Below, piece after piece: positions 1-64,000 of a stretch of 64,000 bases of DNA (positions are counted from its first letter, which is position 1; every line of letters begins with the position of its first letter). This DNA is from a virus: positions 32,001 through 96,000 of the IMG/VR virus record IMGVR_UViG_3300011335_000900. One strand, written 5' to 3'. The notes beneath the pieces are model-generated. The model made no database searches. It was not told where the DNA came from and was given only the letters and a program-made list of their open reading frames with translations. Made by a program: the position numbers and the translations under genes.

Positions 1-16
1 TAAATTTAGGAAAAAA

Positions 17-1351
17 ATGGCAACAAACAGAGCAATGCTTAAAGAAGCAATCGCTGACGCTAAAGCTGTAAAAGAAACAGCAATAGCAAACGCAAAAGCA
101 GCCCTAGAAGAAGCCTTCACACCTCAACTTAAGTCAATGTTATCAATGAAACTTCAAGAAATGGAATCCGATGAGGACGATCTTGAAGAAACATACATAT
201 CTGAAAAAAAAGATGAAGATCTTGAAGAAATGTATGGTAAAAAAGATGATAAAAACATGATGGAAGTTGATTTAGAAGAGCTTTTGGCTGAATTAGAAGA
301 GGAAGAAATGGAAGAAGGTCTTTACGAAGCTGAAGAAATGGAAGAAGAAACTGAAGAAACAGAAGAAACTGAAGAAGAAACAGAAGACGAAGCTGAACCA
401 ATCAACCTTGAAGACATGACAGATGAAGATCTAAAATCAATGATTGAAGATGTAATCGCGGACATGATTAAATCAGGTGAACTTGAAGCTGGTTCCGAAA
501 GTGAAGAAGATGAAATGGAAATGGAAATGGAACCTGAAGAAGTAGAAGTAGAAGACGAAGATGTAGATTTATCTGAATTGTTAAGAGAAATCGAAGGTTT
601 AGAAGAAGAATCAATGTTAGAAGGAAAAATTCCATCTAAAGAAGAATTAGAAGCTAAATTAGCTACTTTAACACCAGAAGAAGAAAAAATGTTATTTAAA
701 GCTATTCAAGATGTAAATGCTTCAACATTATCAGAAGAAGAAAACGGAGCAGAAAAAGAAATTGAAACTGTGAAACAAAAAGTAGCAAGAATTGCACAAA
801 CCGTTGGCTTAGGAGCTTCAACACTTGGAACAATTGCATTTATAGCTGGTGTCATTAATGATTCAGGAGCTGCTAAAGCTGCAAAAATGGCACAAACCAT
901 ACCTATGGATGCCCTAGCGGCAGCTGGAGGTGTAGGAATTCTTATGGGTTTAGCTACGGCAATGTATGGATATCTTAATAAAAAGATGGAAGAATCAATG
1001 TCTGAAGAACTTGAAGAAGCTTATTCTACTATTGAAACTTTAAAGTCTGAATTAAACGAGATCAATTTGTTAAACGCTAAATTGCTTTATACAAACAAAA
1101 TCTTCAAGTCTAAAACTTTAAACGAAAATCAAAAAGTAAAAGTGTTAAGTTCTTTTGACAAAGCTAAAAACGTAGGCGAAGTAAAAATGGTATTTGAAAC
1201 ATTAAATGAGGGAATCAAAGTTTCAAAAAATACTATTAACGAAAACCTAGGTAGAGCTTCAAAAGGAACAATGGCACCTAACGTTAAAAAACCAATCGTA
1301 GAGTCAAACGAGGCATTTTTAAGAATGCAAAAATTGGCTGGAATTATTTAA
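17..1351 (+). CDS. Prohead core/scaffold protein (T4 gp22-like) with internal hydrophobic insert
   Basis: Very acidic coiled-coil protein directly upstream of the major capsid gene; many (L/I/M)xE putative protease sites; C-terminal RMQKLAGII. Confidence 0.75.
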   Translation: MATNRAMLKEAIADAKAVKETAIANAKAALEEAFTPQLKSMLSMKLQEMESDEDDLEETYISEKKDEDLEEMYGKKDDKNMMEVDLEELLAELEEEEMEEGLYEAEEMEEETEETEETEEETEDEAEPINLEDMTDEDLKSMIEDVIADMIKSGELEAGSESEEDEMEMEMEPEEVEVEDEDVDLSELLREIEGLEEESMLEGKIPSKEELEAKLATLTPEEEKMLFKAIQDVNASTLSEEENGAEKEIETVKQKVARIAQTVGLGASTLGTIAFIAGVINDSGAAKAAKMAQTIPMDALAAAGGVGILMGLATAMYGYLNKKMEESMSEELEEAYSTIETLKSELNEINLLNAKLLYTNKIFKSKTLNENQKVKVLSSFDKAKNVGEVKMVFETLNEGIKVSKNTINENLGRASKGTMAPNVKKPIVESNEAFLRMQKLAGII

Positions 1352-1380
1352 ATTATAAATTAAAAACAAAAAACAAAACA

Positions 1381-3129
1381 ATGTCAACAATTAATTCATT
1401 ACTCGAAAGTTCTGCTTCCGGATGGAAAAACATGCAGAACGATGCCGCTAGAATGGCATCAAAATGGGGTAAAACAGGTCTCTTAGAGGGACTTGGTAGC
1501 GAAGTTAACAAAAATAACATGGCTATGATCCTCGAAAACCAAGCAAAACAGTTAGTAACTGAGCAATCATCAACAGGTGGAGCAGGTACTCAAGGCGGTT
1601 TTACAGCTGGTCAAGGTGAACAATGGGCTGGTGTAGCGCTTCCATTGGTACGTAAAGTATTTGGTTCTTTATCAACTAAAGAATTCATGTCTGTACAACC
1701 AATGAATCTACCTTCAGGTCTTGTATTCTTTTTAGATTTTCAATATGGAGATGCAGGAGGAGCAAATGGTAAAGCAGCACCAACAGGTCCTTTTGGCCCT
1801 ACTGGAAATACTTATGCTGCCGCTTCATCTATGTACGGTGAAACTAACCCAGCAAATGGAGGAGATCCTACAAACGGTTTATATGGTGCAGGTCGATTTG
1901 CATATTCAATAAACCAATTCTCTGCATCTTTGCAAGTATCTCGTTCAGCTGCTCTTTGGAGTGACGTTGATTATGATACTACATTATCTGCATCAATTGC
2001 TGCTGGTAATGTTTATTCAAAAGTAACTTATTTTGTAGGTACTGGTACAAACGCTACACGCCCTGACTTTAAAGGTGTTCGTGCATTCGTTCCTGGTTCT
2101 GGATCAACAACAGCTCCAATAACTGAGACTTATACTCGTTTATTACCTCAGTACACTGCTACTAATGGTACTTCAACTATTACCTTTATTTTCTCTGGTT
2201 CCGCAACAGGAGCATATGATGCTGCTACAGGTATTCCAGCTACAGGATCAGTAGTAACTGCAAATACTTTATTCTACAATGTACAACCAACAGATAACAC
2301 TCGTGGTGACTTTGAAGATAAATCAGGAGCAGGATATGCAAATGCTGAATCTACAGCAGCAGATAACTTAGCTATTCCAGAAATCAATATCCAAATGAAA
2401 TCTGAAGCTATTGTTGCTAAAACTCGTAAGTTAAAAGCACAATGGACACCAGAATTTGCACAGGATTTGAACGCATACCAATCATTGGATGCTGAAGCTG
2501 AATTAACATCAATTATGTCTGAATATATTGCTCTAGAAATAGATCTTGAAAACTTAGATATGTTGATCCAAGATGCTTCTGCTGCAGATGAGTACTGGTC
2601 AGCTAAAAATAATAATAGCCTAAATGCTGCAAAAACAGCTTGGGATACTACAGCTAACTTTTACAACACACAAGGTGCATGGTTCCAAACTTTAGGTACT
2701 AAGTTTCAAAAAGTATCTAATAAGATTCACCAAAAGACTCTTAGAGGTGGTGCTAATTTCTTAGTATGTTCTCCAGCAGTAGCAACTATCATTGAATCAA
2801 TCCCAGGATTTGCTTCATCTTCAGATGGTGATGTTACTAAAGGTTCATATGCTTTTGGTATCCAAAAAGCAGGTCAATTTAACAGCCGTTACACAGTTTA
2901 CAAAAACCCTTACATGACAGAAAACGTTATTTTGATGGGTTATAGAGGAGCTCAATTCCTTGAAACTGGTGCTGTATTTGCTCCATATGTACCGTTAATC
3001 ATGACACCTCTTGTGTACGATCCAGTAACATTTACTCCACGTAAAGGTTTATTGACTCGTTACGCTAAGAAAATGATCCGTCCGGAATTCTTCGGTCGTG
3101 TATTTGTTAATGATTTAGCTGCAGTTTAA
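1381..3129 (+). CDS. Major capsid protein (T4 gp23-like)
   Basis: Motifs VQPMNLPSGLVFFLDF, AKTRKLKAQWTPEFAQDLNAY, APYVPL, FTPRKGLLTRY typical of the gp23 family. Confidence 0.95.
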   Translation: MSTINSLLESSASGWKNMQNDAARMASKWGKTGLLEGLGSEVNKNNMAMILENQAKQLVTEQSSTGGAGTQGGFTAGQGEQWAGVALPLVRKVFGSLSTKEFMSVQPMNLPSGLVFFLDFQYGDAGGANGKAAPTGPFGPTGNTYAAASSMYGETNPANGGDPTNGLYGAGRFAYSINQFSASLQVSRSAALWSDVDYDTTLSASIAAGNVYSKVTYFVGTGTNATRPDFKGVRAFVPGSGSTTAPITETYTRLLPQYTATNGTSTITFIFSGSATGAYDAATGIPATGSVVTANTLFYNVQPTDNTRGDFEDKSGAGYANAESTAADNLAIPEINIQMKSEAIVAKTRKLKAQWTPEFAQDLNAYQSLDAEAELTSIMSEYIALEIDLENLDMLIQDASAADEYWSAKNNNSLNAAKTAWDTTANFYNTQGAWFQTLGTKFQKVSNKIHQKTLRGGANFLVCSPAVATIIESIPGFASSSDGDVTKGSYAFGIQKAGQFNSRYTVYKNPYMTENVILMGYRGAQFLETGAVFAPYVPLIMTPLVYDPVTFTPRKGLLTRYAKKMIRPEFFGRVFVNDLAAV

Positions 3130-3152
3130 TAGCAAATAAACAAGTAATAAAG

Positions 3153-3177
3153 AGCCGAACGAAAGTTCGGCTTTTTT
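3153..3177 (+). terminator. Rho-independent terminator after the major capsid gene
   Basis: agccgaac-GAAA-gttcggct stem-loop followed by a T run. Confidence 0.85.
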
Positions 3178-3189
3178 AGTTTTTTATTA

Positions 3190-3198
3190 ATATTTATC
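3190..3198 (+). promoter_or_regulatory. Putative late promoter motif ATAT(T/G)TAT(A), first of about 19 copies
   Basis: Also at 3936, 7360, 8519, 8686, 9012, 10826, 12586, 13216, 13612, 14689, 16959, 25418, 26160, 35802, 40235, 43423, 53826, 55787, each shortly upstream of a start codon, mostly of virion, lysis or endonuclease genes. Confidence 0.75.
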
Positions 3199-3213
3199 AA
3201 CAAATATAGTTAT

Positions 3214-3912
3214 ATGAATGATTTTAACCGAACTCCGGAAGCAAAAAAGGTTTTTCAAGAAAAAAGAAAACCAAAAGGTCCAATTAAATTTAATATCCAA
3301 TTAAACGAAGAGCAAAAACGTGCTAAAGAACAAATTCTTTATAACACTGTAACTGTTTTAAAAGGTAAAGCTGGATCTGGTAAATCGCTATTAGCAGCAA
3401 ATATTGCTTTAGATTTACTTTTTAGTAGAGAAATTGAAAAAATAATCATTACTCGCCCAACAGTAGTAGCAGGACAAGATATTGGCTTCTTACCAGGAGA
3501 TGTAAACGAAAAATTAGCTCCATTTACTGCTCCTGTATATGAAAATATGCATCGCCTATACAATAAAGAAAAAATTGAAAAATGTATAGCGGATGGTGAA
3601 ATTGAAATTGTTCCTGTATCGTTTATGCGTGGTAGAAACTTTACTAATTGTTTAGTTGTAATTGATGAAGCTCAAAACTTAACAGATACACAAATGGAAC
3701 TTTTGCTAACTCGTATATGTCATGGTTCAAAAATGGTATTTTGTGGTGATGGTGCCCAAATTGACTTAAAAGATCGTAAATCTTCTGGATTTGATGTTGT
3801 ATGTAAACATATGAAAGATGTACCTGGATTTGAGGTAATTACCTTAGAAAAAAACCATAGACACGAAATTGTAGAATATATTTTAGACATATATAAAAAT
3901 CTTAGAGCATAG
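3214..3912 (+). CDS. phoH: PhoH family ATPase
   Basis: GKAGSGKS Walker A, IGFLPG, FMRGRNF, DEAQN, GDGAQIDL, HRH motifs. Confidence 0.93.
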   Translation: MNDFNRTPEAKKVFQEKRKPKGPIKFNIQLNEEQKRAKEQILYNTVTVLKGKAGSGKSLLAANIALDLLFSREIEKIIITRPTVVAGQDIGFLPGDVNEKLAPFTAPVYENMHRLYNKEKIEKCIADGEIEIVPVSFMRGRNFTNCLVVIDEAQNLTDTQMELLLTRICHGSKMVFCGDGAQIDLKDRKSSGFDVVCKHMKDVPGFEVITLEKNHRHEIVEYILDIYKNLRA

Positions 3913-3957
3913 GATTAAGATTAAAGTTTTTGTCAATATTTATAACAAAAATATCAA

Positions 3958-4404
3958 ATGTCAACTACTTTAACACCATCAACATTTAGAGTAACTATCT
4001 CAGAGGAGCAAATAGTTAAAAATAAAACTATTCAAAACGATAGTGTATATTCTATCTCTAATGTAACTAATGTTGATAGAAGAATATTAACATGCCCTCA
4101 AACAACATCAATTAATTTATTTAATTTAAATGGCCCTAACCCAGGAGCGGGTACATTTCCCTCAAGTAGTTTAAAATATGCTCGTATTACAAATTTAGAT
4201 AATACAAATAATATTGCTTTAACAATAAGTGGTTCTACAACTTCATTTACTCAAGAGGTATTACCTCAATCAAGTATATTTGTTATAAGCTCAAATGTTA
4301 CCTCAAGTAAATTTAATGGTACTTTTGGAGACGATATTAATTTTATCCAAGCATACGCTATAAGCGGCAGCATTGATATAGAATATACACTAGTAAACTC
4401 TTAA
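3958..4404 (+). CDS. Hypothetical virion protein (beta-rich)
   Basis: Late-promoter motif upstream; S/T/N-rich; lies in the head-neck region. Confidence 0.5.
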   Translation: MSTTLTPSTFRVTISEEQIVKNKTIQNDSVYSISNVTNVDRRILTCPQTTSINLFNLNGPNPGAGTFPSSSLKYARITNLDNTNNIALTISGSTTSFTQEVLPQSSIFVISSNVTSSKFNGTFGDDINFIQAYAISGSIDIEYTLVNS

Positions 4405-4408
4405 AAAC

Positions 4409-5560
4409 ATGGCAAATATTCCCATATGGAGCGGAAGCTCTACATTTACCCCAGGAGAAACACCATTTGGTTTTTATGATAACGATCTACAATTCCAAGT
4501 AGATATTGATAAATTTGCTGTATTTGCTTCTCGTCGATTAGGATATCCAATAGTTGAAATTGAATTACAAGACTTAAATTTTTATGCTGCATTTGAAGAA
4601 GCAATTACTACATACGGAAACGAAATATATGCTTATCAAGTAGCTGAAAATTTATTAACTTTACAAGGAGCACCAACAAATGTAGCACCTGGTAATAATG
4701 AATTAGTTCAAGAAAATTTATCTAATGTTATTTTACTTTCAAACCAATATGGAACAGAAGCTGGAGTTGGAGGAACAGTATCTTGGTATACAGGATCACT
4801 TACATTAACTCCTGGAGTACAAAATTATGATATGAAATCTTGGGCAACGTCCCAAAATATTCAAGGTGGTATTGAAATTAAACGCATATTTTACGAAAAT
4901 ACACCAGCTATTACTAGATATTTTGACCCGTATGCGGGTGCAGGAGCTGGAATGATGAGCATGATGGATAGTATGGGATTTGGAGGATATTCTCCTGCAA
5001 TGAACTTTATGTTAATGCCTTTAAGTTACGATATGCAAAAATTTCAAATGATTGAATTTAATGATCAAATCAGAAAATCTCAATATTCATTTGAATTAGT
5101 AAACAATATGTTAAGAATATTTCCTATTCCAAATGGAGGTGTAGATACATTACGATTTGAATATATTTTATTATCGGATCGAAATCAACCTTATGTTGAA
5201 CGAAACGGTCAAAGCATAATTACCAACGCCTCTAATGTACCATATACTAACCCAACATATACTACGATAAACTCGATTGGTCGTCAATGGGTATTTGAAT
5301 ATGGACTAGCAATAGTTAAAGAAATTTTAGGATATGTAAGAGGTAAATACTCAACCGTACCAATCCCAGGATCTGAAGTAACCTTAAATCAAGGAGATTT
5401 AATTTCTGCAGCAACAACCGAAAAACAAGCATTAATTGAACGTTTAAGAGCATATTTAGACACAACATCACGTAAAGTTTTACTTGAAAACAAGTCACTT
5501 GAAGCAGAATTTCAGAATAAAACTATAGCACAAGTACCAATGACCATTTTTATAGGATAG
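4409..5560 (+). CDS. Neck/head-tail adaptor protein (gp13-like)
   Basis: RRLGYPIVEIEL near the N-terminus and KEILGYVRGKY...VTLN near the C-terminus; position after capsid genes. Confidence 0.75.
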   Translation: MANIPIWSGSSTFTPGETPFGFYDNDLQFQVDIDKFAVFASRRLGYPIVEIELQDLNFYAAFEEAITTYGNEIYAYQVAENLLTLQGAPTNVAPGNNELVQENLSNVILLSNQYGTEAGVGGTVSWYTGSLTLTPGVQNYDMKSWATSQNIQGGIEIKRIFYENTPAITRYFDPYAGAGAGMMSMMDSMGFGGYSPAMNFMLMPLSYDMQKFQMIEFNDQIRKSQYSFELVNNMLRIFPIPNGGVDTLRFEYILLSDRNQPYVERNGQSIITNASNVPYTNPTYTTINSIGRQWVFEYGLAIVKEILGYVRGKYSTVPIPGSEVTLNQGDLISAATTEKQALIERLRAYLDTTSRKVLLENKSLEAEFQNKTIAQVPMTIFIG

Positions 5561-5561
5561 T

Positions 5562-6071
5562 ATGGCTCTTTACGGCACATCTCGAGACGTTTCATTATTT
5601 AGGCACATTAACCGTGAGTTGTTACATGATATCATCACTCAACAATGCGTGTATTACCAATTTAAAACAGCAGAAACTAAAGTAAACATTTATGGTGAAT
5701 CTGCAGGTTCAAAATATTATACAGAACCTGTTATTTTAAACATGCTTGTTGATAGAGGTGATAATACTTCCCCTACAGGAGACATGGGTGTAGATTACGA
5801 TCGTCCAATGACATTTAAATTCTTTAGAGATGATTTAGTTGATGCTAATTTAATCCCTGATGTAGGTGACATAATAATGTGGTACGAAGGGTACTGGGAA
5901 GTTGAAAATACAAATGCTAATCAATTATTTGTAGGCAAAGATCCAGCATACCCATATGATGTTAATCCTTTAAACCCAGGATTAGAAAATTTTGGTACTA
6001 ACTTATCAATAATGTGTGTATGTCATTATGTTCCTGCAGATAAAGTAGGTATAACTAAAGAAAGGATATAA
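5562..6071 (+). CDS. Head closure/neck protein (gp14-like)
   Basis: NIYGES and PDVGDIIMW..YWEV motifs; synteny. Confidence 0.65.
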   Translation: MALYGTSRDVSLFRHINRELLHDIITQQCVYYQFKTAETKVNIYGESAGSKYYTEPVILNMLVDRGDNTSPTGDMGVDYDRPMTFKFFRDDLVDANLIPDVGDIIMWYEGYWEVENTNANQLFVGKDPAYPYDVNPLNPGLENFGTNLSIMCVCHYVPADKVGITKERI

Positions 6072-6075
6072 AATT

Positions 6076-7353
6076 ATGCCATCAATTAGAAAACCACAAC
6101 CAAAATCTCAAAAAGAGATATCAAATGGTTTAGTAGATCCTTATGTCTCTCCGGAAACAGGCCAATCTTTAGGCAACCCAAATACTCAAACAGAATTTAA
6201 TCAATTTTCTGCAAATGATCAAAATGGAGTTGATTTTAATAGATCTAATCAAATGTCATTTAAAGGTGACACAACAAAACCATTTACTTTAGGTTTACAG
6301 GATATAGATGAGTCAATAATGTATTATTTTCAAAATGTTATTAGACCTACAGTTTTACAAAATGGAGTAAAAATACCGGTACCTATTATATATGGTTCTC
6401 CTGAAAGATGGAAATCTACTCAAAAAGATGGATACTATAAAGATAAAAATGGTGCAATTATGTCTCCTTTAATTATGTTTAAACGAGATACAATTGATAA
6501 AAACCGTTCTCTTACAAATAAATTAGATGCTAATACACCCCATTTATATACATCTTTTAAAAAAACATATAATTTAAAAAATGATTATTCAAATTTTAAC
6601 ATATTAAATAATAGAATCCCAACTGAACAATTTATAGTAAATGTAGTACCTGATTATGTAACTTTAACATATAGTTGTACTATTCAAACATACTATGTTG
6701 AACAGCTAAATAAAATAATTGAGGCCGTTAACTATGCCTCCGATTCATATTGGGGAGATCCAGAACGTTTTAAATTTAAAGCATCTATTGATTCATATGC
6801 AACCACTGTAGAAATTACAGATAATACAAATAGAATTGTAAAAGGAACATTTACTATTAAATTATTTGGTTATGTAGTACCTGACACAATTCAAAAAGAA
6901 TTGACAGCAATTAAAAAATATAATAGTAAATCTCAAGTTATTATTGGTTTAGAAACAGTTAATGGAGTATCTGAATTTGTTTCTTCTGGAAAGAAAAAAT
7001 CTGCAACCTCGTTCCCACTTACTCCTTCTAGTGGTGGTGGTGGAGGTGGCGGAGGAACTATTAATCCTGCTACTTTAACGTATTTAAATACTAATATACA
7101 AAAATTAGGAACATTAGTTAATTCAACTACAATAACATTTGCTAGTGATTGGATTCCTTCTCCTGTAGGCCTCCCAGCAACCTCTATTAATAATTTTTCT
7201 ATATTCTGTAATGGTACTTTAATTGAAAATACTGCTATAGTTTCCTTTACTGAAAGTGGAGGTATAACAACATTAGTAATTAATCCATCATTATTAGAAT
7301 ATAGTTTTAATTCAAATGATGAAGTTATAGCAATTGGAAAATTTAGTAGTTAA
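6076..7353 (+). CDS. Tail terminator/sheath stabiliser (gp15-like) with extra C-terminal domain
   Basis: VPIIYGSPERW motif; poly-Gly linker before the C-terminal domain; synteny. Confidence 0.7.
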   Translation: MPSIRKPQPKSQKEISNGLVDPYVSPETGQSLGNPNTQTEFNQFSANDQNGVDFNRSNQMSFKGDTTKPFTLGLQDIDESIMYYFQNVIRPTVLQNGVKIPVPIIYGSPERWKSTQKDGYYKDKNGAIMSPLIMFKRDTIDKNRSLTNKLDANTPHLYTSFKKTYNLKNDYSNFNILNNRIPTEQFIVNVVPDYVTLTYSCTIQTYYVEQLNKIIEAVNYASDSYWGDPERFKFKASIDSYATTVEITDNTNRIVKGTFTIKLFGYVVPDTIQKELTAIKKYNSKSQVIIGLETVNGVSEFVSSGKKKSATSFPLTPSSGGGGGGGGTINPATLTYLNTNIQKLGTLVNSTTITFASDWIPSPVGLPATSINNFSIFCNGTLIENTAIVSFTESGGITTLVINPSLLEYSFNSNDEVIAIGKFSS

Positions 7354-8538
7354 CGTTTAATATTTATGATAAAATGGCATTAATTAAACCGGAACAGTTA
7401 AGATCAGGTTCATATAATATAACAGGATCATTATTTGGAACTGCTTCATATGCAACACAAGCATTAACTGCTTCATTTTCTCAAAATGCTCAAACTTCTT
7501 CATTTACTTTAAGTTCAAGCTTTGCTACAAATGGATTCCCTTTTACAGGAAACGCAATTATAACAGGCTCCCTAGGTGTAACAGGTTCAATTTCTACATC
7601 CGGTTCAAACGGTACCATCAATGGTTTATTTGTAAGCAGAGGTAATGGAAACGTTTCTACAAATATCTCAATTGGTTCAACAACAAACTTTAGCTCCTCT
7701 GCAACAGGCACACATAATTTTGCAGCAGGAAGTGGATCTTTAAGCAAAAATACAACAGGAAACACTAATACAGCAATAGGATATAGAGCTTTATCCCAAA
7801 ATACAACAGGAAATCTCAATACAGCAATAGGATGTAATGCTTTGCTATCTAATACAATAGGAGGATTTAACACAGCAATAGGATATGCTGCTTTACGCAA
7901 TAATACAACAGGAACTAACAATACCGCAATAGGATGTAGAGCTTTATGTTCTAATTGTACAGGGTGTCACAACTCATCAATAGGAGCTTGTACTTTACTT
8001 AATAATACAACAGGATGCCACAATACAGCAATAGGAAATTGTGCTTTAATTTGCAATACAACAGGACCCAACAACACAGCAATAGGACTTAGTGCTTTAG
8101 GTAATAATACAACAGGATGCCACAATATTGCAATAGGTCAGAATACTTTAGTAAATTCTCTAACAGGATCTAATAATATAGCATTTGGTCAAAATGCAGG
8201 ATGTTCATTTTTTGGAAGTTCCTTAAACAATATAGTAATTGGAAATGGAGCAGGTCCTTTAACATTAACAGATGAAAGCAACAAATTATATATTGCTTCG
8301 GGTTCCGGCACACCATTAATAAAAGGTGACTTTACTTGCAAAGGAGTATCTATAAATTCATTTTTAAATCTTTTAGGATCAGATCCACTCCCAACATCAG
8401 GTGAATTTAGTTGTGATGGTACCATAGCATTTTCTTCAAGTGGGAACTTTTTCTTTAGAAGTGCAAGTGCATGGTCTAAATTAAATCTATAATTGTAATA
8501 AAATATATTTAACGTTTAATATTTATAATAAAATGGCA
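7350..8538. repeat. 30-bp direct repeat (7350-7379 and 8509-8538) flanking a fibre gene
   Basis: ttaacgtttaatatttat(g/a)ataaaatggca, one mismatch; contains the late promoter and the ATG. Confidence 0.85.
7374..8492 (+). CDS. Fibre/adhesin-like protein with 17-aa NTTGxxNTAIGxxALxx beta-solenoid repeats
   Basis: About 9 tandem repeats; module shared at DNA level with 44335..47601. Confidence 0.75.
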   Translation: MALIKPEQLRSGSYNITGSLFGTASYATQALTASFSQNAQTSSFTLSSSFATNGFPFTGNAIITGSLGVTGSISTSGSNGTINGLFVSRGNGNVSTNISIGSTTNFSSSATGTHNFAAGSGSLSKNTTGNTNTAIGYRALSQNTTGNLNTAIGCNALLSNTIGGFNTAIGYAALRNNTTGTNNTAIGCRALCSNCTGCHNSSIGACTLLNNTTGCHNTAIGNCALICNTTGPNNTAIGLSALGNNTTGCHNIAIGQNTLVNSLTGSNNIAFGQNAGCSFFGSSLNNIVIGNGAGPLTLTDESNKLYIASGSGTPLIKGDFTCKGVSINSFLNLLGSDPLPTSGEFSCDGTIAFSSSGNFFFRSASAWSKLNL

Positions 8539-8679
8539 GCAAAAGCAAAATCACAAGCAACAATTTCATTTGTAAGAAAACCTAAAGTAAAAAGACCAGG
8601 CGTTCATGCTAAAACAAAATATAGCAAAAGTAAAAGTAGTAAAAACTATGTTAAACCATATGTGGCTCAAGGAAAATAA
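8533..8679 (+). CDS. Small basic protein (48 aa), not in the ORF track
   Basis: MAAKAKSQATISFVRKPKVKRPGVHAKTKYSKSKSSKNYVKPYVAQGK*, directly behind a late promoter motif. Confidence 0.7.
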   Translation: MAAKAKSQATISFVRKPKVKRPGVHAKTKYSKSKSSKNYVKPYVAQGK

Positions 8680-8720
8680 ATTTATATATTTATTAACATA
8701 ACGTTATAAATAAAAAAATT

Positions 8721-8993
8721 ATGCCAATTATCCAAGAAGTTACAGAAAAAAAATTTTTAACAGAAGAAGAAAAAACTACATTAAAAGACTTACAAACCAA
8801 AACAGAATCTATAGTAGTAGAGTTAGGTGAAATATCACTAATTAAAATTCAGATTGAAAACAGATATGAAACTGCAAAATCATACCTAACAGAGATATCA
8901 AATCAAGAAAAAGAATTTACAAAATCTTTATTTGATAAATATGGAAAGTTTAATCTAGACCCAGAAACAGGCGAAATTATTAAATCAAATTAA
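8721..8993 (+). CDS. Small coiled-coil hypothetical protein
   Basis: Late promoter and A-rich leader; heptad pattern. Confidence 0.6.
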   Translation: MPIIQEVTEKKFLTEEEKTTLKDLQTKTESIVVELGEISLIKIQIENRYETAKSYLTEISNQEKEFTKSLFDKYGKFNLDPETGEIIKSN

Positions 8994-9040
8994 TATATTC
9001 AAATTTTTGCCATATTTATAATAAAAATAATTTATAACAA

Positions 9041-10801
9041 ATGGCGGAAACAATCGTATCACCTGGTGTATTAGCTATAGAAAATGATCAATCATTTATA
9101 ACACAACAACCTGTACAAGCTGGTGCTGCTATTATAGGCCCAACACCAAAAGGTAAAGTTGGTATTCCTGTTTTATGTACTACTTATAGTGATTATTTAA
9201 ATAAATTTGGCTCTACATTTTTAAGTGGTAGTCAAACTTACACATATTTTACCTCTATTGCAGCATATAACTATTTTAATAGTGGAGGAAATACACTATT
9301 AGTAACACGTGTAGTAAGTGGTAGCACATCTTTAGATTGGACTCCTGCTACATCATCATTTATATCATCATCTGCTCATTCTGCAGGTTCTCCATATAAT
9401 ACATCTCCTTTTATACTAGAAACTCTATCTGAGGGAATAATAATGAACAGCACGGGTCCTACAGGCTCATTTGGAACATTATTAAGTGGATCAGCTGATA
9501 ATTTTAGATGGCAAATAGCATCCCCAAATATAAATGATGGAACTTTTTCTTTACTTATTAGACAAGGAAATGACTCAGATATTAATCAATCCGTTGTAGA
9601 AAGTTGGGGTCCATTATCATTAGATCCTTTTGCTGCAAATTATATTGAAAAAGTAATAGGAAATCAAGTTGAAACTATTCTTTCAGATAATAATGAATAC
9701 TATATTCAATTAACTGGAAGTTATCAAAATAATTCCTCTATCATTAGAGTTAAACAAGTTAACCAAACTACTCCAAATTATTTAGATAATAATGGAGTTT
9801 TCCAACCTCAATTTACTGGATCACTTCCAATAACATCAAGTGGAACTTTTGGATCAGCTAAAGGAACTAACATTCCATCGGTAGCAGGTAATTATTATGA
9901 AACTATAACATCAAATAATATCCAAGGTCTTACAGCAAATGCATATACTGAATCTATTTCTTTATTAGCAAATAAAGATGCATATAAATACAATGTATTA
10001 GTTGCCCCAGGATTAATAAGTTCTCACGCTTTTGCTGGTAATTCTAGTTTTGCTGCTATTACACAAATTCAAACCACAGTACAAGAAAGAGGAGATGCTA
10101 TAGCTGTTATAGATTTAGTACCATATAATGCTACAATAGGTACTGTAACTTCAACAGTATCATCATACAATACACCATATATGGCTACTTATTGGCCTTG
10201 GTTAAAAACATTAGATCCTAATACAGCTAATCAAGTATGGGTTCCCGCTTCAACAATGATTCCTAGTGTATATGCTTTCAATGATAGTGTTGCTGCACCT
10301 TGGTTTGCACCCGCTGGTATAAACAGAGGTATTTTACCAACTGTTATTCAAGCTGAACGTATTTTAACTCAAGGAAATAGAGATACTTTATACCAATCAA
10401 ATGTAAATGCTATTGCAACATTTCCAGGAGCTGGAATTGTAGTATTTGGACAAAAAACATTACAAAAGAAAAAAAGTGCATTAGACCGTGTGAATGTAAG
10501 ACGTTTATTAATTGAGTTAAAAAATTATATATCTCAAGTAGCAGATACATTTGTATTTGAACAAAATGATGCAAATACACGAAGTGAATTATTATCAATA
10601 ATTAATCCTTATTTATCATCTATTCAACAACAACAAGGTTTAACTAGTTTTAAAGTAATTATGGATGAATCAAATAATCCACCCTCAGTTGTAGATCAAA
10701 ACCAATTAGTTGGACAAATTTATTTACAACCTACTAGAACAATTGAATTTATCCTTTTAGATTTTAATATTTTACCTACAGGTGCAGTATTCCCTGCTTA
10801 G
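9041..10801 (+). CDS. Tail sheath protein 1
   Basis: SPGV..E.D N-terminus, WFAPAG..RG, FGQKTL, DRVNVRRL, VFEQN, PTRTIEFI. Confidence 0.93.
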   Translation: MAETIVSPGVLAIENDQSFITQQPVQAGAAIIGPTPKGKVGIPVLCTTYSDYLNKFGSTFLSGSQTYTYFTSIAAYNYFNSGGNTLLVTRVVSGSTSLDWTPATSSFISSSAHSAGSPYNTSPFILETLSEGIIMNSTGPTGSFGTLLSGSADNFRWQIASPNINDGTFSLLIRQGNDSDINQSVVESWGPLSLDPFAANYIEKVIGNQVETILSDNNEYYIQLTGSYQNNSSIIRVKQVNQTTPNYLDNNGVFQPQFTGSLPITSSGTFGSAKGTNIPSVAGNYYETITSNNIQGLTANAYTESISLLANKDAYKYNVLVAPGLISSHAFAGNSSFAAITQIQTTVQERGDAIAVIDLVPYNATIGTVTSTVSSYNTPYMATYWPWLKTLDPNTANQVWVPASTMIPSVYAFNDSVAAPWFAPAGINRGILPTVIQAERILTQGNRDTLYQSNVNAIATFPGAGIVVFGQKTLQKKKSALDRVNVRRLLIELKNYISQVADTFVFEQNDANTRSELLSIINPYLSSIQQQQGLTSFKVIMDESNNPPSVVDQNQLVGQIYLQPTRTIEFILLDFNILPTGAVFPA

Positions 10802-10847
10802 TAGTATACTTTAATAAAAAAATCAATATTTATAATAAAAAAATAAA

Positions 10848-12569
10848 ATGGCAAACTTTACAGTATCACCTGGTGTAACCACTAATGAATTAGATCAAAC
10901 ATTTTTAACAGGACAACCTGTGCAAGCTGGAGCCGCTATTATAGGCCCAACAGTTAAAGGTCCTTTTGAAGTACCAACATTAGTAACTTCATACTCACAA
11001 TATACATCATTATTTGGAGATTCATTCGTAAGTGGAGGAATAAATTATTCATATTTAACCTCAATTGCTGCATATAATTATTTTAATTATGGAGGATCTT
11101 CATTATTAGTAGCTAGAGTAGCAAGTGGATCATTTACCTCAGCAACATCTACTTTAATACCAACTGGTTCTGGAACTCCTAATGGAACTTTAGGTTTATC
11201 CCCATTTGTTCTAGAAACAATTTCACAAGGAATTATTATGAATAGTTCCGGATCAGAAATTAATGGAGCTTTAGTTAGTGGTTCAAAAGATAATATACGA
11301 TTTGAAACTACTAATTTAAATACAGGATCAGGTACATTTAATGTATTAATTAGACAAGGAAACGATACAACAAATAATAAAAATATACTTGAATCATTTA
11401 ATGGAGTTAATTTAGATCCAAATTCAGATCGTTTTATTTCTTTAGTAATTGGTGATCAAAAATTAGCATATAATTCAACAAATGTTCAAATGGAATTATC
11501 TGGAAGCTATCCAAATAATTCAAGATATGTAAGAGTTAAATCTGTTAACTATTCTACCCCAACTTATTTAGATTCAAACGGAAATATTTTAAACAATTTA
11601 TATACAGGATCTCTTCCATTAAATGGAAGTGGTTCATTTAGTGGTGCTACTGGTACAGTTGCCGCAAACGTAGGAGCATCAATGTATGAAAATATATCTA
11701 CTATAACACAAGGATTAACATCCGGTTCTTATGATAATATGGTTGCTTTATTTGGTAATCAAGAAGCATATCAATTTAATTTACTATTTACCCCAGGTCT
11801 ATTAAACGACAAACATGCCTCAGTAGTATCTACAATTATTACAAATACTCAAAATAGAGGAGATAATTTATATGTACTAGATTTAATTGATTACAATGGT
11901 ACAGTTTCATCTATTATAACGCAAGCACAAACCAGAAACACATCATATGCTGCCTCATATTGGCCTTGGGTTCGTATCGTTGATCCTGCAACAGGAAAAC
12001 AAATATGGGTACCGGCTTCAACTGTAATTCCAGGAGTATATGCTTTTAATGATAAAGTATCTGCACCTTGGTTTGCACCCGCAGGAATAAATCGTGGTGG
12101 ATTATCTACAGTATTACAAGCTCAATTTAAATTAACTCAAGCTAATAAAGATTCATTATATAGTAATAACATTAACCCATTAGCTACATTACCTAAAAAT
12201 GGTGTTGTAGTATTTGGACAAAAAACATTACAAAAACAATCATCTGCTCTTGATCGTGTAAACGTAAGACGTTTGATGATTGAAATGAAGAATTATATTC
12301 GTCAAATTGCAGATACAGTAGTATTTGAACAAAATACAATAGCAACAAGAAATTCATTTGTAGCTAGAGTAACTCCATTTTTAGAAGGCATTCAACAAAA
12401 ACAAGGATTATATGCTTATAAAATAATAATGGATGATTCAAATAATGGACCAGCAGTAATTGACCAAAATCAATTAGTAGGTCAAATTTATATTCAACCA
12501 ACTAGAACAGCAGAATTTATTTCATTGGATTTTATCTTATTACCAACAGGAGCTGAATTTCCTGGATAA
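10848..12569 (+). CDS. Tail sheath protein 2 (paralogue)
   Basis: Same sheath motifs as the upstream gene. Confidence 0.93.
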   Translation: MANFTVSPGVTTNELDQTFLTGQPVQAGAAIIGPTVKGPFEVPTLVTSYSQYTSLFGDSFVSGGINYSYLTSIAAYNYFNYGGSSLLVARVASGSFTSATSTLIPTGSGTPNGTLGLSPFVLETISQGIIMNSSGSEINGALVSGSKDNIRFETTNLNTGSGTFNVLIRQGNDTTNNKNILESFNGVNLDPNSDRFISLVIGDQKLAYNSTNVQMELSGSYPNNSRYVRVKSVNYSTPTYLDSNGNILNNLYTGSLPLNGSGSFSGATGTVAANVGASMYENISTITQGLTSGSYDNMVALFGNQEAYQFNLLFTPGLLNDKHASVVSTIITNTQNRGDNLYVLDLIDYNGTVSSIITQAQTRNTSYAASYWPWVRIVDPATGKQIWVPASTVIPGVYAFNDKVSAPWFAPAGINRGGLSTVLQAQFKLTQANKDSLYSNNINPLATLPKNGVVVFGQKTLQKQSSALDRVNVRRLMIEMKNYIRQIADTVVFEQNTIATRNSFVARVTPFLEGIQQKQGLYAYKIIMDDSNNGPAVIDQNQLVGQIYIQPTRTAEFISLDFILLPTGAEFPG

Positions 12570-12621
12570 AAAATTAAATTATTAAATATTTATAATAAAA
12601 CAAAATTAAAATAAAAACAAA

Positions 12622-13110
12622 ATGGCAATTTTAAATCCGAACGAAATATTTTTTACCGCGTTTGAACCAAAACAATCTAATCGCTTTATCCTTTATATGG
12701 ATGGTATTCCATCATTTTTAGTAAAAGGAGTTGGAGGAATAAATGTAGCTCAAACAGCAGTTGCTCTTAATCACATTAACGTTCAACGTTATGTAAAAGG
12801 AAAAACTATTTGGGGTGCAATTTCAATGACTTTATTTGAATCTATTACACCATCTGGAGCACAAGCAGTAATGGAATGGATACGTTTAGGTCACGAATCA
12901 GTAACTGGTAGAGATGGTTATTCTGATTTCTATAAAAAAGATTTAACATTTAATGTACTTGGCCCTGTTGGAGATATTGTTTCAGAATGGATAATCAAAG
13001 GAGCAGTAGTTACAAGTGCTAACTTTGGAGATTACAATTGGGATGATGATGGAACAGTAGTAAATATTGCTTTAGAAGTACAACCAGATTATTGTATCTT
13101 AAACTACTAA
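12622..13110 (+). CDS. Tail tube protein (gp19-like)
   Basis: FEPKQSNRF, YKKDLTFNVLGPVGDIVSEWIIKGA; follows the sheath genes. Confidence 0.88.
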   Translation: MAILNPNEIFFTAFEPKQSNRFILYMDGIPSFLVKGVGGINVAQTAVALNHINVQRYVKGKTIWGAISMTLFESITPSGAQAVMEWIRLGHESVTGRDGYSDFYKKDLTFNVLGPVGDIVSEWIIKGAVVTSANFGDYNWDDDGTVVNIALEVQPDYCILNY

Positions 13111-13134
13111 AATTAAAATTAAAAATAATTATAT

Positions 13135-13170
13135 AAGCTTCAACGTTTTCGTTGGAGCTTTTATTTTTTT
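13135..13170 (+). terminator. Terminator after the tail tube gene
   Basis: aagcttcaacg-tttt-cgttggagctt hairpin followed by a T run. Confidence 0.8.
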
Positions 13171-13238
13171 ATTGTATATTATCACATTAACACGTTAATT
13201 AAACTATATCTACCCATATTTATAACATATACCATAAC

Positions 13239-13610
13239 ATGAAATTAGATAATTTACGTGCGCTAGTAAAAGAGACATTAAACCATCGTTTAACTGAGGA
13301 ATACCAAGATAAGTTTAAAATGATAGGTATGCTTATTACCAACATTGATTTAAGACCACAAAAAGAAATATACTCAGATATTCGTTCTATCCCCGGTGTT
13401 ACAGTTATATCATCTAAAGAACCTTTAGAATTTAGTCAACAAGACCAATCTAAATTTCAAGCTATAATGACTGTTAAAGTAGATGGACATCCTTGGATTG
13501 CAAAAGGTGGATTTGATAGATCAAAAATGCAAGAAATACGAAAAGAAATATTAAAAGTAGAAGGAGTTTTATCATTTAACGTAAACCCTGATAATATTAC
13601 TACTCTTTAA
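13239..13610 (+). CDS. Hypothetical protein with putative capsid-targeting leader
   Basis: N-terminus MKLDNLRALVKE..LTE resembles that of 33542; late promoter upstream. Confidence 0.55.
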   Translation: MKLDNLRALVKETLNHRLTEEYQDKFKMIGMLITNIDLRPQKEIYSDIRSIPGVTVISSKEPLEFSQQDQSKFQAIMTVKVDGHPWIAKGGFDRSKMQEIRKEILKVEGVLSFNVNPDNITTL

Positions 13611-13652
13611 TATATGTATATAAGACAAATAAAGTTATATTAAATAAAAATT

Positions 13653-14384
13653 ATGGACGAAAAATTTAAATTACCAACAGAAATCATTGAATTACCCTCA
13701 AAAGGTTTACTTTACCCTGAAGATTCTGAATTAGCAAAAGGTACTCTTGAAATGAAATATATGACCGCTAAGGAAGAGGATATTTTAACAAATCAATCAT
13801 ATATTAAAAATGGTACTGTTCTAGATAAGTTAATGAAATCTTTAATTGTTTCAAAAATTAACTTTGATGATTTATTAATTGGAGACAAAAACGCTATAAT
13901 GGTTTCAGCTCGTATTTTAGGATATGGATCAGAATATTCATTTGAACATAATGGTGAAACTCAAACAATAGATTTATCTTCCTTAGAAAATAAACCACTT
14001 AAAGAAGAATTATATAAAAATCGTTTAAATGAATTTGAATTTACTTTACCACACTCAAAAAACTCAGTTACATTTAAACTTTTAACGCATAAAGATGAAC
14101 AAGATATTAGTCGTGAGTTAGAAGGACTTAAAAAAATTAATAAAGATTCTTCAACTGAACTTTCAACACGTTTAAAATATCTAATTACTTCTGTGGAGGG
14201 AAGTAGGGAAAAAAAAGATATTCGAGAATTTGTAGAAAATTATTTCTTAGCCAAAGATTCACGGGCACTAAGAGAATATATTAAAGAAATTCAACCAGAT
14301 GTTGATTTAACTTTTTTTCCCGACAACGGGAGCGACAGAACTAGTATCCCAATTGGGGTTGGCTTTTTTTGGCCTGACATCTGA
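13653..14384 (+). CDS. Baseplate hub/tail assembly chaperone (gp26-like)
   Basis: ELPSKGLLY, MTAKEEDIL, C-terminal FFWP; lies between tube and tape measure. Confidence 0.75.
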   Translation: MDEKFKLPTEIIELPSKGLLYPEDSELAKGTLEMKYMTAKEEDILTNQSYIKNGTVLDKLMKSLIVSKINFDDLLIGDKNAIMVSARILGYGSEYSFEHNGETQTIDLSSLENKPLKEELYKNRLNEFEFTLPHSKNSVTFKLLTHKDEQDISRELEGLKKINKDSSTELSTRLKYLITSVEGSREKKDIREFVENYFLAKDSRALREYIKEIQPDVDLTFFPDNGSDRTSIPIGVGFFWPDI

Positions 14385-14673
14385 TAATATTGCTCCTGCT
14401 AGAGCATCATTATTTTCTCAAATACATCAAATAGTTTTTCACGGAAAAGGAGGATATGATTGGCATACTGTTTACAATATGCCAATTTGGCTTCGTCGTT
14501 TTACTTTTAATGAAATTAAAAAACATTTTGAAGAGGAAAATGAATCTATACAAAATCAATCTAGAGGAAAAAGCTCAAATACAAAAACTGTAATTGATTC
14601 AGACGGTAAAGTTAAACTTCCAAATTTACTCCAAAAACCCGCTAATAGCAAAAAACCTATTAAATACGGTTAA
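14353..14673 (+). CDS. Tail assembly chaperone C-terminal part (gp51/GT-like), probably reached by frameshift
   Basis: No early ATG; overlaps the upstream gene in the +1 frame at a T7 tract; YNMPIWLRRF motif. Confidence 0.6.
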   Translation: MGLAFFGLTSDNIAPARASLFSQIHQIVFHGKGGYDWHTVYNMPIWLRRFTFNEIKKHFEEENESIQNQSRGKSSNTKTVIDSDGKVKLPNLLQKPANSKKPIKYG

Positions 14674-14711
14674 AAATGTTAATATTTAATATTTATAACA
14701 AAATATTTTAA

Positions 14712-16952
14712 ATGGCAAAACAACAACCCCAATCACCTGATAACGAATCTTTTAAAGATCAAAGAGATCTCCTTAAAGAAATAAATAAGGAAATAGGGAA
14801 ACAGAATGAGGCTATACAAGAAGCCACAAAATCCTATTCTGTTTTACAAAATGTTGCCTTTAAATTACAAAACTCAGAAGAAGAGATATCAACATTAAAT
14901 GAAAAACAATTAAAATCTCTTCAAGAACGTTCTCAAATAGCCCTTCGTGAACTAAAATCATCTGCTTCTCAATTAAAAAATAAAACAAATTTAAGTTCTA
15001 AAGAAAAAGCTCTTCTTAAAGCTGCTAAAGATAAATTTGCTATTGAAGAAGAATTTGTTCAAAAAGTTGAAAAAGAATTAGACTCTTATATTAAAATAAA
15101 CAAACAATTAGGAGTTATAGGTGGTGTTTTAAAAGGAATATCTAAAATTCCAATATTAGGAGATGTATTTGATGCTAATCAATCTTTAGATGCTGCTAGA
15201 AAAAAAGTAAAAGAAACAGGAAGTGGAGTTAAAGGATTAGGTGCAGCTTTTGGAGATATGGGTTCCCAAATATTAAGTGGTTTAACAGATCCATTAGCTA
15301 TAGTAGGACTTTTAGTAAAAGGTTTTCAAATGTTCCTAGATATAGGATTTGCTGCTGATAAACAAATTACAGATTTATCTAAATCTATGTCTGTTTCTAA
15401 AGAAGAAGCAACAGCTACTAGAGACAGATTTATAGAAATACAAAACTCAGGAGAAAGTATATTTAACACTACTAAAAATTTAGTTGCCGCTCAAATGGAA
15501 TTAGCGGATGCATTAGGAGCTACTAGGGGATTTACTGAACAACAAGTTAAAGACCAAGTTATGCTTACTAAAGAAATGAAACTTTCAGCTGAAGCTGCTG
15601 GGGGTATTCAACAATTAGCAATAGCTAATGGGATGACAGCTGAAGGTGTTACTGATTCTGTTATTAAACAAACAGCCGCTCTTGCTAAACAAACAGGAAT
15701 TCAATTAGATAATAAACAAATAACTGAAAAAGTAGCTAAAGTTTCAGGACAATTACGTTTACAATATGCTAATAATCCTACGCTAATAGCAAAAGCTGTA
15801 GTTCAAACTGAAAAATTAGGTATTAGTTTAGAAACCGCAGCTAATGCTGCTAAAGGATTACTCCAATTTGAAGACTCAATTGAAAATGAACTTTCAGCAG
15901 AACTATTAACTGGAAAGGCTTTAAACCTAGAAAGAGCTAGAGGTTTAGCTTTAAATGGGGATTCAGTAGAAGCAGCAAAAGAAATGCTAGCTCAAGTAGG
16001 ATCAGCATCAGATTTCCAAAACATGAATGTAATCCAACAAGAAGCTATTGCAAAAGCTGTTGGAATGAGTACAGATGATTTAGCTAACTCTCTAGTTACT
16101 CAAGAAAATTTAAAAAAATTAGGAAATGAAACAAGAAGTCAAGTAGAAGCAGAAATTAAAGCTGCAAAAAAGCTTGGGGATATGGATAAAGTTAGAATGT
16201 TAGAAGCTTCCATAGGTAATGAAGAAGAAGCACAAGCTGCTTTAAAAGATATTGATGCTCAAGCAACATTTAACCAATCTATAGAAACATTAAAATCAAT
16301 GCTTTCTTCTATAATAGAAGGACCTGCTGCTGATTTTGCAAATTGGATTGGAGATTCTGAAAAGGGGGCAGACAGATTAAAAGGATTATTTGAAAATATT
16401 AAAACTACCATTTCTATTGTAGCAGGAATAATTGCTGGAAGAATGGTATTTGGATTAGCTACCTCAGTGGCCTCTATGATAGCTCAAGTTGCTTTATCTA
16501 GAAAATTAAAAGCAGCTGCTCAAGAACAAGCGGTTGCTGAAGGTGTAGTTACTGCCTTAAAGGTAACAGGAGCAGAAGCATCTACTTTAGGAACAGCAAC
16601 TCCATTAATTTTAGGAGGTTTAGCAGCAGTTATGGCAGGAGCGGCAGCATATTCAATGATGAATGATGGAATTATTAGCCCTACTGGAGGGATGGTAGTC
16701 TCAGGCCCTGAAGGTTCAATTCAATTAAATAAAAAAGATAGCATTATTGCTGGAACTAATTTAGGTGGTGGAGGTAATAATGAAGGAAACTCATCAGCTG
16801 AAATCCGTGAACTTAAAAATATGGTAGCTGCTATTGCAAATAGACCAATCAATGTATCCATTGATGGTAAAAAAGTAATTGAAGCTACAATAGGTGCTAA
16901 TCCAAATACACAAGGAGACGAAAGTAGAAAAAATAGCTATCAAATTTCATAA
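14712..16952 (+). CDS. Tape measure protein
   Basis: Long helical A/L/K/Q-rich protein with hydrophobic stretches, after the chaperone genes. Confidence 0.8.
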   Translation: MAKQQPQSPDNESFKDQRDLLKEINKEIGKQNEAIQEATKSYSVLQNVAFKLQNSEEEISTLNEKQLKSLQERSQIALRELKSSASQLKNKTNLSSKEKALLKAAKDKFAIEEEFVQKVEKELDSYIKINKQLGVIGGVLKGISKIPILGDVFDANQSLDAARKKVKETGSGVKGLGAAFGDMGSQILSGLTDPLAIVGLLVKGFQMFLDIGFAADKQITDLSKSMSVSKEEATATRDRFIEIQNSGESIFNTTKNLVAAQMELADALGATRGFTEQQVKDQVMLTKEMKLSAEAAGGIQQLAIANGMTAEGVTDSVIKQTAALAKQTGIQLDNKQITEKVAKVSGQLRLQYANNPTLIAKAVVQTEKLGISLETAANAAKGLLQFEDSIENELSAELLTGKALNLERARGLALNGDSVEAAKEMLAQVGSASDFQNMNVIQQEAIAKAVGMSTDDLANSLVTQENLKKLGNETRSQVEAEIKAAKKLGDMDKVRMLEASIGNEEEAQAALKDIDAQATFNQSIETLKSMLSSIIEGPAADFANWIGDSEKGADRLKGLFENIKTTISIVAGIIAGRMVFGLATSVASMIAQVALSRKLKAAAQEQAVAEGVVTALKVTGAEASTLGTATPLILGGLAAVMAGAAAYSMMNDGIISPTGGMVVSGPEGSIQLNKKDSIIAGTNLGGGGNNEGNSSAEIRELKNMVAAIANRPINVSIDGKKVIEATIGANPNTQGDESRKNSYQIS

Positions 16953-16982
16953 CACTTAATATTTATAATAAAAACAATAATT

Positions 16983-17303
16983 ATGGGACTTTTAACAAAA
17001 TTAACAGTAGACGGATCAAATTTAAGCATTAATGATGGATTAACACCAGCTATAAATCCATTAACAACTCCTGGAAATTCAATCCATTCTACGGGAATTG
17101 TAAATAATTCATATTCATTAAATGGATCTAATGTAAATGCAATTGGTGCCCTTGTAGCACAGTATGAGGATGGTATAAACAATCCATTACCTTTACCATC
17201 AAATTTAGATTTAAATGGCCTTACACCATCCCAATATTTAAACAATTTGCCTGAAGGTGGAGGATTAATTGGTGACACAAATATTGCTACTCCATTCGGG
17301 TAA
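16983..17303 (+). CDS. Small virion protein, paralogue A
   Basis: MGLLTKLT..GS.LS..DG.TP...YSLNG...P.PS.LDL shared with the next gene. Confidence 0.55.
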   Translation: MGLLTKLTVDGSNLSINDGLTPAINPLTTPGNSIHSTGIVNNSYSLNGSNVNAIGALVAQYEDGINNPLPLPSNLDLNGLTPSQYLNNLPEGGGLIGDTNIATPFG

Positions 17304-17319
17304 TTAAATATATAACATA

Positions 17320-17646
17320 ATGGGATTACTTAGTAAATTAACAATAGGAGACGGATCTACACTATCATACAGTGATGGAAGTACTCCACTTATTAACAAA
17401 CTATCTACTAAACAATCACCCCTCCATTACAACTCATATGATCTAGAACCAGGATACTCAGTAAATGGAACAGATGCTTCATATGTTAATTCTCTTTATC
17501 AAGGATATGAAGATGGAAAAAATACCCCAATACCTGAACCTACTACTTTAGATTTAACAGATTTATTAACATCAGATCCTAACAATAAACCAAAATATAC
17601 TCCAATACCTGGACAAACCTATTCTGATTTATATAATAAATTTTAA
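17320..17646 (+). CDS. Small virion protein, paralogue B
   Basis: MGLLSKLT...YSVNG...PEPTTLDL. Confidence 0.55.
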   Translation: MGLLSKLTIGDGSTLSYSDGSTPLINKLSTKQSPLHYNSYDLEPGYSVNGTDASYVNSLYQGYEDGKNTPIPEPTTLDLTDLLTSDPNNKPKYTPIPGQTYSDLYNKF

Positions 17647-17649
17647 GTC

Positions 17650-19653
17650 ATGGGTTCTTTTTTACAAAAACTATTAACTAACCCTGAAGATTTTAAATTC
17701 TATACAGGTAATCAAAAAGGTGCTGTTAGTCCTAATAACCAAAATCCAAGAACAATTCCTTTTGGACGTGATAGAGTTGGAGGAAAAGATAGTAATCAAC
17801 CATATATTAAAAAAGGATTATTAAATGTTTCTTTAGATTCTGCATTTTATAATGATTTTACAATCCGTGGTGGAATTTTAGCCCCATTAAATGCACTTGA
17901 GGATGTTGCCCGTTTAACAAAATATTTTGCAGATATAAAAAATCCAAAAGGACTTTTATTTTTAGCTAAAGAAAATATTCTTTCTCGAATAGGAACAAAA
18001 ACAGAAGCATCTAAAGGTTTAGGATATGCAGGAGGTGCTTTAAATGAAGGGATATACACTCCATTATCTACTATAGGACAAGCTTTAATTGGATTTGCTG
18101 GAGGACATTTAAATAAACAAGGACTTGATCCAACAGGTTTATTTCCTGGATCAAACATTAATAAATATCAAGATGTAATTACAATCAACCAATTAGAACG
18201 AGTTGAAGATGATTTATACATAAACACTAATAGGCTAATTCTTTTAGCTGAACCTAAAGAACCAAATCCTCTTAATCAAGTAACATCATTTGTTACTAAT
18301 TTATTAGGAGTTTCTGGGTTTCAATATAAACCTACTATAGATACTTTAATCCAATATGGAGGAGGTCCTGGATCTAAGTTAGGTTTTGGATCAACTAAAA
18401 TAAAATATGCTACAAAAAATGATGGTAATCCATTAACAGTATTTGATAGTAAAAATTCTAGCAATTTAGTAAATGTTAAAGGTGCACGTTACAAAACATG
18501 GGATTATTCGTTAATTAATTCTCAATTACTTAATTTAGATGGAAATATTAATGAAGATTTTAGAACAACTATGGGAGTTGATTCTTCTGGAGGTGATTCT
18601 ACATTTGTATCCTTTTCTCCAGACTACAAAAAATATAATATTGAAGACAACCTTAATTTAGGAAACCCAGGAAGAAGAGGTAGAAATAGATCAAGTTATA
18701 CATTTGGAACCGGTGAAGGTCCATTAGATAAATTAAATGCTTCACCTATATATAAAACACAGGTAAACACAAAAACCAACGATCCTTTATACAAAAAAGA
18801 TGGAAGTTATGTAGATATAATACCATTTATTATTTCAATATTAAATAACGACAACCAAGAAAAAGAAAATCCAGGAACATATAGAAAAAATATGCATTTT
18901 AGAGCATTTATAGATTCTTTTTCAGATTCATATGATGCTGATTGGTCACCTATAGAATATATGGGTAGAGCAGAAAAATTATATAAATATAAAGGTTTTG
19001 GAAGAAAAATATCAATGGCTTTTACAGTAGTAGCCCAATCTAGAGAAGAAATTACAGCAATGTATGATAAATTAAATTTCTTAGCTTCTTCTTTAGCTCC
19101 TGAATATTTAGATAGTTTAACTTCTGGATACATGGCTGGAAATATTGCCTATATTACTTTAGGAGAATATATATATGATCAACCCGGAATTATAACTTCA
19201 CTAACATTTGACATCCCTGAAGAATCACCTTGGGAAATAGGAATTGATGATGCTGGAAACCGTTTAGATATTAAAGACATCAGACAAGTTCCCCACATGA
19301 TAAAAGTTTCAGGATTTAATTTTACCCCAATCCATAAATTTAGACCAGAAAAACAAACCTTCTTAAATGATATACTTGGCACAGATAGTACCCGTTTACT
19401 AGGTACAGGAATACAAAGATATGTTGATCAACGAAGACCTGAAAGTACAAATTATGATGAGGAAGCATTAGCTGCATATAAAACAGAGGCAGAAAAAGAA
19501 AGACTACGAAAATTAGCAGATGCAGAAAGAGAAAGAATACAAAAACAAGCAGAAAATAATGCTGCTGTTGCAAGACTAAGTCCTCAACCACAACCCACAA
19601 CCACCGGAATTAACTTAAGCCCACTAACTTCCCAAAATACCTTAATCCCATAA
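17650..19653 (+). CDS. Baseplate/tail tube initiator-like protein
   Basis: C-terminal FRAFIDSFSDSYDADW..YMGRAE..Y.Y.GFGRKIS tube-like domain. Confidence 0.6.
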   Translation: MGSFLQKLLTNPEDFKFYTGNQKGAVSPNNQNPRTIPFGRDRVGGKDSNQPYIKKGLLNVSLDSAFYNDFTIRGGILAPLNALEDVARLTKYFADIKNPKGLLFLAKENILSRIGTKTEASKGLGYAGGALNEGIYTPLSTIGQALIGFAGGHLNKQGLDPTGLFPGSNINKYQDVITINQLERVEDDLYINTNRLILLAEPKEPNPLNQVTSFVTNLLGVSGFQYKPTIDTLIQYGGGPGSKLGFGSTKIKYATKNDGNPLTVFDSKNSSNLVNVKGARYKTWDYSLINSQLLNLDGNINEDFRTTMGVDSSGGDSTFVSFSPDYKKYNIEDNLNLGNPGRRGRNRSSYTFGTGEGPLDKLNASPIYKTQVNTKTNDPLYKKDGSYVDIIPFIISILNNDNQEKENPGTYRKNMHFRAFIDSFSDSYDADWSPIEYMGRAEKLYKYKGFGRKISMAFTVVAQSREEITAMYDKLNFLASSLAPEYLDSLTSGYMAGNIAYITLGEYIYDQPGIITSLTFDIPEESPWEIGIDDAGNRLDIKDIRQVPHMIKVSGFNFTPIHKFRPEKQTFLNDILGTDSTRLLGTGIQRYVDQRRPESTNYDEEALAAYKTEAEKERLRKLADAERERIQKQAENNAAVARLSPQPQPTTTGINLSPLTSQNTLIP

Positions 19654-19670
19654 AAATATCCCCTAGATAA

Positions 19671-19985
19671 ATGTCAAGATATTCAAGAATTAATATAATA
19701 TCAACCCCCGAATCTCCTAAACTAAGGTATGTAAATGTTATTTACCCACAAATCCCCCTTGGTTCTCAAGATATTTATGTGTATACTACACAAGGTGATA
19801 GATATGATTCTTTAGCTTTAACATTTTATAAAGATTCAAGTTTATGGTGGATAATAAATCGTGCAAATCCTAACCAAGATTCTGCATCTTTATTTCCTTC
19901 AGTTGGAGCACAATTAAGAATACCCGCTCCTGTTCGGTTATCAAGCATAATATCACTTTATGAAAGATTAAATGGTATTACATAA
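19671..19985 (+). CDS. LysM-type baseplate wedge protein
   Basis: GDRYDSLALTFYKDSSLWWIINRAN...GAQLRIP. Confidence 0.8.
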   Translation: MSRYSRINIISTPESPKLRYVNVIYPQIPLGSQDIYVYTTQGDRYDSLALTFYKDSSLWWIINRANPNQDSASLFPSVGAQLRIPAPVRLSSIISLYERLNGIT

Positions 19986-19995
19986 AAAGTAAAAA

Positions 19996-22900
19996 ATGGC
20001 AGTAATAGGTGAAGAGTTAGAAGGTTATGTAATAAACCAAATTAAGGCCCGTCAAACTTTACACGGTAGTGGAGTAGGCCATACTGGTACCCTTAGAACA
20101 GATAAACAAATAAACTTATTAAATTCTAATACATCTTGGATAAAACTAGCATCTGGAGTTTCTGTAAATGAAACAAGACTAAAAGATATTGATATAGACA
20201 ATTCCGATTTAAAAGATATGGGATTAGCTAAAAATAACATATTATTTTCTGGTATTTCTAAACTTTCTTCACAAACAGTAGAGGGAAACTCTTATACTCA
20301 ATTAGAACAAAGAGAAGGATTTTTACCAAGAAATGATAACAGTTCATATACTTATGGTTCTTTTGGATTTTCTCCAATGCCTGGAATTATTAGTGCTGAT
20401 ATTAAAACATTAACTAGAGGTTCACTTAAAAAAGCAACAGTTAAATTAATAGCAAATAATAAGCAACAATTTGATATTATTGATTTGCTTTATATGCGAT
20501 TAGGATATACGGTTTTACTTGAATGGGGTAATAGTATTTATACCACTACTGGTTTTGATAAAGAAATTTTACGTAATACTTTAATTGAAGAAAAATTTTT
20601 TGAATCTGCTGGAAGTGATTCATATTTTACATTTCTTGAAGATATTGAAAATAAAAGAGATAAATACGAAGGAAATTACGATGCTTTATTAGGTAAAGTA
20701 TCAAATTTTAATTGGTCATTTAATACTGATGGATCTTATGATATTGAATTAACTATAATTAGTTTAGGAGATGTTATTGAATCATTAAAATCAAATTTAT
20801 CGGTTGATACAAAAACCCTTGAATTTTTAAACACATTTAAAACAAACACCTCAGAAATTGCAGCAATAGATCCACCAGATCCTACAGTTGATGAAGAAGA
20901 TAGCAGTGCCGATATTATAACAGCAATGCTTGCTATATATAAATTTGTAAATAGAACCCAAGAAACAGGAACTAATGTTCAAATAATAGGAGCTGATGGG
21001 ACGCAACATGACGTAGGACTTTTATTAGATAATGACGACTCGGGAGATGGACAATATGTTGCATCTTCATCAACAGATTATGTACTTTCAAAAACCTTTA
21101 AAATTAAAGTATATTCAAATGCTAATGGTTTAAGTTCAATTAGTTATAAAGGAACAGGAAGATATAAAGTTACTCAAACATTTTCATCAAATAATGATGA
21201 AATTGGGAAAGATGATGCAGTAAAGAAAAAAAATGAATTCCAAAAAGCCACAAACGAATTAACTATTAATCAATTAATAAAAGGAGGTCAAGTAGGGGAA
21301 TTAGTAATAACTGAACTTGAAAAACTTACAGTAATACAAGCTACTAAAACTGGAGGAGTTTTTACTTATGTTGATGTATCTGATAGAACAGAAACTTTTG
21401 CAAATAATGAAGATCTTACTAAAAAAACAAAATCACCCTTAAAAGTAGAAAGAAACTCAGATACAAAAACTATACCAAATCCATTAGTTAACTTTGGATG
21501 GAATGATGCCTTTAAACTTTTAACAAAAGACTCTCCAATCTATTATATTAGATTTGGAGCATTATTAGAATACATTAAAGATAATATTATTATAAAAATA
21601 GCTAATACAAAAAAGGATCCTTTATTTGATATAGATTTTAGTGAATGGGATACTTATATGTATTCTTTACCAAATCAAATATCACTAGATCCAAGAGTAT
21701 GCATTGTTCGTAATAATAATATAGAAGTAGGAATTCCTGATAAAAAAACTCAAGCTTTTACTAAACTACAATATTTTAAAGTAGTAGATGCAGGGATTAG
21801 TAATGATAATGCTGCATTTACTTTAAATATTTATTTAAATTTTGATTTTGTATTAGAGTGTTTAAAAGTCGATAATAAAGGAAATGTTAGTGTATATGAA
21901 TTAATTTCTAATATATGTACAGGATTAAATAGAGCATTAGGTGGAATAAATAATTTAGAACCTATAATAGATGAAACAGATAATACACTCCGAATCATTG
22001 ACACTACCCCCATTCCTGGACACTCAGCAGAAGCTAATTTTTCAGAATATAAACTTCAAATATATGGATACGATAAAATAGCTAACGATTATATTTCTAA
22101 TTTTGTTCGTAAAGTTGATTTAAAAACAGCTATAACTCCTGAATATGCTACTATGATTACAGTTGGATCAACAGCTGGAGGATATGTTAAAGGAACAGAA
22201 GCAACAGCATTTTCTAAATGGAATATTGGTTTAACAGATCGATTTAAAGAAGAACTCCTCCCACCAGATGGAATAAAAAATAATACTGACACAAATGAAG
22301 CTGCATTAAATTATGTAGACATTTTTTATTACCCAAAAGGAAGAGCTAATCGTTTTGGTATCAATGACTTTGGATCAGGTATGAAACTTTCCGATAATAT
22401 TATAGAAAAAAATCTTTCTATAGTAACAGAATATTACAAATGGTTAATAGCATATTCATCCCCAGATGATAAACCATCAGGGGGAACAGTTGGATTTATT
22501 CCTTTTAAATTAGGTTTAACTTTAGATGGTATTTCGGGAATAAAAATATATAACGTTTTACGCATTAACACCGAATTTTTACCAAAAGCATATGGTAAAA
22601 CAGTTGACTTGATTGTAACAGGTGTTTCTCATAGATTAAGTAATAATGATTGGGAAACATCTATTGAATCTACTGTTATGCCAAAAACAGGAGAAATGGC
22701 TTTAGTAACAATTACTGCGGAACAGGCTGCAACTAGTATAAATAATGCTACTACAATTACCTCTTGTAAATCTCTTCCACCATCTAAAGGATTATCTAAT
22801 TCTGTTAAAGGTTTAATTAAAGCTTCAACAACTAAAGATAGTATTATAGTTCAAGCTATTGTTGATAATCTTGAAGGAGGATATTACCACCCAACCCATG

Positions 22901-23502
22901 CATTTAGTTTTAGTCAAACAGATAGAAATACATATAAAAACTCGGGAGAAACTTTATATGGATTAGATAGATATGCTGGAAATAATGAAGGAATAAGAAA
23001 AGGCCCTAAAAATCAATCTGGAATAGATTTCTGGGCAGCAGTAGATGCTATATCAGGAAATGGATCTTATAAAGATACTAGTAGAACTGTAAAGACAGGC
23101 CAATGGAATATTAAAAAATACCCTAAAAAATCAGGTATATGGTCTTGGAACTACATGCCTAAAAAATCAGAAAGTGGATATGATAATCTTCAAAAGAATT
23201 TAACTAAATATATTACTAATTCTTATAATTCATTGTTTAATAAATACCTTGCAGGTCATCCTGTAGGGCAATTAGTACAAAATGATGGTAGACTTAAATT
23301 TATGTATTATCGAGCTACTTGGAATGGAAGTGGTTTCTTTCAAAAATATGCTTCTAACTTAAAAGCAGTATATGATAAAGGAGAAAAAAATATTGACAAT
23401 TTAATTTGCGCAGATTTAACATTCCGATATAACACTAAAGCACCAGCATTTAAGCCTGGAGTATCTAAAATATCATTTATGATGGATTATAAAAAACCTT
23501 AA
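19996..23502 (+). CDS. Large baseplate hub protein with C-terminal lysozyme-like domain
   Basis: PMPGIISADIK..GSLKKATV and GYTVLLEWG hub-like motifs; C-terminal EGGYYHP...SGETLYGLD resembles GH108-type muramidase. Confidence 0.6.
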   Translation: MAVIGEELEGYVINQIKARQTLHGSGVGHTGTLRTDKQINLLNSNTSWIKLASGVSVNETRLKDIDIDNSDLKDMGLAKNNILFSGISKLSSQTVEGNSYTQLEQREGFLPRNDNSSYTYGSFGFSPMPGIISADIKTLTRGSLKKATVKLIANNKQQFDIIDLLYMRLGYTVLLEWGNSIYTTTGFDKEILRNTLIEEKFFESAGSDSYFTFLEDIENKRDKYEGNYDALLGKVSNFNWSFNTDGSYDIELTIISLGDVIESLKSNLSVDTKTLEFLNTFKTNTSEIAAIDPPDPTVDEEDSSADIITAMLAIYKFVNRTQETGTNVQIIGADGTQHDVGLLLDNDDSGDGQYVASSSTDYVLSKTFKIKVYSNANGLSSISYKGTGRYKVTQTFSSNNDEIGKDDAVKKKNEFQKATNELTINQLIKGGQVGELVITELEKLTVIQATKTGGVFTYVDVSDRTETFANNEDLTKKTKSPLKVERNSDTKTIPNPLVNFGWNDAFKLLTKDSPIYYIRFGALLEYIKDNIIIKIANTKKDPLFDIDFSEWDTYMYSLPNQISLDPRVCIVRNNNIEVGIPDKKTQAFTKLQYFKVVDAGISNDNAAFTLNIYLNFDFVLECLKVDNKGNVSVYELISNICTGLNRALGGINNLEPIIDETDNTLRIIDTTPIPGHSAEANFSEYKLQIYGYDKIANDYISNFVRKVDLKTAITPEYATMITVGSTAGGYVKGTEATAFSKWNIGLTDRFKEELLPPDGIKNNTDTNEAALNYVDIFYYPKGRANRFGINDFGSGMKLSDNIIEKNLSIVTEYYKWLIAYSSPDDKPSGGTVGFIPFKLGLTLDGISGIKIYNVLRINTEFLPKAYGKTVDLIVTGVSHRLSNNDWETSIESTVMPKTGEMALVTITAEQAATSINNATTITSCKSLPPSKGLSNSVKGLIKASTTKDSIIVQAIVDNLEGGYYHPTHAFSFSQTDRNTYKNSGETLYGLDRYAGNNEGIRKGPKNQSGIDFWAAVDAISGNGSYKDTSRTVKTGQWNIKKYPKKSGIWSWNYMPKKSESGYDNLQKNLTKYITNSYNSLFNKYLAGHPVGQLVQNDGRLKFMYYRATWNGSGFFQKYASNLKAVYDKGEKNIDNLICADLTFRYNTKAPAFKPGVSKISFMMDYKKP

Positions 23503-23507
23503 TAAAG

Positions 23508-24110
23508 ATGTACTACCCAAAATCTCAAATTAAACCAAATCTTTACACTAATGGAGAAGAATTTATCCTTTCTACTACTAAAGAAACCTATAAAGGACCT
23601 TACTACAAAATATCTTCAGGTAAGCAATATACTGGAAAAAATCCTCAAGATAAGCCTAATATTTTATTAATTTATTTTAATCAAATAAGCGAAACAAATC
23701 CACAAAATGAAAATGAATATACTCCTGTTGATATTATAGTCCCATTAATTAATAATGAATATTCTATATTAACTCCTCCTTTTAGAAATATCCCATTATT
23801 TAATCCTACATTACCAACTGATCAAGATAAACAAAACGGACAATTTAATAGATATTTCTGTAAAAAAACAAATGAATTAAAATATTTAGAAATAGATAAA
23901 GAAACACACACTAAATTACAAGCTAAAGATCCAAAAATAGCATGGGATTTATATGAACCTGCTTCTTTATTATGGGTTATTAAAGGAAATCAAGAAACAG
24001 TATTTAATACAAATAAATCATCTGTTTTTAAAATTGAACAAAACCAAAGATGGAATGGATTTTCCCAATACTTTAAAGAAAATTATTTAAAATATTACTT
24101 GGGATCATAA
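23508..24110 (+). CDS. Hypothetical protein, probably baseplate-associated
   Basis: Follows the hub gene closely; LYTNGEEF..YKGPYY motif. Confidence 0.45.
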   Translation: MYYPKSQIKPNLYTNGEEFILSTTKETYKGPYYKISSGKQYTGKNPQDKPNILLIYFNQISETNPQNENEYTPVDIIVPLINNEYSILTPPFRNIPLFNPTLPTDQDKQNGQFNRYFCKKTNELKYLEIDKETHTKLQAKDPKIAWDLYEPASLLWVIKGNQETVFNTNKSSVFKIEQNQRWNGFSQYFKENYLKYYLGS

Positions 24111-24128
24111 AATATAGTTTGTATCTTT
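24099..24128 (+). promoter_or_regulatory. Bacteroidota-type (-33 TTG / -7 TAnnTT) host-RNAP promoter; one of 13 copies
   Basis: TTG at 13152, 24099, 28031, 31031, 39187, 47991, 51029, 51590, 54435, 55277, 56448, 60098, 61950, each with TAnnTT starting exactly 23 nt later. Confidence 0.8.
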
Positions 24129-24133
24129 AAAGT

Positions 24134-25381
24134 ATGTATTGGCTTATAGAAGATATTGAACATATAGAAACAATTTGTCGCACTAAGCACCAAGTAGCTT
24201 ATATCGATATTATCCCATGCTCACATACACTTCACCCTGTTGAAAACAGTGTATGTGCTATTTATCTTCGTTTTGAAAACGACAATAAAGGATATATTAT
24301 TTCTGTAAACCATAGCGAAACAATAAATTTTGATTTAGAGACAGTAGAGAGAGTATTAAATAGTATAGAAAAAATCAATGTAAGAGATAAAAAAGAATTT
24401 TTACATTATTTCTGTCTCAAGCATGTTTACCAACCACCCCCCACCCCTCATCCGTATATACCTCAATTAACACCTGCTCATAACCATATTTACAATAAGC
24501 ATCTAAATATACAAGATTTAAACACAATAGTGCCGATTGTAAAACACTATGAAGTATGTGAACAAAACTATTTAAACTTTAAAGAAGATGTAAATCCGTT
24601 TTATAATAAAGCAGCAACCGTGTTTGCTCAACTCGAACAAGCGGGTATAAAAATAGACCAAACTAAATTCGAGCAGTACTTCAATAAAGAGGTAAACGAG
24701 TTTATATACACGCAATATAACCTAAATACACTAACAACAAGACCCTCCAACGCATTTGGAGGAATTAATTTTTCAGCTTTAAATAAAGACAATGGAGAAA
24801 GAGAATGTTTTATACCGCGCAATGATCTTTTTATTGAAATGGACATTAGTGCTTATCATCCTAGTATTATTGCCAATTTACTTAATTACACTTTCGATAG
24901 TGGTGATGTTCATGGCTCTTTTGCTAAAATGTATGGAGTGGATTACGCCAAAGCAAAAGAAATCACGTTTAAACAAATTTATGGAGGAGTTTGGAAAGAA
25001 TATCAAGAACTTCCTTTCTTTAAAAAAGTAATAGCATATACTGATGATTTATGGGATACATTTAACTATGGTGGATATATTGAATGTCCAATTTCAAAGC
25101 ATAAATTTGTAAAAAGTGAAATGGAAAATATGAATCCACAAAAACTCTTAAATTACTTACTCCAAAACTTGGAAACCGCAAATAATGTTTGTATACTATA
25201 TGAAATATTTAAAATATTACGAGGGAAAAATACTAAACTCGTATTGTATGTTTACGATTCATTTTTATTTGATTTTGATGAAAATGAAAAAGACGTAATA
25301 GAACAAATATCTAAAATAATAAATGGTAAAAATTTTCAATTTAAAATTAAAACCGGCACAAACTACAATAATATAAAATAA
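24134..25381 (+). CDS. Miniature family A DNA polymerase-like protein
   Basis: TLTTRPSN (cf. TGRLSS), motif A DISAYHP, motif B AKAKEITFKQIYGG, motif C VYDS; thumb region nearly absent. Confidence 0.75.
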   Translation: MYWLIEDIEHIETICRTKHQVAYIDIIPCSHTLHPVENSVCAIYLRFENDNKGYIISVNHSETINFDLETVERVLNSIEKINVRDKKEFLHYFCLKHVYQPPPTPHPYIPQLTPAHNHIYNKHLNIQDLNTIVPIVKHYEVCEQNYLNFKEDVNPFYNKAATVFAQLEQAGIKIDQTKFEQYFNKEVNEFIYTQYNLNTLTTRPSNAFGGINFSALNKDNGERECFIPRNDLFIEMDISAYHPSIIANLLNYTFDSGDVHGSFAKMYGVDYAKAKEITFKQIYGGVWKEYQELPFFKKVIAYTDDLWDTFNYGGYIECPISKHKFVKSEMENMNPQKLLNYLLQNLETANNVCILYEIFKILRGKNTKLVLYVYDSFLFDFDENEKDVIEQISKIINGKNFQFKIKTGTNYNNIK

Positions 25382-25431
25382 GTATTAGGAGTATAATAGA
25401 CTTTTTTGTACATTTTAATATGTATAATAAA

Positions 25432-26118
25432 ATGGAAAATTTAAAAATTTGCTGTGAATGTAATATATCACTCACATTAAAACATTTTAGTAAAAATAAA
25501 AACACTAAAGATGGATATAATAATAGATGTAAATCTTGTTGTAGTTTTAGAAATAAAAAAAGATATGAACTAAACAAAGATAATATTAAAATTAAATGTA
25601 ATCAATATTATCATAGTAATAAAGAAATCATTAAAAATAAACAAATAGGAAAAATTAATTCATATCAAAAAAATAAAGAATGGCATTTAATTTATCGAGA
25701 AAAACACAAACAAAAATATCTTCAATATATTAAAGAATATCAAAAAATTAATCAACCTATAAAATATGCTACGGATTTAACATATAGAACTAAAAAATTA
25801 ATAGGAAACCAAATTAGAAATTTTTTAAAAGGAAATAAAAATAAAAAAACTGAAATACTTTTAGGATATTCATATCAAAACTTTATTAAAAATATAGGGA
25901 TTCCTAAAAAAAACGAACATATTGATCATAAAATACCAATAACCTGGTTTAAAGATATAACCCCAATCAACATTATTTGGAGTTTAGAAAATCTTCAAAT
26001 AGTTGATCAATTTTATAATCAATCAAAATCAAATAGATTTTTTGATATTGTTTCTTTAAAATATTTAAATATTGTTAAAATTTATATAAAAGAAGAATAT
26101 CAAAATAAATTAAATTAA
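25432..26118 (+). CDS. Free-standing HNH homing endonuclease
   Basis: N-terminal CxxC..CxxC Zn finger; EHIDHKIP...NLQ..N.SKSN HNH core; likely start at 25432 behind the late promoter at 25418. Confidence 0.85.
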   Translation: MENLKICCECNISLTLKHFSKNKNTKDGYNNRCKSCCSFRNKKRYELNKDNIKIKCNQYYHSNKEIIKNKQIGKINSYQKNKEWHLIYREKHKQKYLQYIKEYQKINQPIKYATDLTYRTKKLIGNQIRNFLKGNKNKKTEILLGYSYQNFIKNIGIPKKNEHIDHKIPITWFKDITPINIIWSLENLQIVDQFYNQSKSNRFFDIVSLKYLNIVKIYIKEEYQNKLN

Positions 26119-26134
26119 ATTAAAGTTATTAAAA

Positions 26135-26605
26135 ATGTTATATTCCGAACCTAACCTTAATATGTATAGTATATATCCACCATTGGAATATGATTTTGAT
26201 AATATATTAAACTATATGTCTAGCAATAGGTTGTTTTGCACTTTCTCCCCATTAGATGATTTAGATTCATTGATAAATGGACTTACATCACGTTATACAA
26301 TAATGTATAACAAAATGTTTGTGCTACATATTAAAAGCAACAATGAGTATGTTGTAACATACAATGTAGATCAAGGAAACATAAACGACATTCCAGACAA
26401 TACAATTTTAGTACATAGAAAAAAAGATTCCAACACACTCTATACAATTAATGCTTTAAATGAATTAATTAAAAAATTAAATGGTGGAGCAGTGGATACA
26501 AATTACCCAGTAAATTGGCAACATTACAGAAATTGTATATTGTTGACCCAACACAATGAAATTAAGCAACTTAATACAAAGATTTTTAAAATTATTGAAT
26601 TATGA
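26135..26605 (+). CDS. Hypothetical protein (NRLFCTF, VHRKKDSNTLYTINALN); real start possibly 26216
   Basis: Open frame with motif-like segments; a late promoter motif at 26160 lies inside the annotated 5' end. Confidence 0.6.
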   Translation: MLYSEPNLNMYSIYPPLEYDFDNILNYMSSNRLFCTFSPLDDLDSLINGLTSRYTIMYNKMFVLHIKSNNEYVVTYNVDQGNINDIPDNTILVHRKKDSNTLYTINALNELIKKLNGGAVDTNYPVNWQHYRNCILLTQHNEIKQLNTKIFKIIEL

Positions 26606-27153
26606 AGTTGTTAGATATATTAAGAGAATCAATTTCCTCTAACATATATAAAATTACATTTAATGATGATGAATTTGATATTGAAGGATCTAATTTAAAT
26701 GAAATATTAAAAATACCTAATTTAACATATGATATGGGTGGGGGGGAAAATGTTTATTATCCTTCTTCAAATGTTGTTGCTGTTGATTATATCGATGTTA
26801 ATGATTATGCTAGGTGGACTTTAGATGAATGGGGCGATGAATTAAGTGTAAAATATTACATATTACAAGATTTAAATATTCCATTTTCTTTCCCAAAAGC
26901 AAACGAAATCATTTTATCTAAAGTAGTAATTTATATAAAGAATATAGAAGCTTTAGCCCAATCAGTAAATAATTCATTAAAACCTAATGGAAAAATTGAA
27001 TTTTTTGCAGAACATGGGAAAAATACTTTAAGTAAAAAAGATATAAATTTTCTTCAAATATTAAATGAAAAATATTCTTTTCAATTTGAAAACAATCAAA
27101 CAATAGATCAATTAAAAAAAGATCCAACCCAAAGAATATACTTAAAAAAATAA
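26602..27153 (+). CDS. Class I SAM-methyltransferase-like protein with capsid-type leader
   Basis: YDMGGG..VVAVDY and SLKPNGKIEF motifs; N-terminus MKLLDILRES. Confidence 0.5.
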   Translation: MKLLDILRESISSNIYKITFNDDEFDIEGSNLNEILKIPNLTYDMGGGENVYYPSSNVVAVDYIDVNDYARWTLDEWGDELSVKYYILQDLNIPFSFPKANEIILSKVVIYIKNIEALAQSVNNSLKPNGKIEFFAEHGKNTLSKKDINFLQILNEKYSFQFENNQTIDQLKKDPTQRIYLKK

Positions 27154-27154
27154 A

Positions 27155-28030
27155 ATGACACAAGAACAACTCCGTATGCAAATGTTGGCTGGTATCATTA
27201 CTAAAGATCAATATAAAGCTAAATTAAATGAAGATTCTTCTGATAAATTAACTCTATATCTTTATACCCAAACCCCCATAGGCTGGGAAGGAGTAACTCT
27301 AATAAACTCAGTATTATGTGAAGTATCATATTCAAGTGGTAAGTTTGATTATGTATCTCTTAGAAAATATAAACCTACCAAAATAGATAAATTTGCAATA
27401 GATCACAGGAATTTTTCCGAAAGTGAATATGAAATTGTTACATCTTATTTAGATAAATTAAATATCCAATATAATCAATATCTTTATATAAAAGATGCAA
27501 GTAGTTATTCAAATATAGAAACTATTTTTACAAAAAATCCCCCAAACTTTGTTCCAAAAGATATAAAATTAAACACTGAAATATTAGATTTTTTTATAAA
27601 AAGAGATAATCCTGAACAAATTGAAGGAGATATTGTTTATGGAGATGTTTATGATTTTGGAGGTGCTGAAGGACCAATAGATAGTTCTCAAGCGGTTGTA
27701 GTAGATCTTTATTTAACCCCTAAACAAAAGAAAAATCCTTCTAAGTTTATAGAAGCTGATTTGAGTAAATATGTTGAACTTCCCCCAAAAAATGGAATTA
27801 ATATTTTTTCTGCAGTAGCTCAAATTAATTCTCCTAATAATCTATCAAAAACTATTAAACATGCCTTAAAACCTGGAGGGTTATTAGTTATTAAAGATCA
27901 TTTAGGAGCAGTTCAAAATCTTTTAAAATACTTAAAAGAATTTAAACTTTTAGAATTTGAATATGTTGATATAGAAGATGAAGAAAATATTACTTTATCT
28001 GATCAAATTTTTGTAGTATTAAAAAAATAG
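27155..28030 (+). CDS. Class I SAM-methyltransferase-like protein with scaffold-like leader
   Basis: YDFGGAEG..VVVDL and ALKPGGLLVIKD; N-terminus LRMQMLAGII. Confidence 0.55.
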   Translation: MTQEQLRMQMLAGIITKDQYKAKLNEDSSDKLTLYLYTQTPIGWEGVTLINSVLCEVSYSSGKFDYVSLRKYKPTKIDKFAIDHRNFSESEYEIVTSYLDKLNIQYNQYLYIKDASSYSNIETIFTKNPPNFVPKDIKLNTEILDFFIKRDNPEQIEGDIVYGDVYDFGGAEGPIDSSQAVVVDLYLTPKQKKNPSKFIEADLSKYVELPPKNGINIFSAVAQINSPNNLSKTIKHALKPGGLLVIKDHLGAVQNLLKYLKEFKLLEFEYVDIEDEENITLSDQIFVVLKK

Positions 28031-28088
28031 TTGGCTTAGCAAATAAAGGTTATTATATTTAGTTGTAAACAATAAAAAATAGTTATAT

Positions 28089-28907
28089 ATGAATCTAGAT
28101 GCAATCAAGAAGAAACTTGAATCCATGCAGTCCAAACCAACAGGGGGAGGTGCAAACAATCAAACCAAGCGATTTAAACCGCAAATTGGTAAACAAACGG
28201 TACGTGTTGTTCCGTTCAAATACAACAAGGAATTTCCATTCACGGAAATGAAATTTTACTATGGAATTGGTAGTAAAAAAGTAATTGCTTCTCCATTAAA
28301 TTGGGGTGAAAAAGATCCAATTGCTGAATTTGCAAAACAACTTCGTGGTACAAATGACAAAGAAAATTGGAGATTAGCTAAGAAATTAGACCCTAAAAAC
28401 CGTATTTTTGCTCCTGTAATTGTACGTGGTGAAGAGTCGGAAGGAGTTCAAATGTGGGAATTTGGTAAAGAAATTTACGAAGCATTTTTACAAATGGCCG
28501 CAGATGAAGAAGTAGGTGATTTTACAGACATTATGATGGGACGTGACATTAAGTTAGTTACAGTTGGACCTGATTCTACAGGAACAGTTTATAACAAAAC
28601 TACAATTACACCTTCTATGAAAACATCACCATTAACTGAAGATGAAAAATCTTTAGAATTATGGTTAGAGGATCAAGTTAATCCAAAAGAATCTTACAAA
28701 ATGCTTCCATTTGATGAAATCAAAGCAGCACTTGCAGAATGGTTAAATCCTGAAGAGGAAGAAGAATTTACTCCTGCTGATGGAAAATTAACAGTAGAGG
28801 AAAAACCAAAATCAAATTACAGTTTAACTACAAAACCAGAATCTAAGAAATCTAAAGCAGATAATTTTGATGCTTTATTTGAAGAAGATGATGATTTGCC
28901 ATTTTAA
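28089..28907 (+). CDS. Single-stranded DNA binding protein (gp32-like)
   Basis: Typical gp32-like layout (VRVVPF, WEFGKEIY, GRDIKL); acidic tail ending DDDLPF. Confidence 0.8.
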   Translation: MNLDAIKKKLESMQSKPTGGGANNQTKRFKPQIGKQTVRVVPFKYNKEFPFTEMKFYYGIGSKKVIASPLNWGEKDPIAEFAKQLRGTNDKENWRLAKKLDPKNRIFAPVIVRGEESEGVQMWEFGKEIYEAFLQMAADEEVGDFTDIMMGRDIKLVTVGPDSTGTVYNKTTITPSMKTSPLTEDEKSLELWLEDQVNPKESYKMLPFDEIKAALAEWLNPEEEEEFTPADGKLTVEEKPKSNYSLTTKPESKKSKADNFDALFEEDDDLPF

Positions 28908-28920
28908 TTTATATTAAAAT

Positions 28921-30015
28921 ATGGCAAAAACAATAACAACTAGAAAATCGCTAACTGAAGCGGCGGATAAAGAATTAAAATCCGCCTTTAGTTTAGACAA
29001 ATTTAAAGCGAATAAAGGTTTAGCATCTAATGTTAAATTCAAAGAACAAAAGTGGATACCATTTTCACCAGCGTTACAAGAAGCTTTATCTATTCCTGGA
29101 ATCCCTTTAGGCCATAATTCAATGGTTAGAGGAAAAAGTAACACAGGAAAATCTACTATGACCATTGAAGTAGCAGTTAATGCTCAAAAAATGGGAATAT
29201 TACCTGTATTAATCATCACTGAGATGAAACACGATTGGAACCACTGGAAAACAATGGGGTTTGAAATCGATGATGTAGTTGATACCGATACAGGAGAAAT
29301 AGTAGATCAAACTGGATTCTTTATTTACAGAGATAGAAGCTCTTTAAATTCAATTGAAGATATTGCTACATTCATAATTGATTTATTAACTGAACAAAAG
29401 AAAGGTAATCTACCATATGATTTACTCTTTATATGGGATTCAGTTGGTTCAATTCCTTGTGACATGTCCATTAATCAGGGGAAAAACAACCCAATGTGGA
29501 ACGCAGGAGCAATCGCAACTCAATTCGGTAACTTTATCAATCAACAGATTGTAATGTCTCGTAAGGAAAGTTCAAAATACACGAATACTCTGTTTATTGT
29601 AAACAAAGTAGGTGTAGCACCTGCCTTAACTCCAATGTCACAACCTAGAATGACAAACAAAGGTGGAGATACATTTTATTACGATGTTTCTTTATGTTTA
29701 ACATTTGGTAACGTTACAAATGCAGGTACATCAAAAATCAATGCTGTTAAAGATAAGAAAAAAGTTGAATTCGCATTACGTACTAAAATTGCTTGTGATA
29801 AAAATCACATTAATGGAATTACTACAATGGGAACTATTATATCAACAGTACATGGATTTATTAAAGATGACCCAAATGCAGTTAAAAAATATAAAGATGC
29901 ACACGTTAAAGAATGGGCAGATATATTGGGACAAGGTAACTACTCAGTCCAAGAAGATACTAGTGAGTGGGATGAAAAAGTAGCTACCCCAGATTTATTT
30001 GAAACCGAAGATTAA
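28921..30015 (+). CDS. uvsX: RecA/UvsX-like recombinase
   Basis: GKSNTGKST Walker A, IWDSVGS Walker B, KGG..FYY, KNH. Confidence 0.85.
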   Translation: MAKTITTRKSLTEAADKELKSAFSLDKFKANKGLASNVKFKEQKWIPFSPALQEALSIPGIPLGHNSMVRGKSNTGKSTMTIEVAVNAQKMGILPVLIITEMKHDWNHWKTMGFEIDDVVDTDTGEIVDQTGFFIYRDRSSLNSIEDIATFIIDLLTEQKKGNLPYDLLFIWDSVGSIPCDMSINQGKNNPMWNAGAIATQFGNFINQQIVMSRKESSKYTNTLFIVNKVGVAPALTPMSQPRMTNKGGDTFYYDVSLCLTFGNVTNAGTSKINAVKDKKKVEFALRTKIACDKNHINGITTMGTIISTVHGFIKDDPNAVKKYKDAHVKEWADILGQGNYSVQEDTSEWDEKVATPDLFETED

Positions 30016-31048
30016 TATGAAAAAAGACCTCTTAAACCTCCTTGATACTGTGCAAGAACATGGAGAAGAATTGCCACAATCAGAACGCTACCTGCTAATA
30101 GATGGACTTAACTTATTTTTTAGAAATTTTAGTGCTATAAATGCCGTAAATTCAAATGGAGTCCATATAGGAGGTTTAGGGGGATTTTTTCGATCTTTAG
30201 GAGCTTTAATTAGAACAATACAACCAACCCAAGTTTACATGGTGTTTGATGGTGTAGGCTCTTCCAATATTAGAAAAAATATTATTCCTGAATATAAATC
30301 AAATAGAAATACATCTCGAATAACTAAACACGAATTATTTGATAATTTAGAAGAAGAAGATGACTCTAAAATAAATCAAATTGTTCGCATCATCCAATAC
30401 TTAAAAACATTACCTGTTAAAACAGTATCTTTACCTACAGTAGAGGCGGATGATATCATCGCATATTTAAGCAGTACATTGCCTACAAAACCCGAAGACA
30501 GAGTATTCATAGTATCTAGCGATAAAGATTACCTGCAGTTAATTAGCGATAAAGTTATAGTCTACAGACCAATTGAAAAAGAATATTACACTACAGACAC
30601 AGTAAAAGAAAAATTCAATATTACCCCCCATAACTTCTTACTTTACAAGTTACTAATGGGAGATAATTCAGATGGTGTAACAGGTATTAAAGGATTAGGG
30701 GCAAAAGGTTTATTTAAACGATTCCCTGAACTTGCAACCCAAGATTTATCCTTTGATGATTTAATAAACTTAGCTGAAACTAAATTAAAAGAGCATATTA
30801 TATATGCAAGGGTATTACATAACATACCATTACTAGAAGACAAATATAGGGTAATGGATTTATCAAATCCTATGATGGATGATAAAGATAAAATGTTTAT
30901 TGATAAATTTGTAGAAAATACACCCTTAAATTTTCTTCCTGATACATTTGTTGAAATGTGCAATGAAGATCAAATTGGGAACCTAATAAGAAATACAGAT
31001 TATTGGGTTCGTGATATTTTTAAAGATTTGTTGGAAAACCAACAATAA
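29999..31048 (+). CDS. 5'-3' exonuclease/RNase H (FEN family)
   Basis: LLIDGLN, VFDG, YKSNR, EADDIIAY, SSDKDYLQL, GDNSDGVTGIKGLG; start may be 30017. Confidence 0.92.
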   Translation: MKPKINMKKDLLNLLDTVQEHGEELPQSERYLLIDGLNLFFRNFSAINAVNSNGVHIGGLGGFFRSLGALIRTIQPTQVYMVFDGVGSSNIRKNIIPEYKSNRNTSRITKHELFDNLEEEDDSKINQIVRIIQYLKTLPVKTVSLPTVEADDIIAYLSSTLPTKPEDRVFIVSSDKDYLQLISDKVIVYRPIEKEYYTTDTVKEKFNITPHNFLLYKLLMGDNSDGVTGIKGLGAKGLFKRFPELATQDLSFDDLINLAETKLKEHIIYARVLHNIPLLEDKYRVMDLSNPMMDDKDKMFIDKFVENTPLNFLPDTFVEMCNEDQIGNLIRNTDYWVRDIFKDLLENQQ

Positions 31049-31095
31049 GTTATTATATTTAAATAAAAGTTATTAACAATTAAAAAATTAAAGTT

Positions 31096-32454
31096 TTGAC
31101 ACTCTCCAGCATAGACGAATATGGCCCATCCTTCCAAATGAAGGTTATTTCATCACTCCTAACACATAAAGAATTTTTACAAAACATAAATGATGTACTA
31201 AGCGATGAATATTTTTCTAACCCTGCACATAAATGGGTTATAAATCAAATCATACAATATTATGAAAGCTATCACACAACTATATCCATGGATATTTTAA
31301 AAGTTGAAATGAAAAAACTTGATAACGAGGTACTTAAAGTATCTGTTAAAGAGCAATTACGTGAAGCATATAGAGCAGATTTAGAAGATTTAGAATATGT
31401 TCAACTTGAATTCTCAACATTTTGCAAAAATCAACAACTAAAAAAAGCACTACTAAATAGTGTAGATTTACTTAAAGCTGGAGATTACGATTCAATTAAA
31501 TACATGATTGAATCAGCAATGAAAGCTGGACAAGATAAAAACATAGGCCACGAATACAGAAAAGATACTGAATCACGTTATCGTGAAGATCACAGAACAA
31601 TAGTTCCATCTCCTTGGCCCGCTATTAATGAATTAATTCAAGGTGGTTTAGGAAACGGAGATTTAGGTTTAATTTTTGGTAGTCCGGGTGGGGGAAAATC
31701 ATGGACATTAGTTGCTTTAGGTGGATTTGCTGTTAAAATGGGATACAATGTTATTCACTATACTTTAGAATTAAGTGAATCCTATACAGGACGAAGATAC
31801 GATGCATTTTTTACAGGCTTACCAGTAGATTCTTTAGACAAAAATAAAGATCAAGTAAATAATATGATGTCTGATTTAAAAGGTGAATTGATAATTAAGG
31901 AATATCCTATGGGAAAAACTACAATAAACACAATAGAATCTCACATACAAAAAGTAAAAGATTTAGGGATTGAACCTGACCTTATCCTTATAGACTATAT
32001 TGATCTTCTTTCAACAAGAAAGAGAAATGTTGACCGTAAGGGAGAAATAGACGATATTTATACTAGTACCAAAGGATTAGCTAGAGAGCTTAATTTACCA
32101 ATTTGGTCAGTTTCCCAAGTAAATCGCGCGGGGGCTAAAGATGATGTTATTGAAGGTGATAAAGCCGCAGGTAGTTACGATAAAATGATGATTACCGATT
32201 TATCAATTTCATTGTCAAGAAAAAAAGAAGATAAAGTTAATGGAACCGGAAGATTCCATATCATGAAAAATAGATATGGGATGGATGGATTAACTTTTCA
32301 AGTAGATGTTAACACATCAAATGGTCACATTATTATTGGAGACCATTACGATGAAGAAGCAGATACAGTTGCACCAAGAAAGTCATTAAATGGTAATTTT
32401 GATGATTTAGATAGACAAATGTTAAGTAATAAATTTTTTGAATTAAACACATGA
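31096..32454 (+). CDS. dnaB: DnaB-like replicative helicase (gp41-like)
   Basis: GSPGGGKS, YTLELSE, LIDYIDLL, SQVNR, KNRYG; TTG start. Confidence 0.92.
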   Translation: MTLSSIDEYGPSFQMKVISSLLTHKEFLQNINDVLSDEYFSNPAHKWVINQIIQYYESYHTTISMDILKVEMKKLDNEVLKVSVKEQLREAYRADLEDLEYVQLEFSTFCKNQQLKKALLNSVDLLKAGDYDSIKYMIESAMKAGQDKNIGHEYRKDTESRYREDHRTIVPSPWPAINELIQGGLGNGDLGLIFGSPGGGKSWTLVALGGFAVKMGYNVIHYTLELSESYTGRRYDAFFTGLPVDSLDKNKDQVNNMMSDLKGELIIKEYPMGKTTINTIESHIQKVKDLGIEPDLILIDYIDLLSTRKRNVDRKGEIDDIYTSTKGLARELNLPIWSVSQVNRAGAKDDVIEGDKAAGSYDKMMITDLSISLSRKKEDKVNGTGRFHIMKNRYGMDGLTFQVDVNTSNGHIIIGDHYDEEADTVAPRKSLNGNFDDLDRQMLSNKFFELNT

Positions 32455-33401
32455 TAACAGAACCAAGACACTTTTACAAACCATTTGAATATCAAATTGC
32501 GTTTGATTTCTTTAAAGATCAACATCGAGTACACTGGCTAGCAGATGAGGTACCTTTATCTTCAGATTTAAATGACTGGAAACTTAAATTAAGTGAATCA
32601 GAAAAAAACTTAATTGGAAATATTTTAAAATCATTTACTCAAACAGAAGTACATGTTAACGATTATTGGTCTACAAAAGTATCAATGTGGTTTCCAAAAC
32701 CAGAAATTCAAGCTATGTCTCGTGTGTTTGCTGATTTTGAATCAATACATGCTGAAGCATATGCACGCTTAAATGAAGAATTAGGATTAGATGATTTTGC
32801 AGCTTTTATGGAAGATGAAGAAGCTAAAGCTAAAATTGATCGTTTAATTGAAACTCCGGGAGAAACATTAAGTGAAAAAGCTCTTTCATTAGCTATATTT
32901 TCTGCATTTACTGAAGGTGTAAATTTATTTTCTTCATTTGCTATTTTAATGTCTTTTCAATTACGAAACATGATGAAAGGAACAGGCCAAATTGTAGAAT
33001 ATAGTGTTAGAGATGAATCCTTACATTCAAAAGCAGGATGCTGGTTATTTAGAACATTAATGGAGGAAAATCCACATTTAGCTACAAAAGAATTTGAAGA
33101 CCAAATTTCAATAACTTGTGATATATCAGTACAATTAGAATTTGATTTTATTGACAAAGCATTTGAAATGGGTGAAGTTGAAGGTTTAAATAAAGACCAA
33201 TTAAAAAACTTTATTAAGGAACGTGCCAACCAAAAATTAATTGAATTAGGTTATAATCCTTTATACAACGATATCGATCCAAATTTATTAAAACAAATGG
33301 AATGGTTCGGACATTTAACAAGTGGTAAAAGTCATACCGATTTTTTTGCTCAAAGAGTTACTGATTATACAAAGTCTACTGCTGATTGGAGCGATTTGTA
33401 G
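32451..33401 (+). CDS. nrdB: Ribonucleotide reductase class I beta subunit
   Basis: ESIHAEAY, EGVNLFSSF, RDESLH, DFFAQRVTDY. Confidence 0.95.
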   Translation: MITEPRHFYKPFEYQIAFDFFKDQHRVHWLADEVPLSSDLNDWKLKLSESEKNLIGNILKSFTQTEVHVNDYWSTKVSMWFPKPEIQAMSRVFADFESIHAEAYARLNEELGLDDFAAFMEDEEAKAKIDRLIETPGETLSEKALSLAIFSAFTEGVNLFSSFAILMSFQLRNMMKGTGQIVEYSVRDESLHSKAGCWLFRTLMEENPHLATKEFEDQISITCDISVQLEFDFIDKAFEMGEVEGLNKDQLKNFIKERANQKLIELGYNPLYNDIDPNLLKQMEWFGHLTSGKSHTDFFAQRVTDYTKSTADWSDL

Positions 33402-33407
33402 ACAAGT

Positions 33408-33545
33408 ATGGACGAAAATATAATATATAAAATTGAAATTCTCCAACTTATTGAATCTAAATACAATATTGAAATAAAGGATGGAGAAGTTGAAAACATA
33501 TTAACTTTAGAAAACTTGATTGAACTAATAAAAAACAAACTATGA
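33408..33545 (+). CDS. 45-aa acyl-carrier-protein-like fragment, not in the ORF track
   Basis: IEILQLIESKYNIEIKDGEVENILTLENLIELIK resembles ACP helices II-IV; ATGA overlap with the next gene. Confidence 0.55.
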   Translation: MDENIIYKIEILQLIESKYNIEIKDGEVENILTLENLIELIKNKL

Positions 33546-34075
33546 AACTAGATAATTTAAAAGAAATAGTTAAAGAGGAACTTCAAAAACATTTTAAAAA
33601 TCACCCATATTCTCTTAAAGATGAAATGATCATAACAAATGAAGTTATGATTGGAGAACTACTCAACCCAGACAATTCACTTCCATATGAAGGAAAAAAA
33701 GGATTTTATACTTATATAGACCCGAATGGAGTTGAATTTTTTGTTCGAGTCCATTATGCTCCTGAACCCCTTAATTATTTTGAATTTAAAACGGGGTGGC
33801 TTGACAAAAATAAAAAAGCTACATATGAACCCTCAGTTCCGTATGGAAACCAAAATACATCAACATTATATATTAATACTCGTTCAGATACAGTAGCAAA
33901 AATTTATAGAGACGAAATATTACCATTTTTTAAACAACAAACTTTAACAGACATAATGGTTATTAAACCTATTTCTTCAAGTAGAATGAAATTTGCTGAA
34001 CGTTTAGTTAAAAAATTTACCCCCGAAGATTTTACAACGGAATTTAAAGACAAAGAAATAATAATAAAAAAATGA
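33542..34075 (+). CDS. Hypothetical protein with putative capsid-targeting leader
   Basis: MKLDNLKEIVKEEL N-terminus; inserted between nrdB and nrdA. Confidence 0.55.
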   Translation: MKLDNLKEIVKEELQKHFKNHPYSLKDEMIITNEVMIGELLNPDNSLPYEGKKGFYTYIDPNGVEFFVRVHYAPEPLNYFEFKTGWLDKNKKATYEPSVPYGNQNTSTLYINTRSDTVAKIYRDEILPFFKQQTLTDIMVIKPISSSRMKFAERLVKKFTPEDFTTEFKDKEIIIKK

Positions 34076-35799
34076 GCAAATTAAACGTAGACACCAGTAA
34101 ATGGGTGAAGGGTAAAGATTATCCTGAATGGTTAGATGAAATTGGTAAATCCATAGTTTCACAAGGGTATTTACTACCGGAGGAAAATGTATTTAAAGCA
34201 TTTAATCGAGTATCAAAGGCTGCCTCTCGTAGACTAAAACGTAAAGATCTTCAACCATTTTTTGCTGAAGCAATGGAAAAAAATTGGCTATGTTTAGCAT
34301 CCCCTGTTTTATCTAATTTAGGTACAGAACGTGGTATGCCAATTTCTTGCTTTGGAATAGATACAGACGATTCAATTGAGGGTATTGCATTAGCAAATTC
34401 TGAATTAATGCGTTTGTCATCTCAAGGTGGTGGAGTTGGAATTGGTGTATCTCGAATTAGAGGTAGAGGTAAAGAAATTTCCGGAAACGGTGTATCTGAG
34501 GGTGTAGTTCCTTGGATCAAAATATATGATTCCACCATTCTAGCTACCAATCAAGGATCCGTTAGACGTGGTGCAGCATCAGTTAATTTACACGTGAATC
34601 ATCCCGATATAGAGGAATTTTTAATGGTTCGCCGCCCTAAAGGAGATGTCAACAGACAATGCCTAAACATGCACCAATGCGTTGTTATCGATGATGACTT
34701 TATGAATAAGTTAGAGGAAAAAGAACCACGTGCTTTAAGACTATGGGGTGAAATTTTAAAAACTCGTTTAGAAACAGGTGAACCATATTTAATGTTTGAA
34801 GATAATATAAACAATGCAAATCCTCAAGCATACAAAAACTTTAACTTGAATGTCTCAATGACAAACATTTGTTCTGAAATTGCACTTTACACAGACCCAT
34901 TACATTCATTTATTTGTTGTTTATCTTCATTAAATTTAGCAAGATGGGATGAATGGAAAGACTATAAATTTGAAAATGGAATGACATTACCTGAATTAAC
35001 TTGTTGGTTCTTAGAAGGTGTATTGCAAGAATTTATAGACCGTTCTAAAAGTCTTAAATTTATGGAAAATACTCACCGTTCTGCTGTTAAAGGTAGAGCA
35101 ATTGGTATTGGAGTACTTGGATGGCATACATTTTTACAAGAAAAAGGAATCCCTTTCGCAGGTTTACAAGCAAATTCATACACTCGAATGATGTCTCAAT
35201 TTATTGAAGAAGAAACATTAAAAGCATCCCGAGACCAAGCAAAAGAATATGGAGAACCAGAATGGTGTAAAGGAACAGGCTTAAGACACACACATCACCA
35301 AGCAATTGCCCCAACAGTATCAAATGCAAATATTTCAGGTGGAGTTTCTCCTTCAATTGAACCAATTCCCGCAAATGTATTTAATTTAAAAACAGCTAAA
35401 GGTACATTTATTAAACGTAATCCAACATTAGAGCGTTTACTTGAATCAAAAGGATTTAACATTGATAGTATTTGGGAACAAATAGCTAAAGACAAAGGAT
35501 CTGTAATAGGATTACCTGATCATATATTATCTGCTGAAGAAAAAGAAGTATTTTTAACATTTAAAGAAATTAACCCTTACGAAATTGTTCGTCAAAATGG
35601 AATTAGACAAAAATATGTTGACCAAGCAATTTCCTTAAATTTAACATTTGATCCATCTGATTCACCAAAATACATTAGTGAGGTGCATAAATTAGCATGG
35701 AGAGAAGGTATTAAAACATTATATTATTGCAGAAGTGAAAGTATTTTAAGAGGAGACAATATCTCCAGAAATGATACTTGCGTTAGTTGTGAAGGTTAA
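34072..35799 (+). CDS. nrdA: Ribonucleotide reductase class I alpha subunit (short, no ATP cone)
   Basis: PISCF, GGVG, RRGA, TNICSEI, APTVS, DQAISLN, KTLYY, C-terminal CVSCEG. Confidence 0.95.
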   Translation: MSKLNVDTSKWVKGKDYPEWLDEIGKSIVSQGYLLPEENVFKAFNRVSKAASRRLKRKDLQPFFAEAMEKNWLCLASPVLSNLGTERGMPISCFGIDTDDSIEGIALANSELMRLSSQGGGVGIGVSRIRGRGKEISGNGVSEGVVPWIKIYDSTILATNQGSVRRGAASVNLHVNHPDIEEFLMVRRPKGDVNRQCLNMHQCVVIDDDFMNKLEEKEPRALRLWGEILKTRLETGEPYLMFEDNINNANPQAYKNFNLNVSMTNICSEIALYTDPLHSFICCLSSLNLARWDEWKDYKFENGMTLPELTCWFLEGVLQEFIDRSKSLKFMENTHRSAVKGRAIGIGVLGWHTFLQEKGIPFAGLQANSYTRMMSQFIEEETLKASRDQAKEYGEPEWCKGTGLRHTHHQAIAPTVSNANISGGVSPSIEPIPANVFNLKTAKGTFIKRNPTLERLLESKGFNIDSIWEQIAKDKGSVIGLPDHILSAEEKEVFLTFKEINPYEIVRQNGIRQKYVDQAISLNLTFDPSDSPKYISEVHKLAWREGIKTLYYCRSESILRGDNISRNDTCVSCEG

Positions 35800-35834
35800 A
35801 CATATGTATAATAAATTAATTTAAAAATCAAATT

Positions 35835-36023
35835 ATGAAATTATCTAAAGAACAAGTATTGGGTATTGTAAGACATACTCTAACATTTATTGGTGGTATA
35901 GTTATAGCAAGAGGCCTTGTTGATGAAACGCTTGTAACCGAGTGCATTGGTGGTGCTTTAACTTTAACTGGTGCTATCTGGTCTATTATTAATAAAAAAG
36001 TAGTTACTCCTATTAAAAAATAA
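35835..36023 (+). CDS. Putative holin (2 TM)
   Basis: GIVRHTLTFIGG...GAIWS; basic tail; first gene behind a late promoter. Confidence 0.6.
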   Translation: MKLSKEQVLGIVRHTLTFIGGIVIARGLVDETLVTECIGGALTLTGAIWSIINKKVVTPIKK

Positions 36024-36027
36024 AGCC

Positions 36028-36282
36028 ATGAAAAAGATTCTTAATTGGATAACAGGATTATTTAAAGACGAAAAAGGATCTCCATCATCTAAAAGATTTA
36101 TTGGTATATTGTGTGGTATTACTTTATGTATCACACTATATGCTAATAGCTATACTCACGGAGATATTAAACCTGCAGATACTTTAGTAAACGCAGTAGC
36201 AATGTTAGCGTTTGGATGTTTAGGATTAGCATCGGTAGATAAAATTTGGGGTAAAAAAGAAGGAGAAAATACAGAAGAATAA
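36028..36282 (+). CDS. Small membrane protein, holin-like
   Basis: SSKRFIG motif, two TM segments. Confidence 0.5.
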   Translation: MKKILNWITGLFKDEKGSPSSKRFIGILCGITLCITLYANSYTHGDIKPADTLVNAVAMLAFGCLGLASVDKIWGKKEGENTEE

Positions 36283-36283
36283 T

Positions 36284-36583
36284 ATGAAAAAAATAATAGT
36301 ATGTATTATATTAACTCTATTTAGTTATATATCTTTTACTCAAATATGTACCCCAAAACTAAAACCTTGGTCTTTAAGTGGAAGTATTGGTTACATTAAT
36401 GTATCTACTATAAAACAACCAGTATCAAGATATCAATCAAATACTTGGACTTCTTTAAATATTAACTATAGTACAAGTAAGTGGTCATTTGGTGGATGGG
36501 CTGGAGCTAATTATTGGATTGATTCAAAACAACCTGATTTAAGATTAGGCTTTTCTATTACTCGCACTATAAAAAAATGGTAA
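36284..36583 (+). CDS. Secreted small beta-strand protein
   Basis: Signal peptide followed by amphipathic aromatic beta strands; C-terminal W. Confidence 0.45.
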   Translation: MKKIIVCIILTLFSYISFTQICTPKLKPWSLSGSIGYINVSTIKQPVSRYQSNTWTSLNINYSTSKWSFGGWAGANYWIDSKQPDLRLGFSITRTIKKW

Positions 36584-36592
36584 TTTAAGTTT

Positions 36593-36934
36593 ATGAAAGA
36601 AATAGGTATAACTATAAGTTTTTTAATTAGTGGGTTATTTGGAGCTATTTTAATGGCATCTAAAAATACTGAAACCGGTATTAGATCAACTATATTATCT
36701 ATTTTTGGTGGTATGGCCGCCGCAAATTATCTTACCCCTGTAATGATTGAATTACTTAATTTAAAAGAAGCTAAATTGCAAAATGGACTAGCTTTTATTG
36801 TTGGATTCTTAGGATTAAAATTAGTCGAAGTATTAAGTAATAAATTCTTAAACCAAGTTGCCCCCCAACCAGAAGTAAAAAAACCACGTAAAAAAACCAT
36901 AAAAAAACCAGTTACCAAAAAGAAAGTTGTATGA
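36593..36934 (+). CDS. Putative holin (3 TM, Lys-rich tail)
   Basis: GLFGAIL, GGMAAANYLTP, AFIVGFLG hydrophobic segments. Confidence 0.6.
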   Translation: MKEIGITISFLISGLFGAILMASKNTETGIRSTILSIFGGMAAANYLTPVMIELLNLKEAKLQNGLAFIVGFLGLKLVEVLSNKFLNQVAPQPEVKKPRKKTIKKPVTKKKVV

Positions 36935-37542
36935 TTTTAGAAAAAATAAAAAATAAGCTTTGGCTTGTTTCAATACCAGTTGCAATAGCTGCATTACTAT
37001 CAATGTCAGCAATAAAAGACATTGAAGATGCTCATGTAGAGTTAGATCTTGGCAAACGAACCGCGTATTACTTAAGAACGTCTACGGACAGTTTAACATA
37101 CTTAGCAATAGCATATACTTCTACGGGTAAAGAAAAATTTATCAATGAATTTAATTCTCATTTAGAAAGAAGAAAGCAAATAAAATTTGATATTATACCT
37201 GAAGGCATGATATATTACAATGAAGGTTTAAGCTTAAGCAATGAACTAGCAACAATTATAGAAGCCCCAGCATTTGCTGCTATGAATGACACTGCATTTT
37301 TTACTGATCAATATTTATCTTATAAAACTAGAATTATTACTAGTATTGAGCAATTAAGAGATGTAACTTATGAAAAGTCAAATAATAAACTTCAACGAGC
37401 TGTTTTAGAACTTAATATCTACATTTATTTTTTAATTTTATTGTTGTTAGGTTTAGTTGTTTTAATTAGATTTGATAAAAAAGAAATTATTAAACCTATA
37501 AAAAAGAAAAAACCAATTAAAAAACTAATAAAAAAGAAATAA
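36931..37542 (+). CDS. 2-TM protein with periplasmic helical sensor-like domain
   Basis: LRTSTDSLTYLAIAYTSTG...SNELA..EAPAFAAM..Y..YKTRI resembles extracytoplasmic domains of chemoreceptors and histidine kinases. Confidence 0.5.
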   Translation: MILEKIKNKLWLVSIPVAIAALLSMSAIKDIEDAHVELDLGKRTAYYLRTSTDSLTYLAIAYTSTGKEKFINEFNSHLERRKQIKFDIIPEGMIYYNEGLSLSNELATIIEAPAFAAMNDTAFFTDQYLSYKTRIITSIEQLRDVTYEKSNNKLQRAVLELNIYIYFLILLLLGLVVLIRFDKKEIIKPIKKKKPIKKLIKKK

Positions 37543-37544
37543 AC

Positions 37545-38555
37545 ATGAAAAAACACGCGCGTGTAAAACAAAATCAAACAGCTGAAACACATTCAAATGA
37601 AACCTCAGGTGGTGCATCAATTGATAACACAATTACTGCATCTGCAGGAGTAGAAACGGGAGATGAAAATGCCTCAATTGGTATTGAAGTATCTGCTAAA
37701 ACCGGAACTGAAGCATCAGTTGATGGTGGCTTAGATGGCAACAATGTATACGTAGAAGCTAATTATTCAGATACAACTGAAGTTCACGTTACAGTAGAGG
37801 GTCAAGCTAATGCTGAAGGATTTGGAGTTGGTGGTTCTGTAGATGCTTATGCAAAAACAGGAAACGAAGCAAGTCTTGAAGTGAGAGCAGGAGATGAAGG
37901 AGTAGTAGCAAATGGAAGTGTATCCGCAGGTACATCAGTAGGTGTAGATGGAGAAGGAACAGCTGATTTTAGAGAAGGTTCAGTAACAGCAGGCGCAGGT
38001 GTATCCGTTGGAGAGCAAGTTGGAATTGGTGGTGGTGGTGAAGCTACTTTTGTAGATGGCGTTGCAACAGTTGGTGTTAGTGGTGAGGTAGCAGTATTGC
38101 TTGGAGTTGATGTTGATTTAAGTGTAAGTGTTGATACAAACCAAATAGCTGAAGATGCTAGACTAGTGGCAGAAGAAGCAGAAAGAGCAGCAAATGAAGC
38201 AAGAGAATTAGCTGAAGCGGCTCAAAGAGAAGCGGATCGTTTAGTTTTAGAAGCACAACGATTAGCAGCAGAAGCAGCACAAAGAGAGGCTGATAGAATT
38301 GCAAACGAAGCTAGAGCACAAGCAGAAGCAGCTCAAAGAGAAGCGGATCGTTTAGCAGCAGAATCAAGAAGAATTGCTGAAGAACAAGCAGCAGCTGCTC
38401 AAAGAGAAGCTGAACGTGTAGCTAGAGAAACCCAAGCGGCAGCTGAAGCAGCACAAAGAGAAACAGAAAGAGTAGCTAGAGAAACTCAAGATGCTTTAGA
38501 AAGAGCCGCTCGTGATGCTGAAAAATCAAAATGGAACCCTAAAAATTGGTTTTAA
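37545..38555 (+). CDS. Gly/Val-rich beta region plus Ala/Glu/Arg coiled-coil repeat protein
   Basis: AQREA(D/E)R repeats at about 38160-38520. Confidence 0.5.
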   Translation: MKKHARVKQNQTAETHSNETSGGASIDNTITASAGVETGDENASIGIEVSAKTGTEASVDGGLDGNNVYVEANYSDTTEVHVTVEGQANAEGFGVGGSVDAYAKTGNEASLEVRAGDEGVVANGSVSAGTSVGVDGEGTADFREGSVTAGAGVSVGEQVGIGGGGEATFVDGVATVGVSGEVAVLLGVDVDLSVSVDTNQIAEDARLVAEEAERAANEARELAEAAQREADRLVLEAQRLAAEAAQREADRIANEARAQAEAAQREADRLAAESRRIAEEQAAAAQREAERVARETQAAAEAAQRETERVARETQDALERAARDAEKSKWNPKNWF

Positions 38556-38588
38556 TTAATATAAAAACAACTATAAAATAAAGTAAAA

Positions 38589-39182
38589 ATGGCAAAGTAC
38601 ACAAAAGAACAAGTTGAAGCAGCAGTAAAATCAAAAGGATATGTTTGGTTTGAAGGAGCAAAAGATTATGACGTAAACATCGTAGGTGTTAGAAACGCAG
38701 CAACTGGACAAACAGTAACAAACGTATTTGATGACGTTATTACAGTATCCTATAAAGTAGGAGGTGAATGGCAATATAAAGAATGGACAAACACAACCGA
38801 CCCAGGTAAAAAAGGTGTTATGGAATTTCATAACAAAGGTGGTGTTGCACGTTTAGTAGAAGGTCAATACAGAGGATCTCATACAATTAGATTACATCAA
38901 GGGAAATACGAGGCTTTAGGTCAAGCAAAAAACGTTAAAGTATATCGTGATGCTAATAAAGATATGAAATTTGATGAAACAAAAATCGATGAAGGTGTAT
39001 TTGGAATCAATATTCACAAAGCAGGAGTTGATTCTACTTATGTAGAAAATTGGTCAGAAGGATGTCAAGTATTTAAAAAAGCAAAGGATTTTGAAGAGTT
39101 TATGGCAATTTGTCGTAAAGCAAGAGATATTCATGGAAACTCATTTACATATACTTTGATTGAATCAACAGATATTAAATAG
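38589..39182 (+). CDS. Putative endolysin (L,D-transpeptidase-like His/Cys peptidase)
   Basis: GINIHKAG...WSEGCQV motif; follows the holin-like genes. Confidence 0.7.
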   Translation: MAKYTKEQVEAAVKSKGYVWFEGAKDYDVNIVGVRNAATGQTVTNVFDDVITVSYKVGGEWQYKEWTNTTDPGKKGVMEFHNKGGVARLVEGQYRGSHTIRLHQGKYEALGQAKNVKVYRDANKDMKFDETKIDEGVFGINIHKAGVDSTYVENWSEGCQVFKKAKDFEEFMAICRKARDIHGNSFTYTLIESTDIK

Positions 39183-39188
39183 ATATTT

Positions 39189-39217
39189 GGAGGCTTAAAA
39201 AAGCCTCCTTATTTTTT
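39189..39217 (+). terminator. Terminator after the endolysin gene
   Basis: ggaggctt-aaaa-aagcctcc hairpin followed by a T-rich tail. Confidence 0.75.
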
Positions 39218-39221
39218 CTAT

Positions 39222-40235
39222 ATGAAACAAAAATTTTTACCTTGGTTCCTATTGTTTTGCGCAGTAGGACTATCTTTAACAGCTGCTTATTATAGCGTTA
39301 TGGGATTATCAATCCTATTTGCAAGCGTAGCTATCCCTGTAATGGTAATGGGTTCATTTTTAGAGTTATCTAAAATAGCGATTACAACATACTTACACGA
39401 TCAGTGGAAAAAAACATACACTATGTTAAAAGTGTATTTAACTACTGCTTTAGTAATTCTATCATTTATAACTTCTCTAGGAATTTATGGACTATTAACT
39501 ACTGGATTTCAAGAAAATATATCTAAACTTGAAATTGGTGGAAAAGAGGTTGCAAATGTTCAATTAAAAAGAGATCGATTTAATGAAATTAAAAAAGAAT
39601 ATACTTTAGAAAAAACTACATTAGATAAGGACATTTCACAACTTAGAAATGCACTATCAACAAATACTACAACCCAAACTGTAGACAAAAAAACAGGTCA
39701 AGTTATAAGCAAAGCAAATACAGGAAATCGTAAAGCATTTGAATCACAATTAACATTAGCTTTAGAAAATAAAACAAAAATCTCTACAAAAATAGAAGCA
39801 CTAAACGATAGTTTAACTAACTTAGATATCCAGGTGTTAAATATGGAATCTAAATCTCAATTAGGGAACGAACTAGGTGCTATTAAATATGTAAGTGAGC
39901 TCACGGGAATGCCTATTAAAAAAACAGCAAATATATTTATTTTGCTTATTATTTTTGTATTTGATCCATTAGCTATTATACTTGTAATTGCTACAAATCA
40001 ATCATTTGAAAATTTAAAACCAAAACTTAATATTTATGGAGAACCAAAACCTACTCCAATAACTCAAGAATATCAACCAGATCCTATTATTGAACAAAAA
40101 AGACAAAATATAATAAAAGAAATAGAAAAAATCCAAAATAGTAGCAAAGGATCTAGCTTTTCTAGAAGTTCAGCATTAAATACTCTTAATAACAGATTAT
40201 CTTCATTAAACGATGATAACACAAAGACATATTAA
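39222..40235 (+). CDS. Membrane protein with long coiled coil
   Basis: Three N-terminal TM segments, coiled coil, IIFVFDPLAI TM segment. Confidence 0.6.
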   Translation: MKQKFLPWFLLFCAVGLSLTAAYYSVMGLSILFASVAIPVMVMGSFLELSKIAITTYLHDQWKKTYTMLKVYLTTALVILSFITSLGIYGLLTTGFQENISKLEIGGKEVANVQLKRDRFNEIKKEYTLEKTTLDKDISQLRNALSTNTTTQTVDKKTGQVISKANTGNRKAFESQLTLALENKTKISTKIEALNDSLTNLDIQVLNMESKSQLGNELGAIKYVSELTGMPIKKTANIFILLIIFVFDPLAIILVIATNQSFENLKPKLNIYGEPKPTPITQEYQPDPIIEQKRQNIIKEIEKIQNSSKGSSFSRSSALNTLNNRLSSLNDDNTKTY

Positions 40236-40249
40236 TATTTATATGTGAT

Positions 40250-43111
40250 ATGGCTGAACAAATTAAAAGAAAAGTTCCAATCCAGTGGGTTCAAACTATA
40301 AAAGATGATGGAACCTATGAATTTACTCCTGATCCTAACGTATATTCTACAGAAAAAAATGTACCTTCAACAAACGTAATTACTTTACAAAGTACTGTAA
40401 TTGATGGTATTGATACTACTAATAGATTTTTATATAACTCTGCAGGAACTGCAGTATTATCTTGGGAAAGTTTAAATTTAACAGATCAATATGGTGTTGG
40501 AAGTGTAGATTGGGGAGGAAGAGTCCTAGTATCTACAGGTGGTAATAGAGTATTAAATTGGCAAAATGATTTAAATCTCATTTCTCCTGTATACTATACA
40601 AGTGAAATTGTAAACATTACTCAAAATCTTTTTTCTGCAACATCATCATATGCAGGAAAAACAATTCAAGGTTCATCCTCAGCTGCTTTATATGATGTTG
40701 TAGCTTATGATAAAGATACATTTACTTGGAATCCAGTAGCTACAAAATCAACCCAAGCTACATATGTTTTAGGTATTTGGCTTCCGGGCAATCTTGTATT
40801 ATTAGAAGGAGAATTAGTGGTACATGATGATTATGGAACTTTTGGTCCTTATATAGCAGGTCATATAGGAGGGGCTCCAATATATTTACAATCAGATGGA
40901 GTAGGTGTAATGGATTGTACTCCCCCAACAGTCTCACCAAATATAGTTAGAGTTTTAGGATATACCTACTATAAAAACACAACATCAGGAGGTGATTGGA
41001 TCATGAAATTTTCTCCACAGGATTATGTATCTTCTCCCACTATTCCTGCAAGTGCATCATATGCAACTAGTGCTTCATATGCTCTAACAGCCCAAACTTT
41101 ATTAGGATCAGTTACTAGCGCATCATATGCAACTAGTGCTTCATTTGCTTTAACTGCTTCATTTGTAAGAACAGCACAAACGGCTTCATATGTTCAAAAT
41201 GCTATAAGTTCAAGTTTTGCTACAACAGCATCTTACGTTCAAAATGCTCAAACGGCATCATTTGTTCAAAATGCACAAACAGCAAGCTATGTTTTAAATG
41301 CAGTAAGTTCAAGCTTTGCTTCAACTGCTTCATTTGTTCAAACGGCTTCATATGTAGAAACATCCCAAACAGCTTCATACGTTTTAAATGCAGTAAGTTC
41401 AAGCTTTGCTTCAACTGCTTCATTTGTTCAAACGGCTTCATACGTTTTAAATGCTCAAACGGCTTCATACGTTTTAAATGCTATAAGTTCAAGCTTTGCT
41501 TTAACAGCATCTTACGTTCAAAATGCTCAAACAGCATCTTATGTTCAAAATGCACAAACCGCTTCATTTGTTCAAAATTCAATAAGTTCAAGCTTTGCTT
41601 CAACAGCATCTTACGTTCAAAATGCACAAACAGCATCTTATGTTCAAAATGCTCAAACGGCATCATTTGTTCAAAATGCTCAAACGGCTTCATACGTTTT
41701 AAATGCTATAAGTTCAAGCTTTGCTACAACGGCTTCATTTGTTGTAAGTGCTTCATATGCTCAAACTGCTTCATATGTTAATACACTTAACCAAACTGTA
41801 TTAATAACTGGTTCATTAACAGTAGGTGCAACTTCTGCAGGAGCTAGCGAAAACACACTAACTTTAGGAGCTCGTGATGCTGCTAATGAAGGTGGACAAA
41901 TAGGATTTAATGCCCCTGGAGGAACATATACCTCAGCATCATTTATTGATAACTGGCAAAATAAAGCTAGAATATTAAAAGGAAATAATACTACAAGTAC
42001 CGGATTAATAGCTCAGTGGGATATACATACCACTCAAATGCAACTTGCAGGATATACAGCAGCCTCTTCCTTTCCAGGAACTGCAACAGCTAATTTAGCA
42101 GTAGATTCTGGTGGAAATGTTATAACGGTATCAACAACAGGAGGAACAGTTTTCCCATATGTAGGAAACGCAGTAATAACTGGATCTTTAACTACCACAG
42201 GTATAATTTATGCCCAACCAAATGGAGGTATGTACTTCCAAGGTGGTGATGATGCTGCACTATATGATATTAACGTATCAAACCATATGGGTATATATGG
42301 GGTGCAGGATTCTACAATAGCTTCTATTAAATTAGGAAGTGGTGGTGGAATCATATCAGGTAAAAGCAACAATATTGGGATTGGTACTATTAACCCCACC
42401 TCCGCTTCTTTCCAAGTAAATGGAAATGTTTGGGCAAATTCATTTACAGGAAGTTTATTAGGTACCGCTTCATATGCTTCTCAAGCACTATCAAGTTCAT
42501 ATGCTTTAAGCGCATCATATGCTTTAAATGCAACTACATCATCTTATGCTTTAAATACTTTAAGTTCTTCATATGCTCAAACCGCCTCATTTGTTCAAAA
42601 TACAATATTTAATCCACGATTAGTAGGATTTTCTGTAGCAAATGGCACTACTATAACAGGACCGGGTTCAACAAGTCCTAGAATATCTACTGAAATTACA
42701 ATCCCTGCAGGTACACTAGCAACTAATTCAATTATTGAAATGATATGGATGTCAATTAGACTTTCAGGGGCAGGCGGAACAATTCAATCTGCAGTTTATT
42801 TAAGTACTAGTAGTGGAACACTTGGTAGTAGTCCAACAGTAGGATCAACTTTACTAGCTACAGGAGCAAATATGATTTCAACAAATGTTATTGTAAAAAA
42901 TGTTAGAGATCTTAATAAACAAAGTACTAGTGGAACAGTAGCAAATGCCGCTACTCAATATGGTTCAGATTTTGGTCTTCAAACAGTTGTAACATCATTT
43001 ACAATTAATAATTCTAGTACATTATATCTTCAATTTTGTGTTTCATCTACTGGACCAGCAGACACTTCTTGTATTAGAAATGTTAGAATAACAGAATATA
43101 AAGCAGTATAA
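40250..43111 (+). CDS. Fibre protein with TASYVQNAQ repeats
   Basis: Late promoter; S/T/A-rich; 9-aa tandem repeats. Confidence 0.7.
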   Translation: MAEQIKRKVPIQWVQTIKDDGTYEFTPDPNVYSTEKNVPSTNVITLQSTVIDGIDTTNRFLYNSAGTAVLSWESLNLTDQYGVGSVDWGGRVLVSTGGNRVLNWQNDLNLISPVYYTSEIVNITQNLFSATSSYAGKTIQGSSSAALYDVVAYDKDTFTWNPVATKSTQATYVLGIWLPGNLVLLEGELVVHDDYGTFGPYIAGHIGGAPIYLQSDGVGVMDCTPPTVSPNIVRVLGYTYYKNTTSGGDWIMKFSPQDYVSSPTIPASASYATSASYALTAQTLLGSVTSASYATSASFALTASFVRTAQTASYVQNAISSSFATTASYVQNAQTASFVQNAQTASYVLNAVSSSFASTASFVQTASYVETSQTASYVLNAVSSSFASTASFVQTASYVLNAQTASYVLNAISSSFALTASYVQNAQTASYVQNAQTASFVQNSISSSFASTASYVQNAQTASYVQNAQTASFVQNAQTASYVLNAISSSFATTASFVVSASYAQTASYVNTLNQTVLITGSLTVGATSAGASENTLTLGARDAANEGGQIGFNAPGGTYTSASFIDNWQNKARILKGNNTTSTGLIAQWDIHTTQMQLAGYTAASSFPGTATANLAVDSGGNVITVSTTGGTVFPYVGNAVITGSLTTTGIIYAQPNGGMYFQGGDDAALYDINVSNHMGIYGVQDSTIASIKLGSGGGIISGKSNNIGIGTINPTSASFQVNGNVWANSFTGSLLGTASYASQALSSSYALSASYALNATTSSYALNTLSSSYAQTASFVQNTIFNPRLVGFSVANGTTITGPGSTSPRISTEITIPAGTLATNSIIEMIWMSIRLSGAGGTIQSAVYLSTSSGTLGSSPTVGSTLLATGANMISTNVIVKNVRDLNKQSTSGTVANAATQYGSDFGLQTVVTSFTINNSSTLYLQFCVSSTGPADTSCIRNVRITEYKAV
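41050..41790 (+). repeat. 27-bp coding tandem repeat (TAS(Y/F)V(Q/L)NA(Q/V/I))
   Basis: acagcatcttacgttcaaaatgctcaa variants; same units at about 44525-44870. Confidence 0.9.
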
Positions 43112-43115
43112 AAAT

Positions 43116-43322
43116 ATGGAAAATATAACTAAAATACTAGGAGGATTTACAATAACAAATTTGAATACAATTTTTTTGTATGAAGGTAATTACGAAATTT
43201 TAGAAAATGATTACATACATGTATATACAAATCAAGGTATTATTTATCTTAATTTATCATATACTATAGAAAACCAATCATTTACTAACATTAATGATTT
43301 TATAAATTTTTTAATTGATTAA
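43116..43322 (+). CDS. Small hypothetical protein downstream of the fibre gene
   Basis: Starts 5 nt after the fibre gene stop. Confidence 0.5.
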   Translation: MENITKILGGFTITNLNTIFLYEGNYEILENDYIHVYTNQGIIYLNLSYTIENQSFTNINDFINFLID

Positions 43323-43435
43323 ATTAATATAAAAACTTGTGTCTTACCAGGGGCGTCTCAATAGAAGGATGGGAATGGTATGATGAATCACCTATTAAAG
43401 AACAACCTACAGATACCACATAATATTTATTATAT

Positions 43436-43780
43436 ATGTCTACAAGAATTCCATTCCAATGGAACACAGCTAATTTTAAATGGGATGCTATAAATCCAAC
43501 TGATGGAAAAACATATCCACTAAATGAAATTGTAACAGGAACAAATAGATGGGATGATTGCGCTTTAATTATTGAATTAATTAATGTAGGAGGAAAAGGG
43601 CTTGGCAGTTATTTAAAAAAACACCCTGAAAAGAAAAAACGATTTATTAAACTTTTATGTCAAGTTGAGGGCATAGAATACAAAGAAACTAAAGAGGTAC
43701 TAAATCGTCAAATACGTATAACGGATGTAACACTAGTGGCTAAAGAAGTACTAGGAATTGATATTAAAATAAATAGGTAA
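43436..43780 (+). CDS. Hypothetical protein
   Basis: Late promoter at 43423. Confidence 0.55.
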   Translation: MSTRIPFQWNTANFKWDAINPTDGKTYPLNEIVTGTNRWDDCALIIELINVGGKGLGSYLKKHPEKKKRFIKLLCQVEGIEYKETKEVLNRQIRITDVTLVAKEVLGIDIKINR

Positions 43781-44325
43781 TGTATATATTATACACAGAT
43801 AAACAAGAAGTATTTGAATGTTCTATATCACTAGAGGGTGCTTCTGTAAAAAATAGTCAAGCACGTTTAATAGTAGAATCAGATAATTTAAACCTTTTAT
43901 TTAAAGGAACTATTGACTCTAACGGTAAATGTACCGTTCCTATTAAAAAATTAAAAAACTTATTAGAAGAATCAACAAAAGGCAAAATAAGGCTTGAAGT
44001 TATAGCAGACGATACGTATTTTACACCATGGGAATCAAATTTTGAAGTAGAAACAGCAAGAAAGGTAACAGTAGAAGTGAAATCACAATCAAATCAAAAT
44101 ATTATAGCTGAATCTAAACCATCAATTAGTGTAAGAAACATTAAAGCTGGAGATCATATTCAAAATTTAACTCGAATACTTGTAAAAGAAAATATTGGCT
44201 TAACTAACATGGCTTCAAATAAAGTTAAATTAAATAATATTATATCTTCTTACTTAAAAATAAATAAAATCAGCAATGATGAAAAAAGCGGAATAATCGA
44301 AGGAATTATTCAAACATTAATATAA
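43780..44325 (+). CDS. Hypothetical virion protein (Ig-like N-terminus)
   Basis: Beta-rich N-terminal half; TAATG coupling to the upstream gene. Confidence 0.5.
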   Translation: MYILYTDKQEVFECSISLEGASVKNSQARLIVESDNLNLLFKGTIDSNGKCTVPIKKLKNLLEESTKGKIRLEVIADDTYFTPWESNFEVETARKVTVEVKSQSNQNIIAESKPSISVRNIKAGDHIQNLTRILVKENIGLTNMASNKVKLNNIISSYLKINKISNDEKSGIIEGIIQTLI

Positions 44326-44334
44326 AAATAAGTT

Positions 44335-47300
44335 ATGGCAGGACCTTTCGATTTAACAGGTCAAGATATTGAAAACACATACCAACGTGTTCTTCAAACA
44401 GATGGAACAGATATATATGATGGAACCGGATCATTATTTACAATTTCAGGTAACATTAATACAGGATCGTTTGTAACTACATCTTCATTCAATTTATATA
44501 CAGGTTCAAATACCTCACAATTTGCAGGTACTGCTTCATTTGCTCAAACAGCATCTTACGTTCAAAATGCTCAAACTGCTTCATTTGTACAAAATGCTCA
44601 AACGGCATCTTATGTTCAAAATGCTCAAACAGCTTCATACGTTTTAAATGCAGTAAGTTCAAGCTTTGCTCAAACAGCATCTTACGTTCAAAATGCTCAA
44701 ACTGCTTCATTTGTACAAAATGCACAAACGGCATCTTATGTTCAAAATGCTCAAACTGCATCCTATGTTCAAAATGCTCAAACAGCATCTTACGTTCAAA
44801 ATGCTCAAACTGCAAGCTATGTTTTAAATGCAGTAAGTTCAAGCTTTGCTACAACAGCATCTTATGCAGCTAATGGAGGTGTAACAAAAATAATAGCAGG
44901 TGGAGGAATCACAATATCCCCATCATTAGGTTTAGGAGATGTAACAATCAATTCCACAGCCGCAACCTTTAATACAGCTACTGGCTCATATGGTAGTTTT
45001 TACGATACTGGATCACAAACAGCAACTAGTGCTACTGTAATCTATTCAATGTCTTTAAGTACAACAGATATTTCAAATGGAGTATTTGTTAGCGGATCTG
45101 ATAAAACTAGGGTATATGTTACTAATGCTGGAGTGTATAATTTTCAATTTTCAGCCCAGTTTAGAAATACTGATACTAGTGATGAACAGCATGTAGCGGT
45201 TTGGGTAAGAAAAAATAATATTTCATCTGCTAACGATATAGTTGATTCTAATAGTTTTATATCTGTTTCAAAAGCTAAAGGAGGAAATCCTGGAGAAACT
45301 ATAGCAGCTTGGAACTTTTTCTTACAATTAGCAGCTGGAGATTTTATTCAATTATTATGGCATGCTGAAACAGCTAATGTAATTACACTAGAAACAATAC
45401 CAGCGGGTGTTTCCCCAACCCATCCTAGAACCCCATCATTAATTTTAACAGCAAACCGAGTAGATACATTCCTTTCAAACACTGGATCATTTAGTGGATC
45501 ATTTACAGGAAATTTTACCGGATCTTTACTTGGAACCGCTACAACAGCAAGCTATGTTTTAAATGCTGTAAGTTCAAGCTTTGCTACAACTGCATCATTT
45601 GCTACAACGGCTTCATATGCTTTAAATGCTTTAAGTGCCTCATATGCACCAGACACAACATTCCCATACACAGGTAGTGCTTTAATCACAGGATCTTTAG
45701 GTGTAACAGGTTCAATTTCTACATCTGGTTCAAACGGAACCATTAATGGTTTATTTTTTAGCAGAGGTGGTGGAAATGTTTCCACAAATATCTCAATTGG
45801 TGCAACAACAAACTTTGGCTCCTCTGCAACAGGTACAAATAATTTTGCAGCGGGAAGTGGATCTTTAAGCAAAAATACAACAGGGTGTTATAACACAGCA
45901 ATAGGAAATGCTGCTTTATCTAAAAATACAACAGGAAAATACAATACAGCAATAGGGAGATATGCTTTATGTTCTAATACAACAGGAAACTGTAACATTG
46001 CTATAGGTCAAAGTGCTTTAATCTTAAATACAATAGGTGTAAATAATTTTGCAGCAGGAAGTAGTGCTTTATCTAATAATACAACAGGATGTTATAACAC
46101 AGCAATAGGACTAAATACTTTACGCGATAATACAACAGGATGCAACAACATAGCAATAGGAACTATTGCTTTACGTAATAATACATCAGGATCCAACAAT
46201 ACAGCAATAGGACGTGCTGCTTTACTCGATAATACAACAGGATCCAACAATACAGCAATAGGATGTTATGCTTTACGCTGTAATATAGTAGGAAACCACA
46301 ATACAGCAATAGGATGTAGTGCTTTATATGCTAACACATCTGGATCAAATAATATAGCATTTGGCCAAAGTGCAGGAAAGTGTTTTTCCGGAAGTTCTTC
46401 AAACAATATAGCTATTGGATTTGAAGCAGGTCCCTCAACATTAACTCAAGAAAGCAATAAATTATATATAGCATCGGGCTCCGGTACACCACTAATAAAA
46501 GGTGATTTTGCTGCAAAAACAGTAGATATTTCTGGTTCTTTAACAGCAACATCCCTTACAGGTTCACTTTTAGGAACGGCCTCAAATGCTGTAACGGCTT
46601 CCTATGTTTTAAATGCAGTAAGTTCAAGCTTTGCTTTAACAGCATCCTTTACTCCAAATGCTTTAATAACAGCATCTGTATCCTCAAATACAATTACATT
46701 CACTAAAGGTAATGGTACAACGTTCCCAATCACCGTAAGTGGTGGAGGAGGTGCAGCATTTCCTTTTACAGGATCCGCTTTAATCACAGGATCTTTAGGT
46801 ATAACAGGTTCAATTTCAACTAGTGGCTCAAACGGTACTATTAATGGTTTATTTTTTAGCACAGGTAATGGAAATGTTTCCACAAACATATCAATTGGTG
46901 CAACAACAAACTTTAGTTCCTCTGCAACAGGTGGGTATAATTTTGCAGCTGGAAAGGGTGCTTTAAAACGTAACACAGCAGGAACCCATAATACAGCAAT
47001 AGGATATAAAACTTTATGCTTTAATACAACAGGATTATTTAATACAGCAATAGGACGTTATACTTTATCCTATAATACAACAGGAAACTACAACACAGCA
47101 ATAGGAAATAGTGCTTTATATTGTAACACTTATGGACACTCTAATACAGCAATAGGAAATCAAGCTTTACGAGCTAATACAACAGGATATCATAACATAG
47201 CTTTAGGAGGTGGTTTAGGATCAAACACTACAGGAGCCCACAATACAGCAATAGGAGAACGTGCTTTACGCAGTAATACAACAGGATACAACAATACCGC

Positions 47301-47601
47301 AATAGGAAATCGTGCTTTAATCAGTAATATAACAGGATATCATAACATAGCTTTAGGAGAGAGTGCTTTATCCTATAATACAACAGGACTTCACAATATA
47401 GCTTTAGGAGCTGGTGCCCAATCAGGTGATTACTCCTATTCAGTAATTTTAGGAAAAGATGCTACAGCAACAGCAAATAATCAATTTGTAGTTGGAGCAC
47501 AATATACTAATGTAGGAACTGTTGTTGCCGCAAGTTGTAGCTCAACAAAATATTGGGAAGTTATGATTAATGGGGTTTTAGAAAAAATACTATTAGCTTA
47601 A
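44335..47601 (+). CDS. Long tail fibre/adhesin: TASYVQNAQ repeats, C1q/TNF-like domain, two blocks of 17-aa beta-solenoid repeats
   Basis: Repeats seen directly; GVYNFQFSAQF..LAAGDFIQL C1q-like motif. Confidence 0.8.
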   Translation: MAGPFDLTGQDIENTYQRVLQTDGTDIYDGTGSLFTISGNINTGSFVTTSSFNLYTGSNTSQFAGTASFAQTASYVQNAQTASFVQNAQTASYVQNAQTASYVLNAVSSSFAQTASYVQNAQTASFVQNAQTASYVQNAQTASYVQNAQTASYVQNAQTASYVLNAVSSSFATTASYAANGGVTKIIAGGGITISPSLGLGDVTINSTAATFNTATGSYGSFYDTGSQTATSATVIYSMSLSTTDISNGVFVSGSDKTRVYVTNAGVYNFQFSAQFRNTDTSDEQHVAVWVRKNNISSANDIVDSNSFISVSKAKGGNPGETIAAWNFFLQLAAGDFIQLLWHAETANVITLETIPAGVSPTHPRTPSLILTANRVDTFLSNTGSFSGSFTGNFTGSLLGTATTASYVLNAVSSSFATTASFATTASYALNALSASYAPDTTFPYTGSALITGSLGVTGSISTSGSNGTINGLFFSRGGGNVSTNISIGATTNFGSSATGTNNFAAGSGSLSKNTTGCYNTAIGNAALSKNTTGKYNTAIGRYALCSNTTGNCNIAIGQSALILNTIGVNNFAAGSSALSNNTTGCYNTAIGLNTLRDNTTGCNNIAIGTIALRNNTSGSNNTAIGRAALLDNTTGSNNTAIGCYALRCNIVGNHNTAIGCSALYANTSGSNNIAFGQSAGKCFSGSSSNNIAIGFEAGPSTLTQESNKLYIASGSGTPLIKGDFAAKTVDISGSLTATSLTGSLLGTASNAVTASYVLNAVSSSFALTASFTPNALITASVSSNTITFTKGNGTTFPITVSGGGGAAFPFTGSALITGSLGITGSISTSGSNGTINGLFFSTGNGNVSTNISIGATTNFSSSATGGYNFAAGKGALKRNTAGTHNTAIGYKTLCFNTTGLFNTAIGRYTLSYNTTGNYNTAIGNSALYCNTYGHSNTAIGNQALRANTTGYHNIALGGGLGSNTTGAHNTAIGERALRSNTTGYNNTAIGNRALISNITGYHNIALGESALSYNTTGLHNIALGAGAQSGDYSYSVILGKDATATANNQFVVGAQYTNVGTVVAASCSSTKYWEVMINGVLEKILLA

Positions 47602-47702
47602 ATTTATTCTTTTAAAATCTTTATATAGCAATCAAAAATAAATTAAAACAAAACAAACAACAAACACAACAAACAAAATAAACAAACTAAACAAACAAAA
47701 CA

Positions 47703-47975
47703 ATGGAATCTTTAACACCAAATCCTCAACAATCAATAAGCGCAGCTTTTGATTCAGTTAATTTAATTAACAATACTATTTTAGAAATAGTAAATGATAA
47801 TAACAAATCTACCGTTACAAGAAATGTTCAACATTTAGAAATAATGTTATCAAAAGAATGGTTTTCAGAGGCATTAACACAACAACAATTAACAGATATT
47901 AATAGTTGTATAGCAAATGGAAATTCATACACTACAGAACCTATTATAGAAGATATAGTAACTGAAGAAGTATAA
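47703..47975 (+). CDS. Small protein after the fibre gene (possible chaperone)
   Basis: DSVNLIN..RNVQHLEIML; long A/C-rich leader. Confidence 0.5.
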   Translation: MESLTPNPQQSISAAFDSVNLINNTILEIVNDNNKSTVTRNVQHLEIMLSKEWFSEALTQQQLTDINSCIANGNSYTTEPIIEDIVTEEV

Positions 47976-48040
47976 TTTTGTAAAAAACATTTGGAAATTT
48001 TAAAAAATTTCTGTATGTTAATTTATATTAAATAAAGTTT

Positions 48041-48862
48041 ATGGATAAAAAAATCTTTTACAATGCATCCCTCCCACGGGCGGGATCTACATTATTACAA
48101 AATGTAATGATGCAAAATCCTGAAATTTACTCAACTCCAACTTCAGGTATAATAGAATTTTTGTTAAACGCAAGAACTATTTATACAACAGGAGATGCCT
48201 TTAAAGCACAAGATGCTGAAACTATGAAAAATGGTTTTAAAGGTTTTTGCAAATATGGATTACAAGGTTTCTTTAAAGGAATAACAGAACGTCCTTACGT
48301 AATGGAAAAAAGTAGAGGGTGGTTAGGCCATTATGATTTTCTTGAATTCTTTAATGAAGAAAAACCAAAAATCATATGCATGGTGCGAGACTTAAGAGCG
48401 GTATTTGCCTCTATGGAAAAAAACCTACGTAAAAATCCAGATAAAGATTCACTTATTATCAATAATGTTGAATTAAAAAATATGACTACGGTTTCTCGTA
48501 TAGATCATTTTTCAATTTCTCCTCCAATTGGTCCTTCAATGGAATGGTTAGCAGATGTTGTTCATAGAGGATTAGATAAAAATATTTTATTTATCCGTTT
48601 TGAAGATTTTACTACTGACCCAGAAACAGAAATTAAAAGAGTATACAATTATTTAGAATTACCATATTTTCAACACGATTTTAACAATGTTGAACAATTA
48701 ACTCAAGAAAATGATATCATACATGGTATGTTTGGAGATCATAAAATTCAACCTAAAATAAAACCCGTAAAAGATGATTACATTGAAATTTTAGGTCAAG
48801 AACAAAGTGATCGATTAAGACAACATTACGATTGGTATTTTAAAGCATTTAATTATATTTAA
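48041..48862 (+). CDS. Sulfotransferase
   Basis: LPRAGSTLL PAPS-binding loop, EKSR, MVRDLRAVFAS, IRFEDF. Confidence 0.88.
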   Translation: MDKKIFYNASLPRAGSTLLQNVMMQNPEIYSTPTSGIIEFLLNARTIYTTGDAFKAQDAETMKNGFKGFCKYGLQGFFKGITERPYVMEKSRGWLGHYDFLEFFNEEKPKIICMVRDLRAVFASMEKNLRKNPDKDSLIINNVELKNMTTVSRIDHFSISPPIGPSMEWLADVVHRGLDKNILFIRFEDFTTDPETEIKRVYNYLELPYFQHDFNNVEQLTQENDIIHGMFGDHKIQPKIKPVKDDYIEILGQEQSDRLRQHYDWYFKAFNYI

Positions 48863-48870
48863 AAAAGGTT

Positions 48871-49296
48871 ATGATTTATTGGTTTACAGGCCAGCCAGGA
48901 GCTGGAAAAACAGTTTTAGCAAACGCGTTAAAACAGCAATTAGAAAATACATTTCACATAGATGGTGATGATTTACGAGATATATTTGATAATAAAGATT
49001 ATAGCGAAGATGGACGCCGTAAAAATATTGCTTTAGCTCAACATATATCCCATTTCCTATCTAAAAAAGGATGTAATGTAGTTGTTTCTTTAGTTTCCCC
49101 ATATAAAGATCAAAGAGAAGAATTTAAAGAAAAACTTGAAGATTTAATTCAAGAGATTTACGTTCATACAACAGATATTAGAGGTAGGGAAAATTTTCAC
49201 GTAAAAGATTATCAACCCCCTACATCAAATTATATTAACATAGACACAACAAATATTTCAGTTGAAAATTGTATAAACAAAATTATAAAGTTATGA
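48871..49296 (+). CDS. cysC: Adenylylsulfate (APS) kinase
   Basis: WFTGQPGAGKT, IDGDDLR, YSEDGRRKN, SLVSPY, YQPP. Confidence 0.88.
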   Translation: MIYWFTGQPGAGKTVLANALKQQLENTFHIDGDDLRDIFDNKDYSEDGRRKNIALAQHISHFLSKKGCNVVVSLVSPYKDQREEFKEKLEDLIQEIYVHTTDIRGRENFHVKDYQPPTSNYINIDTTNISVENCINKIIKL

Positions 49297-49697
49297 AAAA
49301 TTGGAGTAAAAAAGTACACGTACAATCATCTCTAGAATCTAAGCCAAATCAATATGCAATGTTTATTGGTCGTTGGCAACCATTACATGATGGGCATAAA
49401 GCATTATTTCAACAAGCTTTAGACGAAGGTAAAAATATCTGGATTGCAATCAGAGATGTTAAAACAACAGAATCTAACCCATTTAATGCTCAAGAAGTAC
49501 TTGAAAATATTGGAAACGAATATAAAGAACTTTGTGGACAAGGTAAAGTTAAAGTTAGTATCATCCCTGACATATGTTCAGTTGAATTTGGTAGAGGAGT
49601 TGGCTATGATATTATTGAACACACACCACCACAAGAAATACACGATATATCAGCAACAAAAGTTAGAGAACAAATGCGTAAAGAAGGAAAGTTATGA
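49293..49697 (+). CDS. HxGH nucleotidyltransferase (possible minimal ATP sulfurylase)
   Basis: FIGRWQPLHDGH, NPF, GRGVGY, ISATKVR; likely ATG at 49293 overlapping the cysC stop. Confidence 0.75.
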   Translation: MKNWSKKVHVQSSLESKPNQYAMFIGRWQPLHDGHKALFQQALDEGKNIWIAIRDVKTTESNPFNAQEVLENIGNEYKELCGQGKVKVSIIPDICSVEFGRGVGYDIIEHTPPQEIHDISATKVREQMRKEGKL

Positions 49698-50140
49698 ATA
49701 CAAAATCTCAAAAATTCCAAATTAGATTTAATACAGTATCTACATGCGAAGAAGACCGTTGGCGTTTAATTACCGATGGTGAAGAAATTTTAGTATCTAA
49801 CATTGTAGTAGATGGACACACATCCACTTCTAAAGATTGGATGCAAGATATCAAAGATTACAAATGGCATATCAGCTGTGAAGGATATGTTAGTATTAAA
49901 AATAATATAGCATATATAGTAACCATCAAAGAGGAATCAGTGATGACTCGACACATATTAAAAACAATATCGTATCGTATTTTAGGAACATTAACTACAG
50001 TAACAATAGCTTATTCTTTAGGTGCTTCTTTAGAAGTTTCATCTATGCTTGGAGTAGGTGAATTAGTACTTAAACCGGTAATTTATTTCTTTCACGAACG
50101 TGTTTGGTATAAGTACATTAGAATAGGATCAAAAAAATAA
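49694..50140 (+). CDS. Protein with C-terminal DUF2061-like membrane domain
   Basis: RHILKTISYRILGT...YFFHERVW. Confidence 0.7.
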   Translation: MNTKSQKFQIRFNTVSTCEEDRWRLITDGEEILVSNIVVDGHTSTSKDWMQDIKDYKWHISCEGYVSIKNNIAYIVTIKEESVMTRHILKTISYRILGTLTTVTIAYSLGASLEVSSMLGVGELVLKPVIYFFHERVWYKYIRIGSKK

Positions 50141-50143
50141 AAA

Positions 50144-51022
50144 ATGGAAGAAAAATACATAGTTTGGCACATTGAAGGTGGCCTAGGAAAAAACATTGCT
50201 GCTACATCATTATTAAGTAGCTTAAAAGAAAAACACCCAGATAGAAAAATAGTTGTAGTAGCTTCATACCCTGAAATATTTTTAAATTTACCCTCAGTTT
50301 ACAGAGTATATAGATTAGGTTCAACCCAATACTTTTATGATGACTATATTAAAAATAAAGATACAATAGTATTTAAACATGAACCATACTATGAAACACA
50401 ACATATATTAAAAAACAAACATCTAATTGCAAATTGGTGTAAAATATTAGATATTGAATATACTTTTCAATCCCCTGTTTTAAATTTTAATTTTATACAT
50501 CAATTAAATGCTACAAAATGGAATAGAGAAAAACCTATTTTACTTATCCAAACTAATGGAGGTATATTAAATAGTGATTTAACATATTCTTGGACAAGAG
50601 ATTTACCTTTTTATTTATCTACCCAAATAGCTAACAAATATAAAGAAACACATCATATTATACAAGTATGTAAACCTTCTTCTTTAAAAATAGAGGGAGC
50701 AGAAATTATAGACTATACGCTATCAGCTATGGAATTATTTACATTATTAGCGGTAAGTGATAAACGTATATTAATTGATTCTAGTTTACAACATGCTGCG
50801 GTAGCATTAAATGTTCCCTCTACTGTATTTTGGATTGGAACTTCACCAAAAAACTTTGGATATGCATTTCACAATAACATAATTGCAAATCCTCCTACAG
50901 ATACAACAAAATTAATTGATGCTTATTTATTTGATTATTCTTTTGAGGGAGTTACTCATGAATGCCCATATTACAGTTTAGAGGAAATGTTTGATGTTCC
51001 TAAAATTTTAGAGAAAATTTAA
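50144..51022 (+). CDS. Glycosyltransferase (GT9/heptosyltransferase-like)
   Basis: GGLGKNI N-terminus; IDSSLQHAAVALNVPSTVFW. Confidence 0.75.
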   Translation: MEEKYIVWHIEGGLGKNIAATSLLSSLKEKHPDRKIVVVASYPEIFLNLPSVYRVYRLGSTQYFYDDYIKNKDTIVFKHEPYYETQHILKNKHLIANWCKILDIEYTFQSPVLNFNFIHQLNATKWNREKPILLIQTNGGILNSDLTYSWTRDLPFYLSTQIANKYKETHHIIQVCKPSSLKIEGAEIIDYTLSAMELFTLLAVSDKRILIDSSLQHAAVALNVPSTVFWIGTSPKNFGYAFHNNIIANPPTDTTKLIDAYLFDYSFEGVTHECPYYSLEEMFDVPKILEKI

Positions 51023-51073
51023 GTAAACTTGGCTTTTTAAAATACTTTTAGTATATTTAAGAAAATAAAGGTT

Positions 51074-51583
51074 ATGCTATTTACAACTTCTGATCCAAAA
51101 GTAGTACTTAAAGAGATATCAAAATTACAACCCCTAAATTACAACCAATTTAAATGGTGGAGACGTTTTGACACCAAACTTAAACCATTACCACGTGGGG
51201 TTAAATTTATTGATCGCATTAAAAACGGTGAATATGAATTTTCACATTACTACTGGCAATGGAAATTATCTGAGTTAGAAATCAACGAAAAATACATAGA
51301 ATACAACGGAGATATACAAAAATTACTTGAAAAAAACGGAGTAGATCTAGCTCGTAGAAAACGTTTAATAGAGGATTTCAATGCAGACGAAGCTAGTAAA
51401 CTATCAAACCTTAAAAAAGGATTTTTACGTGAATTCGTAATGACAAAAGAAGAATATGAAGATCATATTACAGATTTTGATGGTACAACTGAAGAATTTT
51501 ATATGTATTGTTTAAAAACATTTGATCGTTCTGGAAAACAAACAGAAAAACGTGGTCGTCCTAAAAAATCCGAAAATATTTAA
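51074..51583 (+). CDS. Hypothetical protein with C-terminal AT-hook-like KRGRPKK
   Basis: Host-type promoter at 51029. Confidence 0.55.
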   Translation: MLFTTSDPKVVLKEISKLQPLNYNQFKWWRRFDTKLKPLPRGVKFIDRIKNGEYEFSHYYWQWKLSELEINEKYIEYNGDIQKLLEKNGVDLARRKRLIEDFNADEASKLSNLKKGFLREFVMTKEEYEDHITDFDGTTEEFYMYCLKTFDRSGKQTEKRGRPKKSENI

Positions 51584-51639
51584 AAAAACTTGGAAATATT
51601 AATTTTCTTTTGTATATTTTAATTATAAAAATAAAAGTT

Positions 51640-51891
51640 ATGACATCAACAAAAACATTTAAAACCAAATTTCGATTATTTTTACGCAGATTTGGAATGT
51701 TATGTAAGAAAAAACAACCACCTAGAAAAGGAGTTCGAATTTCAAGAACAATTATGCCGGATGGCAAAATAATTGAACATGGTGGATTTACTGAAAAACC
51801 ACCACTAAATAATCAATCATTTTTATCTGAACTTCATATTTACCATGAACTAAAAAATTCAGTAAAATTTAAACAACCTAAAAAAAAGTAA
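51640..51891 (+). CDS. Basic hypothetical protein
   Basis: Promoter at 51590; aaagttATG start context at 51640. Confidence 0.45.
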   Translation: MTSTKTFKTKFRLFLRRFGMLCKKKQPPRKGVRISRTIMPDGKIIEHGGFTEKPPLNNQSFLSELHIYHELKNSVKFKQPKKK

Positions 51892-51909
51892 CCCCCTAAA
51901 ACCAGTTAT

Positions 51910-52227
51910 ATGAAATCAGTTATGAATAAAGAACTAGTATTATCAACATTAAAAAAAGTATTTAGTTACGGAGTAATCGTAGGAGCATTAGTATTAGGAT
52001 TTTTCATTGGAAGATATACCCAAAATTATCCCCCTACACCAAAATCAAATGCATATTCAAATATTTATTCTACCTCTAACGTATCAATTGCGGTAAATGA
52101 AGGAAATGAATTAATGTTAATTGACCGTGCAAGTGGAAACTATCAAATGTATTCAGATTCAATTGGAATGACAATATTTAAAATGTATTCAAATAGAATT
52201 TACCAAAATGCAAATGTAAATGAATAA
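51910..52227 (+). CDS. Membrane-anchored hypothetical protein
   Basis: Single TM segment; overlaps the transglycosylase gene start. Confidence 0.55.
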   Translation: MKSVMNKELVLSTLKKVFSYGVIVGALVLGFFIGRYTQNYPPTPKSNAYSNIYSTSNVSIAVNEGNELMLIDRASGNYQMYSDSIGMTIFKMYSNRIYQNANVNE

Positions 52228-52741
52228 ATTAAAATTTTTGGGTATAGCCGCTATATTTTTAGCGGTTATATCCTCCTTTAGGCTTTTAACCCCTGAAGAA
52301 GTCGTCACATCCCCCATAAGAAAAAGTTTTACAGTAAATGTAACTGATCCACCTTGCATTCAAGTATATAGTTGTATTGAATTTTATGCAGATTCATTTA
52401 ATATCCCTAGACAATATGCATATGGAATAGCATCGTTAGAAACAGGATATAAAGGTCCATTTCATTGGAAATATAAAAATACTCAAATATCCTCCACTGG
52501 AGCTTTAGGACCTATGCAAGTTTTAAAATCAACTGCACGTTGGGTAAACAAAGATCAAGTATCTAAAGAAATATTGTTAAATGATGTAAAATATAATATA
52601 ATGACCTCAATGAAATATTTAAGAATGTTACATAACCAATATAAAAATTGGAAAATTGTATTTGGATATTACAACACCGGTTACCCTAGAGTAAATAGTT
52701 ATGCAGAAAGAGTATATAATCATAAAATAGATTGGAGATGA
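52220..52741 (+). CDS. Lytic transglycosylase (SLT domain), signal-anchored
   Basis: IASLETG, SSTGALGPMQV, YLRML, YYNTG. Confidence 0.85.
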   Translation: MNKLKFLGIAAIFLAVISSFRLLTPEEVVTSPIRKSFTVNVTDPPCIQVYSCIEFYADSFNIPRQYAYGIASLETGYKGPFHWKYKNTQISSTGALGPMQVLKSTARWVNKDQVSKEILLNDVKYNIMTSMKYLRMLHNQYKNWKIVFGYYNTGYPRVNSYAERVYNHKIDWR

Positions 52742-52986
52742 AAAAAGTAGTTTGTATCAATGATAGGAAGTTACCTGAGGGTGCTGAAGTTGTAAATGGA
52801 AAAGAATATGAAGTTTTAGAAGAATTTTTAAACAATTATGATCAACGAGTGTTTATTATAGCTGGAATAAAAAATAAAGGAACAACTAAAATGGGACTAC
52901 GTTGGATAGGATATGATGCATCTCGTTTTGCAAACCTAGAATCAATAGCTATAGAATCATACGAACACGTATATGCAGAAAATTAA
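52732..52986 (+). CDS. Hypothetical protein
   Basis: VVCIND..GKEYEV..YDASRF SH3-like pattern. Confidence 0.5.
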   Translation: MEMKKVVCINDRKLPEGAEVVNGKEYEVLEEFLNNYDQRVFIIAGIKNKGTTKMGLRWIGYDASRFANLESIAIESYEHVYAEN

Positions 52987-53395
52987 TATAAAAAGAGGAG
53001 TTATAGCAGGAAACTTTGATGTACTCCATCCAGGATACATTGCAATGTTTGAGGAGTGTAAAAAACACTGTGATAGATTAATAATATGTTTACATGAAGA
53101 TCCCTCTATTGAACGACCAGAAAAACTTAAACCAATTTTACATTGGTCCGATCGAGTAAAAATTCTTTCTTCACTTAGACAAGTTGATTATGTATTTCCA
53201 TATCAAACAGAGGAAGATCTATATGAAGCTTTAATTAAAGGAAACTTTGATGTTCGATTTTTAGGTGATGATTATATAGGAAAACCATTTACTGGAGATG
53301 ATTTAGATATTCCTATACAGTATTTAAATAGAGATCATGGATGGTCAACAACAATGTACAAACAATTAATAGCAGATAGTTTAAACAAAAAATAA
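52973..53395 (+). CDS. Cytidylyltransferase (TagD/RfaE-like)
   Basis: AGNFDVLHPGY, KPI, GDDY, RDHGWSTT. Confidence 0.85.
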   Translation: MQKINIKRGVIAGNFDVLHPGYIAMFEECKKHCDRLIICLHEDPSIERPEKLKPILHWSDRVKILSSLRQVDYVFPYQTEEDLYEALIKGNFDVRFLGDDYIGKPFTGDDLDIPIQYLNRDHGWSTTMYKQLIADSLNKK

Positions 53396-53398
53396 ATT

Positions 53399-53782
53399 AT
53401 GAAAGCAAGTGAATTAAGGATTGGTAATTTAGTAGATTTAGGTAATAGAATTGCTAAAGTTATTGAAATTAACCATTTAGCGTGTGTAGTAGTTAATTTA
53501 GAAGAAACTCAGGATACTATAGAAGATTACGAACGTGTAAAGCCTATTAAATTAACAGAAGAATGGTTGTTGAAGTTTGGGTTAAAACCAAATCAATGGT
53601 TTTGTTCAAACAGCTATTGTGTTGTTGAAGATAAAACAGGCGATATTCATTATGGATGGTGTATGAAAACACAAAATTCTTTACATACAAAAGAGATTGA
53701 GTTTGGATATTTTAAATACGTTCACCAATTTCAAAACTTATACTTTGCAATAATAGGAGAAGAACTTATATTAAAAGAGTAA
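53399..53782 (+). CDS. Hypothetical phage protein (ELRIGN...LTEEWLLKFG...VHQFQNLYF family)
   Basis: Motif pattern familiar from Bacteroidota phages and prophages. Confidence 0.6.
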   Translation: MKASELRIGNLVDLGNRIAKVIEINHLACVVVNLEETQDTIEDYERVKPIKLTEEWLLKFGLKPNQWFCSNSYCVVEDKTGDIHYGWCMKTQNSLHTKEIEFGYFKYVHQFQNLYFAIIGEELILKE

Positions 53783-53847
53783 TATAAATGTTTTATTGTT
53801 TCCCACATTTTTTATTGTCTTCCACATATGTATAATAAACGGGAAAT

Positions 53848-54453
53848 ATGAAAAAAAGTGGAATTTATAAAATTATAAACCCAAAAGGTGAAGTTTATAT
53901 AGGATGTTCACAAAATATCCATGTTAGATGGATGAATTACAAGAATAGTAGTAAAACTGAAAAACAACCAAAATTAAATCAATCTTTTGAAACCTATGGT
54001 TTTGAAAATCATGTATTTGAAGTGATAGAAGATATTGAAATTTTGCTAGCTCAACGAGAAAAATATTGGATTGAATTCTATAATTCATATGGTAAAGGCT
54101 TAAATTCAAATCTTGGAGGAGGCGGAGTAGAAGCTCATAATGAAAATACTCGAAAACTTATTAGTGAAAAGGGAAAATTAAATGTAGGGAAAAGAAAAAA
54201 TTCACATTGGAAAGGTAAAAATAGAAGTGAAGAATCTAAACTTAAAATGAGCCAATCTAAAAAAGGAAAATCCATCCCATCTAACAACAAACCTATCCTC
54301 CAATTCAGTAAACAAGGTCAATTCCTTCAAGAATATTCTAGCATTGAAGAAGCTGCTAGAAATATTAGTGGAAATCCTACAGCAATAAACAACGCTCTAA
54401 AAAAAGGAGAAAATGCTACATCTTCTGGTTATATTTGGAGATATAAAATTTAG
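53848..54453 (+). CDS. Free-standing GIY-YIG homing endonuclease (NUMOD3 and C-terminal HTH)
   Basis: SGIYKI..VYIG, REKYWI, GLN, SEESKLKMS, EYSSIEEAAR..GYIWRY. Confidence 0.9.
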   Translation: MKKSGIYKIINPKGEVYIGCSQNIHVRWMNYKNSSKTEKQPKLNQSFETYGFENHVFEVIEDIEILLAQREKYWIEFYNSYGKGLNSNLGGGGVEAHNENTRKLISEKGKLNVGKRKNSHWKGKNRSEESKLKMSQSKKGKSIPSNNKPILQFSKQGQFLQEYSSIEEAARNISGNPTAINNALKKGENATSSGYIWRYKI

Positions 54454-54480
54454 TTATTATATTTAATAAAATTTAAAGTT

Positions 54481-55275
54481 ATGAAAAAAATAAAAATTAG
54501 CCACGAGGTGCCATTTTGTCTATTAACAAAAAGTCGAGAATTCAATGATTTTGATTATTGCTTGCCCCATTTAATGGATGAAAACGAAGAATATCGTGTA
54601 TTTTTTCAAAATTCAAAAAATATAGCACGCTATATTGTAATGGACAATTCACTCCATGAACTTGGAGAAGCATATAGTACAGACCGTTTAATGTATTGGG
54701 TAAATAAACTTGAACCAAATGAATTCATTGTACCTGATGTTTGGGAAGACTATACTGCTTCAGTTAGAAATGCAAAACAATGGGCAAACATCCAACTCCC
54801 AGAAAATACAACTAAAGTAGCTGTTGTGCAAGCAAAAAGTTTACACGAAGCTAATTTATGTGTTCAAGCATATAAAGATTTAGGATACAAGAAAATTGCA
54901 TTTTCATATGGTGCTTCATATTATAATGATATTTGCCCACATCCAAATCAAGATTTAGGTAAAGCTATTGGAAGATTTATGGTAATTTCTACTATGTTTA
55001 GAGATAAAACAATTACTAATACAGATCGAATCCATTTACTTGGAACTGCTTCCCCTATTGAATTTGGAATGTATAAAAATATGCCATTTATTGAATCTAT
55101 TGATACCTCAAATCCAATTATGGCAGCAATTGGTGAAATGCCATATACAAAAATGGGATTACATTTAAAACCAATGGCCAATATGAACAAACACCAAGAT
55201 ATAAGCAAAGAGTTTGTTAACGAGGATCTTGTAGATTTCAATGTTGAAATGTTTCGCACAATAAATGGACTTTAA
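54481..55275 (+). CDS. dpdA: TGT-fold 7-deazaguanine DNA modification protein (DpdA-like)
   Basis: MDNS, VPDV, VAVVQ, HLLG, SIDTS TGT-type motifs; next to queC/D/E and folE. Confidence 0.7.
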   Translation: MKKIKISHEVPFCLLTKSREFNDFDYCLPHLMDENEEYRVFFQNSKNIARYIVMDNSLHELGEAYSTDRLMYWVNKLEPNEFIVPDVWEDYTASVRNAKQWANIQLPENTTKVAVVQAKSLHEANLCVQAYKDLGYKKIAFSYGASYYNDICPHPNQDLGKAIGRFMVISTMFRDKTITNTDRIHLLGTASPIEFGMYKNMPFIESIDTSNPIMAAIGEMPYTKMGLHLKPMANMNKHQDISKEFVNEDLVDFNVEMFRTINGL

Positions 55276-55323
55276 TTTGGAGTCTATATTTTCTTTTCGT
55301 ATATTTAATCAAAAATAAAAGTT

Positions 55324-55581
55324 ATGGAATATTTGTCGCTTTATGACTTTTTAGGAAAAGCTGCAGGCAATGATCTAGGAAAAGAAGTAGCAGCTGCTGC
55401 TTATAAAGCAGGTATTAAAATGCAAGAAAGAGAAATCTCAAATCCAAAATATACAGGTATTGTACATTTGTATCCTAAAGATTTCTTAGATTTCTATTTT
55501 AGAGAACCAGAATTAAATTTAATGGATGAATTACCTGGATCACTTAATAGAGTTATTGATGAAGATGATTTACCCTTTTAA
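55324..55581 (+). CDS. Small protein ending in SSB-like tail EDDLPF
   Basis: Own host-type promoter at 55277. Confidence 0.6.
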   Translation: MEYLSLYDFLGKAAGNDLGKEVAAAAYKAGIKMQEREISNPKYTGIVHLYPKDFLDFYFREPELNLMDELPGSLNRVIDEDDLPF

Positions 55582-55583
55582 TT

Positions 55584-55754
55584 ATGGATAAATTAACAAA
55601 ACAGGAATTTGAAAAATTCCGTGAACTGTGGAAAGAAGAATGGTATACTCATTGGAGATTATTAGATATAGATTTTGAATGTTATATGCTAATGAAAGGA
55701 TTAACAAAACAAGAATATAAAAATTTAAATAGTGAATTATGGCAAAACATGTAG
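55584..55754 (+). CDS. 56-aa hypothetical protein, not in the ORF track
   Basis: MDKLTKQEFEKFRELWKEEW...ELWQNM*; starts 2 nt after the upstream stop. Confidence 0.55.
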   Translation: MDKLTKQEFEKFRELWKEEWYTHWRLLDIDFECYMLMKGLTKQEYKNLNSELWQNM

Positions 55755-55782
55755 TAGTTAAGTTGTGACTTTAGCAGGAGGA
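55739..55782 (+). pseudogene. Remnant of an ancestral queC 5' end
   Basis: ATG GCA AAA CAT GTA GTA GTT (MAKHVVV), then shifted GTG ACT TTA GCA GGA GGA (VTLAGG), versus functional QueC DHVVLSLSGG. Confidence 0.65.
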
Positions 55783-55817
55783 TACAATATGTATAACCGA
55801 CAGATAAATACATAACT

Positions 55818-56480
55818 ATGCCTTCAAAAGAATATATGAAAGAATATAGGAGAAGAAAAAATCCTAAAATTCTAGAAAAAGAAGAACTTGCTCAACAAGA
55901 AAAAAGACGTTGTACAAAATGTTCTGTTATTAAATCATTTGAGTCATTTGTCCCCCAAAAAGCAGGATATATGGGAATAAAATCTCAATGTAAAGAATGC
56001 GATACAGAATACGATAAACAGTTCCAATCTAAAACCAATGCTAGAGCTAAGCGGGATAAAACAGACAAAGCTAAGCAATATAGAAAAAAATATGTAGCTG
56101 AAAATTTAGATTGGTGGAGAAAGTATGAAAGAGAATACAGATACAACCGTAGAAAAGAAGACATGTTTTTTAAAATAAAGGGAAACATGTCTGGAAGGTT
56201 ATCTGACTTGATTAACAAAAGAAATTTAGGTACTACTACTCTTGAACTTATAGGATGTGATCGAGAAACTTTTCTATCCCATATTGAAAAACAATTCACC
56301 GAAGGAATGACATGGGAAAACTATGGTTTAAAAGGATGGCATGTAGATCATATTCTCCCATTATCTTCATTTGACTTAACTGTAGAGGATGAAGTAAAAA
56401 AAGCTTGCCACTATACAAACCTTCAACCACTTTGGTGGCAAGATAACTTGGAAAAGGGTAATAAAGTTAGTATATTATAA
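55818..56480 (+). CDS. Free-standing HNH homing endonuclease
   Basis: CxxC..CxxC finger; GMTWENYG..WHVDHILP...HYTNLQPLW..DNLEKGN. Confidence 0.9.
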   Translation: MPSKEYMKEYRRRKNPKILEKEELAQQEKRRCTKCSVIKSFESFVPQKAGYMGIKSQCKECDTEYDKQFQSKTNARAKRDKTDKAKQYRKKYVAENLDWWRKYEREYRYNRRKEDMFFKIKGNMSGRLSDLINKRNLGTTTLELIGCDRETFLSHIEKQFTEGMTWENYGLKGWHVDHILPLSSFDLTVEDEVKKACHYTNLQPLWWQDNLEKGNKVSIL

Positions 56481-56540
56481 TAAAGGTTTGAAGTTCCATA
56501 ACCTATAAATACCGGAACAAAGTTTTAAAATTATAAAAAT

Positions 56541-57389
56541 ATGAACAAACAAAAAGATCATGTAGTTTTATCCCTAAGTGGAGGTCTAGATTCAAGCACC
56601 CTTTTACTTAGATGCTTAAAAGAATATAAAAGCGTTACTGCAATCTCATTTGACTATGGACAAAAACATCGAATAGAGTTAGATAGAGCACAGTCATTAG
56701 TAGATTATATTAATTTAACTTACTCTCCAATCCGTTATCGTCAAATTCAATTAAATGGATTAGCTGACCTACTAAACTCAGCTTTAGTAACAGGTGGAGA
56801 AGAAGTACCTGAAGGACACTATGCTGAAGAAAACATGAAAGCAACAGTTGTTCCAAACAGAAATAAAATATTTGCTTCAATTATCCAAGCAGTAGCACTT
56901 TCAATCGCAGATGAAACAGATGAGCAATGTGATATTGCAATGGGAATCCATGCAGGCGATCACGCAATTTATCCAGATTGTAGACAAGAATTTAGAGATG
57001 CAGATGATACAGCCTTTAGAATTGGAAATTGGGGATCTGAAAAAGTAGGTTACTTTACACCATATCTTGAAGGAGATAAATTTACTATTTTACAAGATGG
57101 TGAAATGTTATGTGATGAACTTGGCTTAAACTTTAACGAAGTATACAAACGCACAAATACTTCATATAAGCCTATATATCACGAACTAGCTTACGAGGAA
57201 GGTATGGATATAGTTGATGCTTCAGGATGGTTTTCTGATTACAAATCAGCAAGTTCCGTGGAGCGTGTAGAGGCTTTTATTAAATTGGGAAGAAAAGATC
57301 CTGTAGGATATGCTGATGAAACAGGTCCTGTAAATTGGGAACACGTAGTAAATGAAGTAACAAAAGTGTTAGAAACACATAATAATTAA
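56541..57389 (+). CDS. queC: 7-cyano-7-deazaguanine synthase (Zn-site variant)
   Basis: SLSGGLDS, FDYGQKH, VPNRN, YPDCR. Confidence 0.9.
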   Translation: MNKQKDHVVLSLSGGLDSSTLLLRCLKEYKSVTAISFDYGQKHRIELDRAQSLVDYINLTYSPIRYRQIQLNGLADLLNSALVTGGEEVPEGHYAEENMKATVVPNRNKIFASIIQAVALSIADETDEQCDIAMGIHAGDHAIYPDCRQEFRDADDTAFRIGNWGSEKVGYFTPYLEGDKFTILQDGEMLCDELGLNFNEVYKRTNTSYKPIYHELAYEEGMDIVDASGWFSDYKSASSVERVEAFIKLGRKDPVGYADETGPVNWEHVVNEVTKVLETHNN

Positions 57390-57390
57390 A

Positions 57391-57876
57391 ATGGCAAGAT
57401 CATATTTAAATTATAAACAAAACTTAAATGAAAGTGAACAAAAACTTTTAGAAATAGGACAACGTGTTCAACCATATGAAAAAGATTTTTTATTTAGTGA
57501 AAAAGGAAATATGGTTTATACCGATTTTAAAGATGAACAACAAAATGATATTAGTGTTAGATTTCATAGATTTAAAGAAGGTTCAAATGGATATGAAGTT
57601 GAATTTACAATTAATAACCAAAGTGTAGAAGCATTTAAAACCGATTTAAATCACTTCTTTAAAATTATTTCAACAGTTGTTCAAGTAATAAATGAATTTA
57701 TAGAAAAATACCAACCTACACAATTATTTATTGAAGCTACAAATAAACCAGGAAAAGAAGGTCAAAAAGATAAAATTTGGTTACAATATATTAAAGTTAA
57801 TTTAAAAGCTGATGGATATGTGATAGGAAACCAAGGAGATGGATTTTCAATACAAAATAATAAAAAAATAAATTAA
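57391..57876 (+). CDS. Hypothetical protein with LNE/LLE leader
   Basis: Loosely similar to 33542 (STV..I..F...P..L pattern). Confidence 0.5.
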   Translation: MARSYLNYKQNLNESEQKLLEIGQRVQPYEKDFLFSEKGNMVYTDFKDEQQNDISVRFHRFKEGSNGYEVEFTINNQSVEAFKTDLNHFFKIISTVVQVINEFIEKYQPTQLFIEATNKPGKEGQKDKIWLQYIKVNLKADGYVIGNQGDGFSIQNNKKIN

Positions 57877-57877
57877 A

Positions 57878-58138
57878 ATGGGAAAATACAGAAAAAAACC
57901 AGTAGAAATTGAAGCAGTACAATTTATATCTCAAAACATTCAAGAGGTGTATGATATGTTAGGGAATCATTTAATAGTAACCCCAACATCAGATGGTGAG
58001 GGATTATATCATTTTATAAGAACCTTAGAAGGAGATATGGAAATCTCTTGGAACGATTACGTTATAAAAGGTATTAAAGGAGAATTCTATCCATGCAAAC
58101 CTGACATCTTTGAATTAACTTACGATAAAATAAATTAA
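57878..58138 (+). CDS. Conserved phage hypothetical protein
   Basis: KYRKKPVEIEAVQF..TLEG..GEFYPCKPDIF..TY motif. Confidence 0.7.
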   Translation: MGKYRKKPVEIEAVQFISQNIQEVYDMLGNHLIVTPTSDGEGLYHFIRTLEGDMEISWNDYVIKGIKGEFYPCKPDIFELTYDKIN

Positions 58139-58139
58139 A

Positions 58140-58604
58140 ATGGCAAAATATACTAGTACAAAATTATTTGATGGATACTCAACAGTATTTCGTCAATGGA
58201 AAGCAGAAGATACCCATTGCAGATTCCTACATGGATACGCAGTATCTTTTAGAGTTTGGTTTGAAGGTGAATTAGATCACAGAAATTGGGTATGGGACTT
58301 TGGTGGAATGAAGCGATCCAAAACTAAAATTTCTGGAATGTCTCCAAAAGATTATTTTTCCTTTTTATTAGACCACACAACAGTTGTAGCTATAGATGAT
58401 CCATACTTAAAAAAATTCCAACAAATGGATAAAGATGGCATCATACAGTTACGAATACTCCCAGCTACTGGATGCGAAAAATTTGCAGAACATTTATATT
58501 ATATAATCAATGCATTCTTAAAAGAAGAAACAGAAGATAGAGTAAAAGCAATAAAAGTAGAAGTTTATGAACACGAAAAAAACAGTGCAAGCTATGGACA
58601 ATAA
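58140..58604 (+). CDS. queD: 6-carboxytetrahydropterin synthase
   Basis: HCRFLHGY, WVWDFG, LDHT, EKFAE, VEVYE. Confidence 0.88.
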   Translation: MAKYTSTKLFDGYSTVFRQWKAEDTHCRFLHGYAVSFRVWFEGELDHRNWVWDFGGMKRSKTKISGMSPKDYFSFLLDHTTVVAIDDPYLKKFQQMDKDGIIQLRILPATGCEKFAEHLYYIINAFLKEETEDRVKAIKVEVYEHEKNSASYGQ

Positions 58605-58665
58605 TTATTATACGATAACCACCACTTTTGGTGACATTAAATTTACATATATTTTAACAAAATGA
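58594..58665 (+). CDS. 23-aa coupled mini-ORF
   Basis: MDNNYYTITTTFGDIKFTYILTK*; overlaps the queD end and has an ATGA overlap with thioredoxin. Confidence 0.35.
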   Translation: MDNNYYTITTTFGDIKFTYILTK

Positions 58666-58910
58666 AACAAATTATTTATTTTAGTTCAACTTGGTGCCAA
58701 CCGTGCAAAAATTTTAAACCTATTATGGAAAGTGTAAGTGCTTCCATTCCTGTTCAATTTGTAGATGTTGATCAGAATCCAACATTAGCTACTCAATATA
58801 ATATTAGAAGTATACCTACTTTAATATTTTTAAAGGATGGACAAGAAGTTAATAAAAAACCTGGAGTTTTAAGTGAATCACAAGTAAAAGAATTATGGAA
58901 TCAAATTTAG
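58662..58910 (+). CDS. trxA: Thioredoxin
   Basis: WCQPC, VDVD, IRSIPT. Confidence 0.9.
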   Translation: MKQIIYFSSTWCQPCKNFKPIMESVSASIPVQFVDVDQNPTLATQYNIRSIPTLIFLKDGQEVNKKPGVLSESQVKELWNQI

Positions 58911-59677
58911 GAAGAATAGAAGATTATAGCAAAACATTACCTATACTTGAATTATATAGATGTGTTCAAAGCGAGGGTTCTCGTTTTGGAAGACCCACTA
59001 TTGCAGTTCGCACAACAGGTTGTACTCACCGTTGCTACTTTGGAGAAGGCGGGTGGTGCGACAGCTGGTATACAAGCATACACCCAGAAAAAGGAACATT
59101 TAACTTTAACGATATTATTAAAATATATGACGAAAATCCTCATATAAAAGAAATGATGTTAACAGGAGGAAGTCCAACTATGCATCCAAAATTAGTAAAC
59201 GAATTAACACACTTTGCACATGAAAGAGATATACTCATTACTATTGAAACTGAAGGTAGTCATTTCGTACCTACCGACTATCCTATTGGCCTTATATCTC
59301 TCAGTCCAAAGTTTAGTAATTCTGTACCCGTACTCGGTGCTGTTACGCCTCAAGGAGCGATTGTGGATCAAAGAATGATCGATCAACACAATAAATTTCG
59401 ATTAAATTTTCATGGGATTCGACAAATGATTGACTTTCATACAGACTACCATTACAAACCAGTATGGGATGGAACAGATAAAGGTCTAGAACAAATTGAA
59501 TCATTCCGCGTCGGATTGGATATTCCAAAAGACAAAACATACATTATGCCTGCTGGAGATACTAGAGAAACATTAATTGAAATGTATCCACTTGTATTTG
59601 AAATGTGTGCTGAAAAAGGATATAACATGACAGGGCGTGACCACATCATAGCTTTCGACCAAGCTCGTGGTGTATGA
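58895..59677 (+). CDS. queE: 7-carboxy-7-deazaguanine synthase (radical SAM)
   Basis: VQSEG..GRPTIAVRTTGC..RC...WCDS, LTGGSP, IETEG, SLSPK. Confidence 0.88.
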   Translation: MESNLGRIEDYSKTLPILELYRCVQSEGSRFGRPTIAVRTTGCTHRCYFGEGGWCDSWYTSIHPEKGTFNFNDIIKIYDENPHIKEMMLTGGSPTMHPKLVNELTHFAHERDILITIETEGSHFVPTDYPIGLISLSPKFSNSVPVLGAVTPQGAIVDQRMIDQHNKFRLNFHGIRQMIDFHTDYHYKPVWDGTDKGLEQIESFRVGLDIPKDKTYIMPAGDTRETLIEMYPLVFEMCAEKGYNMTGRDHIIAFDQARGV

Positions 59678-60096
59678 TAGAAAAACATTATGTTAGTTGG
59701 AATGAAATAGATGAATTAGTTAATTCATTAACCCAGCAAATTGCCCAATCAGGAATTCAAATTGAAAATATTTTTGGATTACAGAGGGGAGGACTTATAC
59801 CAGCGGTTATGGTTTCCCATAAACTAGGAATACCAATGACTAAAGGGACCATTTCCCCAAATACATTAATTATAGATGATATTTGCGATAGTGGAGTTAC
59901 ATTTGCTAATTTTTTTGAAACGCATCAAAAAGAATATGCTTTTCCATTTAATTTAAACTTTGCATGTTTGCATTACAAACCTCAAACTTCCGTATTTAAA
60001 CCTACATTTTATTCTAGTATTTGGAATTCAAATGATTGGCTTTCTTATCCGTGGGAAAGAGAAGATTCAAATACTATTCAAGATTACAAATTTTAA
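59674..60096 (+). CDS. Type I purine phosphoribosyltransferase (Gpt-like)
   Basis: RGGLIPA, LIIDDICDSGVT, W..YPWE. Confidence 0.85.
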   Translation: MIEKHYVSWNEIDELVNSLTQQIAQSGIQIENIFGLQRGGLIPAVMVSHKLGIPMTKGTISPNTLIIDDICDSGVTFANFFETHQKEYAFPFNLNFACLHYKPQTSVFKPTFYSSIWNSNDWLSYPWEREDSNTIQDYKF

Positions 60097-60144
60097 TTTG
60101 GTTTACCTAAAAAATTTTCGTACATTTATATAAAATAATAAGTT

Positions 60145-60435
60145 ATGGGAAGAGGAAGACCTTCTAAAAAAATTACAACTAAACCTACATTTGTTAGAAC
60201 TGGAAGACCATCATCTGAAAAAATAATAATATGTGTTGTTTATAAAAAACCAACAGGTAAAAAACACTACTTAAACACATATAAAAACCTTGAAATAGAT
60301 TCTATTATATCAAACAGAAAACATACACCTGTTATTTCAGATGATCATGAAATCGTTGACATTGGAATAGGAAAGTCGTATATTGAAAGATATAAAAAAC
60401 AATATAAAATAGATAAAATTACAATACAAGATTAA
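60145..60435 (+). CDS. Basic hypothetical protein with GRGRP/TGRP AT-hook-like motifs
   Basis: Host-type promoter at 60098. Confidence 0.55.
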   Translation: MGRGRPSKKITTKPTFVRTGRPSSEKIIICVVYKKPTGKKHYLNTYKNLEIDSIISNRKHTPVISDDHEIVDIGIGKSYIERYKKQYKIDKITIQD

Positions 60436-60444
60436 TTTAAATAT

Positions 60445-61143
60445 ATGAGTGAAAACAAACGTAGAAAAAATCACACTGATCTAGAGTGTGTAAAAGAAGG
60501 TTATGCAAATGGAGTTGCACCTGGTTTCCCGCTTACAGAACAAGAAAAATGGGAAATGGTTGATAAAGCCGAACTTGCTTATGGTCAATTTTTAACTGCA
60601 TTAGGTGTAGATTGGGAAAATGATCCAAATTCATCAGAAACACCTCGTCGTGTAGCAAAAGCATATGTATTTGATTTATTTGCAGGTCGATATACAGCAA
60701 TGTCTGATATTACATCCTTTCCATCCGATGGATACGACGGTATAGTAATTGAAAGAAATATTCCTATCAATTCAATGTGCTCACACCACCACCAAACAAT
60801 TGGAGGAGTAGTTCATATTGGATATGTTGTAGGAGATGAAGGTAGAGTAATTGGCTTATCCAAATTAAACCGAATAGTAGAGCTATTTGGACGTAGAGGA
60901 GCAATCCAAGAACAATTAACATCAGCTATCCACAATGCTGTAAATAAAATTTGTGAATTGAATAGAGGTGTAATTGTAACTGTAGTAGCAACACATAATT
61001 GTGTTTCATGTCGTGGTATTAAACATCAAGGAGCATCAATGGTTACAACTAAAGCATCAGGTGTGTTTATGGAAAACGATAATCAAGCACGCAAAGAATT
61101 TTTTGATTCACTAAAAATAAATAACGGCGGACACCAAATCTAA
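60445..61143 (+). CDS. folE: GTP cyclohydrolase I
   Basis: ETPRRVAK, SMCSHH, GLSKLNR, QEQLT, HNCVSCRG. Confidence 0.95.
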   Translation: MSENKRRKNHTDLECVKEGYANGVAPGFPLTEQEKWEMVDKAELAYGQFLTALGVDWENDPNSSETPRRVAKAYVFDLFAGRYTAMSDITSFPSDGYDGIVIERNIPINSMCSHHHQTIGGVVHIGYVVGDEGRVIGLSKLNRIVELFGRRGAIQEQLTSAIHNAVNKICELNRGVIVTVVATHNCVSCRGIKHQGASMVTTKASGVFMENDNQARKEFFDSLKINNGGHQI

Positions 61144-61153
61144 AATTAAAAAT

Positions 61154-61384
61154 ATGTCAACATCAACTTTACTCTATGAAGCTTTAGAGTTAAAATATAG
61201 AGCTCAAATAGCAGAAGCAAAAGCAACTTTATCAATTTACTTTGAAAATTCAGTTGGAATTGGAGAACACCCTCAACATTTGGAGGAAATGGATAAATTA
61301 ATTTCTCAACTAGCGGATGCACAAGATAAATTAGAAGCATTAAATCAACTTATCTTTAATCAAAATCAATCATTACCATTTTAA
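61154..61384 (+). CDS. Small helical hypothetical protein
   Basis: VGIGEHPQ motif familiar from T4-like phages. Confidence 0.6.
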   Translation: MSTSTLLYEALELKYRAQIAEAKATLSIYFENSVGIGEHPQHLEEMDKLISQLADAQDKLEALNQLIFNQNQSLPF

Positions 61385-61394
61385 AAATAAAAAT

Positions 61395-61937
61395 ATGAAA
61401 CTACTAAAAGGATTTAAAAATCAAATCACAAAATTTCTAGCAAAACAAGTTGTTAGCAATACAAAAGACAACTATGTACCATTTGTATCAGAAGTTGAGG
61501 AATTTAATGCAATAATGGGAAAGCCCAATAATTATACCCCGAACATACCCGATGAAAAAGAGTGGATGTTTGTCTATAATTTCATTTTAGAAGAATTGGA
61601 GGAATATAAACATGCATGCGAAACAGGGAATATTGTTGAGGTTCTTGATGCTCTATGTGACATTACCTACGTTTCATTGGGTAACGGTGCTTGCTTACAC
61701 GGTCTTAAGGATAAAATATGGCCAGCATATCAAGAAGTACAAGCGTCTAATCTTAGCAAAGCTTGCACAAGTAAAAAGGAGGCACAAGAAACCGTTAGAG
61801 TACGTTCCGAAGAGCAAAAGACTCCGTGTCACTATGAGAAGGTTGGTAGATATTATATCGTCTATAGAAGCTCTGACAAAAAAGTAATGAAATCAATAAA
61901 TTATTTTAGACCTGACTTATCTCAATTTTTAAAATAA
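61395..61937 (+). CDS. MazG-like/all-alpha NTP pyrophosphohydrolase
   Basis: EELEEY..EVLDALCDITYV, VQASNLSK, KVMKS..YFRPDL. Confidence 0.85.
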   Translation: MKLLKGFKNQITKFLAKQVVSNTKDNYVPFVSEVEEFNAIMGKPNNYTPNIPDEKEWMFVYNFILEELEEYKHACETGNIVEVLDALCDITYVSLGNGACLHGLKDKIWPAYQEVQASNLSKACTSKKEAQETVRVRSEEQKTPCHYEKVGRYYIVYRSSDKKVMKSINYFRPDLSQFLK

Positions 61938-61942
61938 TATTT

Positions 61943-61971
61943 AAAAAGCTTGCCTACCCGCAGGCTTTTTT
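61943..61971 (+). terminator. Terminator overlapping the polB promoter
   Basis: aaaaagcttgc-ctaccc-gcaggcttttt. Confidence 0.7.
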
Positions 61972-61994
61972 GTATCTTCATATAAATAAAAGTT

Positions 61995-64000
61995 ATGTAT
62001 CAAAGTGTTTACTACAACAGGTTACCAGGAGAAGATCAATGGTACTACTATCTACGGGACGATAAAAAAGGAATACACAAATTCCAATATTGGCCTACTC
62101 TATATAAGTTAGATGAATATGGGGAACATGAAACACTATTTGGTGAAAAATGTTCTCCAATATCTGGCAAATACGATAGAAAAGATCCTACAATTTATGA
62201 AAAAGACATTGACCGTGAACTTGTAATCTTAAGAGATCTGTACTACAAGACAGATGAAATGCCTGAATACCACAATACCGTTTATTTAGATATTGAAATT
62301 GAAATTTTAGGTGCACTTACCCCATTTACCATTAGAGAAGCTAATGCAGAAATTACAGCCATTGCTTTAATTGATACCTCCACCAAAGAAAAGATATGTT
62401 TTATTTTAGATAAAGCAGGTAAAATAGAGGATATAGACCAAGATGGAAAAACAATCATTTCGTGCCCAGATGAAAACACTTTACTACGTAAATTCTTATT
62501 AAAATGGGAGCAAATGGACCCTACAATTGTAGTAGGATACAATAGTGATTTCTTTGATATTCCTTATTTATATTATAGAATTAGAAAATGTTTAGGAGAT
62601 GAAGCAAACCGTTTATCCCCAATTGGAAAAATTACAGAAACATTATCTCAACCAAATTCCCCAATTAAAATTGGTTTAGTTAGCAGTTTAGACTATATGT
62701 TATTGCTTCGCAAATATATTGCTAAAGAAGAACCATCTTACAAGTTAGGTGATATCGGTAAAAAATATGTTAATTTAGGTAAAATTGAATATAACGGTAA
62801 TTTAGATACTTTATTTAGGGAAGATCCACTTAAATTTATAGAATACAATATTCGAGATGTTGAAATTATAGAAGCATTAGAGGAAAAACAAAAATTTATT
62901 GAATTAACTATTTTGATTTCCCATTTATGCCATACACCATATGAATCAATTTACTACAATACCATATTAAACGAGGGGGCGATTTTAACGTATTTAAAAC
63001 GCAAGGGTATAATTGCACCCAATAAACCAACTACTACAAACCACACCATTAAAGAGCTTGAACTTGGTGATCACGTGGTACATCAACGCGGTACTTCAAC
63101 AATTGAGGGTACTGTATATAGCTTTGAAAAAGACAACATTGTTGTAAAAACAATGGCAGGAAAATATGTTAACCGCTACCCTAAATCAATCCGTAAAAAA
63201 GATAGCTACGCAGGTGGATACCTACTAGATCCTATCCCCGGATTATATTCAGATGTAAGTGACTTAGACTTTACCTCACTGTATCCCTCCATTATTAAAT
63301 CTTTGAATTTAGGTGTTGAAACACTAATAGGTAGAATTGTTACAAAAGACAATTACGAACAATATAATTCACTTGAGCAGTTAAAGAAACTTGATCCCGA
63401 GGAAAAACTACACATACAAAAATTAGTTAAACGATCCTATACTTTAAAAGATGCTACTATAGCAGCGGGAGCTTTAATTAAATTAATTGAAGACAATAAT
63501 TGGACTATTTCCGCTAGTGGAGCATTTTATAGAACAGATCAAAAGAGCATAGCTTGTGAAGTACTAGAGGATTGGTTCAATCAAAGAGAACATTATAGAG
63601 CACTTAAGAAAAAAGCAGGTAAAGCAGAAGATTGGGTAAACTACAAATTGTATGACTTGTACCAAATGGCATTTAAAATCTTGCAAAACGCTTTATATGG
63701 TACATATGCAATTAACTCTTGGCGTTTTACAGATGGATTTAAAATATGCTCAGCCGCTATTACAAATTCAGGTCAGAGATTAACTAAAGAATCAATTACA
63801 TTTGTAAACGACTACATCTCCACACAATTAGATATAGATCAAAAACCATTTGTTATCGCGTCGGATACAGATTCTCTTTACATGGAGCTAACTGATTTGC
63901 TAAAACATAGAAACCCTGATTTAAAATACGAAGACCGTGAAGAGAAAATCAAACATTTACTCATTTTAACTGAGGAACTCCAGCAAGTAGCAAACGATAA
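61995..64000 (+). CDS. Family B DNA polymerase (runs off the window end; absent from the ORF track)
   Basis: Read from ATG 61995: ExoI LDIEIE, ExoII GYNSDFFDIPY, ExoIII YNIRDV, motif A DFTSLYPS, motif B KILQNALYG, motif C SDTDS. Confidence 0.95.
   Translation, partial: MYQSVYYNRLPGEDQWYYYLRDDKKGIHKFQYWPTLYKLDEYGEHETLFGEKCSPISGKYDRKDPTIYEKDIDRELVILRDLYYKTDEMPEYHNTVYLDIEIEILGALTPFTIREANAEITAIALIDTSTKEKICFILDKAGKIEDIDQDGKTIISCPDENTLLRKFLLKWEQMDPTIVVGYNSDFFDIPYLYYRIRKCLGDEANRLSPIGKITETLSQPNSPIKIGLVSSLDYMLLLRKYIAKEEPSYKLGDIGKKYVNLGKIEYNGNLDTLFREDPLKFIEYNIRDVEIIEALEEKQKFIELTILISHLCHTPYESIYYNTILNEGAILTYLKRKGIIAPNKPTTTNHTIKELELGDHVVHQRGTSTIEGTVYSFEKDNIVVKTMAGKYVNRYPKSIRKKDSYAGGYLLDPIPGLYSDVSDLDFTSLYPSIIKSLNLGVETLIGRIVTKDNYEQYNSLEQLKKLDPEEKLHIQKLVKRSYTLKDATIAAGALIKLIEDNNWTISASGAFYRTDQKSIACEVLEDWFNQREHYRALKKKAGKAEDWVNYKLYDLYQMAFKILQNALYGTYAINSWRFTDGFKICSAAITNSGQRLTKESITFVNDYISTQLDIDQKPFVIASDTDSLYMELTDLLKHRNPDLKYEDREEKIKHLLILTEELQQVAND

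Follow-up and report, generated by a model that had tools for sequence, protein, structure and literature searches.

The window analysed here, a stretch of 64,000 nucleotides from a viral genome (IMG/VR record IMGVR_UViG_3300011335_000900, positions 32,001 to 96,000), contains three genes for free-standing nucleases, each preceded by a putative late promoter and by a short sequence (hereafter 'look-alike') that resembles part of the gene downstream of the nuclease. A preliminary description of this DNA had placed such target-mimicking sequences before an HNH, a GIY-YIG and a further HNH nuclease, and all three were found where it had placed them. The features under discussion are listed below, together with a fourth cassette that lies in the same genome but outside the window.

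24134-25381 (+): g56, backbone gene upstream of cassette 1 and its left homology flank; the homologous gene of Flavobacterium phage immuto carries the annotation DNA polymerase family A
25384-26223 (+): cassette 1, an insertion relative to nuclease-free relatives, comprising look-alike, late promoter, HNH/Endo VII-type nuclease and the donor-type first 30 codons of g58
25389-25415 (+): look-alike 1, with a conserved core GAGTATAA..GACTTTTTTG at 25389-25408 and 21 nt reading NRLFCTF at 25395-25415, then TAA
25416-25431 (+): late-type promoter motif TAATATGTATAATAAA of nuclease 1 (motif match)
25432-26118 (+): g57, HNH/Endo VII-type free-standing nuclease (PHROG 1035 'endonuclease VII', E 4.9e-13)
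26135-26605 (+): g58, probable target gene of unknown function; codons 1-30 donor-type, NRLFCTF codons at 26225-26245
53405-54461 (+): cassette 2, an insertion relative to loci L087 and L089, with ORF 53399-53782, tandem look-alikes, promoter and GIY-YIG nuclease
53792-53827 (+): look-alike 2, a tandem pair of 17-nt units (53792-53808 and 53811-53827) with a period of 19 and the consensus TTTAYTGYYYCCCRCAT
53826-53839 (+): late-type promoter motif ATATGTATAATAAA of g95 (motif match)
53848-54453 (+): g95, GIY-YIG free-standing homing endonuclease (Pfam GIY-YIG PF01541; PHROG 314)
54481-55275 (+): g96, probable target gene, with a weak DUF6610 match (labelled 'DpdA-like' in the preliminary description)
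54554-54570 (+): operator-like site in g96, with YCLPH at 54556-54570
55739-55760 (+): stranded original queC start (ATG..HVVV), the scar part of look-alike 3, overlapping the 3' end of ORF 55584-55754
55761-56603 (+): cassette 3, an insertion relative to locus L088, with a conserved internal element (55761-55784), promoter (55786-55797), nuclease and new queC 5' end
55818-56480 (+): g99, HNH/Endo VII-type free-standing nuclease (PHROG 1035 'endonuclease VII', E 1.1e-22)
56541-57389 (+): queC, target gene (QueC E 8.9e-36), its 5' end donor-type to about 56655
L239:1948-2572: fourth cassette, with an HNH/Endo VII-type nuclease and g126 as probable target, an insertion relative to relatives

The product of g95 combines a GIY-YIG domain (PF01541, E 9.1e-7, 29.5 bits, threshold 22.6), which matches the catalytic domain of I-TevI (1mk0 and 1ln0, both at E of about 5e-6; 1mk0 at 4.9e-6), with a separate DNA-binding module, NUMOD3 (PF07460, E 6.5e-5, 23.2 bits, threshold 20.4). 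As to a beta-beta-alpha-metal catalytic motif, the translations of g57 and g99 contain the pattern H..DH...N; g57 has no Pfam HNH match, that of g99 reaches an E-value of only 0.2, and no relative with a solved structure was found for either. These HNH/Endo VII-type nucleases are mobile, showing insertion polymorphism at a fixed site beside a conserved gene. Rfam at the gathering score returned no RNA family, and therefore no group I or II intron, in the interval 24000-58000; the cassettes bear their own promoter, and the downstream gene is intact. The promoter motif ATATGTATA occurs in 6 copies in the window (2.2 expected), and a wider motif, ATAT[GT]TATAA[TC], has 22 matches in the genome, including those before the tail sheath and tail tube genes. 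Each look-alike abuts the putative late promoter of its nuclease on the upstream side, and the elements of cassettes 1, 2 and 4 are specific to their cassettes, being absent from the other late promoters of the genome and from nuclease-free loci.

Comparison with relatives delimits the insertions. Nuclease-free locus L007 can be aligned only to 23500-25383 and 26224-26610, homology ending at 25383, and equivalent breakpoints are found in a second pair of loci (L017 versus L050); g56 is 98-100% identical at the amino-acid level in the nuclease-free loci L007-L016 and L019, and g57 is missing in 78 of 80 relatives' loci. Measured against L088 instead of L087 and L089, the second insertion spans 52988-54480. 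Homologues of g95 are missing from L087-L114 and present in L115-L123, where they precede g96 in all nine cases, and a donor-type patch within g96 (54525-54564) is common to carriers L115-L118. Homologues of g99 lie directly upstream of queC in 16 of 16 instances. At this third cassette the stranded queC start is identical to the functional queC start of the nuclease-free L088, and comparable remnants occur in L158/159, L160/170 and L162/164; in the window and in these three pairs alike, the insert has a spare queC 5' segment and leaves the original one stranded ahead of it. Cases 1, 2 and 4 have the spare 5' segment, and a full stranded 5' part was not seen there. Insertions, donor tracts and likeness to nuclease-free alleles bear out the earlier assignment of the mimics to mobile nuclease cassettes, as sequences derived from or resembling the target.

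Look-alike 1 and the corresponding codons of g58 agree at 15 of 21 nt, and all six differences are silent, both sequences reading NRLFCTF, a motif that is invariant among relatives at the protein level. To natural alleles of g58 the 21 nt are 16-19/21 identical. The core retains 18-20 of 21 nt in L017 and L236, where four-fold sites of the nuclease gene are only 48-67% identical; L017 itself has an ordinary allele at its own g58 motif, and no copy of the core was found in nuclease-free loci within L007-L086. The two units of look-alike 2 read YCFPH and YCLPH, the second overlapping ATATGTATA at 53826. The repeats are found in 9 of 9 homologous cassettes and, over seven pairs, are identical at 32-34 of 36 nt (89-94%) versus 53-73% at four-fold sites. 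In 13 of 28 nuclease-free loci the top match of a PWM built from them, run on both strands, is the g96 site, and none of the 28 has a copy at or above 20 bits; in this genome the score of the resident g96 site is reached at 9 of about 258,000 positions, including the two repeats and the site itself.

Look-alike 3 is of a different kind. It consists of a CATGTAGTAGTT stretch and TTAGCAGGAGGA at 55748-55783, upstream of ATATGTATA at 55787, and is compared with HVVLSLSGG (56559-56585) of queC, in which SGGLDS lies at 56577-56594. The mimics had been called non-coding, which here needs amendment: the HVVV stretch is partly the 3' end of ORF 55584-55754. The 25-nt element internal to the cassette gave no queC match with nhmmer, the best queC-adjacent match having an E-value of about 100, and its conservation falls below that of silent sites in 3 of 11 pairs. 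We read look-alike 3, from these comparisons, as mostly a scar, that is, as the original queC start left stranded. The plain insertion scar offered earlier as an alternative fits this case largely, the cassette-internal part not being demonstrably queC-like.

In the first two cases the functional gene does use rarer synonymous codons than the mimic, as had been noted (shares within the codon family: AGG and TTG 5% each, TGC 27%, TTC 13%, CCC 8%). The expectation that nuclease-free relatives would carry the mimic-type codons was not borne out in these instances: the nearest 11 loci without the nuclease in case 1 have the rare codons found here (identical at 20 of 21 nt), and in case 2 the nuclease-free L089 is identical to this genome over the 15 nt. 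The idea that recoding makes the resident allele immune therefore survives in part only, with silent changes in the motif dropping out and changes beside or inside the site that recur in carriers standing. All 5 carriers, versus 1 of 78 non-carriers, have an additional codon before RLFCTF; carriers have DFD in place of DYD in g96 and have lost a Cys; SGG-M of QueC is SGG-L in 15 of 18 carrier rows versus 1 of 21 non-carrier rows; and the mean PWM score at g96 is 2.6 in carriers (n=7) versus 8.6 in non-carriers (n=25; one-sided Mann-Whitney p 0.021, uncorrected for relatedness). Such counts are phylogenetically non-independent because the replacement segment moves with the cassette. Carrier and non-carrier alleles diverge at the look-alike site, which in cases 1, 2 and 4 is the distal end of the donor-type tract and in queC the insertion point.

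How often such likeness arises by chance was gauged in two ways. Exact peptide matching of 66 intergenic gaps in three frames with 162 proteins (32,076 comparisons) gave 110 matches of at least 5 aa and two of at least 7 aa, namely NRLFCTF and TLYLNNF, the latter AT-rich, 26 genes away and fortuitous. When the 90 nt upstream of each gene were used to rank the downstream gene among about 159 genes, the ranks for the six nucleases were 1, 1, 10, 28, 29 and 123; rank 1 was thus attained by 2 of 6 nucleases versus 0 of 149 other genes. The test did not pick out queC (rank 29), and case 3 is confirmed only through relatives. PWM-based probabilities are moderate (about 0.002-0.02 for a single gene) and, in cases 1 and 2, post hoc. 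Two other nucleases of the genome, g27 and g112, have no look-alike (ranks 28 and 123), and 45 distant nuclease loci showed no enrichment (4 at or above the 95th null percentile, 2.3 expected; 1 at or above the 99th, 0.5 expected). A target look-alike beside the nuclease is not a universal pattern, and the general system envisaged in the preliminary description is not upheld.

The fourth nuclease served as a prediction test of the look-alike recipe. Its homologues precede g126 in 7 of 7 instances, the left junction of the cassette lies at the stop of g124, and the element varies at no more than 2 of 22 nt among four variants. In 21 of 49 nuclease-free loci its best plus-strand match is one site, codons 41-47 of g126; this site scores 11.4 bits in 9 of those 21 loci, a value reached in the genome itself at only one non-self position. 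At g126, K replaces R in 4 of 5 carrier versus 2 of 23 non-carrier unique alleles. The fourth nuclease passed the look-alike test as a prediction. In the three cassette families of cases 1, 2 and 4, the elements are conserved above silent sites or nearly unchanged among relatives.

On balance we favour a reading in which the look-alikes mimic half of the target site and act as I-TevI-like operators within homing cassettes. Each of the three cassettes in the window and the fourth elsewhere in the genome would have homed into the start of the downstream gene, bringing a target-like element, an abutting late promoter, a nuclease and a replacement 5' segment of the target whose changes would protect the carrier's own allele from being cut. 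The element would copy the conserved, nuclease-bound part of the target and omit the neighbouring part in which carriers and non-carriers differ, so that the nuclease could occupy it without cutting and restrain its own late transcription. From tract ends and allele signatures we infer that the site matched by the element is the homing site; binding sites, cutting sites and repression we likewise infer. The look-alikes probably arose by partial gene duplication: they most likely began as 5' pieces of the target stranded at insertion, a state still visible at queC.

The operator of I-TevI, the enzyme of the T4 td intron, overlaps the enzyme's own late promoter, is identical to the homing site at 15 of 20 nt and lacks features needed for cutting, so that binding represses (PMC2988022). 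The cassettes described here are similar in placing a sequence that resembles a site in the probable target gene at the nuclease's own putative late promoter, and the catalytic domain of g95, a protein that also has a NUMOD3 motif, is homologous to that of I-TevI. Unlike the intron-encoded I-TevI, these nucleases are free-standing, three of the four are of the HNH/Endo VII type, all are known from sequence alone, the g95 element is a tandem pair, and the mimicked site lies 25-47 codons into a neighbouring gene. To our knowledge, an autorepression switch at a homing enzyme's own promoter has so far been shown only for the phage T4 intron enzyme, and in the open-access texts searched we found no conserved target look-alike at the promoter of a free-standing nuclease. 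In their intergenic position, adjacent conserved target gene, co-converted flanking markers and presence or absence among close relatives, the cassettes resemble SegF, SegG and MobE, which engage in intronless homing and marker exclusion (PMC2988022). The comparison extends to F-CphI, a free-standing phage homing endonuclease of the Endo VII-motif family (PMC6083498). In the Tremella-type case, a mobile element supplies a spare 5' part of a gene and strands the original one, the outcome being partial foreign gene replacement (PMC7315562; PMC8393795); those elements are introns in a fungal organelle, whereas ours are promoter-bearing phage cassettes with no intron detected.

That the elements are pure scars, left by partial duplications when a cassette entered with its spare 5' segment, devoid of present function and conserved through recent descent or the adjacent promoter, we regard as unlikely, if the strongest of the other readings. 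It would account for the stranded queC starts in the window, L158/159, L160/170 and L162/164, for a mirror case in L021, where the 3' end of g56 is stranded downstream of a different HNH, and for the exclusively silent differences of case 1, as expected of a copy of a once-coding allele; it does not predict the tandem pair of case 2, and the elements of cases 1, 2 and 4 belong to the mobile insert and not to the recipient DNA, copy codons 25-47 without trace of the preceding codons, and outdo four-fold sites even at 58-84% nuclease identity. Somewhat less probable is coincidence, with the elements binding another factor or belonging to the promoter and the likeness to genes aided by AT-rich composition. 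The modest per-gene probabilities, the missing enrichment at distant loci and the clearly fortuitous second 7-aa match speak for it; against it stand four different elements that accompany a single promoter type and each match the gene downstream of their own nuclease, together with the empty first rank among the 149 control genes, the fall of the matched site on tract ends and allele signatures, and the origin of the fourth case in a prediction.

Slightly more doubtful still is that a look-alike is kept as a left homology arm, giving a broken target homology beside the cassette, which would then be copied during repair as happens between exons in intron homing. The queC remnant and the functional gene do flank their cassette like two exons, the left part of the window's remnant being recipient-type; the arms, however, would be just 17-21 nt long with 13-19 nt identical, the left junction of case 1 falls at the g56 stop codon, outside the look-alike, in two independent pairs, that of case 4 falls at the g124 stop, and an arm needs no tandem repeat. 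As for a guide-like RNA or a decoy soaking up a competitor's nuclease, both raised earlier, sequence likeness by itself is what recommends them, and we consider them very improbable: the element lies upstream of the nuclease promoter, the interval 24000-58000 matches no RNA family, and a genome has just 1-2 copies, not enough to act as a decoy.

Phage genomes are rich in free-standing homing endonucleases, which help to set recombination boundaries and affect how phages compete, and we know of almost none whose target has been identified. It is conceivable, as a tentative extension of the four cases, that many of them, in catalytic families with no relation to one another, control their own expression by means of a copy, beside the promoter, of the half of the target that they bind, with pieces stranded at insertion as the raw material of the operators. 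In that event, a computer search could reveal which gene an uncharacterised nuclease attacks and roughly where it cuts, by taking a conserved, cassette-specific element beside the promoter and searching nuclease-free alleles of the neighbouring gene for it, a recipe that worked once, for the fourth nuclease, as a blind test. The double life of I-TevI as nuclease and repressor would then be a common solution instead of a curiosity, and an origin of operators from gene pieces stranded at insertion would be suggested. The cassettes also replace the opening 15-45 codons of genes for replication and for the 7-deazaguanine pathway, and so provide these phages with a tangible way of evolving as mosaics.

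The window (bases 32001-96000) lies within a viral contig of 129,105 bases whose closest named relative is Flavobacterium phage immuto, with nearly all genes on the + strand. ATAT[GT]TATAA[TC] occurs in 22 copies genome-wide, about 20 nt 5' of start codons, and precedes two tail sheath genes and one tail tube gene, among others; the label 'late promoter', used in the preliminary description, is therefore reasonable. This late-type promoter has two forms (window positions 13612, 25418, 35802, 53826 and 55787). The G form (ATATGTATAA) accounts for 10 of the 22 copies, six of which have nuclease genes downstream, and the ATATTTATAA form lies ahead of tail sheath, tail tube and other genes; G and T are switched at the promoter between homologous cassettes of relatives. 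A ATATGTATA copy at 26160-26168, within the donor-type 5' segment of gene g58 and over N-M-Y codons that are seen again in g58 alleles of several relatives, could be an internal promoter or merely coding sequence.

Features of the four nuclease cases (window coordinates unless a contig is named; a look-alike is a short target-like sequence at the late promoter of a nuclease)
25384-26223, + strand: case 1 insert (HNH/Endo VII-type nuclease g57), relative to L007
25395-25415, + strand: look-alike 1, reads NRLFCTF, then stop
26225-26245, + strand: translated NRLFCTF within g58 (gene 26135-26605)
52988-54480 relative to L088, or 53405-54461 relative to L087 and L089, + strand: case 2 insert (GIY-YIG nuclease g95)
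53792-53808 and 53811-53827, + strand: look-alike 2, tandem units reading YCFPH and YCLPH
54556-54570, + strand: translated YCLPH within g96 (gene 54481-55275)
55748-55783, + strand: look-alike 3, HVVV and a shifted LxGG (queC reads HVVLSLSGG)
55761-56603, + strand: case 3 insert (HNH/Endo VII-type nuclease g99), relative to L088
G000:C1:104974-105597 (full contig, outside the window): fourth nuclease, a paralogue, upstream of g126

All three look-alikes in the window were confirmed at the positions first reported. Look-alike 1 is identical to the g58 motif at 15/21 nt, all six differences being silent, and the second tandem unit of look-alike 2 extends into the promoter. The codons at the motifs of the carrier's genes are indeed rare (AGG 5%, TTG 5%, TGC 27%, TTC 13% and CCC 8% of their families). 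The description of the look-alikes as non-coding needs amendment for case 3, where the HVVV stretch lies partly within coding sequence, at the 3' end of an ORF (55584-55754).

Chance as the source of look-alikes 1 and 2 is ruled out by peptide-match counts and a rank test. Of 32,076 comparisons of 66 intergenic gaps with 162 proteins, 110 gave an exact peptide match of at least 5 aa and two gave one of at least 7 aa, the second 7-aa match (TLYLNNF) being AT-rich and unrelated in position. When the 90 nt 5' of every gene were compared with about 159 proteins and the rank of the next gene was recorded, the six nucleases gave ranks of 1, 1, 10, 28, 29 and 123; first place fell to the next gene for 2/6 nucleases versus 0/149 other genes. 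Case 3 fails the rank test and is supported by comparison with relatives.

Three relatives' loci (L007, L088 and L340), all samples of a single contig, lack all four nucleases and match long stretches of the window at 93-99% identity. Compared with nuclease-free relatives, the inserts start directly 3' of the upstream gene, contain look-alike, promoter and nuclease, and terminate inside the downstream gene, within its first 15-45 codons, so each cassette brings a 5' segment that replaces the original one. The case 1 breakpoints were reproduced in a second independent pair (L017 versus L050). Homologues of the GIY-YIG nuclease have g96 directly downstream in 9/9 instances, and those of the case 3 nuclease have queC there in 16/16. 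The case 2 protein is a GIY-YIG/NUMOD3 enzyme related to I-TevI; the case 1 and case 3 proteins are paralogous and match PHROG 1035 'endonuclease VII', with Pfam HNH below threshold. Sequence searches of Pfam, NCBIfam and PDB gave no sharper placement for g58, g96 or the two HNH-type proteins, and a search for introns and RNA elements across 24000-58000 found none.

Other rearrangements were observed at these loci. A nucleotidyltransferase-like ORF (52973-53395; PHROG 7878, E 9e-35), present in L087 and L089 and not in L088, is a further indel adjoining cassette 2. L007 and L017 also lack 26611-28026, a second insertion that holds ORFs 26602-27153 and 27155-28030; the first 28 residues of the latter recur (82% identity) in ORFs 65461-65856 and 74235-74747 (window coordinates) and resemble an N-terminal tag common to proteins with no other relationship. 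At L021:2180-3000, a different HNH gene (44% identical) sits inside the 3' end of the polymerase-like gene in a mirror architecture, with a new 3' end supplied to that gene and the old end stranded 3' of the nuclease; L018:2926-3000 is apparently the same arrangement minus the nuclease.

That a look-alike might be a plain insertion scar had been raised as an alternative, and the cases divide on it. In case 3 the look-alike is mostly a scar. The queC start of nuclease-free L088 (MAKHVVVSLSGGMDS) overlaps the end of the upstream ORF, and the window retains this start exactly, up to HVVV (55739-55760), followed by the cassette and a new queC start (MNKQKDHVVLSLSGGLDS). Among other carriers, L158/159 retain 12 codons of the old start, to the codon after SGG, and L160/170 and L162/164 retain less; the insertion point is therefore the codon after SGG, which is Leu in 15/18 carrier rows versus Met in 19/21 and Leu in 1/21 non-carrier rows (with a few duplicate contigs). 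Some members of the nuclease family conserve the cassette-internal stretch of 25 nt that was read as LxGG; an nhmmer profile of this element (12 cassettes) had no queC match in 27 nuclease-free loci and the masked genome, leaving its proposed likeness to queC unsupported. Look-alikes 1 and 2, by contrast, are not plain scars on the comparative evidence: they lie within the mobile insert, are missing from nuclease-free loci and are conserved. The tandem repeat of case 2 is 89-94% identical, versus 53-73% at four-fold sites of the nuclease gene (seven pairs), and the case 1 core is identical at 18-20/21 nt, versus 48-67% at such sites. A weight matrix built from the repeat units alone scored highest at the YCLPH site in g96 in 13/28 nuclease-free loci when both strands were considered, and in 20/28 for the + strand; in the 129-kb genome, only 9 of about 258,000 positions reach at least the score of the genome's own g96 site, a count that takes in that site and both repeats. 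Two promoter roles were also rejected for the look-alikes: the 22 late-type promoters have no common upstream sequence and the elements are missing from nuclease-free loci, which excludes a general promoter element, and the spacing to TATAAT is wrong for a -35 box in all three.

The fourth nuclease, only rank 10 in the own-genome test, provided a prediction test. In its seven homologues, a 22-nt element with almost no variation adjoins the same type of promoter. Scanned across 49 nuclease-free loci of g126, the matrix of this element had its best + strand match at a single homologous site (codons 41-47) in 21 loci, with 11.4 bits in nine; one non-self position genome-wide reaches 11.4 bits. 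The element reads MHRFVSL and the downstream gene IHRYVSM, and Lys replaces Arg at the site in 4/5 unique carrier alleles versus 2/23 non-carrier alleles. A search with the element in its own genome returned only itself and near matches at background level.

Allele patterns suggest that the nucleases probably act at or near the look-alike sites of the downstream genes. The donor-type tract ends right at that site in cases 1 and 2, and likewise at codons 41-47 in case 4: L007 homology resumes at 26224, one base 5' of the case 1 motif, and seven clustered differences at 54525-54564 in case 2 match the allele found in L115-L117, carriers with far lower similarity to the window elsewhere. An extra codon before RLFCTF occurs in 5/5 carriers versus 1/78 non-carriers, and amino-acid changes inside NRLFCTF occur among relatives only in L236/L237, both carriers. 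The g96 Cys is missing from 8/10 carrier rows versus 7/28 non-carrier rows, and the g96 repeat-matrix score averages 2.6 in carriers versus 8.6 in non-carriers (p 0.021, uncorrected for relatedness). The proposal that silent recoding makes the carrier's allele immune fared less well. The nearest nuclease-free relatives contradict it in cases 1 and 2, whereas the g58 alleles of more distant nuclease-free relatives are mostly mimic-like: look-alike 1 is identical at 18-19/21 nt to most natural alleles of this otherwise invariant motif, the carrier's own (15/21) being the most distant. Judged from these alleles, silent recoding is not a consistent signature of immunity.

The suggested generality of the architecture did not find support. 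Two further nucleases of the genome (g27 and g112) have no look-alike in the own-genome test, and among 45 distant HNH and GIY-YIG loci (96 submitted, 54 usable before duplicate removal) there were four at or above the 95th percentile and one at or above the 99th, with no enrichment. This test, which used carriers' own alleles and 6-aa windows, has low sensitivity and would not have picked up cases 3 and 4 of this genome either; its result therefore speaks only weakly against generality. Upstream of a second GIY-YIG gene (G000:C1:96725-96784; window coordinates 64725-64784, outside the window) are two promoter-like motifs 36 nt apart, between which TTTTAAATTAAAARCCCA is conserved in five homologous loci; a target look-alike was looked for there and not found. 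A truncated HNH paralogue (G000:C1:126500-126610, outside the window), with only its first 54 residues alignable, is preceded by sequence whose end resembles a tRNA T-arm and acceptor stem.

Target-like operators are already known for T4 intron endonucleases. The simplest joint account of the four cases, to which we give somewhat more credence than doubt, is that they are homing cassettes with a spare 5' gene segment and an I-TevI-like candidate operator. In this account the look-alike would be a conserved, putatively bindable part of the target site, retained beside the nuclease's late promoter and omitting the adjoining part that would distinguish cuttable from uncuttable alleles; the copies may originate as stranded gene ends, as at the queC locus and in the L021 mirror case. 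Passages of PMC2988022 describe an I-TevI operator that has 15/20 nt in common with the homing site, overlaps a late promoter and is bound no less well than the target but cut about 100-fold less; the look-alikes, as predicted operators, would follow the same logic. Partial N-terminal duplications are known from fungal mitochondrial introns, according to parts of PMC7315562 and PMC8393795. Searches of open-access full text found no account of target look-alikes on the promoter side of free-standing phage nuclease genes. The look-alikes could offer a route to predicting nuclease targets from sequence only.

Follow-up and report, generated by a model that had tools for sequence, protein, structure and literature searches.

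Organization of the locus

We analysed a window of 64,000 nucleotides (positions 32,001 to 96,000 of IMG/VR record IMGVR_UViG_3300011335_000900) from a T4-like phage, whose relatives are a large group of uncultured freshwater T4-like phages. The locus under study lies on the plus strand and contains the following features.

24134..25381, plus strand: mini family-A DNA polymerase gene (mini PolA), the left homology arm of the cassette
25384..26224, plus strand: HNH cassette, a swapped segment of 841 bases
25389..25415, plus strand: putative target-site mimic, a 21-base NRLFCTF-like core (25395-25415) with a conserved GAGTAT prefix
25415..25431, plus strand: late-promoter-like motif, TTAAT-ATGTATAATAAA, which recurs before many genes and is a putative promoter
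25432..26118, plus strand: free-standing HNH-type endonuclease gene, assigned from matches to phrog_1035 and phrog_2255 and from motifs
26135..26605, plus strand: gene X, a conserved gene that always follows mini PolA
26135..26224, plus strand: donor-type 5' end of gene X, which travels with the cassette and has one extra codon between the ATG and the pre-motif AAY
26225..26245, plus strand: N[RK]LFCTF coding motif of gene X, the sequence copied by the mimic and the putative HNH-binding part of a homing site

Mini PolA gave no match in Pfam and PHROG searches; Flavobacterium phage immuto encodes a homologue with the annotation 'DNA polymerase family A', and the mini PolA protein shares 99% amino-acid identity with those of loci L003-L006. 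Function searches with gene X returned no Pfam, no PHROG and no usable Atlas match. Relatives of gene X were found 437 times in viral contigs, and 80 of the 437 were kept.

The HNH gene probably starts at 25432, where the aligned homologues begin with MKIC; the ATG chosen by the ORF caller (25420) falls within the promoter motif. The 228-residue protein matched phrog_1035 (E 4.9e-13) and phrog_2255, 'HNH endonuclease' (E 5.6e-4). It carries a CxxC...CxxC arrangement at the N-terminus and an EHIDHKIP...NLQ...N..K motif at the C-terminus, the EHIDHKIP...N...N part of which is invariant across 18 HNH homologues, and hhalign aligned the family profile with the window's second HNH-like protein at a probability of 90.8%. 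Matches to the Pfam HNH models were below cutoff, and a PDB profile search found nothing. The predicted model of the protein had a mean pLDDT of 85.7; Foldseek with this model gave no row at E ≤0.001 and VIA-align none reaching Z ≥5, the best rows of these searches being weak HNH-domain matches. The fold searches with the predicted model neither confirm nor exclude the HNH assignment.

Directly before the HNH start codon lies a 12-base copy of the late-promoter-like motif (25420-25431), with a TTAAT extension from 25415. The motif has the form (TTAAT)AT[T/G]TATAATAAA and was found ahead of many plus-strand genes, with further copies at, for example, 7362, 8521, 9014, 10828, 12588, 16961, 35804 and 53828; its placement suggests that it serves as the promoter of the HNH gene. 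An Rfam scan of 24000-27200 with E up to 1 returned no family and no intron model. The polymerase ORF has its own stop and the downstream gene is not a polymerase gene, an arrangement that does not fit a group I intron.

The HNH gene lies in a swapped cassette

Besides the HNH gene, the cassette contains the mimic, the late-promoter motif and a substitute 5' end for gene X; it is placed between mini PolA and gene X with sharp junctions, where HNH-less relatives have about 81 bases that form the gene X 5' end. Alignment of L003-L006 to the window showed that homology is lost after 25383 and regained from 26225. Mismatches to HNH-less relatives in the flanks are even, at about 3-4%, up to both junctions, and no extended co-conversion tracts were seen there. 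The co-converted flank comprises the first 30 codons of gene X, which were swapped along with the HNH gene.

Sequencing runs gave evidence of both alleles. Run X15 contained one HNH-less contig, in which 81 other letters link 25383 to 26224. In DNA run X13 both alleles were present: a 1038-base contig crosses the cassette, and loose contig ends at 25383 and 26224 continue into HNH-less sequence. As HNH-plus and HNH-minus alleles occur in one sample, homing may be ongoing. Separately, X15 is an RNA-library run, and it has little depth over the HNH gene, with one 245-base contig there; contigs are no measure of expression.

In total, the HNH gene is present in 12 rows and absent from 80 loci, the latter including L003-L006 despite their 99% identical polymerase. 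The nuclease gene is most likely a mobile element, with a predicted free-standing HNH-type homing endonuclease encoded in the cassette.

Of the 80 HNH-less loci, 78 have N[RK]LFCTF as the gene X motif and two depart from it, L054 (NRLFCSF) and L066 (NRLLCTF); the right junction of the swap coincides with the 5' edge of the motif. An extra codon just upstream of the motif occurs in 11 of 12 HNH-plus rows compared with 2 of 80 HNH-less loci. At the second codon upstream of the motif, NTG stands in 78 of 80 HNH-less loci compared with 1 of 12 HNH-plus rows, and in no mimic. Plain linkage within a co-inherited block could account for the association of the extra codon with the HNH gene.

A noncoding copy of the gene X motif precedes the HNH gene

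The mimic core (25395-25415, AATAGACTTTTTTGTACATTT) and the coding motif (26225-26245, AATAGGTTGTTTTGCACTTTC) share 15 of 21 bases and form direct repeats 830 bases apart, which bracket the HNH gene and the new gene X 5' end. The first-pass annotation of this DNA had described two copies of NRLFCTF with six silent differences, the intergenic one without a start codon of its own and tied to the HNH gene, and our analysis bore out all of this. All six differences are at third codon positions. In the mimic frame, a TAG (25386-25388) stands two codons upstream and a TAA (25416-25418) directly after, with no ATG, GTG or TTG between these stops; the intergenic copy adjoins the late motif of the HNH gene and recurs in related HNH cassettes. 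The annotation was also close in placing a promoter at 25418, although the late motif occupies 25420-25431 and the mimic abuts the TTAAT extension or overlaps it by one base. Across cassettes, 3-6 bases separate the end of the mimic from the 12-base late motif.

The mimic frame differs from the polymerase frame and has two in-frame stops within 10 codons upstream. Given the stops on both sides, the missing start codon and the different frame, we conclude that the mimic is not translated. A translated mini-ORF and a polymerase frameshift extension were ruled out by the flanking stops and the lack of a start codon.

When the 38-base spacer was shuffled 300000 times, a 7-residue match to any of the three flanking proteins arose in 28 shuffles, and one to any of the 67 window proteins in 285. 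The mimic and the motif form the sole 7-residue match of noncoding to coding sequence in the window. With one mismatch or fewer allowed, AATARRYTNTTTTGYAC occurs at only two sites in the whole 129-kb record, namely the mimic and the motif, and the 20-base mimic element is unique in the window even at 3 mismatches. TTTTG(T/C)AC, with or without a downstream TATAAT, stands before no other plus-strand gene in the window. Because the element is unique in the window and the record, it is not a general promoter part, and that identity was rejected for want of recurrence. Scans for sigma-70 promoters and terminators at the mimic found nothing on the plus strand, and the RNA fold there was unremarkable (z -1.09).

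The mimic recurs in related cassettes

Mimics were recognised in 9 of the 11 HNH-plus rows with upstream DNA, corresponding to 7 of 9 distinct cassettes, in which the mimic lies 36-39 bases before the HNH ATG; the cassettes of L108 and L008 have no recognisable mimic. The HNH proteins of mimic-bearing cassettes are as little as 47% identical to that of the window. We compared each locus's motif with its own 75-base upstream region against 20000 shuffles. The number of shuffles reaching the observed match was 16 for the window, 0 for L087, 3 for L083, 5 for L104 and 4 for L106, whereas L105 was marginal (558) and L084 not significant (4578). L103 and L104, with HNH proteins 47% identical to each other, share the same 17-base mimic core. 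Third-codon-position identity of the HNH genes is already 0.5-0.8 in these AT-rich genes, so that mimic conservation is clearly above this baseline only within a type.

The mimic type follows the Lys or Arg variant of gene X. In phages with NKLFCTF the cassette mimic is AATAA(G/A)TT(C/T)TTTTG, while in those with NRLFCTF it is AATAGACTTTTTTG or AAGCGACTTTTTTG; in L084, TGC TC is shared by mimic and gene X. Since the Lys/Arg covariation tracks one split of the HNH tree, it represents about one evolutionary event, plus the L084 case.

Across loci, mimic and gene X motif agree at 15-18 of 21 bases. Natural gene X alleles agree with the mimic at up to 19 of 21 bases (L014 and L015), and at 22 of 27 when two upstream codons are included. 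By hand count, 2-5 of 7 wobble positions agree between a mimic and its own motif, on which ground frequent copying of the resident motif into the mimic was rejected. A scan for the R-type element pattern returned the known contigs and one unrelated giant-virus contig and nothing else; the K-type core pattern gave 64 stretches, with an HNH gene in 4 known contigs only. A pattern scan of prokaryote genomes for further cassettes found none.

A possible operator derived from the homing site

The reading that we favour, tentatively and with slightly less than even confidence, is that the mimic is an operator of the I-TevI kind, derived from the homing site and a candidate binding site of the HNH protein. 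The HNH protein would recognise the conserved gene X motif of HNH-less phages, the motif being, as we infer, the homing site, and would cut or nick at the motif or just 5' of it. Recombinational repair would then insert a copy of the cassette, complete with its own late-type promoter and donor-type codons 1-30 of gene X, in the interval from the polymerase gene end to the motif. The product would be the same if the break instead fell at the junction of polymerase and gene X. The resident gene X of HNH-plus phages would keep the motif and be protected by the changed upstream sequence, namely the one extra codon.

The mimic itself would be a noncoding copy of the most conserved coding stretch of gene X, kept directly upstream of the HNH promoter as a second site that the HNH protein binds yet leaves uncut; once occupied, it would lower the output of the neighbouring late promoter, in the manner of the I-TevI operator of T4. 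The six differences would all be silent because the mimic retains the non-wobble bases, which coding holds constant in all natural alleles. The mimic would differ only at positions where natural alleles also vary, so the silent differences need no recoding of the resident gene.

The passages of PMC2988022 that concern I-TevI report that its operator has 15 of 20 bases in common with the homing site, overlaps a late promoter, and is bound but cut about 100-fold less; they also state that free-standing endonucleases typically cut far from their own gene. Measured against those passages, both systems have a homing-site-like sequence at the late promoter of the enzyme's own gene (here with a putative homing site and a motif-based promoter), and the two copies resemble their sites to a similar extent, 15 of 20 bases for the I-TevI operator (PMC2988022) and 15-18 of 21 here. 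The I-TevI operator and the mimic both lack the part thought necessary for cutting. However, I-TevI is a GIY-YIG enzyme within a group I intron, whereas the enzyme here is HNH-type and free-standing, with no Rfam intron. The I-TevI operator also lies across its promoter, while the mimic lies 3-6 bases upstream of the 12-base motif, with a one-base overlap with TTAAT in the window.

According to the parts of PMC2790892 devoted to it, T4 MobE is a free-standing HNH enzyme whose nick falls within a conserved stretch in the 5' region of nrdB, the gene downstream; mobE lacks its own promoter and is transcribed together with nrdA. The same parts, published in 2009, give the regulation of free-standing T4 endonucleases as unknown. 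So far as these accounts go, the 'intronless homing' of MobE and the other Mob and Seg enzymes resembles the present case in several respects: an HNH-type gene lies between two conserved genes, the target is a conserved stretch of the downstream gene, in its 5' part (here a sequence-based prediction), the sequence between gene and target is co-converted, and the distribution among relatives is patchy. In contrast to the promoterless mobE (PMC2790892, same parts), the HNH gene here has a late-type motif and a mimic. Our literature search found no description of such an operator for a free-standing HNH enzyme.

Among intron-encoded enzymes, I-HmuI, I-BasI, I-TwoI and I-PfoP3I are HNH nicking endonucleases in group I introns of phage DNA polymerase genes. 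The present case shares with them an HNH-type enzyme at a phage DNA polymerase locus. Those enzymes, however, sit within introns that split the polymerase gene, whereas here the cassette lies beyond the stop of the polymerase ORF and intron models gave no match.

Alternative explanations

The mimic might be a relic only, a leftover of an older gene X allele trapped at the entry of the nuclease gene as a functionless passenger. This we regard as unlikely, though worth serious weighing, as descent from a coding allele accounts at once for the all-silent differences and the mimic resembles a genuine allele, with the likeness to L014 and L015 reaching into the two upstream codons. L008 offers a comparable leftover, where a different HNH gene is followed by the 3' end and stop of the old polymerase gene, and the wobble agreement gives no sign of recent copying. 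A neutral 21-base piece, however, should not outlast divergence of the HNH proteins to 47% identity, nor would one expect the identical core in L103 and L104 or a fixed distance to the ATG. The Lys/Arg match with gene X is left unexplained, and no mimic has the gene X 5' part upstream.

A cis element unrelated to HNH binding, such as an upstream promoter element or the site of a timing factor, would owe its likeness to gene X to origin only. In 7 distinct cassettes it keeps a fixed distance from the late motif and from the ATG, and a T-run followed by TTG(T/C)AC could serve as an upstream element. We nevertheless find this distinctly unlikely, as the element stands before no other plus-strand gene in the window, showed no plus-strand sigma-70 or terminator signal and no marked RNA fold in the scans, and its match to the gene X variant would remain unaccounted for.

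It is improbable, in our estimation, that the mimic is an active part of mobility in addition to being a brake. In that scheme the bound HNH protein would bridge the donor mimic and the cut recipient motif, or nick the donor next to the HNH gene, and so deliver the template to the break; its specificity would co-evolve with the mimic, and the one-codon spacer would confer immunity by moving the cut site off the binding site.

Quite improbable is a recombination aid, in which the mimic would offer a short stretch of homology for pairing with the broken recipient end or the resident motif and so help in the capture or rearrangement of the cassette. The direct repeats around the HNH gene and new 5' end, and the right swap junction at the motif, are consistent with this. 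The recipient's own 5' region would then be expected upstream of the mimic, but it was seen in 0 of 9 mimic rows. Moreover, a crossover between the two copies would remove the gene X start, and the left junction lies at the polymerase stop, outside the mimic.

The first-pass annotation can be read as proposing that recoding, a switch to rare codons, let the resident motif evade the HNH enzyme of its own phage, the mimic being the original cleavable sequence. Its remark on rare codons holds in the window (48 ORFs, 17538 codons), where the shares among synonymous codons are 3% for AGG (Arg), 5% for TTG (Leu), 30% for TGC (Cys) and 13% for TTC (Phe), and the mimic uses commoner ones. The recoding itself found no support. 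HNH-less L003-L006 read AAT AGG TTG TTT TGC ACT TTT, including the same AGG, TTG and TGC, and in the proposed tabulation of HNH-plus against HNH-minus codons the HNH-plus L087 equals L003-L006 at all 21 bases. TTC is private to the window and run X5, which has C at 26245; all covering contigs of the other three of four runs have T. Synonymous codon diversity at the motif was no outlier among conserved gene X codons, with ordinary entropy, and an arms-race trace was not seen, CTG enrichment (14 of 88 rows) being confined to one clade. The differences that track the HNH gene lie just upstream of the motif. Recoding for immunity was rejected on the codons common to HNH-plus and HNH-less alleles, an outcome that the annotation itself had named as refuting, and we hold it very improbable. 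Chance resemblance in AT-rich DNA, to which the T-rich sequence and the mere 15 of 21 shared bases might point, is hardly credible in view of the shuffle tests, the uniqueness and the recurrence at the same position in independent contigs.

Implications for free-standing homing endonucleases

To our knowledge, the regulation of free-standing homing endonucleases and the way they spare their own genomes are largely unknown, and we know of only one worked example of a homing-site look-alike serving as an operator, that of the intron-encoded GIY-YIG enzyme I-TevI. If the mimic is such an operator, the enzyme would bind both motif and mimic, cutting would occur only where NTG-AAY stands before the motif, and immunity would come from a one-codon insertion. 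A noncoding copy that differs from its coding model at silent positions only would thereby be explained without recoding. The sequence suggests that the logic of I-TevI may extend to a free-standing HNH-type enzyme, unrelated to I-TevI, in a large group of uncultured freshwater T4-like phages.

A non-coding copy of the gene X motif precedes the HNH-type gene

The polymerase gene and gene X of this virus are separated by an HNH-type gene, and a short non-coding copy of a gene X motif (the mimic) lies ahead of it.

24134-25381, + strand: polymerase ORF, 415 residues
25395-25415, + strand: mimic, in the 38-base spacer from the polymerase ORF to the ORF called at 25420-26118
25420-26118, + strand: ORF as called of the HNH-type gene (likely start 25432), assigned from PHROG matches and motifs

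The mimic (AATAGACTTTTTTGTACATTT) and the coding motif at 26225-26245 (AATAGGTTGTTTTGCACTTTC), which forms codons 31-37 of gene X (ORF 26135-26605), both translate to NRLFCTF. As the first-pass annotation had reported, all seven residues are identical and the differences are purely silent: six bases differ, each at a third codon position. The mimic indeed lacks a start codon of its own, as none occurs between the TAG two codons upstream and the TAA directly downstream in its frame, which is out of frame with the polymerase. Of 300000 shuffles of the spacer, 28 produced a 7-residue match to any of the three flanking proteins and 285 a match to any of the 67 proteins of the window. No other 7-residue non-coding/coding match was detected when every non-coding stretch of the window was scanned, and AATARRYTNTTTTGYAC, with at most one mismatch, occurred only at the mimic and the motif in the whole 129-kb record.

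The HNH-type gene and its late-type motif

The HNH ORF matched phrog_1035 (annotated endonuclease VII; E 4.9e-13) and phrog_2255 (HNH endonuclease; E 5.6e-4). Its protein has an N-terminal CxxC...CxxC and a C-terminal EHIDHKIP...NLQ...N..K motif, the latter invariant among 18 HNH homologues, and the family profile aligned end to end with the second HNH-like ORF of the window (55818-56480) at an hhalign probability of 90.8%. The protein model was confident (mean pLDDT 85.7). Because the Pfam HNH models were not reached, a PDB profile search gave no match and fold searches returned weak rows only, many of them HNH domains, we call the protein HNH-type by motif and PHROG evidence, with the fold unconfirmed.

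The HNH homologues begin with MKIC where the window has the second ATG of its ORF, and the 12 bases before this ATG, ATGTATAATAAA, conform to the motif AT[T/G]TATAATAAA, often with TTAAT ahead, which lies just upstream of many + strand genes in the window. The likely start is therefore 25432, with what looks like a late-type promoter belonging to this gene.

The second HNH-like ORF (55818-56480) has the same build, with a CxxC...CxxC N-terminus and an HVDHILP...N...N C-terminus; its Pfam HNH match (E 0.2) was below the cutoff, and it has relatives of its own (L089-L095). No peptide-level mimic for it was found in the stretches counted as non-coding.

Exact cassette borders and coexisting alleles

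Among the 82 related loci first examined, an HNH homologue was present in L008 only. Four HNH-less relatives (L003-L006) carry a polymerase 99% identical to that of the window, lack the HNH gene, and have a gene X only 87-88% identical. The window and L003 agreed up to 25383, two bases past the polymerase stop, and agreement resumed where the motif begins, at 26225. Between these borders the window has 841 bases (mimic, promoter motif, HNH gene and 30 new gene X codons) and L003 has about 81, its own 27 gene X codons. Flank mismatches against HNH-less relatives stayed at about 3-4% right to both junctions, and thus no longer foreign tract surrounds the cassette.

Public sequencing runs independently confirmed these borders. 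In one contig of run X15, 25383 and 26224 are linked through 81 other letters, and contigs of X9 end at 26224 and 26225. In the DNA run X13, the whole cassette lies within a 1038-base contig, and loose ends at 25383 and 26224 read into HNH-less sequence; HNH-plus and HNH-less alleles therefore coexist in one sample.

L008 carries a different HNH cassette (2147-2990; 44% identical) at the same locus. Its last ~45 polymerase bases are replaced, and the former end of the polymerase gene, stop included (AATAATATAAAATAAGTT), is retained behind the HNH gene and immediately ahead of gene X; so arranged, the locus mirrors the layout of the window.

Gene X and its neighbourhood

Gene X gave no Pfam, PHROG or Atlas match. 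It is widespread, with 437 relatives in viral contigs (80 kept for comparison), and in related loci always comes after the polymerase. In Flavobacterium phage immuto, the nearest isolated phage, the gene X homologue lies directly behind the polymerase (annotated as family A), and genes for SSB, recombinase, 5'-3' exonuclease and helicase come next; this annotation lends partial support to a T4-like gene set.

Several features of this region were observed besides. In most loci of L024-L082, which are Lys-type (gene X with NKLFCTF), gene X starts inside the last ~8 polymerase codons, the genes overlapping in different frames. The gene X 5' coding sequence at 26156-26178 (..CTTAATATGTATAGTATA.., LNMYS) resembles the late-promoter motif, with a match listed at 26162-26173, and the N/H-M-Y codons of this region are kept in most relatives. 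Two adjacent, weakly similar ORFs of 183 and 291 residues (26602-28030; blastp E 0.002) are absent from every related locus and look like a separate insertion; in L087, L083, L105 and L107 an SSB homologue lies directly behind gene X. Ahead of the polymerase, the gene at 23508-24110 differs strongly between the window and L003-L006, with dense mismatches before 24130; beside the 99% identical polymerase, this is another mosaic border.

The mimic is conserved and matches the gene X type

The interval from the polymerase gene to gene X holds an HNH homologue in further loci as well: L087 (95% identical), L083 (76%), L084 and L085 (65-68%), L103 (50%), L104-L107 (44-45%) and L108 (40%). Of the 11 rows that include upstream DNA (the L085 contig begins inside the HNH gene and was not counted), 9 had a motif-like 21-mer at -36 to -39 of the HNH start codon, 3-6 bases ahead of the 12-base late motif; these rows represent 7 of 9 distinct cassettes. 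In an alignment anchored on the HNH start, L108 and L008 had no mimic upstream of the HNH gene. We compared each locus's motif with its own 75-base upstream region using 20000 shuffles. The observed match was reached by 16 shuffles for the window, 0 for L087, 3 for L083, 5 for L104, 4 for L106 and 558 for L105; L084 was not significant (4578). The L103 mimic matched its motif at 18 of 21 bases by eye.

The mimics also followed the gene X type. Phages with NKLFCTF (AAT AAR TTR TTT TGT AC) had AATAAGTTCTTTTGTAC (L103, L104), AATAAATTCTTTTGTAC (L106, L107) or AATAAATTTTTTTGC (L105), and those with NRLFCTF (Arg-type) had AATAGACTTTTTTGTAC (window, L087), AAGCGACTTTTTTGTAC (L083) or AATAGACTTTTTTGC (L084). 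L084, whose gene X uniquely reads ...TGC TCA..., has ...TGC TCT... in its own mimic. The Arg-type cassettes are grouped in a single clade of the HNH tree and four Lys-type rows in another, with L103 apart, so the main covariation amounts to about one event. The 17-base mimic core is identical in L103 and L104, whose HNH proteins are 47% identical; because third-position identity is already 0.5-0.8 in these AT-rich HNH genes, mimic conservation clearly exceeds background only within a type.

The window's mimic matched natural gene X alleles at up to 19 of 21 bases, and at 22 of 27 with two upstream codons included (GAG TAT AAT AGA CTT TTT TGT ACA TTT against ATG AAT AAC AGA CTT TTT TGT ACT TTT in L014). 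It retains every position held constant by coding in all natural alleles and varies only where alleles vary, which explains the purely synonymous pattern. A purely functionless relic and a chance resemblance are both made unlikely by the conservation among widely diverged HNH proteins, by the constant position and by the agreement with gene X type. The same element could be a promoter element unrelated to HNH binding, which is argued against by its uniqueness in the genome: GAGTATAANNGACTTTTTTG was unique in the window even at 3 mismatches, TTTTG(T/C)AC was present on the window + strand at the mimic and the motif only, and a search of 2.9 million viral contigs returned known contigs and unrelated chance matches only. 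Judged from these searches, the mimic is not a general promoter part.

Alleles differ upstream of the motif

The codon two before the motif was NTG in 78 of 80 HNH-less loci (...NTG AAY, then AAY ARR...), whereas 11 of 12 HNH-plus rows had ATG and one extra codon (GCA, TCT, CTA or CTC) before AAY, or AAT ACC in L105. The HNH-plus exception, L108 (1960-2800), is the locus without a mimic; its motif is uniquely NRLFATF (TTT GCT ACA), and the NTG-AAY context is kept. The HNH-less exceptions, L049 (2960-3090) and L066 (2970-3100), have the extra codon and a longer 5' region too. No HNH or mimic remnant was visible at their polymerase/gene X junction, and they may be resistant alleles or former carriers. 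The association of extra codon and HNH gene may also be plain linkage, the 5' region travelling with the HNH gene. NTG-AAY preceded none of the mimics. A homology patch for recombination is argued against, as the recipient 5' region was found upstream of no mimic.

The motif is not recoded

The first-pass annotation had proposed a comparison of the motif's codons with and without an adjacent HNH gene, a test of HNH-linked recoding. The codons of the coding motif are unusual, as claimed (in the window, AGG is 3% of Arg, TTG 5% of Leu, TGC 30% of Cys and TTC 13% of Phe). However, the same rare codons occur in HNH-less L003-L006 (AAT AGG TTG TTT TGC ACT TTT) and HNH-plus L087, which share all 21 motif bases, and the synonymous codon mix at the motif resembled that at other conserved codons in 88 gene X sequences. 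By the criterion set in the first-pass annotation, no codon difference between HNH-plus and HNH-minus alleles, the recoding idea is refuted. The window's last TTC is private: base 26245 is T in all covering contigs of X9, X13 and X15, and C in X5.

A possible operator for the HNH-type enzyme

It is very probable that the mimic is a real copy of the gene X motif, conserved and tied to the cassette, and that recoding linked to the HNH gene is absent. We propose that the HNH protein would bind the conserved motif in gene X and cut or nick there, or immediately 5' of it, where NTG-AAY lies in front; a copy of the cassette would then be introduced from a donor. A break at this point agrees with the location of the right junction, at the 5' edge of the motif, although breakage where the polymerase gene meets gene X would lead to an identical product. 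Binding without cleavage would apply to the resident motif as well as to the mimic, and occupation of the mimic beside the late motif may limit HNH expression.

According to PMC2988022, the I-TevI operator of T4 shares 15 of 20 bases with the homing site and overlaps the late promoter. The enzyme binds this operator no less well than the homing site but cleaves it about 100-fold less, since there is no cleavage motif at the proper distance. The proposed role of the mimic mirrors this bound but poorly cut likeness of a homing site. T4 MobE, a free-standing HNH enzyme, nicks the conserved 5' part of a downstream gene with co-conversion, as described in PMC2790892, and the proposed HNH target and cassette co-conversion mirror that system. 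The mimic as an operator is the favoured, still tentative reading. We found no account in the open literature of a site of this kind belonging to a free-standing HNH enzyme; if true, this reading would place I-TevI-type logic in a free-standing HNH-type enzyme.

Follow-up and report, generated by a model that had tools for sequence, protein, structure and literature searches.

Between a cytidylyltransferase-like gene (140 aa, 52973-53395, plus strand; PF01467, E 6.8e-12) and a DpdA3-type DNA guanine transglycosylase-like gene, dpdA (264 aa, 54481-55275, plus strand), the window, i.e. the whole 64-kb stretch of phage DNA that we analysed, contains an ORF of 127 aa with no assigned function (phrog_10066, 53399-53782, plus strand), two 18-nt repeats, a promoter-like motif and a free-standing GIY-YIG endonuclease gene (201 aa, 53848-54453, plus strand). 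A QueC gene (PF06508, E 8.9e-36, 56541-57389) is found 1.3 kb downstream of dpdA.

The nuclease comprises a catalytic domain, a NUMOD3 linker and a conserved C-terminal domain. The initial annotation had called it a GIY-YIG homing-type endonuclease, and this was borne out by Pfam (PF01541, 29.5 bits for a cut-off of 22.6; NUMOD3 PF07460, 23.2 bits for a cut-off of 20.4), by a match to the homing endonucleases of phrog_314 (E 3.6e-27) and by comparison of a profile of 8 orthologs with the I-TevI catalytic domain (1MK0/1LN0, E about 1e-8). The Tyr, Tyr, Arg, Glu and Asn that characterize the catalytic domain of I-TevI-type homing endonucleases were all present, R27, E71 and N86 aligning with the Arg, Glu and Asn of I-TevI and being invariant in the ortholog alignment. 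Foldseek aligned the model with 1LN0 with a probability of 1.00 (TM 0.62-0.66 on the target). The C-terminal 85 residues were near-invariant among orthologs, while the catalytic domain diverged. In the structure model, residues 150-199 are predicted to form a strand-strand-helix-helix-strand arrangement (pLDDT 73-89). Foldseek searches with the C-terminal domain gave weak rows, with the DNA-binding domain of I-TevI at rank 13 (1I3J, E 0.71, probability 0.51), as well as a match to I-HmuI (1U3E, E 2.9e-3). The translation of the 201-aa protein holds a single Cys (residue 20), indicating that the nuclease has no linker zinc finger of the I-TevI type. In I-TevI, the zinc finger is the distance determinant and stops the enzyme from cutting its own operator. 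The DNA polymerase gene is followed by a paralogous nuclease cassette.

The two 18-nt copies, at 53791-53808 (repeat 1) and 53810-53827 (repeat 2), both on the plus strand, form a genuine direct repeat, as had been noted from the sequence: 16 of the 18 positions are alike and the starts are 19 nt apart. In the window, repeat 1 is preceded by the 3' end of ORF 53399-53782 rather than by dpdA codons. When the window was searched with a pattern derived from the repeats (≤3 mismatches), 2 matches were found against a shuffle mean of 1.30, and 40 of 100 shuffles reached 2. This count is uninformative because the pattern was taken from the two copies themselves, and the more-than-chance status of the repeats rests on comparative evidence. 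The motif was absent from the rest of the 64-kb window and of the 129,105-nt virus record. Searching IMG/VR for exact matches to the core of the repeat returned at least 117 stretches; among the matches listed, all 80 were single, with no tandem pair, and the scan was not used.

Directly after position 53827 comes ATGTATAATAAA (53828-53839, plus strand), so that repeat 2 does run into a promoter-like motif, as the initial annotation had proposed. This motif is a member of a family, AT(T/G)TATAATAAA, that occurs within about 35 nt 5' of a start codon at 7362, 8521, 9014, 10828, 12588, 14691, 16961, 25420, 35804 and 53828. Because the motif recurs upstream of many start codons in the phage, ATGTATAATAAA is probably the promoter of the cassette. 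A scan for sigma-70 promoters and terminators found fewer promoter-like sites than in shuffles, with none ending at 53836 and none at the cassette motif; the assignment of the promoter is thus founded on the recurring motif.

Evidence that the nuclease gene is mobile was obtained by comparison with related loci. The two closest relatives (L001 and L003, with dpdA genes 98-99% identical to that of the window) have an empty site, in which the cytidylyltransferase gene is directly followed by dpdA. The 1082-nt segment that they lack is bounded in the window by two copies of the 8-nt microhomology TTATGAAA, at 53397-53404 and 54479-54486 (both plus strand), the right copy spanning the dpdA start codon. 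ORF 53399-53782 is part of this segment and adjoins the left side of the cassette only in a subset of loci. In metagenome X12, one contig joins 53396 to 54479, with 8 letters that fit both sides, and other contigs carry the nuclease. A dpdA tree of 82 rows required 9 changes of nuclease presence. Presence/absence polymorphism at one site and a patchy distribution on the dpdA tree are thus both found, as for mobile homing endonuclease genes.

We compared 14 ortholog loci, the window and 13 others, with nuclease amino acid identities of 56-90%. The nuclease was directly upstream of dpdA and accompanied by the repeat in all 14. Two good copies were present in 11 of the 13 other loci; the first copy was degenerate in L190 and the second in L191. 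Repeat 2 was the better conserved copy; among the 11 other loci listed, 8 had it unchanged. A sample drawn by dpdA similarity alone from the best 80 of at least 593 dpdA relatives in IMG/VR comprised 6 nuclease loci and 73 nuclease-free loci. The best upstream score with a position weight matrix (PWM) built from the repeats was 27.3-29.2 bits in 6/6 nuclease loci, whereas no repeat was found upstream of dpdA in the 73 nuclease-free loci, where the best score was ≤15.4 bits in every case. The 57 nt 5' of the nuclease ATG were 81-93% identical to those of orthologs, as compared with 75-88% for the ORF and 71-82% for the third positions of identical codons, and the repeat region was conserved above the synonymous sites of the nuclease even among cassettes with 56-63% protein identity. 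Spacing between the repeat and the promoter motif was fixed across cassettes and two copies were maintained. The left flank varied among loci, the sequence shared across differing genomic contexts beginning at repeat 1 or at most about 10 nt upstream of it. These observations support the conclusion that the repeat is under purifying selection and is strictly linked to the nuclease.

The dpdA product is 36% identical (tblastn E 4e-43) to a 'DNA guanine transglycosylase' of Flavobacterium phage vB_FspM_immuto and matches Campylobacter CP220-type phages with an E of about 1e-33; its identity to the named DpdA3 phages is 34-36%. Pfam gave a sub-threshold match to DUF6610 only. According to PMC10516641, the DpdA3 subfamily includes Cellulophaga phage phiST, Flavobacterium phage vB_FspM_immuto and Campylobacter phage CP220, and in the phages tested all G is replaced by a 7-deazaguanine derivative. 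Homology, together with the nearby 7-deazaguanine synthesis gene QueC, points to a DpdA3 system in the window, as judged from the sequence.

Within dpdA, the codons D-Y-C-L-P-H (54553-54570, plus strand) form an operator-like site, which would be the binding part of a homing site. The likeness between the repeats and the YCLPH codons, pointed out in the initial annotation, holds: tat tgc ttg ccc cat (54556-54570) differs from repeat 2 at 4 positions (11/15 identical), all synonymous. It is stronger with nuclease-free alleles, repeat 1 matching the dpdA allele of L001 at 16 of 20 positions and repeat 2 that of L015 at 15 of 18. With the PWM, the dpdA site of the window scored 12.8 bits and ranked 5 of about 128,000 positions on both strands (third apart from the repeats); the dpdA site ranked 1 or 2 in 17 of 28 nuclease-free loci. 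This score amounts to about 13 of a possible 30 bits and is no better than the best random match in about 10 kb; by score alone, the chance of finding it within the neighbourhood of the cassette would be about 0.002-0.03, according to how wide a search is permitted.

Further evidence for a link between the nuclease and this site came from dpdA alleles. In the sample drawn by dpdA similarity, the common Y-D-Y-C codons were present in 0/6 nuclease loci versus 57/73 nuclease-free loci (Fisher p 2.7e-4, for a class that was defined post hoc, with the data already seen). Across all nuclease loci the figure was 0/14, the dpdA site being altered in every one. A first tree test on 37 rows gave 5 independent pairs and was not significant (p 0.125). 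It was then rerun on 82 rows, where 9 phylogenetically independent pairs showed a motif change in the same direction 6.4 times on average and in the opposite direction 0 times (sign test, median p 0.0156; p lay between 0.0156 and 0.125 depending on the pairing, and the tree was a quick one for a gene that recombines). In the window, 5 of the 12 private differences of dpdA from its closest nuclease-free relatives are clustered within 27 nt just 5' of the site (54525-54551, plus strand); four are synonymous and one changes Tyr to Phe, and this stretch is a candidate cleavage or immunity region. Only the clustering was used, since the base identity of these substitutions adds little: they match nuclease-carrying L029 at 5/5 positions in the cluster and at 16/30 elsewhere in the gene. 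A good copy of the dpdA site is retained in the window and in L033 and L190 despite the presence of the nuclease, so that immunity there must be ascribed to flanking changes, which is an added assumption.

We propose, with a probability of about one half, that the repeats are an I-TevI-like autorepressor operator, duplicated, in a free-standing homing endonuclease cassette. Nuclease binding, repression, promoter activity and the position of cleavage are all inferred here. The cassette, inserted just upstream of the DpdA3-type gene, would be made up of the pair of tandem 18-nt sites, the nuclease ORF and, between them, a phage-type promoter. The tandem sites would be copies or mimics of the 5' sequence of dpdA (D-Y-C-L-P-H), recognised by the conserved C-terminal, presumably DNA-binding, part of the protein. 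As the sites are directly against the cassette promoter, a nuclease molecule bound there would keep its own gene from being transcribed, the kind of autorepression shown for I-TevI, and the repeats would escape cutting because they lack the dpdA sequence that surrounds the cleavage position. In target genomes, the nuclease would bind nt 72-89 of dpdA and cut about 10-30 nt 5' of this site. Carriers would be protected by replacement of the Cys codon in the site, or by changes directly before it, with Tyr turned into Phe or Gly and additional silent substitutions.

This scheme has a close precedent. The I-TevI operator is 15/20 identical to the homing site and overlaps a late promoter, as described in PMC2988022. 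Like I-TevI, the intron-encoded autorepressor of phage T4, the window nuclease has a GIY-YIG domain with matching Arg, Glu and Asn and a NUMOD3-type linker, and a sequence resembling its presumed homing site is found at its own putative phage-type promoter (16/20 here, for an inferred site and promoter, versus 15/20), the resemblance being limited to the presumed binding part and not extending to the presumed cleavage part. In contrast to I-TevI, it is free-standing, without a group I intron, and lacks the zinc finger; there are two tandem sites instead of one, which coincide with the left end of the mobile segment or lie no more than about 10 nt from it, and the presumed target is a DpdA3 gene rather than td.

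It is unlikely that the repeats instead bind a different regulator, of phage or host origin, or act as an upstream promoter element, and resemble the dpdA site by coincidence. The PWM score of the dpdA site, which falls within the range of the best random matches per 10 kb, is what such a coincidence would look like, and a second match in dpdA (54878-54895, minus strand) with an equal or higher score was rejected as a target because its state is independent of the nuclease, showing that chance PWM matches do occur. However, a regulator of this kind would leave unexplained both the changes of the dpdA site in 14/14 nuclease loci and the dpdA remnants found at repeat 1 in two of them (see below). 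Nine other copies of the promoter motif are not accompanied by the repeat, and the absence of the repeat motif from the rest of the 129-kb record means that no general regulator site of the phage is involved.

The remnants just mentioned bear on how the cassette arrived. The initial annotation had stated that the 25 dpdA codons preceding YCLPH are missing upstream of the repeats and had taken this to favour a selected operator over an insertion scar. The first point is correct for the window but not for two other loci. In L190, repeat 1 is preceded in frame by 18 codons from the 5' end of a diverged dpdA, about 78% identical to the complete copy downstream; repeat 1 itself reads Y-Y-stop-P-H there and is three substitutions away from a dpdA allele. 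The junction, which also speaks for the candidate cleavage or immunity region noted above, is at the equivalent of about nt 62 of dpdA, and the stub is 12 nt short of colinearity with the gene. In L191, a dpdA leader with its ATG (18/19 nt identical to the leader of nuclease-free L015) is fused to a repeat copy that keeps the L-P-H codons as dpdA alleles do. As to the second point, the repeat is indeed conserved and nuclease-linked, yet the choice between operator and scar turns out to be a false one, because dpdA remnants do precede repeat 1 in L190 and L191. The repeats may originally have been copied from the target and later retained.

These stubs are also the argument for regarding the repeats as nothing but a scar, that is, remains of the dpdA 5' end that were duplicated when the cassette entered by illegitimate recombination and were then carried along without any regulatory role. 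We find this improbable, as the two stubs are unlike each other and the remaining 12 loci have none, while every locus has retained the repeats. Passive remains would also not account for conservation exceeding that of synonymous sites across cassettes with 56-63% identical proteins, for the fixed spacing to the promoter motif or for the maintenance of two copies, nor would they fit the 12 nt that the L190 stub lacks for colinearity.

A more doubtful proposition is that the repeats, beyond an operator role, are the functional left end of a mobile unit, comparable to the terminal site of a transposon but serving a homing endonuclease gene. I-TevI weakly cuts its own operator. Similarly, the nuclease bound at repeat 1 might occasionally cut the donor just outside this repeat, or the target-like sequence might anneal with the dpdA of a recipient at its broken end. 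The cassette could in this way enter genomes that offer no left-side homology, leaving stubs of the recipient dpdA on repeat 1, as in L190 and L191. The stubs fused to repeat 1 are in any case rare sequence-level footprints of invasion without flanking homology.

Least probable of all is a role at the RNA level, in which the end of repeat 1 and the spacer would pair with nuclease codons 2-5 in read-through transcripts and hide the start, while transcripts from the cassette's own promoter, devoid of that arm, would be translated, as for the regulatory hairpin of I-TevI, which is mentioned in PMC2988022. Folding did predict a helix of 10 bp with a single mismatch, and the consensus structure of 7 loci retained it. 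In nucleotides, the first 9 codons did not vary among 8/8 aligned loci (including those at 58% protein identity), and an A-U to G-U change in L029 preserves the pair. Yet the fold of 53775-53865 was not above shuffles (z -0.70; 43/200 shuffles folded equally well), compensatory changes were seen in 0/20 pairs, and L190 breaks one pair. A run of U opposite a run of A is, moreover, hardly informative, and repeat 2 and the dpdA data are left unexplained.

The autorepressor reading can also be set against other phage endonucleases. [quoted passage not shown] The same source describes SegA-G of T4-like phages as free-standing GIY-YIG genes located between phage genes, like the one studied here, which cut the neighbouring gene in genomes without them and spread by recombination with co-conversion of the flanks.

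In the open-access literature that we searched, we found no target-like operator for a free-standing GIY-YIG enzyme. To our knowledge, the intron-encoded I-TevI is the one enzyme demonstrated to repress itself through a target-like operator, and the same has been proposed for two more. The present locus suggests that a free-standing homing endonuclease, from a freshwater phage that has not been cultivated, follows the same logic with a duplicated operator. Its presumed target would be a gene that installs 7-deazaguanine in phage DNA and is central to escape from restriction, so that what appears to be a single-codon arms race would concern this escape; the nuclease would also have to work on, or before the appearance of, heavily modified DNA. 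The 14 cassettes occur next to six or more different left flanks, empty sites are available by the dozen, and a set of target alleles appears to be resistant, which makes the locus a natural experiment ready for direct tests of binding, cleavage and immunity.

We also considered the 3' end of ORF 53399-53782 as a possible co-conversion tract. It was rejected as such, since Cellulophaga phages phi19:3 and phi19:1 match it at 79-85% with no nuclease gene next to it, which indicates that it is a conserved protein end.

The best-supported reading of the sequence upstream of dpdA is an I-TevI-like arrangement, in which a GIY-YIG nuclease would bind both a site in dpdA and its own operator repeats; we give this reading a probability of about one half. 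The genes concerned lie on the + strand, in the order cytidylyltransferase-like gene (52973-53395, PF01467), 127-aa ORF of unknown function (53399-53782, phrog_10066), 201-aa GIY-YIG + NUMOD3 protein (53848-54453), dpdA-like gene (54481-55275) and queC (56541-57389, identified with Pfam). The dpdA-like protein is similar to the annotated DNA guanine transglycosylase of Flavobacterium phage vB_FspM_immuto (36% identity, E 4e-43) and to proteins of Campylobacter CP220-type phages (34-36% identity). According to PMC10516641, these belong to the DpdA3 subfamily, and all guanines are replaced in the phages tested.

Both domains of the 201-aa protein scored above the Pfam cut-offs, and its best PHROG was 'homing endonuclease' (E 3.6e-27). 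A profile of eight orthologs matched the I-TevI catalytic domain (1MK0, 1LN0) with an E value of about 1e-8 and with the Arg, Glu, and Asn residues aligned. The same domain was the top structural match of a shallow AlphaFold model (mean pLDDT 61.7), which also weakly matched I-HmuI and the I-TevI DNA-binding domain. The C-terminal 85 residues were nearly invariant in the ortholog alignment. The protein contains a single cysteine and therefore lacks the zinc finger of I-TevI, its sequence otherwise having the catalytic-domain and NUMOD3 features of I-TevI type GIY-YIG endonucleases.

The initial annotation described a tandem direct repeat ahead of the nuclease gene, with a second copy that runs into a promoter and reads YCLPH, as does dpdA. 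Inspection of the sequence bore this out. The two 18-nt copies (53791-53808 and 53810-53827) are alike at 16/18 bases, with a start-to-start distance of 19 nt, and the second directly abuts ATGTATAATAAA (53828-53839), the nuclease ORF starting at 53848. The Tyr-Cys-Leu-Pro-His codons of dpdA (tat tgc ttg ccc cat, 54556-54570) show four synonymous differences from repeat 2 (11/15). The repeat motif occurs nowhere else in the window or in the complete virus record (129,105 nt, with the window at bases 32001-96000). Its count in the window was uninformative by comparison with shuffles (2 matches versus a mean of 1.30, with 2 reached in 40/100 shuffles), so that the reality of the repeat had to be judged by comparison with relatives.

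The motif following repeat 2 belongs to a recurring form, AT(T/G)TATAATAAA or a one-base variant, found on the + strand no more than about 35 nt ahead of start codons (at 7362, 8521, 9014, 10828, 12588, 14691, 16961, 25420, 35804, and 53828). We take it to be a putative phage promoter class; a sigma-70 scan of the window listed no site at the cassette copy. The repeat motif preceded none (0/9) of the other sites in the window. The promoter-like motif often has TAAT ahead and recalls -10-only late promoters.

Protein searches yielded nuclease orthologs in nine IMG/VR loci (L029-L037, 58-90% identity) and three metagenome loci (L189-L191, 56-90%), and a later dpdA-based search added L285 (63%). 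With the window included, all 14 loci (14/14) had the order repeat, nuclease gene, dpdA, each immediately adjacent to the next. Both repeat copies were good in 12/14, the first being degenerate in L190 and the second in L191; repeat 2 was the same as that of the window in L029-L032, L035-L037, and L189. We also drew a sample by dpdA similarity alone (best 80 of 593 relatives, 79 usable) and scored the sequence upstream of dpdA with a position weight matrix built from the repeats. The score was 27.3-29.2 bits in 6/6 nuclease loci and at most 15.4 bits in the 73 nuclease-free ones. When the window was compared with eight orthologs, identity was 81-93% over the 57 nt that run from repeat 1 up to the ATG, 75-88% over the nuclease ORF, and 71-82% at third positions of same-residue codons. 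Thus, the element is specific to the cassette and changes more slowly than silent sites do. In the most distant IMG/VR orthologs (L035, 3001-3669; L036, 873-1541), the nuclease is longer by a 25-aa insertion, in which the S-H-W-K-G-K linker motif is present a second time as an additional NUMOD3-like unit; neither the repeats nor their 19-nt spacing differ there.

The repeats resembled nuclease-free dpdA alleles more than the window's own allele. Repeat 1 with the two following bases matched the L001 allele at 16/20, and repeat 2 matched the L015 allele at 15/18, with 12 contiguous bases. The single good copy of L191, a distant cassette, keeps the Leu-Pro-His codons as in dpdA alleles. For comparison, the I-TevI operator matches its homing site at 15/20 bases and overlaps the late promoter (PMC2988022). 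When positions on both strands were ranked with the matrix, the dpdA site came first in 6/28 nuclease-free loci, second in 11/28, and lower in the remaining 11/28, most of which have another residue for Cys. In the window it was 5th of about 128,000 positions (3rd leaving out the repeats), with about 13 bits of a possible 30, a score expected by chance about once per 10-60 kb. At this rate, the probability of a chance match is about 0.002 for the first 100 nt of dpdA and about 0.03 for 500 nt on either side, on either strand; the resemblance is thus suggestive, not decisive. That the repeats are the site of an unrelated regulator, like dpdA by coincidence, we consider unlikely. Another matrix match in dpdA, at 54878-54895 (-), reached up to 16.8 bits in L004, L006, L007, and L010 (9.9 bits in the window) and was rejected as the target because its state does not track the nuclease.

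The closest nuclease-free relatives, L001 and L003 (dpdA 98-99% identical), have the cytidylyltransferase gene followed directly by dpdA. Against these, the window is longer by 1082 bases, which contain the 127-aa ORF, the repeats, and the nuclease gene and are bounded by the 8-nt TTATGAAA at 53397-53404 and 54479-54486. Eleven other loci of the dpdA search (L002, L004-L014) are shorter still, an 84-aa ORF being followed directly by dpdA. In the public metagenome run X12, one contig joined 53396 to 54479 (shorter side 53 letters, 8 letters fitting both sides), and other contigs spanned 54038-54470 within the nuclease gene without a difference. The same joint occurred in run X9, with a shorter side of just 22 letters, and contigs of X12 and of the RNA run X15 joined 52987 to 54480/54481. 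Being contigs, these demonstrate the existence of the forms, not their proportions. Judged from these comparisons, the cassette is an insertion. The preceding cytidylyltransferase-like gene and 127-aa ORF (52973-53782) are variable too, as indicated by L002/L004-L014 and the X12/X15 joints, and the region ahead of dpdA is a hot spot for the gain and loss of genes.

The operator-like stretch of dpdA (54553-54570), or the codon before it, also differed with nuclease presence. Most nuclease-free alleles read Y-D-Y-C-L-P-H, and Y-D-Y-C was kept in 0/14 nuclease-carrying loci, which had F-D-Y-C (window), F-D-Y-L (L029-L032 and L189), G-D-Y-C (L033 and L190), Y-Q-Y-A (L034), Y-Q-Y-I (L035-L037), Y-D-Y-A (L191), or Y-D-Y-M (L285). 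In the dpdA-drawn sample, Y-D-Y-C was present in 0/6 loci with and 57/73 without the nuclease (Fisher p 2.7e-4), and Cys alone in 1/6 and 62/73 (p 0.001). Every carrier variant except the Phe ones was also found in nuclease-free loci, which fits resistant alleles after nuclease loss and, equally, plain ancestry. Relatedness was handled with trees from the dpdA part downstream of the site. A 37-row tree gave 5 independent pairs (p 0.125). On an 82-row tree, nuclease presence needed 9 changes, and in 9 independent pairs the motif differed in the expected way in 6.4 on average and in the opposite way in none (sign test, median p 0.0156, range 0.0156 to 0.125 over random pairings), with the caveats that the Y-D-Y-C class was set after seeing the data, that the tree was a quick one, and that the gene recombines. 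Furthermore, the window's dpdA departs from each of its three closest nuclease-free relatives at 12 positions. Five of these (four synonymous, one Tyr to Phe) fall at nt 44-70, immediately ahead of the site (nt 72-89), against an even-rate expectation of 0.4.

The absence of dpdA codons ahead of the repeat had been put forward as an argument against an insertion scar, and is contradicted by stubs in two loci. In L190, a dpdA start lies left of repeat 1 (ATG plus 18 codons, M-K-V-S-H-E-V-P-I-P-F-L-E-K-S-R-A-F) and runs in frame through the repeat, read there as Y-Y-stop-P-H. Compared with the complete dpdA beyond the nuclease gene, this stub has about 78% identity and falls 12 nt short of colinearity. 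Its leader resembles that of nuclease-free L026/L027, and its junction maps to about nt 62 of dpdA in the window, among the clustered private substitutions. In L191, the repeat is fused directly to the ATG end of a 19-nt stretch that comes after a terminator and is 18/19 identical to the dpdA leader of nuclease-free L015. Both look like invasion products, the recipient dpdA having been joined by its left break end, without homology, to the cassette at repeat 1, and the repeats may have begun as copies of the target. That they are an unselected scar is unlikely, to about the same degree as an unrelated regulator site.

What lies left of the cassette varies: the 127-aa ORF or a homologue precedes it in the window, L029-L032, and L189 (and, further off, in L034), L033 and L285 have a terminator hairpin at this place, and the sequence of L035-L037 is unrelated. 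Similarity between differing left contexts begins at repeat 1 or at most about 10 nt upstream. The repeats might also be the recombination end of the element, to which we give slightly less credence. The first nine nuclease codons (53848-53874), nucleotide-identical in 8/8 aligned loci even at 58% protein identity, are predicted to pair with the end of repeat 1 and the spacer, but an RNA hairpin hiding the start codon in read-through transcripts is the least probable explanation, given a fold z of -0.70 and no covariation. None of these readings, the operator included, excludes the others.

In the I-TevI-like arrangement, the C-terminal 85 residues would recognize the 16-18 nt common to dpdA and the repeats. 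In dpdA, cleavage by the catalytic domain would fall slightly 5' of the site, in the region of the private substitutions and the L190 junction. At the repeats, where the cleavage context is missing, we propose that the bound protein just occludes the adjacent promoter. We infer binding, repression, and the cleavage position from the anatomy and the comparative patterns. By its sequence, the repeat element is a candidate I-TevI-type operator. Unlike I-TevI, the nuclease gene is free-standing, the putative operator is duplicated and placed no more than about 10 nt from where the mobile segment ends on its left, and the presumed target is a DpdA3 gene. A literature search, with most subscription journals outside its scope, found no report of a target-like operator of a free-standing GIY-YIG enzyme, and none that links a homing endonuclease with dpdA.

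A paralogous 213-aa GIY-YIG gene lies outside the window in the same virus record (G000:C1:96788-97420; L203, 1498-2139), just downstream of a DNA polymerase gene. It shares 49% identity in its N-terminal part and bears the same promoter motif. A conserved upstream element precedes its orthologs L205-L209, and the polymerase gene contains a loosely similar stretch at its 3' end. The arrangement may thus occur twice in this virus. More distant GIY-YIG paralogues (33-36% identity) occur 0.3-3 kb upstream of dpdA (L012/L013, 460-1116; L339, 729-1205) in loci devoid of the repeats; as L339 keeps the common Y-D-Y-C allele, these are different elements. Finally, a 220-aa ORF (55818-56480, +), between an 85-aa ORF and queC, had 'endonuclease VII' as its best PHROG (phrog_1035, E 1.1e-22) and was present in 1/28 dpdA loci compared (L012, 92% identical). 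This ORF is a probable second homing endonuclease gene, likewise free-standing, of the cluster.
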